From: Eutreptiella sp. 'Long Island Sound 2002' | Lineage: Eukaryota; Protista; Euglenida | Length of the DNA stretch: 64,000 nucleotides | Assembly (NCBI GenBank): GCA_964036045.1 | Contig: OZ038379.1 | Span: forward strand, 32,860,001-32,924,000 | Reading direction: 5' to 3' | In this document: positions 1 to 64,000 of the stretch, piece after piece | Layout: each line of letters starts with the position of its first letter | Position numbering within the stretch: position 1 is the stretch's first letter | The notes under the pieces: generated by a model | Databases searched by the model: none | Seen by the model: only the letters and a program-made list of their open reading frames with translations | What the model was told of the DNA's origin: nothing | Position numbers and translations under genes: made by a program

Positions 1-430
1 CAGTGCCGCAGTTCCTAGGCGAAGTGGGCAGTGGAACTCCCGCCATACGCTGCTGCCCTGCTCGGGCACAATGGGCTCTGGAACTCCCGCTGCACATTGC
101 CGCACTACCTTGGGGCAGTGGGCAGTGGAAGTCCTGCTGCACACCACTACACTGGCCGTGGGCAGTCGGCAATGGAGCTCCTCCTGCCCAATGCCACAGT
201 GCCTTGGAGAAATGGACAATGGGACTCTTGCAGTACAATGCCGCACTGCATTGGCGCATTGGGCAATGGTACTAATGCAATACACCAACGCACTACGTGG
301 GGGTAGTGGCCAGCGGATCTCCTGCCACATACTACCTTGGGGCAACGGAGCTCCTGCAGTACAATGCCGCACTGCCCGGGGTCAGTGGGCAACGGAACTT
401 CCGCAATACACTGCCACATTGCTCGGAGGC
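1..430. repeat. Degenerate ~45-bp GC-rich hairpin minisatellite (consensus ~GGGGCAGTGGGCAGTGGAACTCCTGCTGCACACTGCCACACTGCCT)
   Basis: Recurrent GGGCAGTGG/GGCAATGG..AACTC..CACTGCC motifs. GGCAGTG and CACTGCC are reverse complements. Overlapping Cys/Trp-rich ORFs in all frames are typical of repeat translation. Confidence 0.8.
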
Positions 431-1159
431 AATTGGCAGTGGAACTCTTGCTGCCTAGAGGTAGTGGAAACACGAAATCATGCAAAACAGTGCCGTGCTG
501 CCAGGTGGCAATGGCTAGTGGAAGTCTTGCTGCACACCACCCTTCAGGAGTTCCGGCGGGAGTCCCCTTGGTGGTCGTGCAACCGCAGCGCCAGGGCGAA
601 AAATAGGTCGCAAGGCTTAGCGACACCGCGGTGCCCCATGTGGGGTAAACCGCAGTGGAGGAGCACCGTGCGGTGACATCTAGAAGAGGAGGGAGGGAAA
701 ACAGTGCGCGACACAAGGACTACCGGGGAGGATCAGGGCCAACCTCCTGCCTCCTGGCCATGAAGCGACATCGCCCATTTTCGTCCCCAGGTCACGTGCG
801 TGACCATGACGCATTTTTTTTATTCACTGGGATGGTGCTATCCCCCAGCCTGGATACCCCAAACTGTGGCGCCGTGCAGCGGTGGACGGCTCTGGGGCCC
901 ACGCTGTGCCGTGTGGCAGCCCCCAGACACCGGGTGTGCGCCGTGGGGGTCCGGGATAGTGCAGCGCTGGGCTTCGGTGGTAGCGAAGCCCAGGGTATTG
1001 TGTCTCGCCGGGAACGAGCAGACAACCAGAATGGGTCGTTGGGAACGAGACCACCACAAGCTGTGATGGCCAGTGCGAAACGGGATGCCGCATTGACTGG
1101 AGATTGGCGGCAGCAGCACTCAATGAACCTGGCGTATGACACCGCCAGCACTGCTTTCG

Positions 1160-1842
1160 GCGGAACTGAAGGTATTGGGCGAATGCCCATGCAGATTTAT
1201 TACCTTTGGCAAAACTGAAGGCATTGGGCATGTGCCCATGCAGAATTTATTACTTTTGGCCGACTTGCAGGCATTGGGCGTGTGTCCTTGCAGAAGCTAT
1301 TGATGTTGGCAGAACTGAAGGCATTGGGCGTGTGCCCATGCAAAATTTGCCACGTTTGGCAGAACTGAAGGGATTGGGCATGTGCCCATGCAGGATTTAT
1401 TATTTTTCGTAGAGCTGGGGGCATTGGGCGTGTGCCCATGCGAGATTTGATTACTTTTGGCACAACTGAAGGCATTGGGTGTGTGTCCATGCAGAATCTA
1501 TTACTTTTGGCACAATTGGGGGCATTGGGTGTGTGCCCATGCAGAATTTATTCCTTTTGAAAGAATTGGGGGCATTGGGTGTGTGCCATGCAAAATTTAT
1601 TACTTTTGGCAGACCTGAAGGCATTGGGCATGTGCCCATGCGGAATTTATTACTTTTGGAAGAACTAAGGGCATTGGGCGCGTGCCCATGCCGAATTCAT
1701 TACTTTTGGTAGAACTGGGGGCATTTGGCGTGTGCCCATGCAGAATTTATTACTTTTGGTAGCACTGAAGGCATTGGGCTTGTGCCCATGCAGAATTTGT
1801 TACTTTTGGCAGAACTAAAGGCATTGGGCTTGTGCCCATGCG
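1160..1842. repeat. 50-bp minisatellite, ~14 copies, each with an internal palindrome TGGGC-N4-GCCCA
   Basis: GCATTGGGC or a close variant recurs at 1221, 1271, 1321, 1371, 1421, 1472, 1522, 1572, 1621, 1671, 1721, 1771 and 1821. Unit ~GGCAGAACTGAAGGCATTGGGCATGTGCCCATGCAGAATTTATTACTTTT. Confidence 0.95.
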
Positions 1843-2024
1843 GAATGTATCAGCGGGGACCCAGGGCAAAGGGGCCGGGGAGCGTGGGGGAGACGAGAGC
1901 GACGCGATGGATGCTTCGCCCGCCGTGGTGCCGTCCAGCCCAGCCCGGCCGGCGCGGCCATATGCGGTGCATCTGGTGGATTCCTCTCCAGGCACTCGGA
2001 CAACGGACACCAGACACCTTCACG

Positions 2025-3610
2025 AGTTCCACTATCCACTGCCCCCGCGGGTGTGGCATAGTAGAGCACCAGTTGCACTGCCCACTCCCCCAAGGCAGTG
2101 GGGCAATGTGTGGCATGAGTCCGGGTGCACAGCGCCCGCATACAAAGCGGCGGTGTATTGCGGAGGGCCCATCGCCCACTGCCCCTAGGCAGTGTGGCAC
2201 CGTATGGCAAAAGCACCACCGCCTGCTATCCGCGGGCGGTATGGCAATGTGCAGCAACAGTTCCACTTCCCAATGTGCGAGGGCACTGTGACAAATTGTT
2301 GCAGCGGTTCCGCTGCCCAGTCCCCCGGGGTAGTGTGGAAGTATGTAGCAAGACACTACCCCAAGGCCATGCGGCACTGTGAGGTAGGAATTCCGCTGCC
2401 CACTGTCCCAAGGCGTTGCGGCAGTGTGTGGCAGGACCGAGTGGTAGCTTTAGTGCCACACTGCCCCTGGGGAGCGGGCAGTGGAACTCTTGCGACACAC
2501 TACCTCAATCCCAAGTGGCAGTGGGCAGTGGGACTCCTGCCACACTGCCTTGGGTCTGTGGGCAAGGACACTCGTGCCTCACACTGCCACAATGCCCTGG
2601 GGTAGTGGACAATGGAACTCTTGCTGCACGTACACCGCCACACTGCCCCGGTGCACTGCGCACTGGAAATGTTGCACACACTATCACACTGCCCTGAGAC
2701 ACTACGAAGAGGAACTTTTGCAGCACACTGCCACACTGCCCGGGAGCAGTGGGCCGTGGAACTCTTGCTGAACACTGCCACATTGCCCCTATGGAGTGGG
2801 TGGTGGAAATCTTGCTGCACACCAACACACTGCCTATGGCGCATTGGGCAATGGGACTCCTGCAATCCATCGCCGGACTACCCAGGAGCCGTGGGCACGG
2901 GAACCCGTGTAGTGGATTGCTGCATTGCTGAGGCACAAGGGGCAATGGGACTCGTGCAATACACCACCGCAATGCTTGGAGGTATTGCGTGGTGGATCTC
3001 TTGGGCCCCACTGCATTGGGGCACCGGAGCTCATGCAATACGTGCCGCACTGCTTGTGGGCAATGGGCAGTGGAACTGTTGCTGCACACTGCCACACTGC
3101 CTAGGGGACAGTTGGCATTGAAACTCGTGTAGCACATTGCCAGATTGCCCAAGGGCAGGGGGCAGTGGAAAGCCTGCCGCACACTGCCCCAATGCCTAGA
3201 ATCAGTGGGCCATGGAACTCCTCCTGCACACTGCCAGAGTGGCTAGGCGCAGTGGGCCGTGGGAGTCCCGCAATACACCACTACCTTGCTCGGGGCCACT
3301 GGGACATGGATCTCCCGCTGCACATTGCCGCACTACCTTGGGGCAGTGGGCGGTGGAACTCTTGCCCGATACCACCACACTGGCTACAGGCAGTCGGCAA
3401 TGGAGCTCCTCGTGCCCATTGCCACGATGCCTTGGGGCAGTGGGCAATGGGACTCTTGTAGTGCGTTGCCGCACTGCATGGGCGTAGTGGGCAATGGTCC
3501 ACACACCACCCTCAGGCAGTGGAGCCTGCTCTTGCAATACAATGCCGCACTGCCCAGGGGCAGTGGGCAATGGAACTCCCGCGATACACTGCCACATTGC
3601 TTGGGGGAAC
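2025..3610. repeat. Hairpin minisatellite block, same family as 1-430; reverse-oriented units ~2025-2410, then forward units
   Basis: GAGTTCCACT/AATTCCGCTGCCCACTG (reverse complement of the consensus) occur up to ~2410. GGGCAGTGGAACTC-type units run from ~2470 to 3610. Confidence 0.8.
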
Positions 3611-3619
3611 ACTCATCCC

Positions 3620-4790
3620 ATCCCGTAGCATGTGTTGTATTGCAGTCACATATGTGGACTTGGTGTAATCCTATGCTACCCATTTGGACACATGTCACCA
3701 TTTTGAGGATGCCTTGTTTCTTTTCTAGTCCTTTGGCATCCTTGAGAATAATTTCCGTGCCGCCGCATCCATCTTACCGAGCATGTGGTCATCTACAACA
3801 TGCACCAGTATTGCCAAGCCGGAAGAAGCATGAGAGGGACATCTTTTCCCAAGGATTGAGTGGGAGCCCGTGGGAGGATGTGAGGTCAGTGTCCACCGTC
3901 TGAAGCGCCGATTGCCTGGGTAGCTTTTGGTATGCAATGTGGGCGATGTGGTGGCCAAGGTACATAAGCACCAGTATGCCCTGTAAAGAGTGCTTGATGG
4001 CATTCATAGCCTAGTGATAGATTGGTGTATTTTTGGCGTTTGGGATGATGTCTTGGATGGCATGTATGGTGTCGTGCATTTGTTGCCTTGTTCTTGTCGT
4101 GACCGCGATGTCCCCCACGTACACAAAGAGGTGGGCGGGGGGTGCTCGGTCTTGCAACTGGTGGATGAATATCTCGTAGGCGAGCATGAAGAGGTGCGGG
4201 AACGTGAGAGAACCTTCCTCCATGGGTAGTAGGTGACGTCAGCTTGTGGGTGGTGATACACCAATTTCCCTTGGTGGTATACTTGCTGAATCATGTCCAA
4301 GATGTTGTGGGGTATCCCTTATTGCTATAGCGCGCTGAACAACAAGGAGTGATGGACACCAAGGAATGCCTCAACGGCAGGGTGTATCCTTCCCCAATAT
4401 GATCTAATGTGTGTGTGATCATGGCGGCTTGCATGGTGCCTTCCCTCCCGGGGAAAATGTACCGGCGACGGCTGGTCTCAGTCGGGTCTCAATCTATGTA
4501 ACAGTAGTTTCGTGAGGAGCCGTAGAACGCAGTGGTCACTGATATTGGGTGATATTTGGCGGTGTCCTAGACCACGCACTTTTAGAAGAGCCTCATAGTG
4601 CAAACCGACAGTTACGGTTCTGGTATTCGGGCTCCTTGCCAATGGACGGTTGTGTGGATGTACAAGTCTCAGCTGAGCACATCCGGGAGTATGTGCATTG
4701 ACGGGGGCGGGACTCTATTGTCGCCTGTGGATTTTTCATGGGGCTTGTGGAGAGCATGAAGGAATGCACCAGGTTGGTGACATGGAAGCC
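3620..4790 (-). mobile_element. Decayed non-LTR (LINE) retrotransposon reverse-transcriptase fragment
   Basis: Collinear minus-strand motifs with stops and frameshifts: YHPISVTTAFY/RLLTKLLLHRLRP (~4560-4480; YRPISL..YKLLTKIL.RL-like), AFLGVHHSLLFSAL*Q*GIPHNILDMIQQVY (~4370-4275; AFD motif), GSLTFPHLFMLAY then LFVYVGDIAV (ORF 4011-4223; YxDD mutated to YVGD), and MYLGHH (ORF 3789-4007). Confidence 0.75.
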
Positions 4791-4791
4791 A

Positions 4792-4810
4792 TGTGTGTGT
4801 GTGTGTGTGT

Positions 4811-4846
<36 letters not shown>
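4792..4846. repeat. (GT)n microsatellite
   Basis: About 27 GT units with one interruption. Confidence 0.98.
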
Positions 4847-4848
<2 letters not shown>

Positions 4849-4869
4849 GTGAGTGTGCGCGCGTGCATA

Positions 4870-7800
4870 GCATGCATGCATAGCAGGAGTTCCACTGCCC
4901 ACCGACCTAGGCAGTGAAGCAGTGCATTGCACGAGTTCCGGACCCCACTGCCCCCAAGCAGTGAGGCAGTGCATTGCAGGAGTTGCACCGCCGGCTGCCC
5001 CCAAGCAATGGGGCAGTGTGGTGTAGGACTTCCACTTCCCACTGCCCCTAGGCATTGAGGCAGTGAATAGCAGGAGCCTGGGGTAGTGGGAAGTGCAACT
5101 CCTGCAAGACACTGCACCCAAGCCGTGCAACTCCTGCAACGCCTTGCCTAACCCCATGGGGGCAGTTGGCGGTGCAACTCCTAGAATGCGCGGGCCCACC
5201 AGCTAGGGGGACGGGGAGTCCTTCCCAAGAGGCGGTCGCTGCCTAAAGAGCGGTACTCGTGCAATGCACTGCCTCACTCCCCGCGGGCAGTGGGCACTGC
5301 AACTCCTGCAATACTTTTCCTCACTGCCGGGGGGCTGTGGGCGATGCAACTCGTGCAAGGCACTGCCACACCACCTCGGGGTGGTGGGCGGTGGAACTTG
5401 TGCAATATGTCGGCCCACTAGCTGGGCGGACGGGGAATCCTGCCTAGGAGGCAGTTGCTGCCTAAAGAGCGGAACTCCTGCAATGCACTGCCTCACTGCC
5501 TGGGGGCAGTGGGCAGTGCAACTCGCGCAATGCACTGCCAGACTGCCTGGGGGTAGTGGACAGTGGAACTCCTGCAATGCACTACCTCACTTCCCGGGGG
5601 GTAGTGGGTAGTGCAAATCCTGCACTACACTGCCTCACTGTGTGGTGGCAGTGGGCGGTGGAAATCCTACACCGCACTGCCTCGCTGCTTGGGGGCAGTG
5701 GGCAGTGCAGCTTTTGCAATGCACTGCCACACCGCCTAGGAGCGGTGGGCAGTGGAGCTCCTGCTATGCACTGCCTCACTACCTCGGGGCAGTGGACGGG
5801 AAACTCATGCAATACACTGCCTCACTGCCTGAGGATAGTGGGCAGTGCAACTCGTGCAATGCACTGCCACACCGCTTGGGGCGGTGGGCAATGGAACTCC
5901 TACAATGCGCGGGCCCAACAGCTGAGGGCAGTGGACAATGCAACTCCTGCAATGCACTGCCACACTGCCTGAGCGCACAGGGCAGTGGGACTCATGTCAT
6001 GCGCTGCCTCACTGCCTGGGGGCAGTGGGCAATGCGGCTTCTGCAATACACTGCCATACTCACTGGGGGCGGTGGGCAGTGGAACTCCTGCAACGCACTA
6101 CCTCACTGCCTGGGGCTAGTGGGCAGTGGAACTCCCACAATGCATTGCCTCACTGCTTGGGGCTAGTGGTCAGTGCAACTCCTGCAATGCACTGCCTCAC
6201 TGTTTGGGGGCAGTGGGCATTGGAGCTCCTGCAATTCAGTGCCTCACCGCCTAGGGGTAGTGGGCAGTGCAACTCGTGCAATGCAGTGGCACACTGCCTG
6301 GGGGCGGTGGGCAGTGGCACTCCTGCAATGCGCGGGTCCATCGGTTGGGCAGACGGGGAGTCGTGCCAAGGGGCTGATCGCTGCCTAAAGAGCAGAACTC
6401 CTGCAATGCACTGCCACACAGCCTTGAGGCAGTGGGCAATGGAACTCCTGCAACATGCTGCCTCTCTGCACGGGGGCAGCGGGCAGTAGAACTCCTGCGA
6501 TGCACTCCCTCACCGCCTAGGCGCAGTGGGCAGTGCAACTCCTGCAATACAATGCCTCATTGCCTAGGGGTAGTGGGCATTGGAAATCGTGCAACGCACT
6601 GCCTCAACGCCTGGGGGCAGTGGGCAGTGCAACTCCTTCAATGCACTGCCACACCGACTGGGGACGGTGGGCAGCGGATTTCGTGCGGTGCGCGGGCCCA
6701 CCAGCTTGGGGGGACAGGGAGGCCTGCCCAGGAGGCGGTGCTTGTGCAATGCACGGCCACACTGCCTGGCGGCAGTGGGCGGTGCAACACCTGCGATGCA
6801 CTGCCTCGCTGCCTAGGGGCAGAGGGCAGTGGACTTTCGGCAATGCACTGCTTCACTGCCTAGAAGCAATGGGCAGTGCAACTCCTCCAATGCACTGCCT
6901 CACCGCCCGGTGGCAGTGGGCAGTAGAATTCTTGCAACGCACTGCCTCACCGCCCACAGGCAGTGGGCGGTGCAACTCGTGAAACACAATGCCACATTGC
7001 CCAGGGGCAGTGGGCAATGCAACTCCTGCAATACGCTGCCTCACTACCTAGGGGCAGTGGGCAGTGCAAATCCTTCAATGCACTGCCACACCGACTGGGG
7101 ACGGTGGGCAGCGGATTTCGTGCGGTGCGCGGGCCCACCAGCTTGGGGGGACAGGGAGGCCTGCCCAGGAGACGGTACTTGTGCAATGCACGGCCACACT
7201 GCCTGGCGGCAGTGGGCGGTGCAACACCTGCGATGCACTGCCTCGCTGCCTAGGGGCAGAGGGCAGTGGACTTTCGGCAATGCACTGCTTCACTGCCTAG
7301 AAGCAGTGGGCAGTGCAACTCCTGCAATGCACTGCCTCACCGCCCGGTGGCAGTGGGCAGTAGAATTCTTGCAACGCACTGCCTCACCGCCCACAGGCAG
7401 TGGGCGGTGCAACTCGTGAAACACAATGCCACATTGCCCAGGGGCAGTGGGCAATGCAACTCCTGCAATACGCTGCCTCACTACCTAGGGGCAGTGGGCA
7501 GTGCAAATCCTGAAGTGCACTGCCACACCGCTTGGGGGCGATGGGCAGTGCGGGCCCACCAGCTGCGGGGACGGGGAGTCCTACTAGAATGCGGTCACTG
7601 TCTATGGAGCGCCTGCGGGGGGCGGCAGCCCCCATGGGCGCGTGCCCACGAGTTGGGGGGACGGGGAGTCCTGCCCAAGAGGTGGTCGCTGCTTATGGGG
7701 CACCTGTGGGGGACAACAGCCCCCATCGGCGCAGACCCACTAGCTTGGGGGTCGGGGAGTCCTGCCCAGGCGGCCGTCGCTGCCTATGAAGTGCATGCGG

Positions 7801-7960
7801 GTGACGGCAGCCCCCGCGGCCACGGCCCACCAACTGGGGGGACGGGGAGTCCTGCCCAGGAGGCGGTCGCTGCCTACGGAGCGCCTACGGGGGACGGCAG
7901 CTCCCAGTGGCCGGGTTTGGCTGCCGTAACCGCTTGGGGGTCCAATGCAGCGCCACACAG
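4870..7960. repeat. Hairpin minisatellite block (subfamily GGGGCAGTGGGCAGTGCAACTCCTGCAATGCACTGCCTCACTGCCT) with interspersed GGGGACGGGGAGTCCTGCCCA modules
   Basis: Reverse units at 4870-5075 and forward units at 5080-7520. The second module occurs at ~5205, 5430, 6350, 6710 and clustered at 7560-7900. Confidence 0.85.
6634..7510. repeat. Recent 437-bp tandem duplication inside the minisatellite block
   Basis: TCCTTCAATGCACTGCCACACCGACTGGGGACGG at 6634 and 7071. The two copies are near-identical over their length, giving duplicated ORFs in the track. Confidence 0.92.
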
Positions 7961-8079
7961 CGTGAGCACACCAGTGCTCGATGTCTCAATGTGAACATCC
8001 CCAACTCCTAGTACCGCCCTTGCAATGCACTGCAAGTGCTGCAAACACTCTTCTTGGTAAGACGCCGTAACCTCCGAGT

Positions 8080-9541
8080 AAGAGTGGCTCTTGTGGTCGT
8101 GCACAGCCCGCTCAAATGCCCCAATGGCTTGCAACATTAAATTAAATATGAAATTAAAAGACGAAAATGGGACCAGTAAGTGCCTGCAACCCCCACCAGT
8201 AAGTCACTTTCAGGTCGGAAAGTCAATCTAGTAAGCCCTATGTGAGCCCCAGTAAGTACCCACTTTGAGGTCTTAAACCCAGACTGGGACTCCACTTGCT
8301 GGTTTGACTTTCATATCTCAAAACTTAGTTCTGTAACCCCTTTCACGGTGACTGTCTGGTCCGTCTTTCCACAGCGAAAATTTTGTTCATTTCACCATGC
8401 AACCTTGCACCGGTGCACACAGGGGCACACGGGCCTCACAGGCAAACCCGTCATCGGGGCTCACATGACTGTACTGTATTGTACTGCACTGCACTGCACT
8501 GCACTATACTATACTGTACTGCACCGCATTGGACTGCATTGTACTGTACTATACTGTACTATACTGTACTATACTGTACTATACTGCACTGCACTGTACT
8601 TTTACTGTATTGTACTGTAGTGCACTGCACTGCACCGCACTGTATTGTACTGCATTGGACCGTACTGTATTGTACTGTACTGTACTGCACTGTACTGTAC
8701 TGTACTGCACTGTACTGTACTGTTCTATACTGTACTGTACTATAATGTACTGCACTGCACTGCACTGTACTGTACTGTAGTGTACTGCATTGGCCTGGAC
8801 TGGACTGGACTGTAGTGTACCGCACTCTACTTTTCTTGTAGTGTACTTGCATGTACTGTGCTTCTACTGTACTCTACTGTATTGTATTGTATTGTAGTGT
8901 ATTGTACTGCACTGTACTGTGCTGTACTGTACTGTACTATATTGCACTGTGCTGTATTGTTTTGTGCTGTACCGAATGTATGTATACTTATGTATGTATG
9001 CATGTATTGTGTTGTGATGTGCTGTGCTGTGATGTGATGTGATGTGCTGTGCTGTGCTGTGCTGTGCTCTGGTGTGCTATGTTGTGTTGTGTTGTGTTAT
9101 GCTGCAGATATCGCATTAGCGGCGGTCACTACTGCACGACCACACCAAACATTTTGGCGACCGCCGCACGACCACCGCAAGCTTTGCCGGGGTGGATCAT
9201 ACAAAGAACACCCACAAAGGGGTGGTGAACTTGCCCAAAGCAGCTCCAAAACTGTGCAACTGTCCGGGCCAGAAAGTCACCATAAAGGGGATTACAGACC
9301 TGGGTTTCAGACCCAAAAGTCAAACCAGTAAGTGGGTTTCCGCTCTTGGTTTAGGACCTGAAAGTGGGTACTTACTGGGGCCATATAGGGGGTTACTGGT
9401 TTGACTTTCTGACCTAAAAGTGGCTTTTTGGTGGACGTTGCAGGTACCTACTGGTCCCATTTTTGTGTTTTAATTTCACCCAATGTTGAAAGCCATTGAA
9501 GCATTGGAGCGGGCCGTGCACCACCACCAGAGCCACTCGCA
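8080..9541. repeat. Inverted-repeat pair (arms ~8080-8362 and ~9262-9541) enclosing a pentamer microsatellite
   Basis: The reverse complement of 9262-9541 aligns along 8080-8362. Example blocks are GAGTGGCTC, AAAATGGGACCAGTA, GCCCCAGTAAGTACCCACTTT and CTGGTTTGACTTT. Identity is roughly 75% by eye. Confidence 0.85.
8468..9100. repeat. Compound pentamer microsatellite (GTACT/GCACT/ATACT)n grading into (GTGCT/GTGAT/GTGTT)n
   Basis: Directly visible 5-bp periodicity; source of the LYCTV-type spurious ORFs. Confidence 0.97.
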
Positions 9542-9559
9542 TTGTGGCGGTATAGGGTG

Positions 9560-10990
9560 CGGCAATGTGGGTGGTTAGGGTAATGCACTGTGGGGGGACA
9601 GGGTGATGCCCTATGGGGGGCTAGGCTAATGCATTGTTGGGGAAATGGTGATGCACTACACGGGGATAGGGTGATGCACTTTGAGGGGATAGGGTGATGC
9701 ACTGTGGGAGGCTAGGGTGATGCACTGTAAGGGGATAGGGTGGTGCAGTGTCGAGGGATATGGTGATGCATTGTGGGGGGATATGGTGATGTACTAGTGG
9801 TGGGATAGGGTGATGCACTAGTGGGGGATAGGATGATGCGGTGTAGGGCGTAAGGGTGATGCAGTGTGTGGGGATAGGGTGATGCACTGCATGGGGATAG
9901 GATGATTCAATGTGGGGGGGTAGGGTGATGCAGTGTGGGGGGAATGGGGTGATGCACTATGGGGGGATAGGGTGACGCTCTGTCGGGGGGATAGGGTGGT
10001 CCACTGTGGGGGTATAGGGTGATACATTGTGGGGGGATAGTGTGATGCACTATAGGGTGATAGTGTGATGCACCGTGGACAGGGTGATGCAATGTGGATA
10101 GGGTGATGTAATGCGGGGGGATAGTGTGATGCATTGTCGGGGAATAGGGTGATGCATTGTGGGGCGATAGGGTCTTGCAATGTGGGGGCGTAGGGTGATA
10201 CATTGTGGGGGGTTAGGGTGTTGCATTGCGGGGAGACAGTGTGATGCATTATGGGGGGATAGGCTAATGCTCTTGAGGGGCACAGGGTGCTGCATTGTGC
10301 GGGGATGGGGTGATGCACTGCATGGGGATAGGATGATTCAATGTGGGGGGGTAGGGTGATGCAGTGTGGGGGGAATGGGGTGATGCACTATGGGGGGATA
10401 GGGTGACGCTCTGTCGGGGGAATAGGGTGGTGCACTGTTGGGGGATAGGGTGATACATTGTGGGGGGATAGTGTGATGCACTATAGGGTGATAGTGTGAT
10501 GCACCGTGGACAGGGTGATGCAATGTGGATAGGGTGATGTAATGCGGGGGGATAGTGTGATGCATTGTTGGGGAATAGGGTGATGCATTGTGGGGCGATA
10601 GGGTGATGCACTATAGGGGGATAGTGTGATACATTGTGGGGGGTTAGGGTGTTGCATTGTGGGGAGACAGTGTGATGCATTATGGGGGGATAGGCTAATG
10701 CTCTTGAGGGGCACAGGGTGCTGCATTGTGCGGGGATGGGGTGATGCATTGTGGGGGGATAGGGTGATGCACTATAGGGGGATAGTGTGATGCACCGTGG
10801 ATAGGGTATTGCACCGTGGATAGGATCATGCAATGTGTGGGCTTAGGGTGATGCAGTGTGGGGGGATAGTGTCGTGCACTTTCGGCGGATAGGGTGATGC
10901 TCTCTCGGGTGATAGGGTGATCCATTGTGGGGGGATAGTGTGATGCACTATGGGGGGATGGGGTGATGCACTGTAGGGGGATAGCGGGAT
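9560..10990. repeat. G-rich ~20-25-bp minisatellite (GGGGGATAGGGTGATGCACTGT) containing a 431-bp tandem duplication
   Basis: TAGGGTGATGCA recurs throughout. ATGGGGATAGGATGATTCAATG occurs at 9891 and 10322 (period 431). Confidence 0.93.
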
Positions 10991-11106
10991 GCACTTCATG
11001 GTCTTCCTCCGTTGCACCGCCAAACCCTCGATCCGTTGTCTCCGTTTTGGAACACCACCCACCAAAGGCGATGGTACAAATGTAGGGGCCACCCTTCACC
11101 GCACAC

Positions 11107-11250
11107 CTCCCGGCGCTTTGGGGGCCACAAAAGCATTGAATTCCTCTGGATTCTTCAGCCGTGGGATCTCCGGTACGAGCACACGCTTTGCAAAGGCCTT
11201 CCACGCCGGCAACTCCCGGATGCCTTTGTACTCGTACATCTCATTGTTCA
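11107..11250 (-). CDS. Exon 2 of the PDI-family (TMX3-like) thioredoxin-domain gene
   Basis: Acceptor CTCCGCTTTGCAG|TG and donor GGAG|GTGTGC; 144 nt, phase 1-1. Encodes (V)NNEMYEYKGIRELPAWKAFAKRVLVPEIPRLKNPEEFNAFVAPKAPG, which completes the thioredoxin fold (Y.G.R motif) begun in exon 1. Confidence 0.8.
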
Positions 11251-11829
11251 CTGCAAAGCGGAGCAGGTGGTGGAACAGTACATGGGTTAGGGGGGTATAC
11301 CATTGCAGGCCTTCGTGAGGCCAAGCAGGCCTGATGCATGGCCAAACCCAGAGTACAGAATGAATGTCTCATGCTAACAGCTTCACAGCTTTTTCACACA
11401 TACTGCATGAAAACCACATGTCTGAAACCCATGGCTGATGATCTTTTGCGGCCGCCGCCCCTAAAATGCGGTGCCTGAAGTGGAAATGGAAGTGGAAGAC
11501 AAACAGAAAAAAACCTCCGAGCTCTGTGTGTCTGTGTGCTCACAGAAAATGGGAAAATGGTTGCAGAAAGCCTGACTAAAGCACCAAAAGCAACTGTTGT
11601 TAGGTGTGTCTCTCAAAGTGAACTCGTTCCCGGGGTTGCTGATGGTGCTTAAAAACATTTTTTTGCGGTTTCTTGGCACCTTTTCAGTTGCTGCTACCGC
11701 TTTTGTTGTTCTGTTTTTCTTTCTTTTCCTTCTAAGAAGGACAAGAGCCAGAAGGGGAAACTATTGGGAATTCTTGATTCCCAGTTTTGAACACAATGCA
11801 CCATACCTCATGCTAGCGTCCGTTTTTCC

Positions 11830-12710
11830 GGACGGTTGCGGACGCCCCCCAAAATCTGAAACGGACGCAAACGGACGCACCCAAAAACTAAAACGGACGC
11901 GAACGGACGCTCCCGAATCATACCATGGCTGTGCCCTCACATCTTCTGCACCTTTCATGCAGGGAGGCCTTGGGAACCTCCAGCCCACCCATGAGGTGTT
12001 TTGGACTCTAGGGAGATTTCATCATTTTTCTGGGTGACCCCAGCCAGACTCGAGCCCGGGTTTCAAAAATATCGTTGAACCAATTAACGCCGCTTGGATA
12101 TTCAGAAAGTGCACAGTTTTCCCGTGCACATGAAAAAAAAAGCGCCGCAAACTGAAGCGGTGGGACCAAGTTACCCCCCCCCAACACTTTCAAAAACCTG
12201 TCTTTGACTCTGGGTCCAGGTCAGAAAATTGCCCTCAACAGGGTTTGAACCTAGGTACCCAAACTTGATGTATTTTACAGCATACTACTATAACCAGTCA
12301 ACCACTCATTTCCGCTCTGCCATTGTCATTTTTCGTCCTATACAAGCAGCACGATGCAAAAAAATTTTCAGCTTACAAGGGTTTCCACATGTCTCTGACA
12401 ACACAGCAACCAAAGGGACAGTGTGTTTGGGGGGCCAGGGCCATAATCCTGGTGACTGGGAAGCATTTCGCCGAAAAATAGGCCCTCCGAATTGTCCTGC
12501 CGAATTGTTGGGATTTCTTCGCCGAATTGGGGGGGTGGTTGGCAGCCCACGACACTCTTTGTTGCCGGCAATTTCTGATTTCGCCCCCCAAAATCTGAAA
12601 CGGACGCAAACGGACGCACCCCAAAAGTGAAACAGACGCAAAGGGACGCTCCCCAAAATCAAAACGGACGCACACGGACGGGTACCCATATCAAAACGGA
12701 CGCTAGCATC
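11830..12710. repeat. Two clusters of AAACGGACGC short repeats (~11830-11910 and ~12580-12710) in PDI intron 1
   Basis: CCCCCAAAATCTGAAACGGACGCAAACGGACGCACCC is shared by both clusters; multiple ACGGACGC copies. Confidence 0.75.
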
Positions 12711-12729
12711 AGGTATGCCATGCACTGCC

Positions 12730-15050
12730 CCTACAACCTTGTTAGTGATGGATGATGAGGAAAAGAAATATTGGCAGGCCACTTGCACAACAGATGCATC
12801 TTTCAGCACACCTTTGGCACCCAGGAGTGGTGCACTTTGCGTATAGTAGGGTGGGCTCACGTGGGTTCAAATGGGTTGAGAATGATTGTTTCAACAAGTG
12901 ATCTGTGATGCCTTGGAATAGTGTATTAAGGTCTTGAACAGACATGTGGTGGACACACAAACAAAATTCTGCCACAACTTGGGGCAGGGGGCAGAGTTGA
13001 AGCAACTAGTGTGCCTGGGGGTGTACCGGCAGCACATGCAGTCCAGAACAAAGCCCCACATTGACAGACACCAACGGCATCCATACTACATGAGTGCCAT
13101 TGGACTGCAAGTAGATGACTTGATTCCTGGCATTGCATTAGCCAAATGTGGAACATCCGAGGTTTTAGGCATTGGGCGCATTTTGAGCGCCGAGAGAATT
13201 CGAGCAGCAGCAATCAGCAGCAAGCAGCAGCCAAACCTGCTGTGGGTGGGAGAACTCAGAACTCAGCCCTGTGGCTTGCCTTCCACCGAATTTGAGCGTA
13301 TTATCTTAAAGACAAAAGTTAAGTCATGCCCAGGTGGAGGGAAAACTGCACAGCATTATGTGGCTATGGGTCCACAGGAGGAGGTTCCAAAAACTGGCAG
13401 AATTCCCCCCAAATGCTGCTTTTGACATCCTTGGATCATCGAAAGGGAGTGCTGCGCATAGGATCCCTACTAGTGCTGGAAACACTCGCATCCCCCCCGC
13501 CAACAACAACAACCTAATACCGCCGCCTTGTGTCACCACCACCACCCTGTGTTCCAAGCACCTCTTGTTCAACGCACTGCTCCCTCCTCGGGTTAGGGTT
13601 ACAGAGCGCGTGTGACCCAAAACAGGACACCCAGGGTGTTAGGCAGGCCAACAGGGTGCCATACAGTGAGAAAACTTGGTTGTTTTAATCATCAAGTGGG
13701 TTTGAACGCATCTATGACCCTCTGGGAGAAGAGGCCAGCCTGCCTGGGCATCGCAGGCTCAGACCAAGGGCTGCAAGCCACCGATGACCCTATCTCTTAC
13801 GAGCACACATCCTCATACACACGCACATGCACGTGCACACACACAACCATATCAGTCTGGTCTTGACTAAGGGGCACCGGGGGTCCGACAAAATGTAGTC
13901 AGTGAAACACGTGCGATGATGTAGAAAAGCGGATCACACACCCATTGTTGACATCCAGGCAGGTGTCGGAGATGCATTGCCACTGGTGCACAGTCCGAGA
14001 CTTGTTGTGAGACGTCAGTGCCATACAACCAGATGACACAACGGTGCCGATCTACTTTTGATACCGGCGAGGTATGCCAGAGGACAGTCCACTCCACAGC
14101 TCCTGGGGGGGGGGGGGGCTGCCATAAAGGCTCGACAAGAGTGCCAGTTGGTGCTTCCAGGTGTGCGCACCGGTTTGAATTTTCAAGGGAAGCACAAGCC
14201 TGGGGCGGGGTTTGGGGGGGGGGGGGGCATGGTTCCATGCTACGGAAGCATTTTGTTTCCTGACAGAACATAAGCACATTCATCTGAAATCCCCAGCCCT
14301 GGCACATGGCGACTACTCGAAGCACTGAAATCTATGTGACCTGGATGCATTGGCCTCCTCTTTTTGTGCCGCACGCGCCTTCTCCACTTGGCGCATCTGC
14401 ATTGCCCACTTTCAGACTGAAATATTCAACATAGCAGACCACATGCTAAATCATCCAGACCACTAGTACTGCGTGGTCCTGTAAGTACTAACACCCCTGT
14501 GGGCTCCGTCACCCGCTGCACCACATACAGCAAGCAGCATTCATCAAAGCCACCCTTCTCCAAGGGAGCGGGATGGATGACCTCCCTTGACAAGGGAATG
14601 GGCCCCGTTCTCGCTGCACACTACTTACTGGTGTTTGCCTGCAAATACAGTACAGCTACGTCCAGCACCCCAAACTATGTCATTTTTGACATGTGTCACT
14701 GCCAAACCTGCTCTGGACAATAACACGGTGCTCAGGAACGGAACGGGTGCCCACTGCCCCCAACACGTTTGATGGGACATGGCATCTGCCTTGACATGTG
14801 CACCGCAGCCAGGCCCAGGGCTATCAACACGTCCTGTCTATGCTGCTATGTATACCATCCAAATGTGCTTTTCGTTGTGCATTTCAGTATTACTGGCAAC
14901 CTCCAGATCCAGCACTTCCGCTTTTCTGTGTGTCTTACTCAATTGCTTGGACTTGTCAACAGTTGCATCGACTGCTGTGGTTTCCTGTTGAACGACACAT
15001 CACCAGGTGTTGTATTCTGCCGTTTTCTTTGAATTCAGCACACCCTTGCA
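12730..15050 (-). mobile_element. Possible highly decayed LINE remnant in PDI intron 1
   Basis: Weak, roughly collinear minus-strand resemblances to AFD, QG..P and G..N motifs (~14870, ~14590, ~14290) and a Cys-rich 3' region. No intact motif. Confidence 0.25.
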
Positions 15051-15528
15051 TATTGGCAGTGTTATCGCACCTCAATAGCACAGCTCGGCGGAAGACCAGT
15101 AACGTGGATTACGCCCTCAGAGGATTGGCTAAGTACAAGCACAGGTACAGGAAGAGGTACAAATACAATTCATGCTGGTTTGTGTTGGCTGCACCGACCA
15201 GTGGTGGAAAGATAATCATGGGACTGTGGACTCAAGCATGGCTACCTGAGCTTGGATGCTGCAGATGCAATGGCAAGCATGGCTGCATCGCAGGTGATAA
15301 ATAATCAGCTAATGTTGTGGCTGCCCATTACTGACTGGTCATTAATCCCGGTTGAATGTGATTGATAGTAGTTACCAAGGGCGGTCGACACTGGCAAGCA
15401 TCCTAAAAAGTGGCCTTTCTTCGAAACAAAACATGGGCGGTAGGGAATAGCCGTGCCAGCAGCACATCTAGCCCCTCCCTTAGGTTTACCAAGCACAGAG
15501 CAATACCCTGAAACATGTCCAGCAGTAC

Positions 15529-15883
15529 CTACGTATCTGAAGTTGGGGTACCCCTTGACACCGTGGATTCCGCAGAGATTCTTGTGCTCTGTGCAATCGA
15601 TCATCCCCAGTCGCATGCCATCGCCGAGCTGCACCTCTTCGCTATGACTCAACGCTGCATACACAGGCTTGAGGCGCTTGCAATGGGAGCACCAGGGGGC
15701 ATAGAACATAAGGAACCAGTTGCCCTTGCGAATTGCGTTTGGCAATGACATGGACCCGAGCGCGTACGTTTTGCTCAGGTCCACATCCGGATCATCGTCG
15801 ACCTCTGTGGGCCCTTTGCTAGCCCCATCAGCCTCAAGGATGAGGAGCAGCAGCACCAAAAGTGCGGTGTGCCAGACAGCCAT
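15529..15883 (-). CDS. Exon 1 of a PDI-family (TMX3-like) thioredoxin-domain protein with signal peptide
   Basis: ATG at 15883. Hydrophobic leader MAVWHTALLVLLLLILEADG, then WFLMFYAPWCSHCKRLKP...GMIDCTEHKNLCGIHGVKGYPNFRYV. Donor GTAG|GTACTG (phase 1) splices in frame to the exon at 11250. Confidence 0.9.
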
Positions 15884-15957
15884 GGCACCACTTCCCTGGG
15901 AAACAGTTTTGTTGTATGAGTTACCCGTCCCCAGTGACCCTGACCTGAAGCAGCCCG

Positions 15958-15986
15958 CTGAAACACAGAAATACACAGAAGCAAAG
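15958..15986 (-). promoter_or_regulatory. Pyrimidine-rich tract plus AG splice acceptor 74 nt upstream of the PDI ATG (5'UTR cis-intron or trans-splice site)
   Basis: Minus strand reads CTTTGCTTCTGTGTATTTCTGTGTTTCAG|CGGG. Confidence 0.55.
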
Positions 15987-16499
15987 ACCAGTCCAGATTT
16001 TGTCCTGGCTCAAAATGAGCATGATGGAGCCAGAGATATGGCTCTGCGCCAGGCAACTGGTGCCCATTTGTCAGTGCTAGACAACAACTGGTAACAAGTG
16101 CCGAGTAAGTGCACTATGTGTGCGCGTGCGGGCAATTGCGAACGGACTGGCGGCTCGGATCATCAAACTGCAGAGATGGGTGGGGGAGAGGCGCACCCCC
16201 ACCCCCCCCAAACCAGGTCCGCCCTCACTCCACAACTTAACCAGTCTGAACGACAATTATTTCGCCATTTTTGACAGTTTTGGAGACTGCCATCTGCTGC
16301 TGCCCCCTCCGTAGCTATAGCCATTCGCCACCAGCCAACATACTATTTTCATTTTCATTTTATAAAAAAAAAGTGCTTGGCAAGACTGAGTGAGAAATGA
16401 AGTAAAACTGTGTAAAGTGTGGTAAAACTGAAAAAAAATCAAATCTTTTTTAAAAAATTCAAAAACCATTCACTCACTTTAAGTGGATTCTACTCTACT

Positions 16500-19260
16500 A
16501 CTTCATTTCTTTGGCAGTGTTACTCTTGTTTTAGGGCATGGTGCCCCCGGGTCATTCCCTGGCCACTCTTGGTAGTAGTGCCCCACCTGGGCCAAAACAT
16601 CCTGCACATGTGTGCTTTTATATCGTATGTACAAGGGTGGGCATATGTTCTTTTATATGAAATCACAACACACACGCTTGTAGACCGCCTGTGTGGGCTG
16701 TGCAACCTTTGGATAGGCTTTCTACATGTTCTGAAGAACACTCTTGAACATGCTGATGCAATGCTCAATCATCTTTTTGCCGCAATTTCAATCTCACTAA
16801 GGCATTCTTGGGATAATGTTCCAAAACGGGAAATTCCTTATCACGAACCAACACTTATGGCCGGAACTCATCCGTTGAAGGTGGCTTGGCAACTATTATA
16901 GATGGTTCACCCATTGCCAATGCCAATGCAGCCCACTATAACTATTTGCACTACACATTGGCGCAATCCTACACATACCTCCAATGGACACAAACCAGAA
17001 GCATGGAGGGCACAATAAACAGAAAAACATTTGAGGGACGCAGAGGGGGTTGCACAAATATGGTGTGGGGTACAACCAAGCCACATGCAAATGCACTAGC
17101 TTGGTCTGGATAAACGAGGCGCACTTGGAGACATTGCAGTGAAAAGCGATCAGTGCCATGACACAAAATAGCCAAAATCTATCATGCGGCAGTTGTATGC
17201 TACCATTGATAGCGCCTCTCCATAATGCACAATGCAACATCGAAAAACATTCTGGATTGCAACTCATCCCATCCTCTTGCCTTATGGAGGTGGCGTAGAG
17301 GGGCGCTATTGCAAAAACAAGACTACCAAAAATACCAAAACCTTCTCCCATATCTTCGGCTACTTTGGTTGCATGGCTCCTTGCTGGCCAATCAACTCCA
17401 CAATAGCCAACACCTCAATGTTTGCACCAACTATGTGTGGCTTCTCACATCAAACTTGGGTCAAACTTGAGGAAAAGAAGTTTGCATGGGGCAACCAACA
17501 ACAAGCAACAAGTGGAGCACCCAATGTAAATTGTGCAAATCACATACTTGTGCCACAAAAGCCATATCAAGGGACACTATTTGCAAAGTGTGGTGTGCCC
17601 ATGATTCAACCAACTTGTGTTTACGAAACCTACTCCCAAATGACTCATTCCACAATAAGTCACGGGAATCACACACAACCCATGCCGCATCCATTATTAC
17701 ACTGAGAACAACCATGGCTTACCACTAGTAATATACCACAATCTCAACATAGCCCCTCACCCAATGGTCTGATAGGAGGTCCTTGATTTGGGGTGCCTCC
17801 AACTCATATTGTGAGACAACGAGCCCAGTACCATCACATGCAGTGGCTCCTCAATATGCTGCAAGGAGTGTGTTATTGTGCCATTGCCACCATTGAGTGT
17901 ATTGCACACGGCAACAAGTATCTTTTTTGCGCAAAGACACCGAGTGTGAGTCATTCTGTCCGGAAATAGTGAGTTGCTTTCACCCACATTTGTAGATGGA
18001 GTCGGGTGCAATATGGTCACTACTTGCTTCTCGTCTCCAACTTTTGTGGGACCCATCGCATCTCATTCCTTTCTTTGGAGGAGTACTTGCGCCACATGAA
18101 AAAACAACCAAAGAAATGGTGAAGATGAGCAAACTACCAAAGAAAAATTTCCACATTCCAGTTGTACCACAGACCCATGTGGGTCCGTAGTCCACGGTTG
18201 TGTGCTTGTTGCGACATCACGGGCGGAGAACGAATTGCTAAGTGGTCTGCTTAGATAGCCAAATTTTCATTGCACACCACATGCACTGGGCTTAAAGAAC
18301 CTAAAGTAGGCAGCATACAAAATCTTCTGCCTCTTCAAAGGGTGCCCAACAACAAACCATTAATTTTGCACACTAGCCATTTGTTGCACATATCTCCCAT
18401 TCAATGTTTATTGCTTCAACAAGTTCGCTCTAGCCTACTTCTGTCATGCAAACACCCCTTGTACACAATGCTGTAGCCCCATCCAGAGCATCGAAAGCAT
18501 AGCAAAGCCAAAAAAAAGCCAAAGCACCGAGCACAAAGGCAATTCACTGTTGCAGGTCCACAACTTCAGGATCATTGGAAACTGCCACAAGTCCAGCAAC
18601 TTCAGGATCATCAATGTCATCAACAATTGAATCATCAGCAACATTTGACACTTCTGCTTCTGTGTTAGCCTGAAAAAAATGCTTCGTAACAAATTCATAA
18701 TGTTGCTGGCCTCAATAACATTAGCAGAACACAAAAAGATCAGTGCAGACTGACCGATGAAAAGATGGGGGGACCTGCAGTTGGGCATGTACAAAATCAC
18801 ATTGAGCACAAAATATTATCGAGCATCAAAATTACATCCATCGTGGCCCTAATAAGGGAGGGTTTATTCATCATGACAGAGGGCTCTGCCAAAATGCTCT
18901 CACCATTCCCCAGTAATAGAGTGTTTTGTTCACTTTCTCTGGGAGGTGCTGTCTCCTTTGTGTACATCTGCACTTTGAGGCATCATCAAAGCCCTCCCTT
19001 GATCTCATCGAAAACAAGAAGAGATCTTCGTGGATCTGAAAAGGCACAAGTGGAGCATTCATTTGCCCACTTCTACTTGTGGCAGGTGCGGAACATTTAG
19101 ATGGGGACAAAAATGCTGCTTTGTGTTGCGATGTCCACACACAGCTTTTCACTTGTACATGCCGGGTTTTGAGTGTTTGTGTGGTTTCCACGTTAATCAT
19201 CTCAATGATGGGCGTTGTCTGCATGCTGTGTGGAAACACTCTCTGGGTTTGCCTTTGCAC
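16500..19260 (-). mobile_element. Possible decayed LINE ORF2 remnant
   Basis: Weak minus-strand motifs in the expected order: FLFSMRSREGFD (~19000), CRSPHLF (~18775), VADDSIV (~18640), KFGYL (~18260), HLHHFFGC (~18120). Heavily frameshifted. Confidence 0.3.
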
Positions 19261-19340
19261 CCAATGCTATTGCATTCTTTCCCTATGGGAGCTACAGACA
19301 CGGGGGGGGCGTAGCAACGGGCCATACGCCGACTCCCTCC

Positions 19341-19406
19341 CACTTTCCAGCCAATTTCAGGGCGGCCCCCTCCCCCCCCCCCTCCCTGGAAATTGGCTGG
19401 AAAGTG
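19341..19406. repeat. Near-perfect ~22-bp inverted repeat with a C-rich loop
   Basis: CACTTTCCAGCCAATTTCAGGG ... CCCTGGAAATTGGCTGGAAAGTG; the outer 18 bp are perfectly complementary. Confidence 0.9.
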
Positions 19407-19744
19407 CCGGACCATGGGCGCCGAAGGCGCCCGAAGCAAATTTTGCTTGAATTAGTAGAGGGTGAAAAAATGGGTTTTCACCCCATGTGTCTATACTCAA
19501 AATACTCAGTTTTTTGAGGAGAACCCAATAATGGATGAAAACCAAATTGGACCAAATATGAATACCACCCCTGTGCAGAGGTGTGTCAGAGATGGCCCAT
19601 ACCCTAGTGGTAAAGCAATGCCTCTGCAACTGAATGGTCCCAGGTTCAAACCACAGTAAGGGTAATTTACTAGACCATAGGAAGGGTCAAGGACACCATG
19701 GAAAATTTTTTGTTTTTGTTTTGTTTTTGTTTTTTTAGTGCTTT

Positions 19745-19990
19745 GTTTTTGTCCCCTTTGTTGGGTATCCCTGAGAAAGCAGGGTTGACGTAGCATTTCC
19801 GCCCACTTGTGGGTCCCCTAGAAGGCAGGGTTTAGGCAGCCAATTCTGATTTTGTCCCCATTTGTTTGGGGACCCCCGAGAATGCAGGGGTGATGTAGCA
19901 TCTCCGCCCTCTTTTGGGCCCACTTTGATTTTGTCCCCTTTGTTGGGGACCCCCGAGAAAGCAGGGGTGAGGTAGCCACTTCTGATTTTC
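19745..19990. repeat. About three diverged ~90-bp tandem units (TTTGTCCCCTTTGTTGGGGACCCCCGAGAAAGCAGGGG)
   Basis: Motif seen at ~19748, ~19850 and ~19930. Confidence 0.7.
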
Positions 19991-20173
19991 TCCCCGCACC
20001 CTTAAACACAAGTACCACCTACCATCCCCCCCCCCCCCCTGTTGCAATTTTTTTTGCCAACATAAATACTGCAAAAATGTCTACCGCGATGAGGGGGTCA
20101 TTTTAAGCCGTATATGTTGGGGTCCGGGTGCCCCCCTCCCCTTCAGCCGGCCCCAGACCACCTCCAGACCCAG

Positions 20174-20206
<33 letters not shown>

Positions 20207-23200
20207 GGGGAGTCGGCGTAAAGGGTCTGGTGCCGGCGAGCCCCCCGTGGCTACAGACTTGTTGTGTGCAGCCTCATCACTTTGGTTGTGCAAATCCATT
20301 CTGTGTGGACAGGGTGCTATCGAAGTTGTGCAGACACAACACATTCTACGTACTGCCAGGAAATTCTCCTGGTGGTGGAGGTGGTGGTGACTCTGAATGA
20401 GTCATGCTAGTCTGCAGTCAAAATCCATATTGTGCCTTAAGAAGAGGGTCTAAGAATGGAAGACAAAAAAAACATGAAACAAGATGCCCCCCCAAAAATG
20501 CCAAAACATCCACTCATAGTATCAACACATTCGCAATGAAAAAAGAGATTGATGCACAAAAATGCACTGCACTGACAGTGGCGTATGCTTCTGTCACCCT
20601 GCATTTCCTTCTAGGTGGGGTGTCCAAAACAGACGTAGTCCTGCGCAGCAGCGCACGCACAACGTGTGCCTCGTACACGTAGCACACAGTAGACCCCCAA
20701 AATGGGTGACTGTACAGCAGGCACACAATACTGACTTTGACAATGAACGGAGTGCCATTAGCCGCACCAGTGCAGTACTGTGTACCATGGGATATGCAGA
20801 GTTTAGTTTGGCGGTATAAATGGAGAGTACAAAGGGGCATGTCCCCAAAAGCACCTTGTACCATCAAGTAGAGTGTGGGGCATGCACATGGAACCATCTC
20901 AAGCAGTGTGCCTTCAAAAGAGAGTACAAACAATGGGGGGTGGGCAGGAGTTGGCCTACATAGCCTGACAAGGGGGCAGGCTTGGGCAAAGCAGGCGTCC
21001 CATGGGGAGGGGGGTTCGCCATAAAAGGCTGAGTACTTCCAGCTACTTTGAGTACTCAGGTGGAAATTGTCCACATTGCTTGTCCAAAGCTGCTTGGGAA
21101 AAGTACTTAGGTACGTGAGTGTGGGATAGTTATCCCTCTGCTTCAAACACTGCTTCTGCTTCTTCGGGGGGGGGGGGGGATGAGGCGTGAAAATTTTTGT
21201 CAGATTGTGTTTTTTGCGCACCTTCTCCAGCACCTGTTTGCAGGCTCATCGCAGCCCAGAAACTGGGCAGACCCCTGCATGTCCGTTGGTCAGGGCACAC
21301 CGTGCACAAGATCTGGTACTACAACGGTACATACCGAGCATAGTGAGCAGCTGGAACACCATCCCACACACCCGTTGGACGCAAATGACAACGGCACATG
21401 GGCAGAAGAACGTCATAGCATTTCGCAGTCACATGCCCCACAAGTGGGGAACCCCCGCTTCAGGGGCGCCACATGCTAGACCGTCCACACCAGTGCAATA
21501 TGCGACAGGATTTCGCTTGAGCACTACATTTCTGGCAAATTAAGCCGAGAGACCACAGACTTTCAGACTGTTTGAAACAGCTGACCGAGATAAATGACAT
21601 GAAAGGAGTGTTATACACTTGAGACATCATGGAACGTTGGGCTTCGAAGCCGAACATTTCATGGTGGAGCTGTGCATGGCCTTCAGAGCTCCAGCGGGAT
21701 TCTTTCCGTTCATCATTGGCCATTCCACACATAACACATCCATATGGGAAGTGATGTGGCCGGTCTGGCACCCCTCCCCCCCAGAGTTGTGCTACACTTT
21801 GGAGGGATGTTGTACCGTGCAAACACACATGGTTTAACGGCTTCGTTGGAGGCAATCGGATGCACCCCGCAGTCATTCGCCGTGCTGGTGCGCTCCAGGG
21901 CTCCATGTGATGACCCTTTGCACCATAGCTGGTGGCAACGACTTGCAGATGGACAGGGGAACGGCAGTGTCGGCACTGCAGCATTTGGGAGAGCACAGAG
22001 ACAAACACAACAACACACGCAATAGAGCCCACCAGAGGTCAGTCCAATAGGGCCGGGGTAGTTTAGGACCGGAGCAACGCGGGCTCCTGCGTCTGTTCGT
22101 GGTGCGAGCTGCGCAGTGGTGCCGGTGGGAGGTGGTATGTACACAGGATCAAAGGGCGTACGCACAGCTGCTGAATGGCGCGCGCGCCGCAGGGCCAACA
22201 GCAAGCGCCAGCAATCTGCTGCTGCAATCGAACACCGAATCGCAACGCTGAAGCATCAAGTGGCAAATCGAGACACATTGGTCGCCGGCGGCCAAGCGTA
22301 CGATTCCTCCGTCGGAGCGCCCCCGCGGCACGTGCCGTGCAGCCCCCCCTTTTCGGTGTCATTGCACCCACAACGGATGTGTGAATCCCACTGACGTGTC
22401 ATGTGGCATTCGAAAGCCCCAGCCCCCCAACCACCCACGCACAGCAGAAGCCTGGTGTAGTCACAAGCCTGAAGCAACCCCCCCCCCCCCCCACACACAC
22501 CCTCTTCGTGTGCACAGTACAAGGACCCCCACCTGCGCAATTCTCAAGGGCAAGTCTCATCAGTTCCCGATCCATCAGCAGCCGCACTCAGACTGACGGC
22601 TCATCAGCCAATCACGGCATTGCTCAGCAAATTACAGCAACGGGCGGCAAAATGGGGTACTGGCCGACCCACCTGCCCAAATCTGCGGACAGCACGGCTT
22701 TTGGTGCAGGGAGTGTGGGGGTATCTCCCACACAGGGGCAGTCGGGGTTGATCCCGCCCTAAGCGATGGGGGTGTGTATGGCAAGAGGGGGGCTCCGACA
22801 TACAGCGGGGGCATTCAGAGTGCAAAGGCACGACGCGCTCCCCAGGCTCGTGTGCCTGGCCTTCAGTGGACGTCTGTCAGGGACGTGTCGCGCAATGAAA
22901 GGGGTAGAATGACGGCAGTGAAGGTGAAAGCGGTTGAATGACATCACTGCGTTGCATTTTCGTGGGAATCCGTTCCGAACACGCGAGATCACGCAGGAGG
23001 AGGTTTGCCCAATGCCTTTGACGGCACCGCTTTGTGGTCCGGGCGGCCCGGGTTGTTGCAGTAACGAAGAAGTGGTGGCGGGCGGGGGGGGGGGGGGCTA
23101 CGGGTTCGAGCACGAGATTCCATCGGCCCCACACACCCCCACTAACTATGGCAATGACGGTGAGATCAGAAAACGGACCAGACGGGGGCTCTGAAACACA

Positions 23201-24372
23201 GCAGCGGAGATTTGTTTGCAGCTTTTTCACAGGGCAACAAGGGCCATTCTGCAGGCGGCTGGGGAAGATCCGTTAGAGGGGTAGCGGTCAGTCCTCCGCG
23301 GACCTTTCGATACTGCAAGAGAACGCCAAGCGCCAGCAGCTGGTGGTCAACCGTCGACCAGTCGACTGGCCTTACTCCCAAGGCATTCTACAATACGATG
23401 GCAGTCTTTGTACGCCTGCTGTCGGGCGCTATGGCTTTCCGGTGAGGCGGACCCACTTGAAGGGGGTTGTGCCACTTGTGGACTGCAAAGCCACGGGACA
23501 TGACCTTGTTCCGTCGGCCGTCGGGGGTTCATCGCTGGCGATAGGCAGTTCATCGTCTGGGATTTGGGGGTGAACTGGTGGCGGCGGCCCGGACTTCCCC
23601 AAAGTAACAAGAACAAAACCCATTCCCTTAAAGAAACCCCTGGTCTTCATAGTGAGAGAGGTTCGTCCTCAGAGGGGCAGGGGGTAGCTTTCAGAGGGCA
23701 AAGGCTCCAGCTCTGGGGGTATTCACACCCTCTTGCCCCCCCCCCATACCTTCTTACTGCTGTTCCCAATGGAGCACATCCACACACACCCCAGCCCACA
23801 CCATCTCCGAAGGGGCTCACTTAAGCCCACAGTACCAGTCGCACGCGGATGCAGCCCCCCACACAACACATCTGACAAACCCCCAAGCGGGTACCCCGGC
23901 CCCCGTTTCACTGCGCCTCCCGCTCCGGGTTGGGTTAGGGCGGACTGGGCTTCACAGAATCGGTTAAGATCCCCTACTGAGGTCAAAGGTACATACTGCT
24001 TTGGTTAGTTTGCTTTGGCCAAAGGGGTCCAGTCACCGGCCAGGGACTCCCTCCCGCACAACACGGGCCGTTGTGTGTTTTGGTACGCCAATCCCTCTTT
24101 GTTTCGTCTGTGGACACAACGCCCGTGTGTCCTACAGCGTTGCCAACCATCGGTGGCAGCATGGGCATGGGGCCCACGTCATGTGCATGCACACGGTGCC
24201 AACACCACGGATAAAGGCGCGCTGCTGCCTGCGGCAATCCCGAGGGCGTGTGGTGTGGCCAGGGTGTCTACCTCATATGACTTTACCTCCTGTGCCCCCC
24301 CCCCCCCAAAAAAAACACGCGGACCCCTACATCCATTAAGCCAAGGGCCAATTGGAAGGCATGGGAAGCTTT

Positions 24373-26347
24373 TCATAGACCCAATTCAAATACAAGTGAT
24401 GCGTCAGACAAAGTGAGCAGTGAGTGACAGCAGTTGGACGGCAGAGTGGGAGGGCGTTGGTCAACAGGCTTTTTCACAGTGATGCTCTGGGGGGAGGGTG
24501 CATGCGTCGGATGGCGCGCGAGGCACTCAGATGGAGTGGGTGTCGCCCGCCGGTGGAATGCCTGTGAGGGTCTGTGCTCGGTGCCGTGCATATCGGTGGC
24601 GGTGTTCGGAAAGCCAAGGGGTCGTGGGAGGGCGCCAATGCGGGACATTTCGGGTCTGTCTGGGGTCTGTGTGCGGGTCTTGTTTTTTGCCGATGCCATG
24701 GGGATGAAGCCGAGCTGCGGCCAACCATGCGGGAAGCCCAGTCGCAGTGCATGGCTGCCGCCGCCTGCCCGGCGCTGCTCCTCCGCAATGGCTTCCTCAG
24801 TCAAGTTACTGCCCGTCCGGGGCCACACAAGCAAAATCCACAACGTAGATCCCCTCGTGGTCATTGTGTGACATGGTACCCAGGCAAGCCCGCATATGGC
24901 AAATGGCACCCTGGGATGCAAAGCCACCTGCCCAGTTGACTCTCACGAGCTGTGGGCTGCACGGCTAGCGCCGCTCAGCGCTTGCCCTTGCCCGCAATTT
25001 GGGTCAAGCACCCTCTGACCTTGTGCACGGCACGGGTCATGAGGCCCAAAGAACTGCGCAGGAGCATCCCTGAGTCTTCCGCATGTTTGCGTTCCTTCTC
25101 CTCCGAGTCAAATAGTGAACTGATCTGTGCTTGCAACTCCGGCTTCGTGATCTTTGTGTACCTAATGCAGCATGCAAGTACACAAATGCACACAGGTGTA
25201 GAAATGTACGGGTACAATATACCAACAGGTGCAGAACGGGGTATGCATAGAAGTGTGCCTCATACAGCTCAAAGGGAAATATAATTGTGAATGGGGATGT
25301 GTTGATAGTAGGCGTGCATGACATTTGGGGCGGTTGGGGCCATTTTGCTTCACGTTCTCTACTTCCACTGATCCCGTATTGGGGGGGGGGGGGGGCAGTA
25401 CTGCAGGGGAGAGGCAGCCCTACCTATGCGACAATTCTGAGTGTCTGCTTTTTTATTCGAACCTCCTTGTCCCTTGATACTCTATGACCGATGCAACTGC
25501 AATGGAGCAGTGGAGAGGATCTTGCTGCAACCAAGTCGCAAGAGGATCCAGCGTCGCCGGAGAGTTGAAATAGAGTAGTCAAGCACAGTAACTTGGTGGA
25601 CATTAAATCATGAGGTACATGTTCAAAACATTGTCGCCATCGAAGTTGCACGGCTCCAAGACTTTATTTTCCAGCTTTTGCCATTGCACGTGGTGCTTTG
25701 AGCGGTTGATGGGTTGAGTGGGTTGGTTCTGGGATAATATCCCAGATAACAAGCGCGGGCTGTGCATAAGCACCCTCACAGAGGGTGTCGTTTGATTTGT
25801 TCTCGTATGCAGGACAAAGCACCTGTCTTTAAACACACTCGGCACATGTCTTTGCAGGTTGTATCACATGGGTATGTTCCTGCTTACATAGGCCATAGTG
25901 ATGCAATTTTTGTGTATTTGTATGTGAATCAGGCACATTTCCCAACCATTTCTTCTTCCACAGTTGCATTTGACCAGGAAGAAGATGCAGTGCACTGAGA
26001 GTCAGTACTGTGGTATGGCACTAGTCCTTTTGTCATACTCGACTATGTGACCCCTGTGAGCCTTAACACCAACCTGGCCCTGTTCCTGACCTCCAGATCC
26101 ATACAATTGGCACCCAATACCCGCGAGCGATGAACAAAAGCTCAACAGTCGATGCCCAGCCGTGCACGAATTCGGCCTCGGACACAAATGTTGTAGCCGA
26201 GGGCGTGCGGCTCTGCATATAGTTGCAGACAAGCTCCGAGAAGATGCGCACGGCAGAGTGCAGCTGCAACATGTCGTAGACTTGAAACTTTGAGGATTGA
26301 AGGCGAGCCATCATGGGGTCTTTTTGGCGCTTGCGGCTGCTCTTCAT
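24373..26347 (-). CDS. Tentative 5-exon hypothetical protein (~400 aa): exons 26347-26091, 25994-25947, 25822-25619, 25161-25020, 24927-24373
   Basis: All introns are GT-AG with compatible phases (2,2,2,0) and give a stop-free join: MKSSRKRQKDPMMARLQSSKFQVYDML...WVPIVWIWS/ALHLLPGQMQLWKKKW/CFVLHTRT...DGDNVLNM/YTKITKPELQAQISSLFDSEEKERKH...RAVHK/VALHPRVP...FELGL*. No recognisable domain. Splice sites were hand-picked. Confidence 0.4.
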
Positions 26348-28399
26348 CTGCGGGAGGAGGGTGTGCTTTGAGGGCCAAACGGAGGACAGACCCAGCCTGG
26401 TGAACACACTAGTGAACACCGGAGAAGACAAGCATAACAACACCTGGAAACACAAAAGCATAAGAACAAGCAGAAGCATCACGAAAGCACAACCAGAAAC
26501 ATCACACAGGTGAGAAGCAAACACAGGCAAACAAAGAGATGCAGACATACACGAACCATAAAAAAAATTGCAAACCCAGACACAAACACAAACACATGCA
26601 AAAACATCAGCAAAACAAGCAGAAACAAACACAAGAAACAGCACAACTCCATACACTGACACACACACACAGGAGAAGGAGGAGGAGGAAGGAGATGCGG
26701 CCAATCATCCATACTGCTGGACATCCCTATGGTGCCGATGGCAGAATCGCCTGTGCCGATGCGCTTGGGGATCCAAGGGGGGCAACCCGTTTGAATATAG
26801 ACCCCCGACCGCGTGCGAGAACTTTCGGGGGTCTTGGGGGGTGGGGGGGGCTGAAGGAGGGTCCAGCTGGGGCAAAAAAAATTCATCCCCATACAAGGCC
26901 CAGAAGTTCCAGACACAACCGGCAAGTTCCCGACAAGGTTCCCAAAGAAAAATGGGAAAATAGGAAAAAGGGGGGGGGGGTGGGGGGAAATAGGGAAGAA
27001 TGGGGAAAATGGGTGGGGTATAGGGAAGAATGGGGGGGGAAATGGGAAAAAAAATGTTGAGACTAGGTGAAAATTGGGGGGGAATATTGGAAAAAACGAG
27101 GAGCAACCGGTCCCCGGTGTCTGGGCATGGCGTGGGTAGGTACGCGGGGCGCCTACTATCCACTCAACCATCCATGGGGCTGTCATCCCCTACCAAGAAC
27201 TTATTGTCGCCGGCTTTTGAAAAACAAAACATGCACAAATGCTAAGATATCCGAATCTTCACGCCACAACACCATTGTAGTGCAACAACATAGCCCATCG
27301 GTGACTGTCACGTTTCATGCTCTGCTGCCGTTCATCCCATACCCATTTCAGAGAGGAAAGCTGTGCTCTACCTCACATCAAGTCATAGGACAGCCAGTGT
27401 GCGGCTAGCAACATCATACAACAAAGGCCCTCAATAGCCCACCCTGTCCTAGTAGCACTAAAAACCACCATTTTCCACCTTTTTGGGGCTGGGTTGTCAC
27501 CATTTTCCCACTCAACTTTCCAAAAACGACACATTTTCACCAATTGTCCCCCATTTTCCCATACTTCAGAATAGTGATCCCTCACGGTTCCGGTAGTGGG
27601 AAATTCTGGTCCTTGCCTAAACGCATACCTCAAAATCAAATATTCAAAAACTGTTATTTTTGGAGAAAAAAAACAGTTTCCCCCTCCAAAGTGGGTTGGG
27701 GTAGTGCGGGGTGGGGGTCAAAAAAATTCTTTCATATTTTTCACATAGGTTTGAATTCTCATAAAATTCTGTCCATTTTGAGGTTACACACAGAGGGTGA
27801 AGAGCTTCCTTACCCCCTGCAGTTACCCCACACCCCGAACCCACACACAGGTTCCCTGCCAAAATCTGAAATTGCCAAAAATTGGGTCTAAGAACTTTGG
27901 GGTGGGAGGGGGGGGGGGGATTCTGAACCAGGGCGCCCCCGTTGTGAGCATCCTGATTGGTCCACGAACAACGTTGGAAAGAACTTTAGACCAAGTCGAA
28001 CCCATTTTGACCTAAGCTCGGTTGGGCCGTAGCCAAATGGAGCAAGCACGTCCATTTGGGTCATTCAAAGGGGTGGAGACCATGAAAAATGGGTCCGCCA
28101 TTGCACGGGGGGGGGGGGGGACAAAATTGATGACCTGATCATTTATGGAACGTTTTCCTTCCACAAGTACGAGGTGCAACAATTTTACCAACACACTAAA
28201 TGCGGGGAGACCGACGGACCTGTGATGCCCAAGGGGTATTGGAGGTGTAAATTGGTGGAAATGGACATGGGGTGCCATTAGAAAGTATAATAACATGTGA
28301 AATTCCCTGCATGTTGCCTTTTCAAGGGTGTGGTACGACATTTTTAGCCCATCTGGTGGCATATGGATGGATGATTGCTGCTCATTCCCGGTGGCATAT

Positions 28400-28760
28400 G
28401 GATAGTTGTTGTTCCTTCTTGGTGGCATGTGGGTGGTTCTTGTTAATTCCTGCTGGCATCTCGGTGGTTCCTGTCAAATCTTGGTGGCATCTTGGTGGTT
28501 GTTATTAATTCTTGGTGGCATCTGGATGGTTGCTGCTAATTGTTGATTGCACCTGGGTGGTTATCGTAAATTCTTGGTGGCATCTTGGTGGTTGCTCTTA
28601 AATCCTGGTGGCATGTGGGTGGTTGCTCTTAAATCCTGGTGGCATCTGGGGGCATGTGGATGGTTGCCGTTAATTCGTGGTGGCATCTGGGTGGTTGCTT
28701 AAATCTTAGTGGCATCTAGATGATTGTTGTTGATTCCTGGTTGCATCTGGGTCGTTGTTG
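28400..28760. repeat. Degenerate ~30-37-bp minisatellite (AATTCTTGGTGGCATCTGGGTGGTTGCT)
   Basis: GGTGGCATC/GGTGGCATG recurs about ten times. Confidence 0.85.
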
Positions 28761-29643
28761 TTAATCCCACCTTGTATGCTTTACCGGGTCAAATGGCTCC
28801 CGATGTCGGCCTGTGGAGAAGTGACAAGAAGCAACAAAATAGGCTAACACATGCAAGGAATAGCGAAGAGAACAATGAGACAGGAAGGGTTGTGCATGAA
28901 GTGGAGTTGAGTGTTGGATCGCCTTCGTAGGATCCATGTGCAGATTATGACCAACGCCATTATGCTTCTAATTCATGAATAAAATATGCATGCACAAGAC
29001 GATCCACATTATCAAATTGTTGAACTTTGGTATCCTTTCCCCATCACATGTCCTGAAAAACATGGCAGAGTACTCATTTGGGCCCATTGTTGACGACGTA
29101 CTACTCTAGGAAATCTTTGAGAACAAACACTTGTGTCGCACCACTTTCACCATTTCTTCCACAACTTAGTGCGAGGTACGACATGGTCCGGTTGAGTTTG
29201 AGTACTTCTGACCCCCCCCCCCCCCGAGGTGCACTAATTTGCCCCCAGACTTTTGCCCCGGTACCCGAGATATGGCCTGCCGGATCCACCAGAAAACGGC
29301 CCCCAAATCCCTTTTAGACGATCAAACCATAAAAACCAGTTGTCAACCAAACTTAAACTCGTTCGTGTTCTTGGTGTCAAAGAAGCTTGGTTCACCTTCT
29401 ACCCCACGCTATTCGAGCAATGCCCCAACGACACTCCAAATGGCGCAGAGTTTATGCAAGGTGGTCCAACTTTGACCCAACTTGGGTGGACCCAAATCTA
29501 GTGGCCATTGCCCTGGGCCGCCATCATGGAGTGTTCAACTGCAACTTGAGACTTAGCAATAGCATGGAGAGGTCGAAGACATGAAACTTGTGGCCGGCGG
29601 GGTGCCGCCTTGTCCTTGTAATTATGAATATGGATTGGAGAGC

Positions 29644-29800
29644 TTTCACATGGGTTCACGCCGTTTTTACATAGATTCCCACCGTTTTTACATGGGTTCC
29701 CGCCGCTTTTACATGGATTCCCACCACTTTTACATGCGTTCTTGCCGCTTTTACATGGGTTCCTGCGCCTTTTACATGGGTTGCCGCCGTTTTTACATGA
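29644..29800. repeat. 21-bp minisatellite, ~7 copies (TTTTACATGGGTTCCCGCCGT)
   Basis: TTTACATG recurs at 21-bp spacing. Confidence 0.92.
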
Positions 29801-29917
29801 CCAAATTTTGGTCCTAAAATGGCCCATGTTGAAGGGTTTGTTTTGTTTCAAAGAGCCAAAATGCTCGCCAATTGCTGAGAGCGGGCCAAAAGCGCTAGCT
29901 TGGGCATCCTAAGTGGT

Positions 29918-29966
<49 letters not shown>
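29918..29966. repeat. (TTG)n microsatellite, ~16 units
   Basis: Directly visible. Confidence 0.98.
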
Positions 29967-29968
<2 letters not shown>

Positions 29969-30246
29969 TACGAACAAAGCAAAACGCAATTCAGGCATAT
30001 TGTGGTTCCTCGCTGCTGTACCACGATCCACAACGGCGACATCGCCATAGAGACACATATTGTTCATCGGGTGGGCGGGAGGGCGCCCTACAGCTCATGG
30101 GCGGGTGGGTGGGCTTCCCTAGGCCAAATTTCAAAAACAATCTAGAACAAACAAAGCAGGCTAGTAAAAACCCAGTTAGCAAAGCTAACAGTCATTTTAC
30201 GAACAAAGCAAAACGCAATTTAGGCATATTGTGGTTCCTCGCTGCT
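29966..30246. repeat. 52-bp direct repeat pair (29966-30017 and 30195-30246)
   Basis: TTTTACGAACAAAGCAAAACGCAATT(C/T)AGGCATATTGTGGTTCCTCGCTGCT occurs twice with one mismatch. Confidence 0.95.
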
Positions 30247-30429
30247 TATCTTGTTCAAACCACCACGGGGGTGCACAATATATCTCACCACAAAGCCATT
30301 CCTCTCAGGATGGTCAAACTAGCGGCTCAGCTGATCCCAGGGCCATCGCTTCGAGGTCACATGGCGCCCCTCATCGTCCTTTAGGGAACCCCAAGACCCA
30401 AACAGGAGAGGGGACCCCTAGGAAAGCAC

Positions 30430-30918
30430 TTAAGGCCATGTGACGAACCTCTGCCCCTTTACAGGCCCGTGGCACAACCCCTTTCCACTCTCAGTCCACC
30501 CTCGAAAGACATTTAAATCCCCTGGAGCGAATTCTAGGTACACTGTGCTCACAAGGCGTTGTAGTAAGTAAAACAAGCGCCTAAGGTGCCTATTCTGGCG
30601 CTTTAAGCCCGCACCCGCACGGAGGGAGGCCACTTGTTCCAAGGCCGAGGAATAATCCCCAACCAAACGCCACACCGACCAACCCACATTGATGCACAAG
30701 CGCACCCCACGGATCAAGGCTTCGAGCTCCTCTTCTTGCTGGGTACAAACACGCGGGGAGCATGGGAACACCCTCCCACCCAAAACCGGCCCCCATACGC
30801 CGACTTTGAAATGATCGACGTCGTAGGCGGCATCCACATACAGAATCCCCCGACAGGCACCCAGGGTTAGGAGCAGTTGTGGGGCCCACACCCTAAAAGA
30901 CAAAAGGAGACAATGCAA
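30430..30918 (-). pseudogene. RNase H domain of the YR retrotransposon
   Basis: ILYVDAA (D), QQEEELEAL (E), VGDYSSAL (D; GDN-type) and EFAPGDLN (final P-A-D part absent) in DIRS-type RNase H order. Confidence 0.8.
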
Positions 30919-30926
30919 GAGGCTTT

Positions 30927-31700
30927 TCAGAAGGGAACCAAGGCAATTTTGGAGCCAGTTGGCACCCCACTGTCAGTGGGCCCACAATCCACCGAGAAAA
31001 GGGGCGTAACCCACAGCGGGTCGAAAACTCCAATGAACCGCCCCAGGATACGGCGCGCATGCTTGCGGGTAAGGGGCACGACGGCCGCACCAATCCAACG
31101 GCCCAGCAGGGCAGCCCCCCCGTCACCCTTGGAAAACACCCCCGCCCCGTCCCTGGACAGCACCAGCCATTTTCCCAACCAGTGTATCTCAGGCATTGGA
31201 TCCAATACACTCTTAGTACTGATAACCGCCCCTGCCTGTCTTAGCGCTGCACACAGGTTCTGGGCAACCGAACCCACCCTGAACTTTCCATACCCAACCA
31301 CCATTAAGGTCAATAGGACAAGCCAAAAGCGGTTTACCTAGGATCGCCAACAAGCGCAACTCGTCAAGCTCCCGCAGAAAAGGATTGCTCACGTGGTGCA
31401 AACAGGTACCGCCCAGGGAGAGCCGGCAGAGGCCCATGTTGTGCGCTGGTATAAGAAAAGCAAGGTCCTCGACAAAGGGCAAACTGAAGCGGGGTGGCAC
31501 GAAGCGCTGTTGTTCATTTAGGCGGACTAAATGCACGATCATTGAAGCCTTCATTTCATTTTTGGGGGTGGGAAACAGGTAGCTATCCGGCTTTCCAGCA
31601 AAAACCCCCCCATACACCGTCGGAGAACTCCGTCCCTGACCAAAGCACGTGCCATAATTAGGCCCTCATGAAAGATTTCTGGCATCTCACCGAAATCCCA
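30927..31700 (-). pseudogene. Reverse transcriptase, C-terminal part after the nested insertion; frameshifted, catalytic core apparently deleted
   Basis: YLFPTPKNEMKASMIVHLVRLNEQQRFVPPRFSLPFVEDL (RT domains 1-2) and LRQAGAVISTKSVLDPMPEIHWLGKWL (domains 6-7). No LPFG or YxDD motif lies between them. Confidence 0.8.
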
Positions 31701-32188
31701 AGATGTGACATCACATGGCGCTGGAACGCACAACATAGAAGGTAAAAAATGGAAGGAAAAAGCTGGGCATTTTGCAGGGGATTTTTGGAAACGCTTCGCA
31801 CTTGTGGTCACCAAATGGGACTCGTATCGCACGGTACATTTCACAAATCGGCACCAAACTTTCTTCCGAGCTACCCGGGGACGGTTGCCTGGAAGGTCCA
31901 TAGAACATTCCAAGCGATATGGGTTGTGTTTTGGGTCCAAGCGATATTGGTTGCGTTTTGGGTCCCGAGCTGGCTGCCAAAACTTCCGAGCGGTTTTCCG
32001 GGCAACCTTGAAAACTTCCAGGCGATTTTCAATTGAAATTTGCTACGTTGAGAGAGGGCAATGTTGTCCACCCATATACGTGACCCAGCAAAGCAACATG
32101 CAAAAAAGAAAAGAATACTTGTCCTTAATTGGAACTGTGAATGTTGTACTCCCCTTCACTGAGCATATGCACGGACCACCCGCTCCCC

Positions 32189-33613
32189 CTAAGTACGTAC
32201 AGCCGTACGCCAATACTTCTTGGGTTGCAGTTGAGGTTCATGGCTGTCATGCGATGATGATGAAGAATCTGACCCTGCGGCACTTACTGTAGAGCCGCCA
32301 GACACATACACATCATCATCCTCAAAATCATCATTCTCGGGACTGCTACTACTCCCACTGTCACTGGTGCTGCTGCTGCTGCTGCTGCTGGTGGTGCTGC
32401 TACTACTGCTGCCTTTGGGAAACACCAGTTGCTGCTCAATGTCGCTATCAACAATGGGGACGCGCAACAACTTTGCCTGCCTCATTGGTTGTACGCGTTG
32501 ATGGTCGCTTACATCACTTGGACCTTGAAATGAGGCAGCACCGTCCTCCGCCTCGGAAGCAGGAACCACAAGAACGGAAGTTGGGTTGGAATCCACTGGT
32601 CTGTGGATGGGCCCCACATCAGATTTACCCTTACCCTTATCCTTACCCTTGCCCTTGAGATCTTTACGCCGTGCGGCACAGGATTTGAATTTGGACCGGC
32701 TCTTCAAAGCCATGGTAGGCCAACTTTGGACAGCTTCCACCTCAAGTGGGACCCATTGACGTATACGAGGCTTTGAGCCACAACTCCCACACACACAAAC
32801 CACATCACTTTCCGGTTCTGCACTTGGAAAAGTGCATTTAACCGAAATGGTTGCTGAGTACATATATAACTTGCAGCCGCCTGCTTCTTGACAAGTCATC
32901 AAGTGCCGTAACAGGCGTTGGAAGACTGTCTGCCACAGTGCATTGGCAGCAACCATGCAAGCCTCCAAAACAAGGTTCCGATGGACAGGGTTCCAAATTT
33001 TGGCAGTGGGGATCTTCTTTTTCTTACGCAAAAAGTTTTCATACAGCTCATGCTTCAAACTTTCACTAATACTGGCATCCTGCCTAGTACTGGTCACGGG
33101 GGCATATCTTTTGGCCACCCGGAGATCCCGTTCCCCTGCCTCATCAGAATATAGCATCAGGGTCCGCGGGTTAAACCAAGTGTGGGACCACCCATGCATA
33201 TATAGGGTTGCAGCGCAGCCTTCTTCCGCAAATTCCGGAATGATGTGCACAATATATGTGTACACCAAACCCATAGCTTGCCATGCTGCAGTTGCCAATG
33301 TAGTGCAACCATAGCAGAGGTGTACTATGTGGCAGAAGGCCAAAACCAGAGAACGGAAGGGCAATGGGAGGACCATGCCCCCCGCCAATCTTCCCATCAC
33401 AGTGCGGGCCTCTCGGCCAGTTAAGCTGATGCCTACTTGGAACCTTCCTCCCACAAGGCGCTGGCGCTCCCTGCTATCAGGAGGCAAAGATCCAGGGTGG
33501 TATCTCCTAGCAACTTGAGCTATTACCTTCAACAACTCATGCTTGTACGGCTCGGGTACCGTCCGGCCAATAACACCAAGGAGTCTGGAGGCTCCTCCTT
33601 TGGTGTTGTGCAA
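32189..33613 (-). CDS. 474-aa ORF of the nested element; possible transposase-like C-terminal region with a Cys cluster and an acidic Ser-rich tail
   Basis: Longest ORF in the window. Contains LYMHGWSH...LYSDEAGERDLRVAKR (H-x3-H then E..E...K helix) and CQEAGGC/CVCGSC. Family assignment is uncertain. Confidence 0.55.
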   Translation of the reverse strand: MHNTKGGASRLLGVIGRTVPEPYKHELLKVIAQVARRYHPGSLPPDSRERQRLVGGRFQVGISLTGREARTVMGRLAGGMVLPLPFRSLVLAFCHIVHLCYGCTTLATAAWQAMGLVYTYIVHIIPEFAEEGCAATLYMHGWSHTWFNPRTLMLYSDEAGERDLRVAKRYAPVTSTRQDASISESLKHELYENFLRKKKKIPTAKIWNPVHRNLVLEACMVAANALWQTVFQRLLRHLMTCQEAGGCKLYMYSATISVKCTFPSAEPESDVVCVCGSCGSKPRIRQWVPLEVEAVQSWPTMALKSRSKFKSCAARRKDLKGKGKDKGKGKSDVGPIHRPVDSNPTSVLVVPASEAEDGAASFQGPSDVSDHQRVQPMRQAKLLRVPIVDSDIEQQLVFPKGSSSSSTTSSSSSSSTSDSGSSSSPENDDFEDDDVYVSGGSTVSAAGSDSSSSSHDSHEPQLQPKKYWRTAVRT

Positions 33614-34098
33614 TACTGAATGCCGTAACTTGTTTTGTGCTTGGAGGGAGTTGTCTTGCCAACGGCTTCCCTAGTGGTTAAACCCGGGATCTCAAACTTT
33701 TTATGCATGAGCATTGCCAACAACGTATCTTTGGGTGAAATGGCATACTGCTTAGGTGTGACCGCATCTAGAAAACCCCTTAACATTCGGGGCTCATTTG
33801 TCTCAGATGGCTTATGCCTCAGACATAGTGCCGCCAAGGCATGTTGAAGACGGGACTGCATGTCCCCGGGTTCAGGTAATTCCACATTGACAGCGTCAGC
33901 ATCAATCATCTCTGCCTCAAACTCCAAACTTCCTCCGACCTGGGGGCCCTTGGGGTCTTGGGGGCCCGAAGATGATGCACTGCCCTGACTGGCGTTGGAC
34001 ATGTCTATTGCGAATGCCGGAGCAGGAAGTGCAATGTCACACAAGAGCACAAGGTGCAGAGAGGCGCAACCAAAACAATGGAGACAAATGTTGTTCAC
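33529..34098 (-). CDS. 189-aa ORF of the nested element, probably the frameshifted N-terminal part of the 474-aa ORF
   Basis: Same strand, overlaps the next ORF by 85 nt, protein-like composition (MSNASQGS...LLAMLMHKKFEIPG). Confidence 0.4.
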   Translation of the reverse strand: MNNICLHCFGCASLHLVLLCDIALPAPAFAIDMSNASQGSASSSGPQDPKGPQVGGSLEFEAEMIDADAVNVELPEPGDMQSRLQHALAALCLRHKPSETNEPRMLRGFLDAVTPKQYAISPKDTLLAMLMHKKFEIPGLTTREAVGKTTPSKHKTSYGIQYCTTPKEEPPDSLVLLAGRYPSRTSMSC

Positions 34099-34520
34099 AA
34101 ATATTTGTAAGTACTGGGAATGGCACGCAAAGCATGTGGAAGCAAAGAAAGAAAGAAAACCCCTGAATGCCTCCTTCTCGAGCCGGGGAGTAGCTCGAGG
34201 CAGGGGTCTTCGGTCGTCTTACCGCATTTGGCCTAGTGTTATCTGACATAGGAAACGGACATCTATAGAGTGTGCAATTGACAAAAGAGACAAATCTTGT
34301 TCACAGATATTTGTAACTACCGGGAATGGCGCAAAGCATGTGGAAGCAAAGAAAGAAGGAAAGCCCCTGAATGCCTCCTTCTCGAGCCGGGGAGTAGCTC
34401 GAGGCAGGGATCTTCAATCGTCTTGCCGGATTTGGCCTAGTGTTCTCTGGCACAGGTAATGGACATCCACAGAGTGTGCATTTGGCAGTGGACACAAGAC
34501 ACAAATCTTGTTCACAAATA
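34085..34520. repeat. Two diverged ~205-210-bp tandem copies within the nested element
   Basis: ACAAAT(G/C)TTGTTCAC at 34085, 34290 and 34501. Both copies contain CTCGAGC-CGGGGAGTA-GCTCGAG. Confidence 0.9.
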
Positions 34521-34900
34521 TTGTTCATGGACCACCTTGCAGGCAACGCAGGCACCAAGCATCCAACTAAAGTTCCAATAGGTTCAAGTTCCACAGATGC
34601 CACCTAAATGTCTTGCGAGCGTTCAATGGAACCTCGGCTGGAAGGTCCCTAGAACATTCCAAGCGATATTGGTTGCATTTTTGGGGCTTGAGCTGGCTGC
34701 CAAAACTTACGAGCGTTTTTCCGGGGGTCGTACCCAGGCGTATCTAAATTGGGGGAAGCGACCCCACCGAAGCATATCGCATGCACCTCGGCGGGTATCC
34801 CCCAAAATTGCCCCTGGTGATGCAAGAATATTGCTCTCTCTTGCAATGTTCTATGCTAGGCACCGTTGGTACATGTGTCCTGAAAATCAACGGGGGCAAG

Positions 34901-35258
34901 GAAATCCCACAGGAACTCGGGAATAGGGATGTTGCCCACTGGTCCCAGCCCCCTATCAAGAACCGACGGATCCAGGCTCAAAAGTAGCGTCATTGGGGAG
35001 GTAGAGTCCCGAAGCACACATGACCAAACATCCCCCCTCAAGGAGTCGAGCATAGCGATCAGGCGCTCGTCGACATCTACCATACCCAAATCTCTCGCCA
35101 CACGCCCCCCCTTGGATGAACAAAAAACGGATCCGCCGGCACAGCAAGTCCGTCAGGGAAACGTTCAACCGTAGGGCATCAAAAATTTCTCCTAACCATC
35201 TCTGTCCTTGTTCCGACCGAAGTAAAGCCTCCACCGCCCTCTCACGGGGGGCCCTCAC
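34901..35258 (-). pseudogene. N-terminal part of the RT ORF, upstream of the nested insertion; frameshifted
   Basis: ALLRSEQGQRWLGEIFDALRL / ARDLGMVDVDERLIAMLDSLRGD...PIPEFLWDF; joins the RT at 31700 through the TSD. Confidence 0.65.
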
Positions 35259-35261
35259 TGT

Positions 35262-36740
35262 TTACCGGCGCCCCGGGCCGCAGGTCAGGTGCTGGGCCCC
35301 AAGCCTTGTTGTAGCCCGGCGTCTGGTCCTCCACGTCGTAAAGCCCCTGGGCCGTCCTTGGAATCGCCCCCCACCCTGCTCTCCTGCAACGGTCCGTGAT
35401 GGACAAGTGGGCCCTAGACGGTCGCTTGAACCCATCTCCTCGTCTTCCCCTCCGTCGACGTCGATGGGGCCTCCCGAGATGAACCGCCGGCGTCCCGTGG
35501 CGCCGGCGCCGGGTCCACGGACCTCATGCCCTCCAGGAGTAGGTGCTCCTTTGGCAATGATACCGTGGTCTTTCCAGAGAAGCTCACTTCTGCGAGCGTT
35601 GTCCTGCTCCACAGGGTTTTCCACCACTTTTGGACCCCGGGGACCTCCATTGGGGCCTCCACTGCCCGCGCTTGGGCCCGACCTTGGAGGTTTGACTCCA
35701 TCGTAGAGCACGCGTTCACCTGCGGCGGTCAAAGAGTTCGGTGATACTGGGAGCCATAAGTCCCGGACATGCGTTTTTCGCCATCGAATGCCTTCATCGG
35801 CTAGCCAAGGCAATCTCGCCACGTGCAGGCATTCGAAATCGTCGGGGGGAGACACATACAAGTGCGCGACTTTGATGTTGCGCCATCTACCCCACCACAA
35901 GAGGTGCCGCCAAGGCAACCCGAGCCACCTAAGGTACGTGGCCCCTGCTCTTCGCCAGGAGTGCCATCTCGCCGAACATCTTTCCGACCCTTCCAAGAGC
36001 TGGGCCATACCCATTTCGAGGAAGGCTGCCCGACCCACTGCTGGTGCCTCTCCCGGCGCGATACGGCGTAACCACCAGGCCAATGCCCGAGCGTAGGGCC
36101 CGAGACGGTGTGTGACTTCACGTTGGTCCGGCTTGACCCCTTGGAACGTGATACCTGCTTTGGAGATATTAGATCGCCGTAGAGATGAGATATCCCCCAC
36201 CGTGCACAGGGCAGTGGATGACAGAACCGCTGCCGCATAGATCTTCCATTCCTGGGGATTCCCCCACCCTGGAGCAGGCTTCAGCCATGAGTGGAGGAGG
36301 TCACGTGCTGCAAATTGGCGGTCTCCCGGGGAATCCACTGATGCTTTTGATAAGCGCCACAGCCTGTCCCACCGTAATTGTGGGATCCAGCCCGGAGTGG
36401 CCACCGCCTTGAGTCCTGAAATACAACCCTTGGCTGTTCCGGCTTTCTGGCCCTAAGCAAACATGGACAGGAGGACCTTTTCACCCAATATCTGCATGTC
36501 GGTCGCTGGGATGGAGCCCCTAAACTGGGCAAATCGCCGTAAGTGGCTGGCATATGTCCGTCTGGTTGCTGGTCTCCAAGTCGACACCAGGCACACTGAT
36601 GGGCATTCCGTGGGGTCGGTCTCACCCAGGATTTGCCATGCGTCCACCACCGCCGGCCAATCGATGATACCCTGGGAAGCCATATGGGATTGCGTGAATT
36701 CGGAGCCCCTCCCCGTGAAGCGGTCCAGTCGTTGTAGCAT
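35262..36740 (-). pseudogene. Tyrosine recombinase of the retrotransposon; one in-frame TAG (36453-36455) and the first catalytic Arg replaced by Thr
   Basis: N-terminal STWRPATRRTYASHLRRFAQF (integrase core-binding-like), then in the same frame LCTVGDISSLRRSNI (box I), GVK, WHSWRRAGAT (HxxR, H at 35961-35963), WWGRW and HLY (Tyr at 35856-35858). Confidence 0.9.
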
Positions 36741-39700
36741 TTCCGATGTCTCCAACGGCCGGACTGCCAGATCCCGTTACTCCGGCCGGAGGCAAATCCA
36801 CACCCAGTGCCGCTCGATGAGCCCGTGCCCCTTGCAGGTCTTGCAGGGTCCCACTTGGGCGGAATATGATCTGACCCACTCTCCTTTATGCACCTCGAAG
36901 GATCCAACTCCATCTACCACTTTAAACCAACATAGCATGACCTTTTTAAGACGCCCCCCCCCCCCCCCGAGGCTCATACCTGCCGTGAAATCCACGTCCG
37001 CTGACGCTTGCTGAGAGGAACTTGACTCTGTTTCATACCTTTCTTTATAACAGTGGATGGACGACCAAACCAGCAGCCAAAGGGACTCAATCATCAAGAC
37101 CGCCGAACTATTCAAGGATAGCACAGCAGGGGGTGTGTCTAGGCTTCCGTCCGTAGGGGTATCTCCTGAAGCTCCTCCGGCCCCCACCACCTCAGCCCAT
37201 ACCGTGGTGTCTTTCGTGTGCTCCTCCGACAGGTTGCACAACAGCGGCTTCTGTGCTCCATCATCCCATTGGGGGGTCATGCGCATGGAGTCTAAGGGCA
37301 GGGAATCCTTAAGGACCGCATACTTGAAGTAATGGAGCACTCGTGTCACCCACTGGGGATGGTTCCACACCAGGGCCAGGTCATGCAACTCCTTAAGACA
37401 CAGCGGCGGCACAGCCTTTTCGCGGCGCTCGGGTGCCTCCGATAGGTTGTTGACCTTGTCGGAGAGGGAGTTGATGAGGGCGGCCTATCCTTCCAAGAGA
37501 CTCAGCACGGCGGGGTCAATAGCCTTACCTGTATCCTCTGCAGGCACATGGATCTTTTCAAAAGCTCCGGAGGCAATGTTAAGCTGCACCTGCTTTGTCA
37601 TGGTGTACCCAATTAGGTTTTCGACGAGCGCTTCTTTTGTCCCCGTGAATCCCGCTGCCGCATAGATCTTCCATTCCTGGGGATTCCCCCACCCTGGAGC
37701 AGGCTTCAGCCATGAGTGGAGGAGGTCACGTGCTGCAAATTGGCGGTCTCCCGGGGAATCCACTGATGCTTTTGATAAGCGCCACAGCCTGTCCCACCGT
37801 AATTGTGGGATCCAGCCCGGAGTGGCCACCGCCTTGAGTCCTGAAATACAACCCTTGGCTGTTCCGGCTTTCTGGCCCTAAGCAAACATGGAGAGGAGGA
37901 CCTTTTCACCCAATATCTGCATGTCGGTCGCTGGGATGGAGCCCCTAAACTGGGCAAATCGCCGTAAGTGGCTGGCATATGTCCGTCTGGTTGCTGGTCT
38001 CCAAGTCGACACCAGGCACACTGATGGGCATTCCGTGGGGTCGGTCTCACCCAGGATTTGCCATGCGTCCACCACCGCCGGCCAATCGATGATACCCTGG
38101 GAAGCCATATGGGATTGCGTGAATTCGGAGCCCCTCCCCGTGAAGCGGTCCAGTCGTTGTAGCATTTCCGATGTGTCCAACGGCCGGACTGCCAGATCCC
38201 GTTACTCCGGCCGGAGGCAAATCCACACCCAGTGCCGCTCGATGAGCCCGTGCCCCTTGCAGGTCTTGCAGGGTCCCACTTGGACGGAATATGATCCGAC
38301 CCACTCTCCTTTATGCACCTCGAAGGATCCAACTCCATCTACCACTTTAAACCAACATAGCATGACCTTTTTAAGACGCCCCCCCCCCCCCGAGGCTCAT
38401 ACTTGCCGTGAAATCCACGTCCGCTGACGCTTGCTGAGAGGAACTTGACTCTGTTTCATACCTTTCTTTATAACAGTGGATGGACGACCAAACCAGCAGC
38501 CAAAGGGACTCAATCATCAAGACCGCCGAACTATTCAAGGATAGCACAGCAGGGGGCGTGTCTAGGCTTCCGTCCGTAGGGGTATCTCCTAAAGCTCCTC
38601 CGGCCCCCACCACCTCAGCCCATACCGTGGTGTCTTTCGTGTGCTCCTCCGACAGGTTGCACAACAGCGACTTCTGTGCTCCATCATCCCATTGGGGGGT
38701 CATGCGCATGGAGTCTAAGGGCAGGGAATCCTTAAGGACCGCATACTTGAAGTAATGGAGCACTCGTGTCACCCACTGGGGATGGTTCCACACCAGGGCC
38801 AGGTCATGCAACTCCTTAAGACACAGCGGCGGCACAGCCTTTTCGCGGCGCTCGGGTGCCTCCGATAGGTTGTTGACCTTGTCGGAGAGGGAGTTGATGA
38901 GGGCGGCCTATCCTTCCAAGAGACTCAGCACGGCGGGGTCAATAGCCTTACCTGTATCCTCTGCAGGCACATGGATCTTTTCAAAAGCTCCGGAGGCAAT
39001 GTTAAGCTGCACCTGCTTTGTCATGGTGTACCCAATTAGGTTTTCGACGAGCGCTTCTTTTGTCCCCGTGAATCCCGCTGCCGCATAGATCTTCCATTCC
39101 TGGGGATTCCCCCACCCTGGAGCAGGCTTCAGCCATGAGTGGAGGAGGTCACGTGCTGCAAATTGGCGGTCTCCCGGAGAATCCACTGATGCTTTTGATA
39201 AGCGCCACAGCCTGTCCCACCGTAATTGTGGGATCCAGCCCGGAGTGGCCACCGCCTTGAGTCCTGAAATACAACCCTTGGCTGTTCCGGCTTTCTGGCC
39301 CTAAGCAAACATGGACAGGAGGACCTTTTCACCCAATATCTGCATGTCGGTCGCTGGGATGGAGCCCCTAAACTGGGCAAATCGCCGTAAGTGGCTGGCA
39401 TATGTCCGTCTGGTTGCTGGTCTCCAAGTCGACACCAGGCACACTGATGGGCATTCCGTGGGGTCGGTCTCACCCAGGATTTGCCATGCGTCCACCACCG
39501 CCGGCCAATCGATGATACCCTGGGAAGCCATATGGGATTGCGTGAATTCGGAGCCCCTCCCCGTGAAGCGGTCCAGTCGTTGTAGCATTTCCGATGTGTC
39601 CAACGGCCGGACTGCCAGATCCCGTTACTCCGGCCGGAGGCAAATCCACACCCAGTGCCGCTCGATGAGCCCGTGCCCCTTGCAGGTCTTGCAGGGTCCC

Positions 39701-42700
39701 ACTTGGGCGGAATATGATCCGACCCACTCTCCTTTATGCACCTCGAAGGATCCAACTCCATCTACCACTTTAAACCAACATAGCATGACCTTTTTAAGAC
39801 GCCCCCCCCCCCCCCCCCGAGGCTCATACCTGCCGTGAAATCCAGGTCCGCTGACGCTTGCTGAGAGGAACTTGACTCTGTTTCATACCTTTCTTTATAA
39901 CAGTGGATGGACGACCAAACCAGCAGCCAAAGGGACTCAATCATCAAGACCGCCGAACTATTCAAGGATAGCACAGCAGGGGGCGTGTCTAGGCTTCCGT
40001 CCGTAGGGGTATCTCCTGAAGCTCCTCCGGCCCCCACCACCTCAGCCCATACCGTGGTGTCTTTCGTGTGCTCCTCCGACAGGTTGCACAACAGCGGCTT
40101 CTGTGCTCCATCATCCCATTGGGGGGTCATGCGCATGGAGTCTAAGGGCAGGGAATCCTTAAGGACCGCATACTTGAAGTAATGGAGCACTCGTGTCACC
40201 CACTGGGGATGGTTCCACACCAGGGCCAGGTCATGCAACTCCTTAAGACACAGCGGCGGCACAGCCTTTTCGCGGCGCTCGGGTGCCTCCGATAGGTTGT
40301 TGACCTTGTCGGAGAGGGAGTTGATGAGGGCGGCCTATCCTTCCAAGAGACTCAGCACGGCGGGGTCAATAGCCTTACCTGTATCCTCTGCAGGCACATG
40401 GATCTTTTCAAAAGCTCCGGAGGCAATGTTAAGCTGCACCTGCTTTGTCATGGTGTACCCAATTAGGTTTTCGACGAGCGCTTCTTTTGTCCCCGTGAAT
40501 CCCGCTGCCGCATAGATCTTCCATTCCTGGGGATTCCCCCACCCTGGAGCAGGCTTCAGCCATGAGTGGAGGAGGTCACGTGCTGCAAATTGGCGGTCTC
40601 CCGGGGAATCCACTGATGCTTTTGATAAGCGCCACAGCCTGTCCCACCGTAATTGTGGGATCCAGCCCGGAGTGGCCACCGCCTTGAGTCCTGAAATACA
40701 ACCCTTGGCTGTTCCGGCTTTCTGGCCCTAAGCAAACATGGAGAGGAGGACCTTTTCACCCAATATCTGCATGTCGGTCGCTGGGATGGAGCCCCTAAAC
40801 TGGGCAAATCGCCGTAAGTGGCTGGCATATGTCCGTCTGGTTGCTGGTCTCCAAGTCGACACCAGGCACACTGATGGGCATTCCGTGGGGTCGGTCTCAC
40901 CCAGGATTTGCCATGCGTCCACCACCGCCGGCCAATCGATGATACCCTGGGAAGCCATATGGGATTGCGTGAATTCGGAGCCCCTCCCCGTGAAGCGGTC
41001 CAGTCGTTGTAGCATTTCCGATGTGTCCAACGGCCGGACTGCCAGATCCCGTTACTCCGGCCGGAGGCAAATCCACACCCAGTGCCGCTCGATGAGCCCG
41101 TGCCCCTTGCAGGTCTTGCAGGGTCCCACTTGGGCGGAATATGATCCGACCCACTCTCCTTTATGCACCTCGAAGGATCCAACTCCATCTACCACTTTAA
41201 ACCAACATAGCATGACCTTTTTAAGACGCCCCCCCCGCCCCGAGGCTCATACCTGCCGTGAAATCCAGGTCCGCTGACGCTTGCTGAGAGGAACTTGACT
41301 CTGTTTCATACCTTTCTTTATAACAGTGGATGGACGACCAAACAAGCAGCCAAAGGGACTCAATCATCAAGACCGCCGAACTATTCAAGGATAGCACAGC
41401 AGGGGGCGTGTCTAGGCTTCCGTCCGTAGGGGTATCTCCTGAAGCTCCTCCGGCCCCCACCACCTCAGCCCATACCGTGGTGTCTTTCGTGTGCTCCTCC
41501 GACAGGTTGCACAACAGCGACTTCTGTGCTCCATCATCCCATTGGGGGGTCATGCGCATGGAGTCTAAGGGTAGGGAATCCTTAAGGACCGCATACTTGA
41601 AGTAATGGAGCACTCGTGTCACCCACTGGGGATGGTTCCACACCAGGGCCAGGTCATGCAACTCCTTAAGACACAGCGGCGGCACAGCCTTTTCGCGGCG
41701 CTCGGGTGCCTCCGATAGGTTGTTGACCTTGTCGGAGAGGGAGTTGATGAGGGCGGCCTATCCTTCCAAGAGACTCAGCACGGCGGGGTCAATAGCCTTA
41801 CCTGTATCCTCTGCAGGCACATGGATCTTTTCAAAAGCTCCGGAGGCAATGTTAAGCTGCACCTGCTTTGTCATGGTGTACCCAATTAGGTTTTCGACGA
41901 GCGCTTCTTTTGTCCCCGTGAATCCCGCTGCCGCATAGATCTTCCATTCCTGGGGATTCCCCCACCCTGGAGCAGGCTTCAGCCATGAGTGGAGGAGGTC
42001 ACGTGCTGCAAATTGGCGGTCTCCCGGGGAATCCACTGATGCTTTTGATAAGCGCCACAGCCTGTCCCACCGTAATTGTGGGATCTAGCCCGGAGTGGCC
42101 ACCGCCTTGAGTCCTGAAATACAACCCTTGGCTGTTCCGGCTTTCTGGCCCTAAGCAAACATGGAGAGGAGGACCTTTTCACCCAATATCTGCATGTCGG
42201 TCGCTGGGATGGAGCCCCTAAACTGGGCAAATCGCCGTAAGTGGCTGGCATATGTCCGTCTGGTTGCTGGTCTCCAAGTCGAAACCAGGCACACTGATGG
42301 GCATTCCGTGGGGTCGGTCTCACCCAGGATTTGCCATGCGTCCACCACCGCCGGCCAATCGATGATACCCTGGGAAGCCATATGGGATTGCGTTAATTCG
42401 GAGCCCCTCCCCGTGAAGCGGTCCAGTCGTTGTAGCATTTCCGATGTGTCCAACGGCCGGACTGCCAGATCCCGTTACTCCGGCCGGAGGCAAATCCACA
42501 CCCAGTGCCGCTCGATGAGCCCGTGCCCCTTGCAGGTCTTGCAGGGTCCCACTTGGGCGGAATATGATCCGACCCACTCTCCTTTATGCACCTCGAAGGA
42601 TCCAACTCCATCTACCACTTTAAACCAACATAGCATGACCTTTTTAAGACGCCCCCCCCCCCCCCAGGGCTCATACTTGCCGTGAAATCCAGGTCCGCTG

Positions 42701-45700
42701 ACGCTTGCTGAGAGGAACTTGACTCTGTTTCATACCTTTTTTTATAACAGTGGATGGACGACCAAACCAGCAGCCAAAGGGACTCAATCATCAAGACCGC
42801 CGAACTATTCAAGGATAGCACAGCAGGGGGTGTGTCTAGGCTTCCGTCCGTAGGGGTATCTCCTGAAGCTCCTCCGGCCCCCACCACCTCAGCCCATACC
42901 GTGGTGTCTTTCGTGTGCTCCTGCGACAGGTTGCACAACACCGGCTTCTGTGCTCCATCATCCCATTGGGGGGTCATGTGCATGGAGTCTAAGGGTAGGG
43001 AATCCTTAAGGACCGCATACTTGAAGTAATGGAGCACTCGTGTCACCCACTGGGGATGGTTCCACACCAGGGCCAGGTCATGCAACTCCTTAAGACACAG
43101 CGGCGGCACAGCCTTTTCGCGGCGCTCGGGTGCCTCCGATAGGTTGTTGACCTTGTCGGAGAGGGAGTTGATGAGGGCGGCCTATCCTTCCAAGAGACTC
43201 AGCACGGCGGGGTCAATAGCCTTACCTGTATCCTCTGCAGGCACATGGATCTTTTCAAAAGCTCCGGAGGCAATGTTAAGCTGCACCTGCTTTGTCATGG
43301 TGTACCCAATTAGGTTTTCGACGAGCGCTTCTTTTGTCCCCGTGAATCCCGCTGCCGCATAGATCTTCCATTCCTGGGGATTCCCCCACCCTGGAGCAGG
43401 CTTCAGCCATGAGTGGAGGAGGTCACGTGCTGCAAATTGGCGGTCTCCCGGGGAATCCACTGATGCTTTTGATAAGCGCCACAGCCTGTCCCACCGTAAT
43501 TGTGGGATCTAGCCCGGAGTGGCCACCGCCTTGAGTCCTGAAATACAACCCTTGGCTGTTCCGGCTTTCTGGCCCTAAGCAAACATGGAGAGGAGGACCT
43601 TTTCACCCAATATCTGCATGTCGGTCGCTGGGATGGAGCCCCTAAACTGGGCAAATCGCCGTAAGTGGCTGGCATATGTCCGTCTGGTTGCTGGTCTCCA
43701 AGTCGAAACCAGGCACACTGATGGGCATTCCGTGGGGTCGGTCTCACCCAGGATTTGCCATGCGTCCACCACCGCCGGCCAATCGATGATACCCTGGGAA
43801 GCCATATGGGATTGCGTGAATTCGGAGCCCCTCCCCGTGAAGCGGTCCAGTCGTTGTAGCATTTCCGATGTGTCCAACGGCCGGACTGCCAGATCCCGTT
43901 ACTCCGGCCGGAGGCAAATCCACACCCAGTGCCGCTCGATGAGCCCGTGCACCTTGCAGGTCTTGCAGGGTCCCACTTGGGCGGAATATGATCCGACCCA
44001 CTCTCCTTTATGCACCTCGAAGGATCCAACTCCATCTACCACTTTAAACCAACATAGCATGACCTTTTTAAGACGCCCCCCCCCCCGAGGCTCATACCTG
44101 CCGTGAAATCCATGTCCGCTGACGCTTGCTGAGAGGAACTTGACTCTGTTTCATACCTTTCTTTATAACAGTGGATGGACGACCAAACCAGCAGCCAAAG
44201 GGACTCAATCATCAAGACCGCCGAACTATTCAAGGATAGCACAGCAGGGGGCGTGTCTAGGCTTCCGTCCGTAGGGGTATCTCCTGAAGCTCCTCCGGCC
44301 CCCACCACCTCAGCCCATACCGTGGTGTCTTTCGTGTGCTCCTCCGACAGGTTGCACAACAGCGACTTCTGTGCTCCATCATCCCATTGGGGGGTCATGC
44401 GCATGGAGTCTAAGGGCAGGGAATCCTTAAGGACCGCATACTTGAAGTAATGGAGCACTCGTGTCACCCACTGGGGATGGTTCCACACCAGGGCCAGGTC
44501 ATGCAACTCCTTAAGACACAGCGGCGGCACAGCCTTTTCGCGGCGCTCGGGTGCCTCCGATAGGTTGTTGACCTTGTCGGAGAGGGAGTTGATGAGGGCG
44601 GCCTATCCTTCCAAGAGACTCAGCACGGCGGGGTCAATAGCCTTACCTGTATCCTCTGCAGGCACATGGATCTTTTCAAAAGCTCCGGAGGCAATGTTAA
44701 GCTGCACCTGCTTTGTCATGGTGTACCCAACTAGGTTTTCGACGAGCGCTTCTTTTGTCCCCGTGAATCCCGCTGCCGCATAGATCTTCCATTCCTGGGG
44801 ATTCCCCCACCCTGGAGCAGGCTTCAGCCATGAGTGGAGGAGGTCACGTGCTGCAAATTGGCGGTCTCCCGGGGAATCCACTGATGCTTTTGATAAGCGC
44901 CACAGCCTGTCCCACCGTAATTGTGGGATCCAGCCCGGAGTGGCCACCGCCTTGAGTCCTGAAATACAACCCTTGGCTGTTCCGGCTTTCTGGCCCTAAG
45001 CAAACATGGAGAGGAGGACCTTTTCACCCAATATCTGCATGTCGGTCGCTGGGATGGAGCCCCTAAACTGGGCAAATCGCCGTAAGTGGCTGGCATATGT
45101 CCGTCTGGTTGCTGGTCTCCAAGTCGACACCAGGCACACTGATGGGCATTCCGTGGGGTCGGTCTCACCCAGGATTTGCCATGCGTCCACCACCGCCGGC
45201 CAATCGATGATACCCTGGGAAGCCATATGGGATTGCGTGAATTCGGAGCCCCTCCCCGTGAAGCGGTCCAGTCGTTGTAGCATTTCCGATGTGTCCAACG
45301 GCCGGACTGCCAGATCCCGTTACTCCGGCCGGAGGCAAATCCACACCCAGTGCCGCTCGATGAGCCCGTGCCCCTTGCAGGTCTTGCAGGGTCCCACTTG
45401 GGCGGAATATGATCCGACCCACTCTCCTTTATGCACCTCGAAGGATCCAACTCCATCTACCACTTTAAACCAACATAGCATGACCTTTTTAAGACGCCCC
45501 CCCCCCCCGAGGCTCATACTTGCCGTGAAATCCACGTCCGCTGACGCTTGCTGAGAGGAACTTGACTCTGTTTCATACCTTTCTTTATAACAGTGGATGG
45601 ACGACCAAACCAGCAGCCAAAGGGACTCAATCATCAAGACCGCCGAACTATTCAAGGATAGCACAGCAGGGGGCGTGTCTAGGCTTCCGTCCGTAGGGGT

Positions 45701-48700
45701 ATCTCCTGAAGCTCCTCCGGCCCCCACCACCTCAGCCCATACCGTGGTGTCTTTCTTGTGCTCCTCCGACAGGTTGCACAACAGCGGCTTTTGTGCTCCA
45801 TCATCCCATTGGGGGGTCATGCGCATGGAGTCTAAGGGCAGGGAATCCTTAAGGACCGCATACTTGAAGTAATGGAGCACTCGTGTCACCCACTGGGGAT
45901 GGTTCCACACCAGGGCCAGGTCATGCAACTCCTTAAGACACAGCGGCGGCACAGCCTTTTCGCGGCGCTCGGGTGCCTCCGATAGGTTGTTGACCTTGTC
46001 GGAGAGGGAGTTGATGAGGGCGGCCTATCCTTCCAAGAGACTCAGCACGGCGGGGTCAATAGCCTTACCTGTATCCTCTGCAGGCACATGGATCTTTTCA
46101 AAAGCTCCGGAGGCAATGTTAAGCTGCACCTGCTTTGTCATGGTGTACCCAATTAGGTTTTCGACGAGCGCTTCTTTTGTCCCCGTGAATCCCGCTGCCG
46201 CATAGATCTTCCATTCCTGGGGATTCCCCCACCGTGGAGCAGGCTTCAGCCATGAGTGGAGGAGGTCACGTGCTGCAAATTGGCGGTCTCCCGGGGAATC
46301 CACTGATGCTTTTGATAAGCGCCACAGCCTGTCCCACCGTAATTGTGGGATCCAGCCCGGAGTGGCCACCGCCTTGAGTCCTGAAATACAACCCTTGGCT
46401 GTTCCGGCTTTCTGGCCCTAAGCAAACATGGAGAGGAGGACCTTTTCACCCAATATCTGCATGTCGGTCGCTGGGATGGAGCCCCTAAACTAGGCAAATC
46501 GCCGTAAGTGGCTGGCATATGTCCGTCTGGTTGCTGGTCTCCAAGTCGACACCAGGCACACTGATGGGCATTCCGTGGGGTCGGTCTCACCCAGGATTTG
46601 CCATGCGCCACCACCGCCGGCCAATCGATGATACCCTGGGAAGCCATATGGGATTGCGTGAATTCGGAGCCCCTCCCCGTGAAGCGGTCCAGTCGTTGTA
46701 GCATTTCCGATGTGTCCAACGGCCGGACTGCCAGATCCCGTTACTCCGGCCGGAGGCAAATCCACACCCAGAGCCGCTCGATGAGCCCGTGCCCCTTGCA
46801 GGTCTTGCAGGGTCCCACTTGGGCGGAATATGATCCGACCCACTCTCCTTTATGCACCTCGAAGGATCCAACTCCATCTACCACTTTAAACCAACATAGC
46901 ATGACCTTTTTAAGACGCCCCCCCCCCCCCCCCCGAGGCTCATACCTGCCGTGAAATCCAGGTCCGCTGACGCTTGCTGAGAGGAACTTGACTCTGTTTC
47001 ATACCTTTCTTTATAACAGTGGATGGACGACCAAACCAGCAGCCAAAGGGACTCAATCATCAAGACCGCCGAACTATTCAAGGATAGCACAGCAGGGGGC
47101 GTGTCTAGGCTTCCGTCCGTAGGGGTATCTCCTGAAGCTCCTCCGGCCCCCACCACCTCAGCCCATACCGTGGTGTCTTTCTTGTGCTCCTGCGACAGGT
47201 TGCACAACAGCGGCTTCTGTGCTCCATCATCCCATTGGGGGGTCATGCGCATGGAGTCTAAGGGCAGGGAATCCTTAAGGACCGCATACTTGAAGTAATG
47301 GAGCACTCGTGTCACCCACTGGGGATGGTTCCACACCAAGGCCAGGTCATGCAACTCCTTAAGACACAGCGGCGGCACAGCCTTTTCGCGGCGCTCGGGT
47401 GCCTCCGATAGGTTGTTGACCTTGTCGGAGAGGGAGTTGATGAGGGCGGCCTATCCTTCCAAGAGACTCAGCACGGCGGGGTCAATAGCCTTACCTGTAT
47501 CCTCTGCAGGCACATGGATCTTTTCAAAAGCTCCGGAGGCAATGTTAAGCTGCACCTGCTTTGTCATGGTGTACCCAATTAGGTTTTCGACGAGCGCTTC
47601 TTTTGTCCCCGTGAATCTCGCTGCCGCATAGATCTTCCATTCCTGGGGATTCCCCCACCCTGGAGCAGGCTTCAGCCATGAGTGGAGGAGGTCACGTGCT
47701 GCAAATTGGCGGTCTCCCGGGGAATCCACTGATGCTTTTGATAAGCGCCACAGCCTGTCCCACCGTAATTGTGGGATCCAGCCCGGAGTGGCCACCGCCT
47801 TGAGTCCTGAAATACAACCCTTGGCTGTTCCGGCTTTCTGGCCCTAAGCAAACATGGAGAGGAGGACCTTTTCACCCAATATCTGCATGTCGGTCGCTGG
47901 GATGGAGCCCCTAAACTGGGCAAATCGCCGTAAGTGGCTGGCATATGTCCGTCTGGTTGCTGGTCTCCAAGTCGACACCAGGCACACTGATGGGCATTCC
48001 GTGGGGTCGGTCTCACCCAGGATTTGCCATGCGTCCACCACCGCCGGCCAATCGATGATACCCTGGGAAGCCATATGGGATTGCGTGAATTCGGAGCCCC
48101 TCCCCGTGAAGCGGTCCAGTCGTTGTAGCATTTCCGATGTGTCCAACGGCCGGACTGCCAGATCCCGTTACTCCGGCCGGAGGCAAATCCACACCCAGTG
48201 CCGCTCGATGAGCCCGTGCCCCTTGCAGGTCTTGCAGGGTCCCACTTGGGCGGAATATGATCCGACCCACTCTCCTTTATGCACCTCGAAGGATCCAACT
48301 CCATCTACCACTTTAAACCAACATAGCATGACCTTTTTAAGACGCCCCCCCCGCCCCGAGGCTCATACCTGCCGTGAAATCCAGGTCCGCTGACGCTTGC
48401 TGAGAGGAACTTGACTCTGTTTCATACCTTTCTTTATAACAGTGGATGGACGACCAAACCAGCAGCCAAAGGGACTCAATCATCAAGACCGCCGAACTAT
48501 TCAAGGATAGCACAGCAGGGGGCGTGTCTAGGCTTCCGTCCGTAGGGGTATCTCCTGAAGCTCCTCCGGCCCCCACCACCTCAGCCCATACCGTGGTGTC
48601 TTTCTTGTGCTCCTCCGACAGGTTGCACAACAGCGGCTTCTGTGCTCCATCATCCCATTGGGGGGTCATGCGCATGGAGTCTAAGGGCAGGGAATCCTTA

Positions 48701-51700
48701 AGGACCGCATACTTGAAGTAATGGAGCACTCGTGTCACCCACTGGGGATGGTTCCACACCAGGGCCAGGTCATGCAACTCCTTAAGACACAGCGGCGGCA
48801 CAGCCTTTTCGCGGCGCTCGGGTGCCTCCGATAGGTTGTTGACCTTGTCGGAGAGGGAGTTGATGAGGGCGGCCTATCCTTCCAAGAGACTCAGCACGGC
48901 GGGGTCAATAGCCTTACCTGTATCCTCTGCAGGCACATGGATCTTTTCAAAAGCTCCGGAGGCAATGTTAAGCTGCACCTGCTTTGTCATGGTGCACCCA
49001 ATTAGGTTTTCGACGAGCGCTTCTTTTGTCCCCGTGAATCCCGCTGCCGCATAGATCTTCCATTCCTGGGGATTCCCCCACCCTGGAGCAGGCTTCAGCC
49101 ATGAGTGGAGGAGGTCACGTGCTGCAAATTGGCGGTCTCCCGGGGAATCCACTGATGCTTTTGATAAGCGCCACAGCCTGTCCCACCGTAATTGTGGGAT
49201 CCAGCCCGGAGTGGCCACCGCCTTGAGTCCTGAAATACAACCCTTGGCTGTTCCGGCTTTCTGGCCCTAAGCAAACATGGACAAGAGGACCTTTTCACCC
49301 AATATATGCATGTCGGTCGCTGGGATGGAGCCCCTAAACTGGGCAAATCGCCGTAAGTGGCTGGCATATGTCCGTCTGGTTGCTGGTCTCCAAGTCGACA
49401 CCAGGCACACTGATGGGCATTCCGTGGGGTCGGTCTCACCCAGGATTTGCCATGCGTCCACCACCGCCGGCCAATCGATGATACCCTGGGAAGCCATATG
49501 GGATTGCGTGAATTCGGAGCCCCTCCCCGTGAAGCGGTCCAGTCGTTGTAGCATTTCCGATGTGTCCAACGGCCGGACTGCCAGATCCCGTTACTCCGGC
49601 CGGAGGCAAATCCACACCCAGTGCCGCTCGATGAGCCCGTGCACCTTGCAGGTCTTGCAGGGTCCCACTTGGGCGGAATATGATCCGACCCACTCTCCTT
49701 TATGCACCTCGAAGGATCCAACTCCATCTACCACTTTAAACCAACATAGCATGACCTTTTTAAGACCCCCCCCCCCGAGGCTCATACCTGCCGTGAAATC
49801 CAGGTCCGCTGACGCTTGCTGAGAGGAACTTGACTCTGTTTCATACCTTTCTTTATAACAGTGGATGGACGACCAAACCAGCAGCCAAAGGGACTCAATC
49901 ATCAAGACCGCCGAACTATTCAAGGATAGCACAGCAGGGGGCGTGTCTAGGCTTCCGTCCGTAGGGGTATCTCCTGAAGCTCCTCCGGCCCCCACCACCT
50001 CAGCCCATACCGTGGTGTCTTTCTTGTGCTCCTCCGACAGGTTGCACAACAGCGGCTTCTGTGCTCCATCATCCCATTGGGGGCTCATGCGCATGGAGTC
50101 TAAGGGCAGGGAATCCTTAAGGACCTCATACTTGAAGTAATGGAGCACTCGTGTCACCCACTGGGGATGGTTCCACACCAGGGCCAGGTCATGCAACTCC
50201 TTAAGACACAGCGGCGGCACAGCCTTTTCGCGGCGCTCGGGTGCCTCCGATAGGTTGTTGACCTTGTCGGAGAGGGGATTGATGAGGGCGGCCTATCCTT
50301 CCAAGAGACTCAGCACGGCGGGGTCAATAGCCTTACATGTATCCTCTGCAGGCACATGGATCTTTTCAAAAGCTCCGGAGGCAATGTTAAGCTGCACCTG
50401 CTTTGTCATGGTGTACCCAATTAGGTTTTCGACGAGCGCTTCTTTTGTCCCCGTGAATCCCGCTGCCGCATAGATCTTCCATTCCTGGGGATTCCCCCAC
50501 CCTGGAGCAGGCTTCAGCCATGAGTGGAGGAGGTCACGTGCTGCAAATTGGCGGTCTCCCGGGGAATCCACTGATGCTTTTGATAAGCGCCACAGCCTGT
50601 CCCACCGTAATTGTGGGATCCAGCCCGGAGTGGCCACCGCCTTGAGTCCTGAAATACAACCCTTGGCTGTTCCGGCTTTCTGGCCCTAAGCAAACATGGA
50701 GAGGAGGACCTTTTCACCCAATATCTGCATGTCGGTCGCTGGGATGGAGCCCCTAAACTGGGCAAATCGCCGTAAGTGGCTGGCATATGTCCGTCTGGTT
50801 GCTGGTCTCCAAGTCGACACCAGGCACACTGATGGGCATTCCGTGGGGTCGGTCTCACCCAGGATTTGCCATGCGTCCACCACCGCCGGCCAATCGATGA
50901 TACCCTGGGAAGCCATATGGGATTGCGTGAATTCGGAGCCCCTCCCCGTGAAGCGGTCCAGTCGTTGTAGCATTTCCGATGTGTCCAACGGCCGGACTGC
51001 CAGATCCCGTTCCTCCGGCCGGAGGCAAATCCACACCCAGTGCCGCTCGATGAGCCCGTGCCCCTTGCAGGTCTTGCAGGGTCCCACTTGGGCGGAATAT
51101 GATCCGACCCACTCTCCTTTATGCACCTCGAAGGATCCAACTCCATCTACCACTTTAAACCAACATAGCATGACCTTTTTAAGACGCCCCCCCCCCCCCG
51201 AGGCTCATACCTGCCGTGAAATCCAGGTCCGCTGACGCTTGCTGAGAGGAACTTGACTCTGTTTCATACCTTTCTTTATAACAGTGGATGGACGACCAAA
51301 CCAGCAGCCAAAGGGACTCAATCATCAAGACCGCCGAACTATTCAAGGATAGCACAGCAGGGGGCGTGTCTAGGCTTCCGTCCGTAGGGGTATCTCCTGA
51401 AGCTCCTCCGGCCCCCACCACCTCAGCCCATACCGTGGTGTCTTTCTTGTGCTCCTCCGACAGGTTGCACAACAGCGGCTTCTGTGCTCCATCATCCCAT
51501 TGGGGGGTCATGCGCATGGAGTCTAAGGGCAGGGAATCCTTAAGGACCTCATACTTGAAGTAATGGAGCACTCGTGTCACCCACTGGGGATGGTTCCACA
51601 CCAGGGCCAGGTCATGCAACTCCTTAAGACACAGCGGCGGCACAGCCTTTTCGCGGCGCTCGGGTGCCTCCGATAGGTTGTTGACCTTGTCGGAGAGGGG

Positions 51701-54700
51701 ATTGATGAGGGCGGCCTATCCTTCCAAGAGACTCAGCACGGCGGGGTCAATAGCCTTACATGTATCCTCTGCAGGCACATGGATCTTTTCAAAAGCTCCG
51801 GAGGCAATGTTAAGCTGCACCTGCTTTGTCATGGTGTACCCAATTAGGTTTTCGACGAGCGCTTCTTTTGTCCCCGTGAATCCCGCTGCCGCATAGATCT
51901 TCCATTCCTGGGGATTCCCCCACCCTGGAGCAGGCTTCAGCCATGAGTGGAGGAGGTCACGTGCTGCAAATTGGCGGTCTCCCGGGGAATCCACTGATGC
52001 TTTTGATAAGCGCCACAGCCTGTCCCACCGTAATTGTGGGATCCAGCCCGGAGTGGCCACCGCCTTGAGTCCTGAAATACAACCCTTGGCTGTTCCGGCT
52101 TTCTGGCCCTAAGCAAACATGGAGAGGAGGACCTTTTCACCCAATATCTGCATGTCGGTCGCTGGGATGGAGCCCCTAAACTGGGCAAATCGCCGTAAGT
52201 GGCTGGCATATGTCCGTCTGGTTGCTGGTCTCCAAGTCGACACCAGGCACACTGATGGGCATTCCGTGGGGTCGGTCTCACCCAGGATTTGCCATGCGTC
52301 CACCACCGCCGGCCAATCGATGATACCCTGGGAAGCCATATGGGATTGCGTGAATTCGGAGCCCCTCCCCGTGAAGCGGTCCAGTCGTTGTAGCATTTCC
52401 GATGTGTCCAACGGCCGGACTGCCAGATCCCGTTACTCCGGCCGGAGGCAAATCCACACCCAGTGCCGCTCGATGAGCCCGTGCCCCTTGCAGGTCTTGC
52501 AGGGTCCCACTTGGGCGGAATATGATCCGACCCACTCTCCTTTATGCACCTCGAAGGATCCAACTCCATCTACCACTTTAAACCAACATAGCATGACCTT
52601 TTTAAGACGCCCCCCCCCCCCGAGGCTCATACCTGCCGTGAAATCCAGGTCCGCTGACGCTTGCTGAGAGGAACTTGACTCTGTTTCATACCTTTCTTTA
52701 TAACAGTGGATGGACGACCAAACCAGCAGCCAAAGGGACTCAATCATCAAGACCGCCGAACTATTCAAGGATAGCACAGCAGGGGGCGTGTCTAGGCTTC
52801 CGTCCGTAGGGGTATCTCCTGAAGCTCCTCCGGCCCCCACCACCTCAGCCCATACCGTGGTGTCTTTCTTGTGCTCCTCCGACAGGTTGCACAACAGCGG
52901 CTTCTGTGCTCCATCATCCCATTGGGGGGTCATGCGCATGGAGTCTAAGGGCAGGGAATCCTTAAGGACCGCATACTTGAAGTAATGGAGCACTCGTGTC
53001 ACCCACTGGGGATGGTTCCACACCAGGGCCAGGTCATGCAACTCCTTAAGACACAGCGGCGGCACAGCCTTTTCGCGGCGCTCGGGTGCCTCCGATAGGT
53101 TGTTGACCTTGTCGGAGAGGGAGTTGATGAGGGCGGCCTATCCTTCCAAGAGACTCAGCACGGCGGGGTCAATAGCCTTACCTGTATCCTCTGCAGGCAC
53201 ATGGATCTTTTCAAAAGCTCCGGAGGCAATGTTAAGCTGCACCTGCTTTGTCATGGTGTACCCAATTAGGTTTTCGACGAGCGCTTCTTTTGTCCCCGTG
53301 AATCCCGCTGCCGCATAGATCTTCCATTCCTGGGGATTCCCCCACCCTGGAGCAGGCTTCAGCCATGAGTGGAGGAGGTCACGTGCTGCAAATTGGCGGT
53401 CTCCCGGGGAATCCACTGATGATTTGATAAGCGCCACAGCCTGTCCCACCGTAATTGTGGGATCCAGCCCGGAGTGGCCACCGCCTTGAGTCCTGAAATA
53501 CAACCCTTGGCTGTTCCGGCTTTCTGGCCCTAAGCAAACATGGAGAGGAGGACCTTTTCACCCAATATCTGCATGTCGGTCGCTGGGATGGAGCCCCTAA
53601 ACTGGGCAAATCGCCGTAAGTGGCTGGCATATGTCCGTCTGGTTGCTGGTCTCCAAGTCGACACCAGGCACACTGATGGGCAATCCGTGGGGTCGGTCTC
53701 ACCCAGGATTTGCCATGCGCCCACCACCGCCGGCCAATCGATGATACCCTGGGAAGCCATATGGGATTGCGTGAATTCGGAGCCCCTGCCCGTGAAGCGG
53801 TCCAGTCGTTGTAGCATTTCCGATGTGTCCAACGGCCGGACTGCCAGATCCCGTTACTCCGGCCGGAGGCAAATCCACACCCAGTGCCGCTCGATGAGCC
53901 CGTGCCCCTTGCAGGTCTTGCAGGGTCCCACTTGGGCGGAATATGATCCGACCCACTCTCCTTTATGCACCTCGAAGGATCCAACTCCATCTACCACTTT
54001 AAACCAACATAGCATGACCTTTTTAAGACGCCCCCCCCCCCTCGAGGCTCATACTTGCCGTGAAATCCAGGTCCGCTGACGCTTGCTGAGAGGAACTTGA
54101 CTCTGTTTCATACCTTTCTTTATAACAGTGGATGGACGACCAAACCAGCAGCCAAAGGGACTCAATCATCAAGACCGCCGAACTATTCAAGGATAGCACA
54201 GCAGGGGGCGTGTCTAGGCTTCCGTCCGTAGGGGTATCTCCTGAAGCTCCTCCGGCCCCCACCACCTCAGCCCATACCGTGGTGTCTTTCTTGTGCTCCT
54301 CCGACAGGTTGCACAACAGCGGCTTCTGTGCTCCATCATCCCATTGGGGGGTCATGCGCATGGAGTCTAAGGGCAGGGAATCCTTAAGGACCTCATACTT
54401 GAAGTAATGGAGCACTCGTGTCACCCACTGGGGATGGTTCCACACCAGGGCCAGGTCATGCAACTCCTTAAGACACAGCGGCGGCACAGCCTTTTCGCGG
54501 CGCTCGGGTGCCTCCGATAGGTTGTTGACCTTGTCGGAGAGGGAGTTGATGAGGGCGGCCTATCCTTCCAAGAGACTCAGCACGGCGGGGTCAATAGCCT
54601 TACCTGTATCCTCTGCAGGCACATGGATCTTTTCAAAAGCTCCGGAGGCAATGTTAAGCTGCACCTGCTTTGTCATGGTGTACCCAATTAGGTTTTCGAC

Positions 54701-57700
54701 GAGCGCTTCTTTTGTCCCCGTGAATCCCGCTGCCGCATAGATCTTCCATTCCTGGGGATTCCCCCACCCTGGAGCAGGCTTCAGCCATGAGTGGAGGAGG
54801 TCACGTGCTGCAAATTGGCGGTCTCCCGGGGAATCCACTGATGCTTTTGATAAGCGCCACAGCCTGTCCCACCGTAATTGTGGGATCCAGCCCGGAGTGG
54901 CCACCGCCCTGAGTCCTGAAATACAACCCTTGGCTGTTCCGGCTTTCTGGCCCTAAGCAAACATGGAGAGGAGGACCTTTTCACCCAATATCTGCATGTC
55001 GGTCGCTGGGATGGAGCCCCTAAACTGGGCAAATCGCCGTAAGTGGCTGGCATATGTCCGTCTGGTTGCTGGTCTCCAAGTCGACACCAGGCACACTGAT
55101 GGGCAATCCGTGGGGTCGGTCTCACCCAGGATTTGCCATGCGTCCACCACCGCCGGCCAATCGATGATACCCTGGGAAGCCATATGGGATTGCGTGAATT
55201 CGGAGCCCCCGCCCGTGAAGCGGTCCAGTCGTTGTAGCATTTCCGATGTGTCCAACGGCCGGACTGCCAGATCCCGTTACTCCGGCCGGAGGCAAATCCA
55301 CACCCAGTGCCGCTCGATGAGCCCGTGCCCCTTGCAGGTCTTGCAGGGTCCCACTTGGGCGGAATATGATCCGACCCACTCTCCTTTATGCACCTCGAAG
55401 GATCCAACTCCATCTACCACTTTAAACCAACATAGCATGACCTTTTTAAGACGCCCCCCCCCCCCCCTCGAGGCTCATACCTGCCGTGAAATCCAGGTCC
55501 GCTGATGCTTGCTGAGAGGAACTTGACTCTGTTTCATACCTTTCTTTATAGCAGTGGATGGACGACCAAACCAGCAGCCAAAGGGACTCAATCATCAAGA
55601 CCGCCGAACTATTCAAGGAAAGCACAGCAGGGGGCGTGTCTAGGCTTCCGTCCGTAGGGGTATCTCCTGAAGCTCCTCCGGCCCCCACCACCTCAGCCCA
55701 TACCGTGGTGTCTTTCTTGTGCTCCTCCGACAGGTTGCACAACAGCGGCTTCTGTGCTCCATCATCCCATTGGGGGGTCATGCGCATGGAGTCTAAGGGC
55801 AAGGAATCCTTAAGGACCGCATACTTGAAGTAATGGAGCACTCGTGTCACCCACTGGGGATGGTTCCACACCAGGGCCAGGTCATGCAACTCCTTAAGAC
55901 ACAGCAGCGGCACAGCCTTTTCGCGGCGCTCGGGTGCCTCCGATAGGTTGTTGACCTTGTCGGAGAGGGAGTTGATGAGGGCGGCCTATCCTTCCAAGAG
56001 ACTCAGCACGGCGGGGTCAATAGCCTTACCTGTATCCTCTGCAGGCACATGGATCTTTTCAAAAGCTCCGGAGGCAATGTTAAGCTGCACCTGCTTTGTC
56101 ATGGTGTACCCAATTAGGTTTTCGACGAGCGCTTCTTTTGTCCCCGTGAATCCCGCTGCCGCATAGATCTTCCATTCCTGGGGATTCCCCCACCCTGGAG
56201 CAGGCTTCAGCCATGAGTGGAGGAGGTCACGTGCCGCAAATTGGCGGTCTCCCGGGGAATCCACTGATGCTTTTGATAAGCGCCACAGCCTGTCCCACCG
56301 TAATTGTGGGATCCAGCCCGGAGTGGCCACCGCCTTGAGTCCTGAAATACAACCCTTGGCTGTTCCGGCTTTCTGGCCCTAAGCAAACATGGAGAGGAGG
56401 ACCTTTTCACCCAATATCTGCATGTCGGTCGCTGGGATGGAGCCCCTAAACTGGGCAAATCGCCGTAAGTGGCTGGCATATGTCCGTCTGGTTGCTGGTC
56501 TCCAAGTCGACACCAGGCACACTGATGGGCATTCCGTGGGGTCGGTCTCACCCAGGATTTGCCATGCGTCCACCACCGCCGGCCAATCGATGATACCCTG
56601 GGAAGCCATATGGGATTGCGTGAATTCGGAGCCCCTCCCCGTGAAGCGGTCCAGTCGTTGTAGCATTTCCGATGTGTCCAACGGCCGGACTGCCAGATCC
56701 CGTTACTCCGGCCGGAGGCAAATCCACACCCAGTGCCGCTCGATGAGCCCGTGCCCCTTGCAGGTCTTGCAGGGTCCCACTTGGGCGGAATATGATCCGA
56801 CCCACTCTCCTTTATGCACCTCGAAGGATCCAACTCCATCTACCACTTTAAACCAACATAGCATGACCTTTTTAAGACGCCCCCCCCCCCCCCCGAGGCT
56901 CATACCTGCCGTGAAATCCAGGTCCGCTGACGCTTGCTGAGAGGAACTTGACTCTGTTTCATACCTTTCTTTATAACAGTGGATGGACGACCAAACCAGC
57001 AGCCAAAGGGACTCAATCATCAAGACCGCCGAACTATTCAAGGATAGCACAGCAGGGGGTGTGTCTAGGCTTCCGTCCGTAGGGGTATCTCCTGAAGCTA
57101 CTCCGGCCCCCACCACCTCAGCCCATACCGTGGTGTCTTTCTTGTGCTCCTCCGACAGGTTGCACAACAGCGGCTTCTGTGCTCCATCATCCCATTGGGG
57201 GGTCATGCGCATGGAGTCTAAGGGCAGGGAATCCTTAAGGACCGCATACTTGAAGTAATGGAGCACCCGTGTCACCCATTGGGGATGGTTCCACACCAGG
57301 GCCAGGTCATGCAACTCCTTAAGACACAGCGGCGGCACAGCCTTTTCGCGGCGCTCGGGTGCCTCCGATAGGTTGTTGACCTTGTCGGAGAGGGAGTTGA
57401 TGAGGGCGGCCTATCCTTCCAAGAGACTCAGCACAGCGGGGTCAATAGCCTTACCTGTATCCTCTGCAGGCACATGGATCTTTTCAAAAGCTCCGGAGGC
57501 AATGTTAAGCTGCACTTGCTTTGTCATGGTGTACCCAATTAGGTTTTCGACGAGCGCTTCTTTTGTCCCCGTGAATCCCGCTGCCGCATAGATCTTCCAT
57601 TCCTGGGGATTCCCCCACCCTGGAGCAGGCTTCAGCCATGAGTGGAGGAGGTCACGTGCTGCAAATTGGCGGTCTCCCGGGGAATCCACTGATGCTTTTA

Positions 57701-60700
57701 ATAAGCGCCACAGCCTGTCCCACCGTAATTGTGGGATCCAGCCCGGAGTGGCCACCGCCTTGAGTCCTGAAATACAACCCTTGGCTGTTCCGGCTTTCTG
57801 GCCCTAAGCAAACATGGAGAGGAGGACCTTTTCACCCAATATCTGCATGTCGGTCGCTGGGATGGAGCCCCTAAACTGGGCAAATCGCCGTAAGTGGCTG
57901 GCATATGTCCGTCTGGTTGCTGGTCTCCAAGTCGACACCACGCACACTGATGGGCATTCCGTGGGGTCGGTCTCACCCAGGATTTGCCATGCGTCCACCA
58001 CCGCCGGCCAATCGATGATACCCCGGGAAGCCATATGGGATTGCGTGAATTCGGAGCCCCTCCCCGTGAAGCGGTCCAGTCGTTGTAGCATTTCCGATGT
58101 GTCCAACGGCCGGACTGCCAGATCCCGTTACTCCGGCCGGAGGCAAATCCACACCCAGTGCCGCTCGATGAGCCCGTGCCCCTTGCAGGTCTTGCGGGGT
58201 CCCACTTGGGCGGAATATGATCCGACCCACTCTCCTTTATGCACCTCGAAGGATCCAACTCCATCTACCACTTTAAACCAACATAGCATGACCTTTTTAA
58301 GACGCCCCCCCCCCGAGGCTCATACCTGCCGTGAAATCGAGGTCCGCTGACGCTTGCTGAGAGGAACTTGACTCTGTTTCATACCTTTCTTTATAACAGT
58401 GGATGGACGACCAAACCAGCAGCCAAAGGGACTCAATCATCAAGACCGCCGAACTATTCAAGGATAGCACAGCAGGGGGCGTGTCTAGGCTTCCGTCCGT
58501 AGGGGTATCTCCTGAAGCTCCTCCGGCCCCCACCACCTCAGCCCATACCGTGGTGTCTTTCTTGTGCTCCTCCGACAGGTTGCACAACAGCGGCTTCTGT
58601 GCTCCATCATCCCATTGGGGGGTCATGCGCATGGAGTCTAAGGGCAGGGAATCCTTAAGGACCGCATACTTGAAGTAATGGAGCACCCGTGTCACCCACT
58701 GGGGATGGTTCCACACCAGGGCCAGGTCATGCAACTCCTTAAGACACAGCGGCGGCACAGCCTTTTCGCGGCGCTCGGGTGCCTCCGATAGGTTGTTGAC
58801 CTTGTCGGAGAGGGAGTTGATGAGGGCGGCCTATCCTTCCAAGAGACTCAGCACGGCGGGGTCAATAGCCTTACCTGTATCCTCTGCAGGCACATGGATC
58901 TTTTCAAAAGCTCCGGAGGCAATGTTAAGCTGCACTTGCTTTGTCATGGTGTACCCAATTAGGTTTTCGACGAGCGCTTCTTTTGTCCCCGTGAATCCCG
59001 CTGCCGCATAGATCTTCCATTCCTGGGGATTCCCCCACCCTGGAGCAGGCTTCAGCCATGAGTGGAGGAGGTCACGTGCTGCAAATTGGCGGTCTCCCGG
59101 GGAATCCACTGATGCTTTTGATAAGCGCCACAGCCTGTCCCACCGTAATTGTGGGATCCAGCCCGGAGTGGCCACCGCCTTGAGTCCTGAAATACAACCC
59201 TTGGCTGTTCCGGCTTTCTGGCCCTAAGCAAACATGGAGAGGAGGACCTTTTCACCCAATATCTGCATGTCGGTCGCTGGGATGGAGCCCCTAAACTGGG
59301 CAAATCGCCGTAAGTGGCTGGCATATGTCCGTCTGGTTGCTGGTCTCCAAGTCGACACCACGCACACTGATGGGCATTCCGTGGGGTCGGTCTCACCCAG
59401 GATTTGCCATGCGTCCACCACCGCCGGCCAATCGATGATACCCTGGGAAGCCATATGGGATTGCGTGAATTCGGAGCCCCTCCCCGTGAAGCGGTCCAGT
59501 CGTTGTAGCATTTCCGATGTGTCCAACGGCCGGACTGCCAGATCCCGTTACTCCGGCCGGAGGCAAATCCACACCCAGTGCCGCTCGATGAGCCCGTGCC
59601 CCTTGCAGGTCTTGCGGGGTCCCACTTGGGCGGAATATGATCCGACCCACTCTCCTTTATGCACCTCGAAGGATCCAACTCCATCTACCACTTTAAACCA
59701 ACATAGCATGACCTTTTTAAGACGCCCCCCCCCCCCCCCCGAGGCTCATACCTGCCGTGAAATCGAGGTCCGCTGACGCTTGCTGAGAGGAACTTGACTC
59801 TGTTTCATACCTTTCTTTATAACAGTGGATGGACGACCAAACCAGCAGCCAAAGGGACTCAATCATCAAGACCGCCGAACTATTCAAGGATAGCACAGCA
59901 GGGGGCGTGTCTAGGCTTCCGTCCGTAGGGGTATCTCCTGAAGCTCCTCCGGCCCCCACCACCTCAGCCCATACCGTGGTGTCTTTCTTGTGCTCCTCCG
60001 ACAGGTTGCACAACAGCGGCTTCTGTGCTCCATCATCCCATTGGGGGGTCATGCGCATGGAGTCTAAGGGCAGGGAATCCTTAAGGACCGCATACTTGAA
60101 GTAATGGAGCACCCGTGTCACCCACTGGGGATGGTTCCACACCAGGGCCAGGTCATGCAACTCCTTAAGACACAGCGGCGGCACAGCCTTTTCGCGGCGC
60201 TCGGGTGCCTCCGATAGGTTGTTGACCTTGTCGGAGAGGGAGTTGATGAGGGCGGCCTATCCTTCCAAGAGACTCAGCACGGCGGGGTCAATAGCCTTAC
60301 CTGTATCCTCTGCAGGCACATGGATCTTTTCAAAAGCTCCGGAGGCAATGTTAAGCTGCACTTGCTTTGTCATGGTGTACCCAATTAGGTTTTCGACGAG
60401 CGCTTCTTTTGTCCCCGTGAATCCCGCTGCCGCATAGATCTTCCATTCCTGGGGATTCCCCCACCCTGGAGCAGGCTTCAGCCATGAGTGGAGGAGGTCA
60501 CGTGCTGCAAATTGGCGGTCTCCCGGGGAATCCACTGATGCTTTTGATAAGCGCCACAGCCTGTCCCACCGTAATTGTGGGATCCAGCCCGGAGTGGCCA
60601 CCGCCTTGAGTCCTGAAATACAACCCTTGGCTGTTCCGGCTTTCTGGCCCTAAGCGAACATGGAGAGGAGGACCTTTTCACCCAATATCTGCATGTCGGT

Positions 60701-63700
60701 CGCTGGGATGGAGCCCCTAAACTGGGCAAATCGCCGTAAGTGGCTGGCATATGTCCGTCTGGTTGCTGGTCTCCAAGTCGACACCACGCACACTGATGGG
60801 CATTCCGTGGGGTCGGTCTCACCCAGGATTTGCCATGCGTCCACCACCGCCGGCCAATCGATGATACCCTGGGAAGCCATATGGGATTGCGTGAATTCGG
60901 AGCCCCTCCCCGTGAAGCGGTCCAGTCGTTGTAGCATTTCCGATGTGTCCAACGGCCGGACTGCCAGATCCCGTTACTCCGGCCGGAGGCAAATCCACAC
61001 CCAGTGCCGCTCGATGAGCCCGTGCCCCTTGCAGGTCTTGCGGGGTCCCACTTGGGCGGAATATGATCCGACCCACTCTCCTTTATGCACCTCGAAGGAT
61101 CCAACTCCATCTACCACTTTAAACCAACATAGCATGACCTTTTTAAGACGCCCCCCCCCCCCCGAGGCTCATACCTGCCGTGAAATCGAGGTCCGCTGAC
61201 GCTTGCTGAGAGGAACTTGACTCTGTTTCATACCTTTCTTTATAACAGTGGATGGACGACCAAACCAGCAGCCAAAGGGACTCAATCATCAAGACCGCCG
61301 AACTATTCAAGGATAGCACAGCAGGGGGCGTGTCTAGGCTTCCGTCCGTAGGGGTATCTCCTGAAGCTCCTCCGGCCCCCACCACCTCAGCCCATACCGT
61401 GGTGTCTTTCTTGTGCTCCTCCGACAGGTTGCACAACAGCGGCTTCTGTGCTCCATCATCCCATTGGGGGCTCATGCGCATGGAGTCTAAGGGCAGGGAA
61501 TCCTTAAGGACCGCATACTTGAAGTAATGGAGCACTCGTGTCACCCACTGGGGATGGTTCCACACCAGGGCCAGGTCATGCAACTCCTTAAGACACAGCG
61601 GCGGCACAGCCTTTTCGCGGCGCTCGGGTGCCTCCGATAGGTTGTTGACCTTGTCGGAGAGGGAGTTGATGAGGGCGGCCTATCCTTCCAAGAGACTCAG
61701 CACGGCGGGGTCAATAGCCTTACCTGTATCCTCTGCAGGCACATGGATCTTTTCAAAAGCTCCGGAGGCAATGTTAAGCTGCACCTGCTTTGTCATGGTG
61801 TACCCAATTAGGTTTTCGACGAGCGCTTCTTTTGTCCCCGTGAATCCCGCTGCCGCATAGATCTTCCATTCCTGGGGATTCCCCCACCCTGGAGCAGGCT
61901 TCAGCCATGAGTGGAGGAGGTCACGTGCCGCAAATTGGCGGTCTCCCGGGGAATCCACTGATGCTTTTGATAAGCGCCACAGCCTGTCCCACCGTAATTG
62001 TGGGATCCAGCCCGGAGTGGCCACCGCCTTGAGTCCTGAAATACAACCCTTGGCTGTTCCGGCTTTCTGGCCCTAAGCAAACATGGAGAGGAGGACCTTT
62101 TCACCCAATATCTGCATGTCGGTCGCTGGGATGGAGCCCCTAAACTGGGCAAATCGCCGTAAGTGGCTGGCATATGTCCGTCTGGTTGCTGGTCTCCAAG
62201 TCGACACCAGGCACACTGATGGGCATTCCGTGGGGTCGGTCTCACCCAGGATTTGCCATGCGTCAACCACCGCCGGCCAATCGATGATACCCTGGGAAGC
62301 CATATGGGATTGCGTGAATTCGGAGCCCCTCCCCGTGAAGCGGTCCAGTCGTTGTAGCATTTCCGATGTGTCCAACGGCCGGACTGCCAGATCCCGTTAC
62401 TCCGGCCGGAGGCAAATCCACACCCAGTGCCGCTCGATGAGCCCGTGCCCCTTGCAGGTCTTGCAGGGTCCCACTTGGGCGGAATATGATCCGACCCACT
62501 CTCCTTTATGCACCTCGAAGGATCCAACTCCATCTACCACTTTAAACCAACATAGCATGACCTTTTTAAGACGCCCCCCCCCCCCCCCGAGGCTCATACC
62601 TGCCGTGAAATCGAGGTCCGCTGACGCTTGCTGAGAGGAACTTGACTCTGTTTCATACCTTTCTTTATAACAGTGGATGGACGACCAAACCAGCAGCCAA
62701 AGGGACTCAATCATCAAGACCGCCGAACTATTCAAGGATAGCACAGCAGGGGGCGTGTCTAGGCTTCCGTCCGTAGGGGTATCTCCTGAAGCTCCTCCGG
62801 CCCCCACCACCTCAGCCCATACCGTGGTGTCTTTCTTGTGCTCCTCCGACAGGTTGCACAACAGCGGCTTCTGTGCTCCATCATCCCATTGGGGGGTCAT
62901 GCGCATGGAGTCTAAGGGCAGGGAATCCTTAAGGACCGCATACTTGAAGTAATGGAGCACTCGTGTCACCCACTGGGGATGGTTCCACACCAGGGCCAGG
63001 TCATGCAACTCCTTAAGACACAGCGGCGGCACAGCCTTTTCGCGGCGCTCGGGTGCCTCCGATAGGTTGTTGACCTTGTCGGAGAGGGAGTTGATGAGGG
63101 CGGCCTATCCTTCCAAGAGACTCAGCACGGCGGGGTCAATAGCCTTACCTGTATCCTCTGCAGGCACATGGATCTTTTCAAAAGCTCCGGAGGCAATGTT
63201 AAGCTGCACCTGCTTTGTCATGGTGTACCCAATTAGGTTTTCGACGAGCGCTTCTTTTGTCCCCGTGAATCCCGCTGCCGCATAGATCTTCCATTCCTGG
63301 GGATTCCCCCACCCTGGAGCAGGCTTCAGCCATGAGTGGAGGAGGTCACGTGCTGCAAATTGGCGGTCTCCCGGGGAATCCACTGATGCTTTTGATAAGC
63401 GCCACAGCCTGTCCCACCGTAATTGTGGGATCCAGCCCGGAGTGGCCACCGCCTTGAGTCCTGAAATACAACCCTTGGCTGTTCCGGCTTTCTGGCCCTA
63501 AGCAAACATGGAGAGGAGGACCTTTTCACCCAATATCTGCATGTCGGTCGCTGGGATGGAGCCCCTAAACTGGGCAAATCGCCGTAAGTGGCTGGCATAT
63601 GTCCGTCTGGTTGCTGGTCTCCAAGTCGACACCAGGCACACTGATGGGCATTCCGTGGGGTCGGTCTCACCCAGGATTTGCCATGCGTCCACCACCGCCG

Positions 63701-64000
63701 GCCAATCGATGATACCCTGGGAAGCCATATGGGATTGCGTGAATTCGGAGCCCCTCCCCGTGAAGCGGTCCAGTCGTTGTAGCATTTCCGATGTGTCCAA
63801 CGGCCGGACTGCCAGATCCCGTTACTCCGGCCGGAGGCAAATCCACACCCAGTGCCGCTCGATGAGCCCGTGCCCCTTGCAGGTCTTGCAGGGTCCCACT
63901 TGGGCGGAATATGATCCGACCCACTCTCCTTTATGCACCTCGAAGGATCCAACTCCATCTACCACTTTAAACCAACATAGCATGACCTTTTTAAGACGCC
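36227..64000. repeat. Head-to-tail tandem array of a 1,419-1,427-bp retrotransposon fragment, at least 19.5 copies, continuing past the window end
   Basis: Units start at about 36227, 37652, 39075, 40502, 41925, 43349, 44770, 46192, 47618, 49041, 50460, 51883, 53305, 54727, 56153, 57578, 58998, 60424, 61847 and 63272. Copies differ by a few SNPs and by poly-C length. Confidence 0.98.
36777..37651 (-). pseudogene. C-terminal part of a gag-like ORF1 with a C-x2-C-x8-H-x4-C knuckle (copy in unit 1; repeated in every unit)
   Basis: Frame GFTGTKEAL...LLEG*AALINSLSDKVNNLSE...PCKTCKGHGLIERHWVWICLRPE*; internal TAG at 37485-37487; lies directly upstream of YR. Confidence 0.6.

Follow-up and report, generated by a model that had tools for sequence, protein, structure and literature searches.

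In the window analysed here (64,000 nucleotides of a euglenid chromosome), an internal segment of a tyrosine-recombinase (YR) retrotransposon has become a tandem array in place. It is probable that a single microhomology-mediated duplication of 1,423 bp in a dead copy of the element was followed by stepwise growth to 25 units, and that the array is a neutral by-product confined to a single locus. The first-pass annotation had proposed that an internal segment of the element was amplified within its parent, and this was borne out since both flanks of the array are parental and other copies of the element hold the segment once.

Extent of the array

A single unit was compared with the window by BLAST and 19.5 head-to-tail copies were found between 36227 and 64000 (98.7-99.8% identity), in agreement with the at least 19.5 near-identical units described earlier. 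When the analysis was extended by the 80 kb that follow on the chromosome, the whole array amounted to 25.0 units and 35,593 bp, a copy number taken from two assemblies that were probably built on the same reads. The array runs from window position 36227 to extended coordinate 71819 (L001:7819, 7,819 bp beyond the window end), which is C2:32,896,227-32,931,819 on the chromosome scale. The autocorrelation of the window is strongest at lag 1423, and the mean pairwise substitution difference among the 25 units is 0.72%. With head-to-tail units of at least 1 kb (here ~1,423 bp) at high identity, the array is a macrosatellite. TRF did not detect it in the window because the longest TRF period is 500. 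An N gap lies ~52 kb downstream.

36227..64000, minus strand: stretch of the tandem array that lies within the window (19.5 of the 25 units, each ~1,423 bp)
36230..37654, minus strand: one unit, u1 (3'-most in the element's sense), with the gag-like ORF from residue ~26 and then ~178 N-terminal YR residues

The parent retrotransposon

The array is flanked on both sides by its parent, a ~4.7-kb tyrosine-recombinase retrotransposon on the minus strand, in which gag is followed by YR and then by putative RT and RNase H regions. The parent is an old copy that was already inactivated. Its parts that reach beyond the array are the following.

35262..36404, minus strand: ORF that extends across the 36227 array boundary and includes the YR catalytic domain (with HxxR, W and Y, and with T at Arg-I)
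31712..34878, no strand assigned: 3.2-kb nested insertion in the RT region, missing from five related copies
30430..31712, minus strand: putative degenerate remnants, RT and RNase H-like
29966..30246, minus strand: 3' split direct repeats (B2 29966-30017, A2 30114-30191, B1 30195-30246)
L001:7990-8067, beyond the window end: partner repeat A1

The repeats of the window element have the A1 ... B1A2 ... B2 layout (78 nt at 88% for the A repeat and 52 nt at 98% for the B repeat), and the related copy L013 has the same split-repeat layout. The array passes seamlessly into the flank, as had been noted, with the YR frame unbroken from the last unit (KIYAAA followed by VLSS) and 67% across the boundary when compared with a better-preserved relative. 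The single downstream copy of YR, RT and RNase H had been described as full; it is instead degenerate and interrupted by the nested insertion. The segment that forms the unit is single and contiguous in ~35 dispersed genomic copies (72-89% identity), and in a full-element alignment with five of these the unit matches an uninterrupted, collinear stretch of the element.

The YR assignment rests on the family profile, which was built from 30 family members and matches Cre (E 2.9e-7) and XerD (E 2.9e-5); Pfam PF00589 is matched by 10 of the 30. In the signature R..K..HxxR..(H/W)..Y, the residues R, K, H, R and Y hardly vary in the family, while in the YR of the window copy the Arg-I position is occupied by T and there is no Pfam match. 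For the downstream domains, Pfam gave an E of 0.0018 for RVT_1 and of 0.0016-0.0054 for RVT_3, none of which reaches the Pfam cut-offs. RNase H was found in the family protein P0031 (E 2.8e-10), and motifs of an RT can be recognised in L013 by eye. A Pfam search of the window's own gag and YR ORFs returned no match, and phmmer with single sequences against the PDB returned only noise. When homologous proteins were searched for, only unnamed ENA proteins were found, with no sequence-level match to named proteins, and the parent family itself has no name and is represented by ENA records only.

Content of the units

Each unit had been described as the C-terminus of a gag-like protein, a Zn knuckle and the N-terminal part of the YR. 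The YR part of this description holds: its ~178 N-terminal residues stop ~10 residues short of the catalytic Arg-I position. The extent of gag was underestimated, as nearly the whole gag-like ORF is included from residue ~26. A conserved CCHC-like motif is indeed present, but its spacing (C-x2-C-x8-H-x4-C) is not that of a canonical Zn knuckle.

36777..37412, minus strand: part of the gag-like ORF, with the conserved CCHC-like motif at its end
36453..36755, minus strand: YR N-terminal (core-binding-like) piece, ending at the premature stop LLSMFA*, which is present in 25 of 25 units

Two premature stops, one in gag and one in YR, are common to all units, and the fragment was therefore already dead when it was amplified.

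The founding junction

There are 24 internal junctions in the array; 23 of these are identical and the remaining one has a single C>T change. One array-specific junction is thus common to all units, as is expected of a single founding event. The junction GTGAATC given in the first-pass annotation is right, with the nuance that CCG occurs at both parental breakpoints, so that the joint reads GTGAATC-CCG-CTGCCGC. The genome-wide search for this junction that had been suggested was carried out with a 34-mer, allowing up to three mismatches, in the 2.28-Gb genome. All 24 matches lie inside the array and there were zero occurrences at other loci. The junction is exclusive to the array, which is therefore a single locus.

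37637..37670, no strand assigned: array-specific junction 34-mer, with the 3-bp CCG microhomology at 37652-37654
37485..37829, minus strand: junction-spanning 114-aa ORF in which YR (...KIYAAA) is fused in frame to gag (GFTGTKEAL...), ending at the premature gag stop LSLLEG*

A translated YR-gag fusion protein was considered and rejected: the joint is in frame, yet each unit contains stops and its length is not divisible by three. The breakpoints lie 171 nt inside the element from the A1 repeat, within coding sequence and away from the split repeats.

Variation among the units

The mean differences between units are below those of shuffled orders at lag 1 (p<5e-5) and at lag 2 (p=0.0036), and derived variants occur in runs of adjacent units. 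Majority states were used for variant counting only. In the array, 30 derived sites were shared between units and there were 29 pairs of adjacent carriers. Simulations of one burst with a star-like genealogy (n=5,000) gave means of 7.2 and 0.67, respectively, and maxima of 19 and 5, and amplification in a single burst was rejected on these grounds. This result is a pointer to one microhomology-mediated duplication that was followed by unequal exchange in steps. Unequal crossing-over, one of the two routes put forward in the first-pass annotation, is thus supported by the likeness of neighbours, by the variant runs and by the failure of the one-burst model.

A block in shifted register is made up of the right parts of u15-17 and the left parts of u16-18, which carry five derived variants; this block is one mutated unit that was tripled. 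Transitions outnumber transversions among the variants (50:31), a bias that fits real mutation and not read error. Fifty fixed private substitutions (3.5%) separate the array from its relatives, against 0.72% diversity within it, and together with the two shared nonsense codons this places the amplification late in the life of the dead copy.

Origin of the array

In the sequence of events that we consider probable, the internal segment from gag codon ~26 to just before the YR catalytic domain would have been duplicated once in tandem. The founding joint was most likely microhomology-mediated, through template switching during replication or through end joining of sister chromatids, because the breakpoints share only CCG, although a 3-bp microhomology is expected by chance at ~5% of random joints. 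Growth and turnover to 25 units would then have occurred in any register, by unequal exchange between sister chromatids, by slippage during replication and by gene conversion. The local re-duplications are observed in the array, while the exact enzymology is what we infer. The array would be a neutral consequence of recombination and replication in the host, with the element's own recombinase not the maker, and one of several arrays with kb-sized units in this repeat-rich euglenid genome. Other arrays on the same chromosome have units of 1.1 kb and 2.0 kb. Manufacture by that recombinase was rejected, since the breakpoints lie within the YR coding sequence, 171 nt from A1, and the copy was already dead. 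A link to this recombinase is likewise not supported, in view of the two stops in all units, the T at Arg-I in the flanking YR and the location of the breakpoints in coding sequence and not at the split repeats.

It is thought that YR retrotransposons use circular DNA intermediates, and in Euglena the rDNA is kept on extrachromosomal circles. A 1.42-kb circle could have been excised by joining at CCG, copied by rolling-circle replication and returned to the parent by homologous recombination, with later exchange giving the present variants. The final structure would be the same (identical junctions and parental flanks), so the rolling-circle route suggested earlier is compatible as a founding event, but as a single burst alone it is rejected by the simulations. 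This origin is unlikely, as the breakpoints lie away from the split repeats, where the element recombines, the YR and gag of the copy were broken beforehand, and the junction is absent elsewhere in the genome. A broader possibility is that arbitrary 1-2-kb segments are turned into arrays of 20-odd units by a general route in this euglenid genome, possibly via small extrachromosomal circles, in an organism whose rDNA is already on circles. We regard such a route as quite unlikely; if it does exist, an array with parental flanks and a founding microhomology joint would be a datable snapshot of it.

An assembly artefact, in which the number of units was inflated or collapsed by the assembler or the array is wholly spurious, is very unlikely. 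Homopolymer lengths are not equal between the two assemblies and the N gap lies downstream, both of which would favour an artefact. Against it, contig ctg8388_23x_l of the independent ENA assembly ERZ25074135 has no base mismatch to the array region over 41.5 kb, the distance between anchors is 10,975 bp in one assembly and 10,974 bp in the other, and unit-specific, transition-biased variants in neighbour runs are not the expected output of assembler duplication. It is most improbable that the array is functional, whether as a centromeric or heterochromatin-nucleating satellite or as a source of small RNAs against the retrotransposon family. The neighbourhood is rich in repeats, and transposon-derived arrays such as CRM1TR are transcribed elsewhere (PMC3648361), but the array occupies a single locus of 35.6 kb on a chromosome of 193.5 Mb and has a unique junction, and the identity between its units and other copies in the family is only 72-89%. 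The centromeric or heterochromatic satellite role proposed earlier finds no support in this single locus, and no sign of a function was seen. A satellite in the strict sense has many long arrays or several loci, whereas here the nearest other copies are single and at most 89% identical.

Comparison with known systems

Among described elements, VIPER and TATE, YR retrotransposons of trypanosomatids, come closest to the parent in architecture. The parent resembles them in its host within the Euglenozoa, its split direct repeats and its succession of gag, YR and a putative RT/RNase H. To our knowledge, no such array has been described before for either a tyrosine-recombinase retrotransposon or a euglenid. 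The array is an ordinary, clean case of a transposon fragment becoming a tandem array, a known phenomenon, and no new principle follows from it, as there are already well-documented tandem repeats of retrotransposon origin. Its value is that the birth of a macrosatellite can be read at one bounded locus, with the parent, both breakpoints, the founding joint and later re-duplications. The locus may also be of practical use as a marker for copy-number variation among strains, and it calls for caution in repeat annotation because the array units inflate the apparent copy number of the family.

In maize, the tandem repeats CRM1TR and CRM4TR arose from centromeric retrotransposons (Sharma et al. 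2013, PMC3648361). As in the euglenid case, the monomer is an uninterrupted part of a single retrotransposon, the array has its own junction and occupies few loci, and illegitimate recombination at the start was followed by local enlargement and homogenisation. The maize units consist of the LTR and UTR of a Ty3/gypsy element, lie near centromeres and are transcribed, whereas the euglenid unit is coding sequence (gag and the YR N-terminus) and the array is still within its intact-ended parent. In Lathyrus sativus, short tandem arrays carried within Ogre LTR retrotransposons gave rise to satellites (Vondrak et al. 2020, PMC7004042). The likeness is a tandem array within a retrotransposon that expanded in place; in Lathyrus, the short arrays are regularly present in the family, have small monomers and spread with the element, while the euglenid array is private to one dead copy and has a 1.4-kb monomer. 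The 16-kb repeats of the Chlamydomonas MT+ locus carry INT1, a DIRS-derived YR fragment (PMC9940879), and here too a fragment of a YR retrotransposon is found in tandem copies at one locus. The Chlamydomonas fragment is a passenger in a 17-kb unit with host genes, whereas the euglenid unit is made of the element only.

Extent of the Array and Its Junctions

A strong 1,423-bp periodicity begins ~30 kb into the window, which covers C2:32860001-32924000 of a 2.28-Gb genome. BLAST of a single unit against the window returned 19.5 contiguous copies running from 36227 to the window end with 98.7-99.8% identity, which bears out the at least 19.5 near-identical tandem units claimed in the first-pass annotation. 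When the next 80 kb of the chromosome was added, the array was found to end at extended coordinate 71819 (window numbering continued past 64000; L001:7819 in the adjoining stretch) and, as assembled, to consist of exactly 25 units (u1-u25, u1 being nearest to 36227) spanning 35,593 bp. The array was invisible to TRF because the longest period of that program is 500. The internal junctions read GTGAATC-CCG-CTGCCGC in 24 of 24 cases, with a single C>T change in one of them. The left parental flank reads ...GACAGAA then CCG and the right flank reads CCG then AGGCATT, so that a 3-bp microhomology is common to both breakpoints.

The locus is also present in a second assembly, ENA ERZ25074135 (contig ctg8388_23x_l, 174 kb), with zero mismatches over two stretches totaling 41.5 kb. 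The distance between these stretches is 10,975 bp in ERZ25074135 and 10,974 bp in the genome studied, and thus the copy number agrees between the assemblies. Only the length of long G/C homopolymers separates the two; of the seven such differences, two fall in the poly-G tract of the unit, so that the variation in unit length (1,419-1,427 bp) is partly technical. Both assemblies were probably built from shared reads, and their agreement would hence represent an independent assembler and not independent data. ERZ25074135 is filed as a metagenome assembly; its contigs ctg8388_23x_l and ctg9997_29x_l are base-identical to the eukaryote chromosome except for homopolymer lengths.

The Parent Element and the Content of the Unit

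Related copies were found elsewhere in the genome, five at 81-89% identity and ~30 more at 72-75%, and in all of them the unit sequence is single and contiguous. Split direct repeats lie at both ends of the window element, and one relative has the same layout.

Features of the window element (element limits, insertion and deletion from comparison with related copies)
~29966 to extended 72067, minus strand: window element
29966-30017 and 30195-30246: B repeat (split direct repeats)
30114-30191 and extended 71990-72067: A repeat (split direct repeats)
near 31304: deletion of ~200 bp
31712-34878: foreign insertion of 3.2 kb

The insertion at 31712-34878 interrupts the putative RT region of the parent and is missing from the five related copies. 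It holds a 474-aa ORF (32189-33613, minus strand) for which Pfam gave no match.

No Pfam match was obtained for the window's own ORFs. An exhaustive search yielded 124 representative relatives, and when solved structures were searched a profile of 30 of these matched Cre recombinase (E 2.9e-7) and XerD (E 2.9e-5); Pfam Phage_integrase was matched by 10 of the 30. The columns that hardly vary are those of the catalytic signature (R, K, HxxR and Y). RT and RNase H match weakly in these degenerate copies; one family protein gives a clear RNase H match (E 2.8e-10). In a word-indexed search ENA was the sole source of recombinase homologues (40 of 40), all unnamed.

The reading frames of the unit were taken from a better-preserved relative (L019). 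The gag-like ORF starts ~25 codons upstream of the 5' breakpoint of the unit, and the 3' breakpoint corresponds to residue ~178 of the recombinase ORF ('KIYAAA'), ~10 residues short of the catalytic Arg-I. Nearly the whole of gag and a non-catalytic, N-terminal portion of the recombinase thus make up the unit; the latter had been recognized in the first-pass annotation, which had placed only the C-terminus of gag in the unit. The gag-like ORF ends in C-x2-C-x8-H-x4-C, conserved across subfamilies, a zinc-knuckle-like motif whose spacing is non-canonical.

Amplification of a Dead Copy

Two nonsense codons are shared by all 25 units, one in gag ('LSLLEG*') and one in the N-terminus of the recombinase ('LLSMFA*'). 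Fifty substitutions (3.5%) are common to all units and missing from the five relatives, and the mean difference among units is 0.72%. It follows that amplification, or the last homogenization, occurred late and in an already dead copy. In the flanking parent recombinase (35700-36404, minus strand) T occupies the catalytic Arg-I position and D replaces the neighboring conserved E, with HxxR, W and Y retained.

YR elements of this type recombine at split repeats, and the array breakpoints lie away from these. This position, together with the inactive state of the copy, speaks against a role in cis for enzymes encoded by the element itself.

Growth of the Array

Among the units there are 77 ungapped variable sites, 30 of which are shared by at least two units, and comparison with outgroup copies shows the rarer state to be the derived one at almost all of these. 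The substitutions are biased to transitions (50:31), as expected for real mutations. Adjacent units are more similar than when unit order is randomized (p<5e-5 at lag 1 and p=0.0036 at lag 2). Five derived variants are carried by u15-17 in their right parts and by u16-18 in their left parts, a pattern produced by the tripling of one mutated unit; three are distributed likewise over u4-5 (right) and u5-6 (left), and one derived G is common to u1-6. Several variant blocks are plainly local re-duplications with a shifted register.

The unequal crossing-over proposed in the first-pass annotation is supported by this neighbor similarity and by the derived variants in adjacent units. The other proposed route, a circle or rolling-circle step, could have founded the array and is not the whole story, since a single burst followed by independent decay (5,000 runs, tenfold CpG hypermutability allowed) gave a mean of 7.2 for shared sites (maximum 19) and of 0.67 for adjacent carrier pairs (maximum 5), as compared to the 30 and 29 observed. 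The best reading is that one microhomology-mediated duplication of the unit segment would have founded the array, which would then have grown step by step through unequal exchange, slippage and conversion.

A Single Locus and Its Neighborhood

The genome-wide search for the junction (34-mer, up to three mismatches) returned 24 occurrences in 2.28 Gb, all inside the array, and no copy of the unit above 89% identity was found elsewhere in the genome. The array is a single-locus macrosatellite and not a satellite family, and with the junction at one locus the suggested role as a centromeric satellite is unsupported.

The neighborhood is repeat-rich, and an N gap follows at 52 kb. At 4 kb past the array, in L001:12104-14378 (extended 76104-78378), ~1,167 bp are duplicated in tandem (two copies, 96% identity), which may represent the earliest stage of an array. 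The stretches L004-L007 (extended ~103,000-130,000) hold 0.5-1.4-kb pieces repeated in both orientations with 80-94% identity, and the N gap (200 N) lies inside this block at extended 123668. GC-rich long minisatellites occur in the window at 5471-7551, 9539-10995 and 1154-1850 (47-nt, 23-nt and 50-nt units), and higher-order periodicity is seen at 437 and 431 bp; the 23-nt minisatellite appears again, inverted, at extended 88-90 kb. A 24-nt string of the Euglena spliced leader has 5,458 genome matches (zero for the reversed control) on both strands and scattered along the chromosomes (e.g. C1:29492-29515), from which the host appears to be a euglenid. So many scattered copies suggest retroposed trans-spliced RNAs or leader-carrying elements.

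Two more arrays were found on the same chromosome, C2, one with a 1,097-bp unit (~99% identity, C2:1780001-1790562, L027-L028, ending at 1790562) and one with a 1,979-bp unit (~98.5% identity, C2:13100001-13114626, L032-L033, ending near 13114626); both continue to the left beyond the stretch examined and these extents are lower bounds. The presence of further kb-unit arrays favors a host-level process. In the published E. gracilis assembly TRF-detectable tandem repeats amount to 9.85% (PMC11252322).

Comparison with Known Systems

In its apparent gag, YR, RT, RNase H order and its split repeats the parent resembles VIPER/TATE of trypanosomatids. Tandem arrays derived from retrotransposon fragments are already documented, and the present array is another example. 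Maize CRM1TR and CRM4TR arose through illegitimate recombination and expanded through conversion (PMC3648361), Ogre-borne tandem arrays occur in Lathyrus (PMC7004042), and a DIRS-derived recombinase fragment is carried in 16-kb repeats at the Chlamydomonas MT+ locus (PMC9940879); retrotransposon fragments turned into tandem arrays have also been reviewed (PMC9659126, PMC6947457). The present array differs from the documented cases in element class and host, in that its unit is coding sequence, and in that the parent, the joints and the later history are all preserved at one place.
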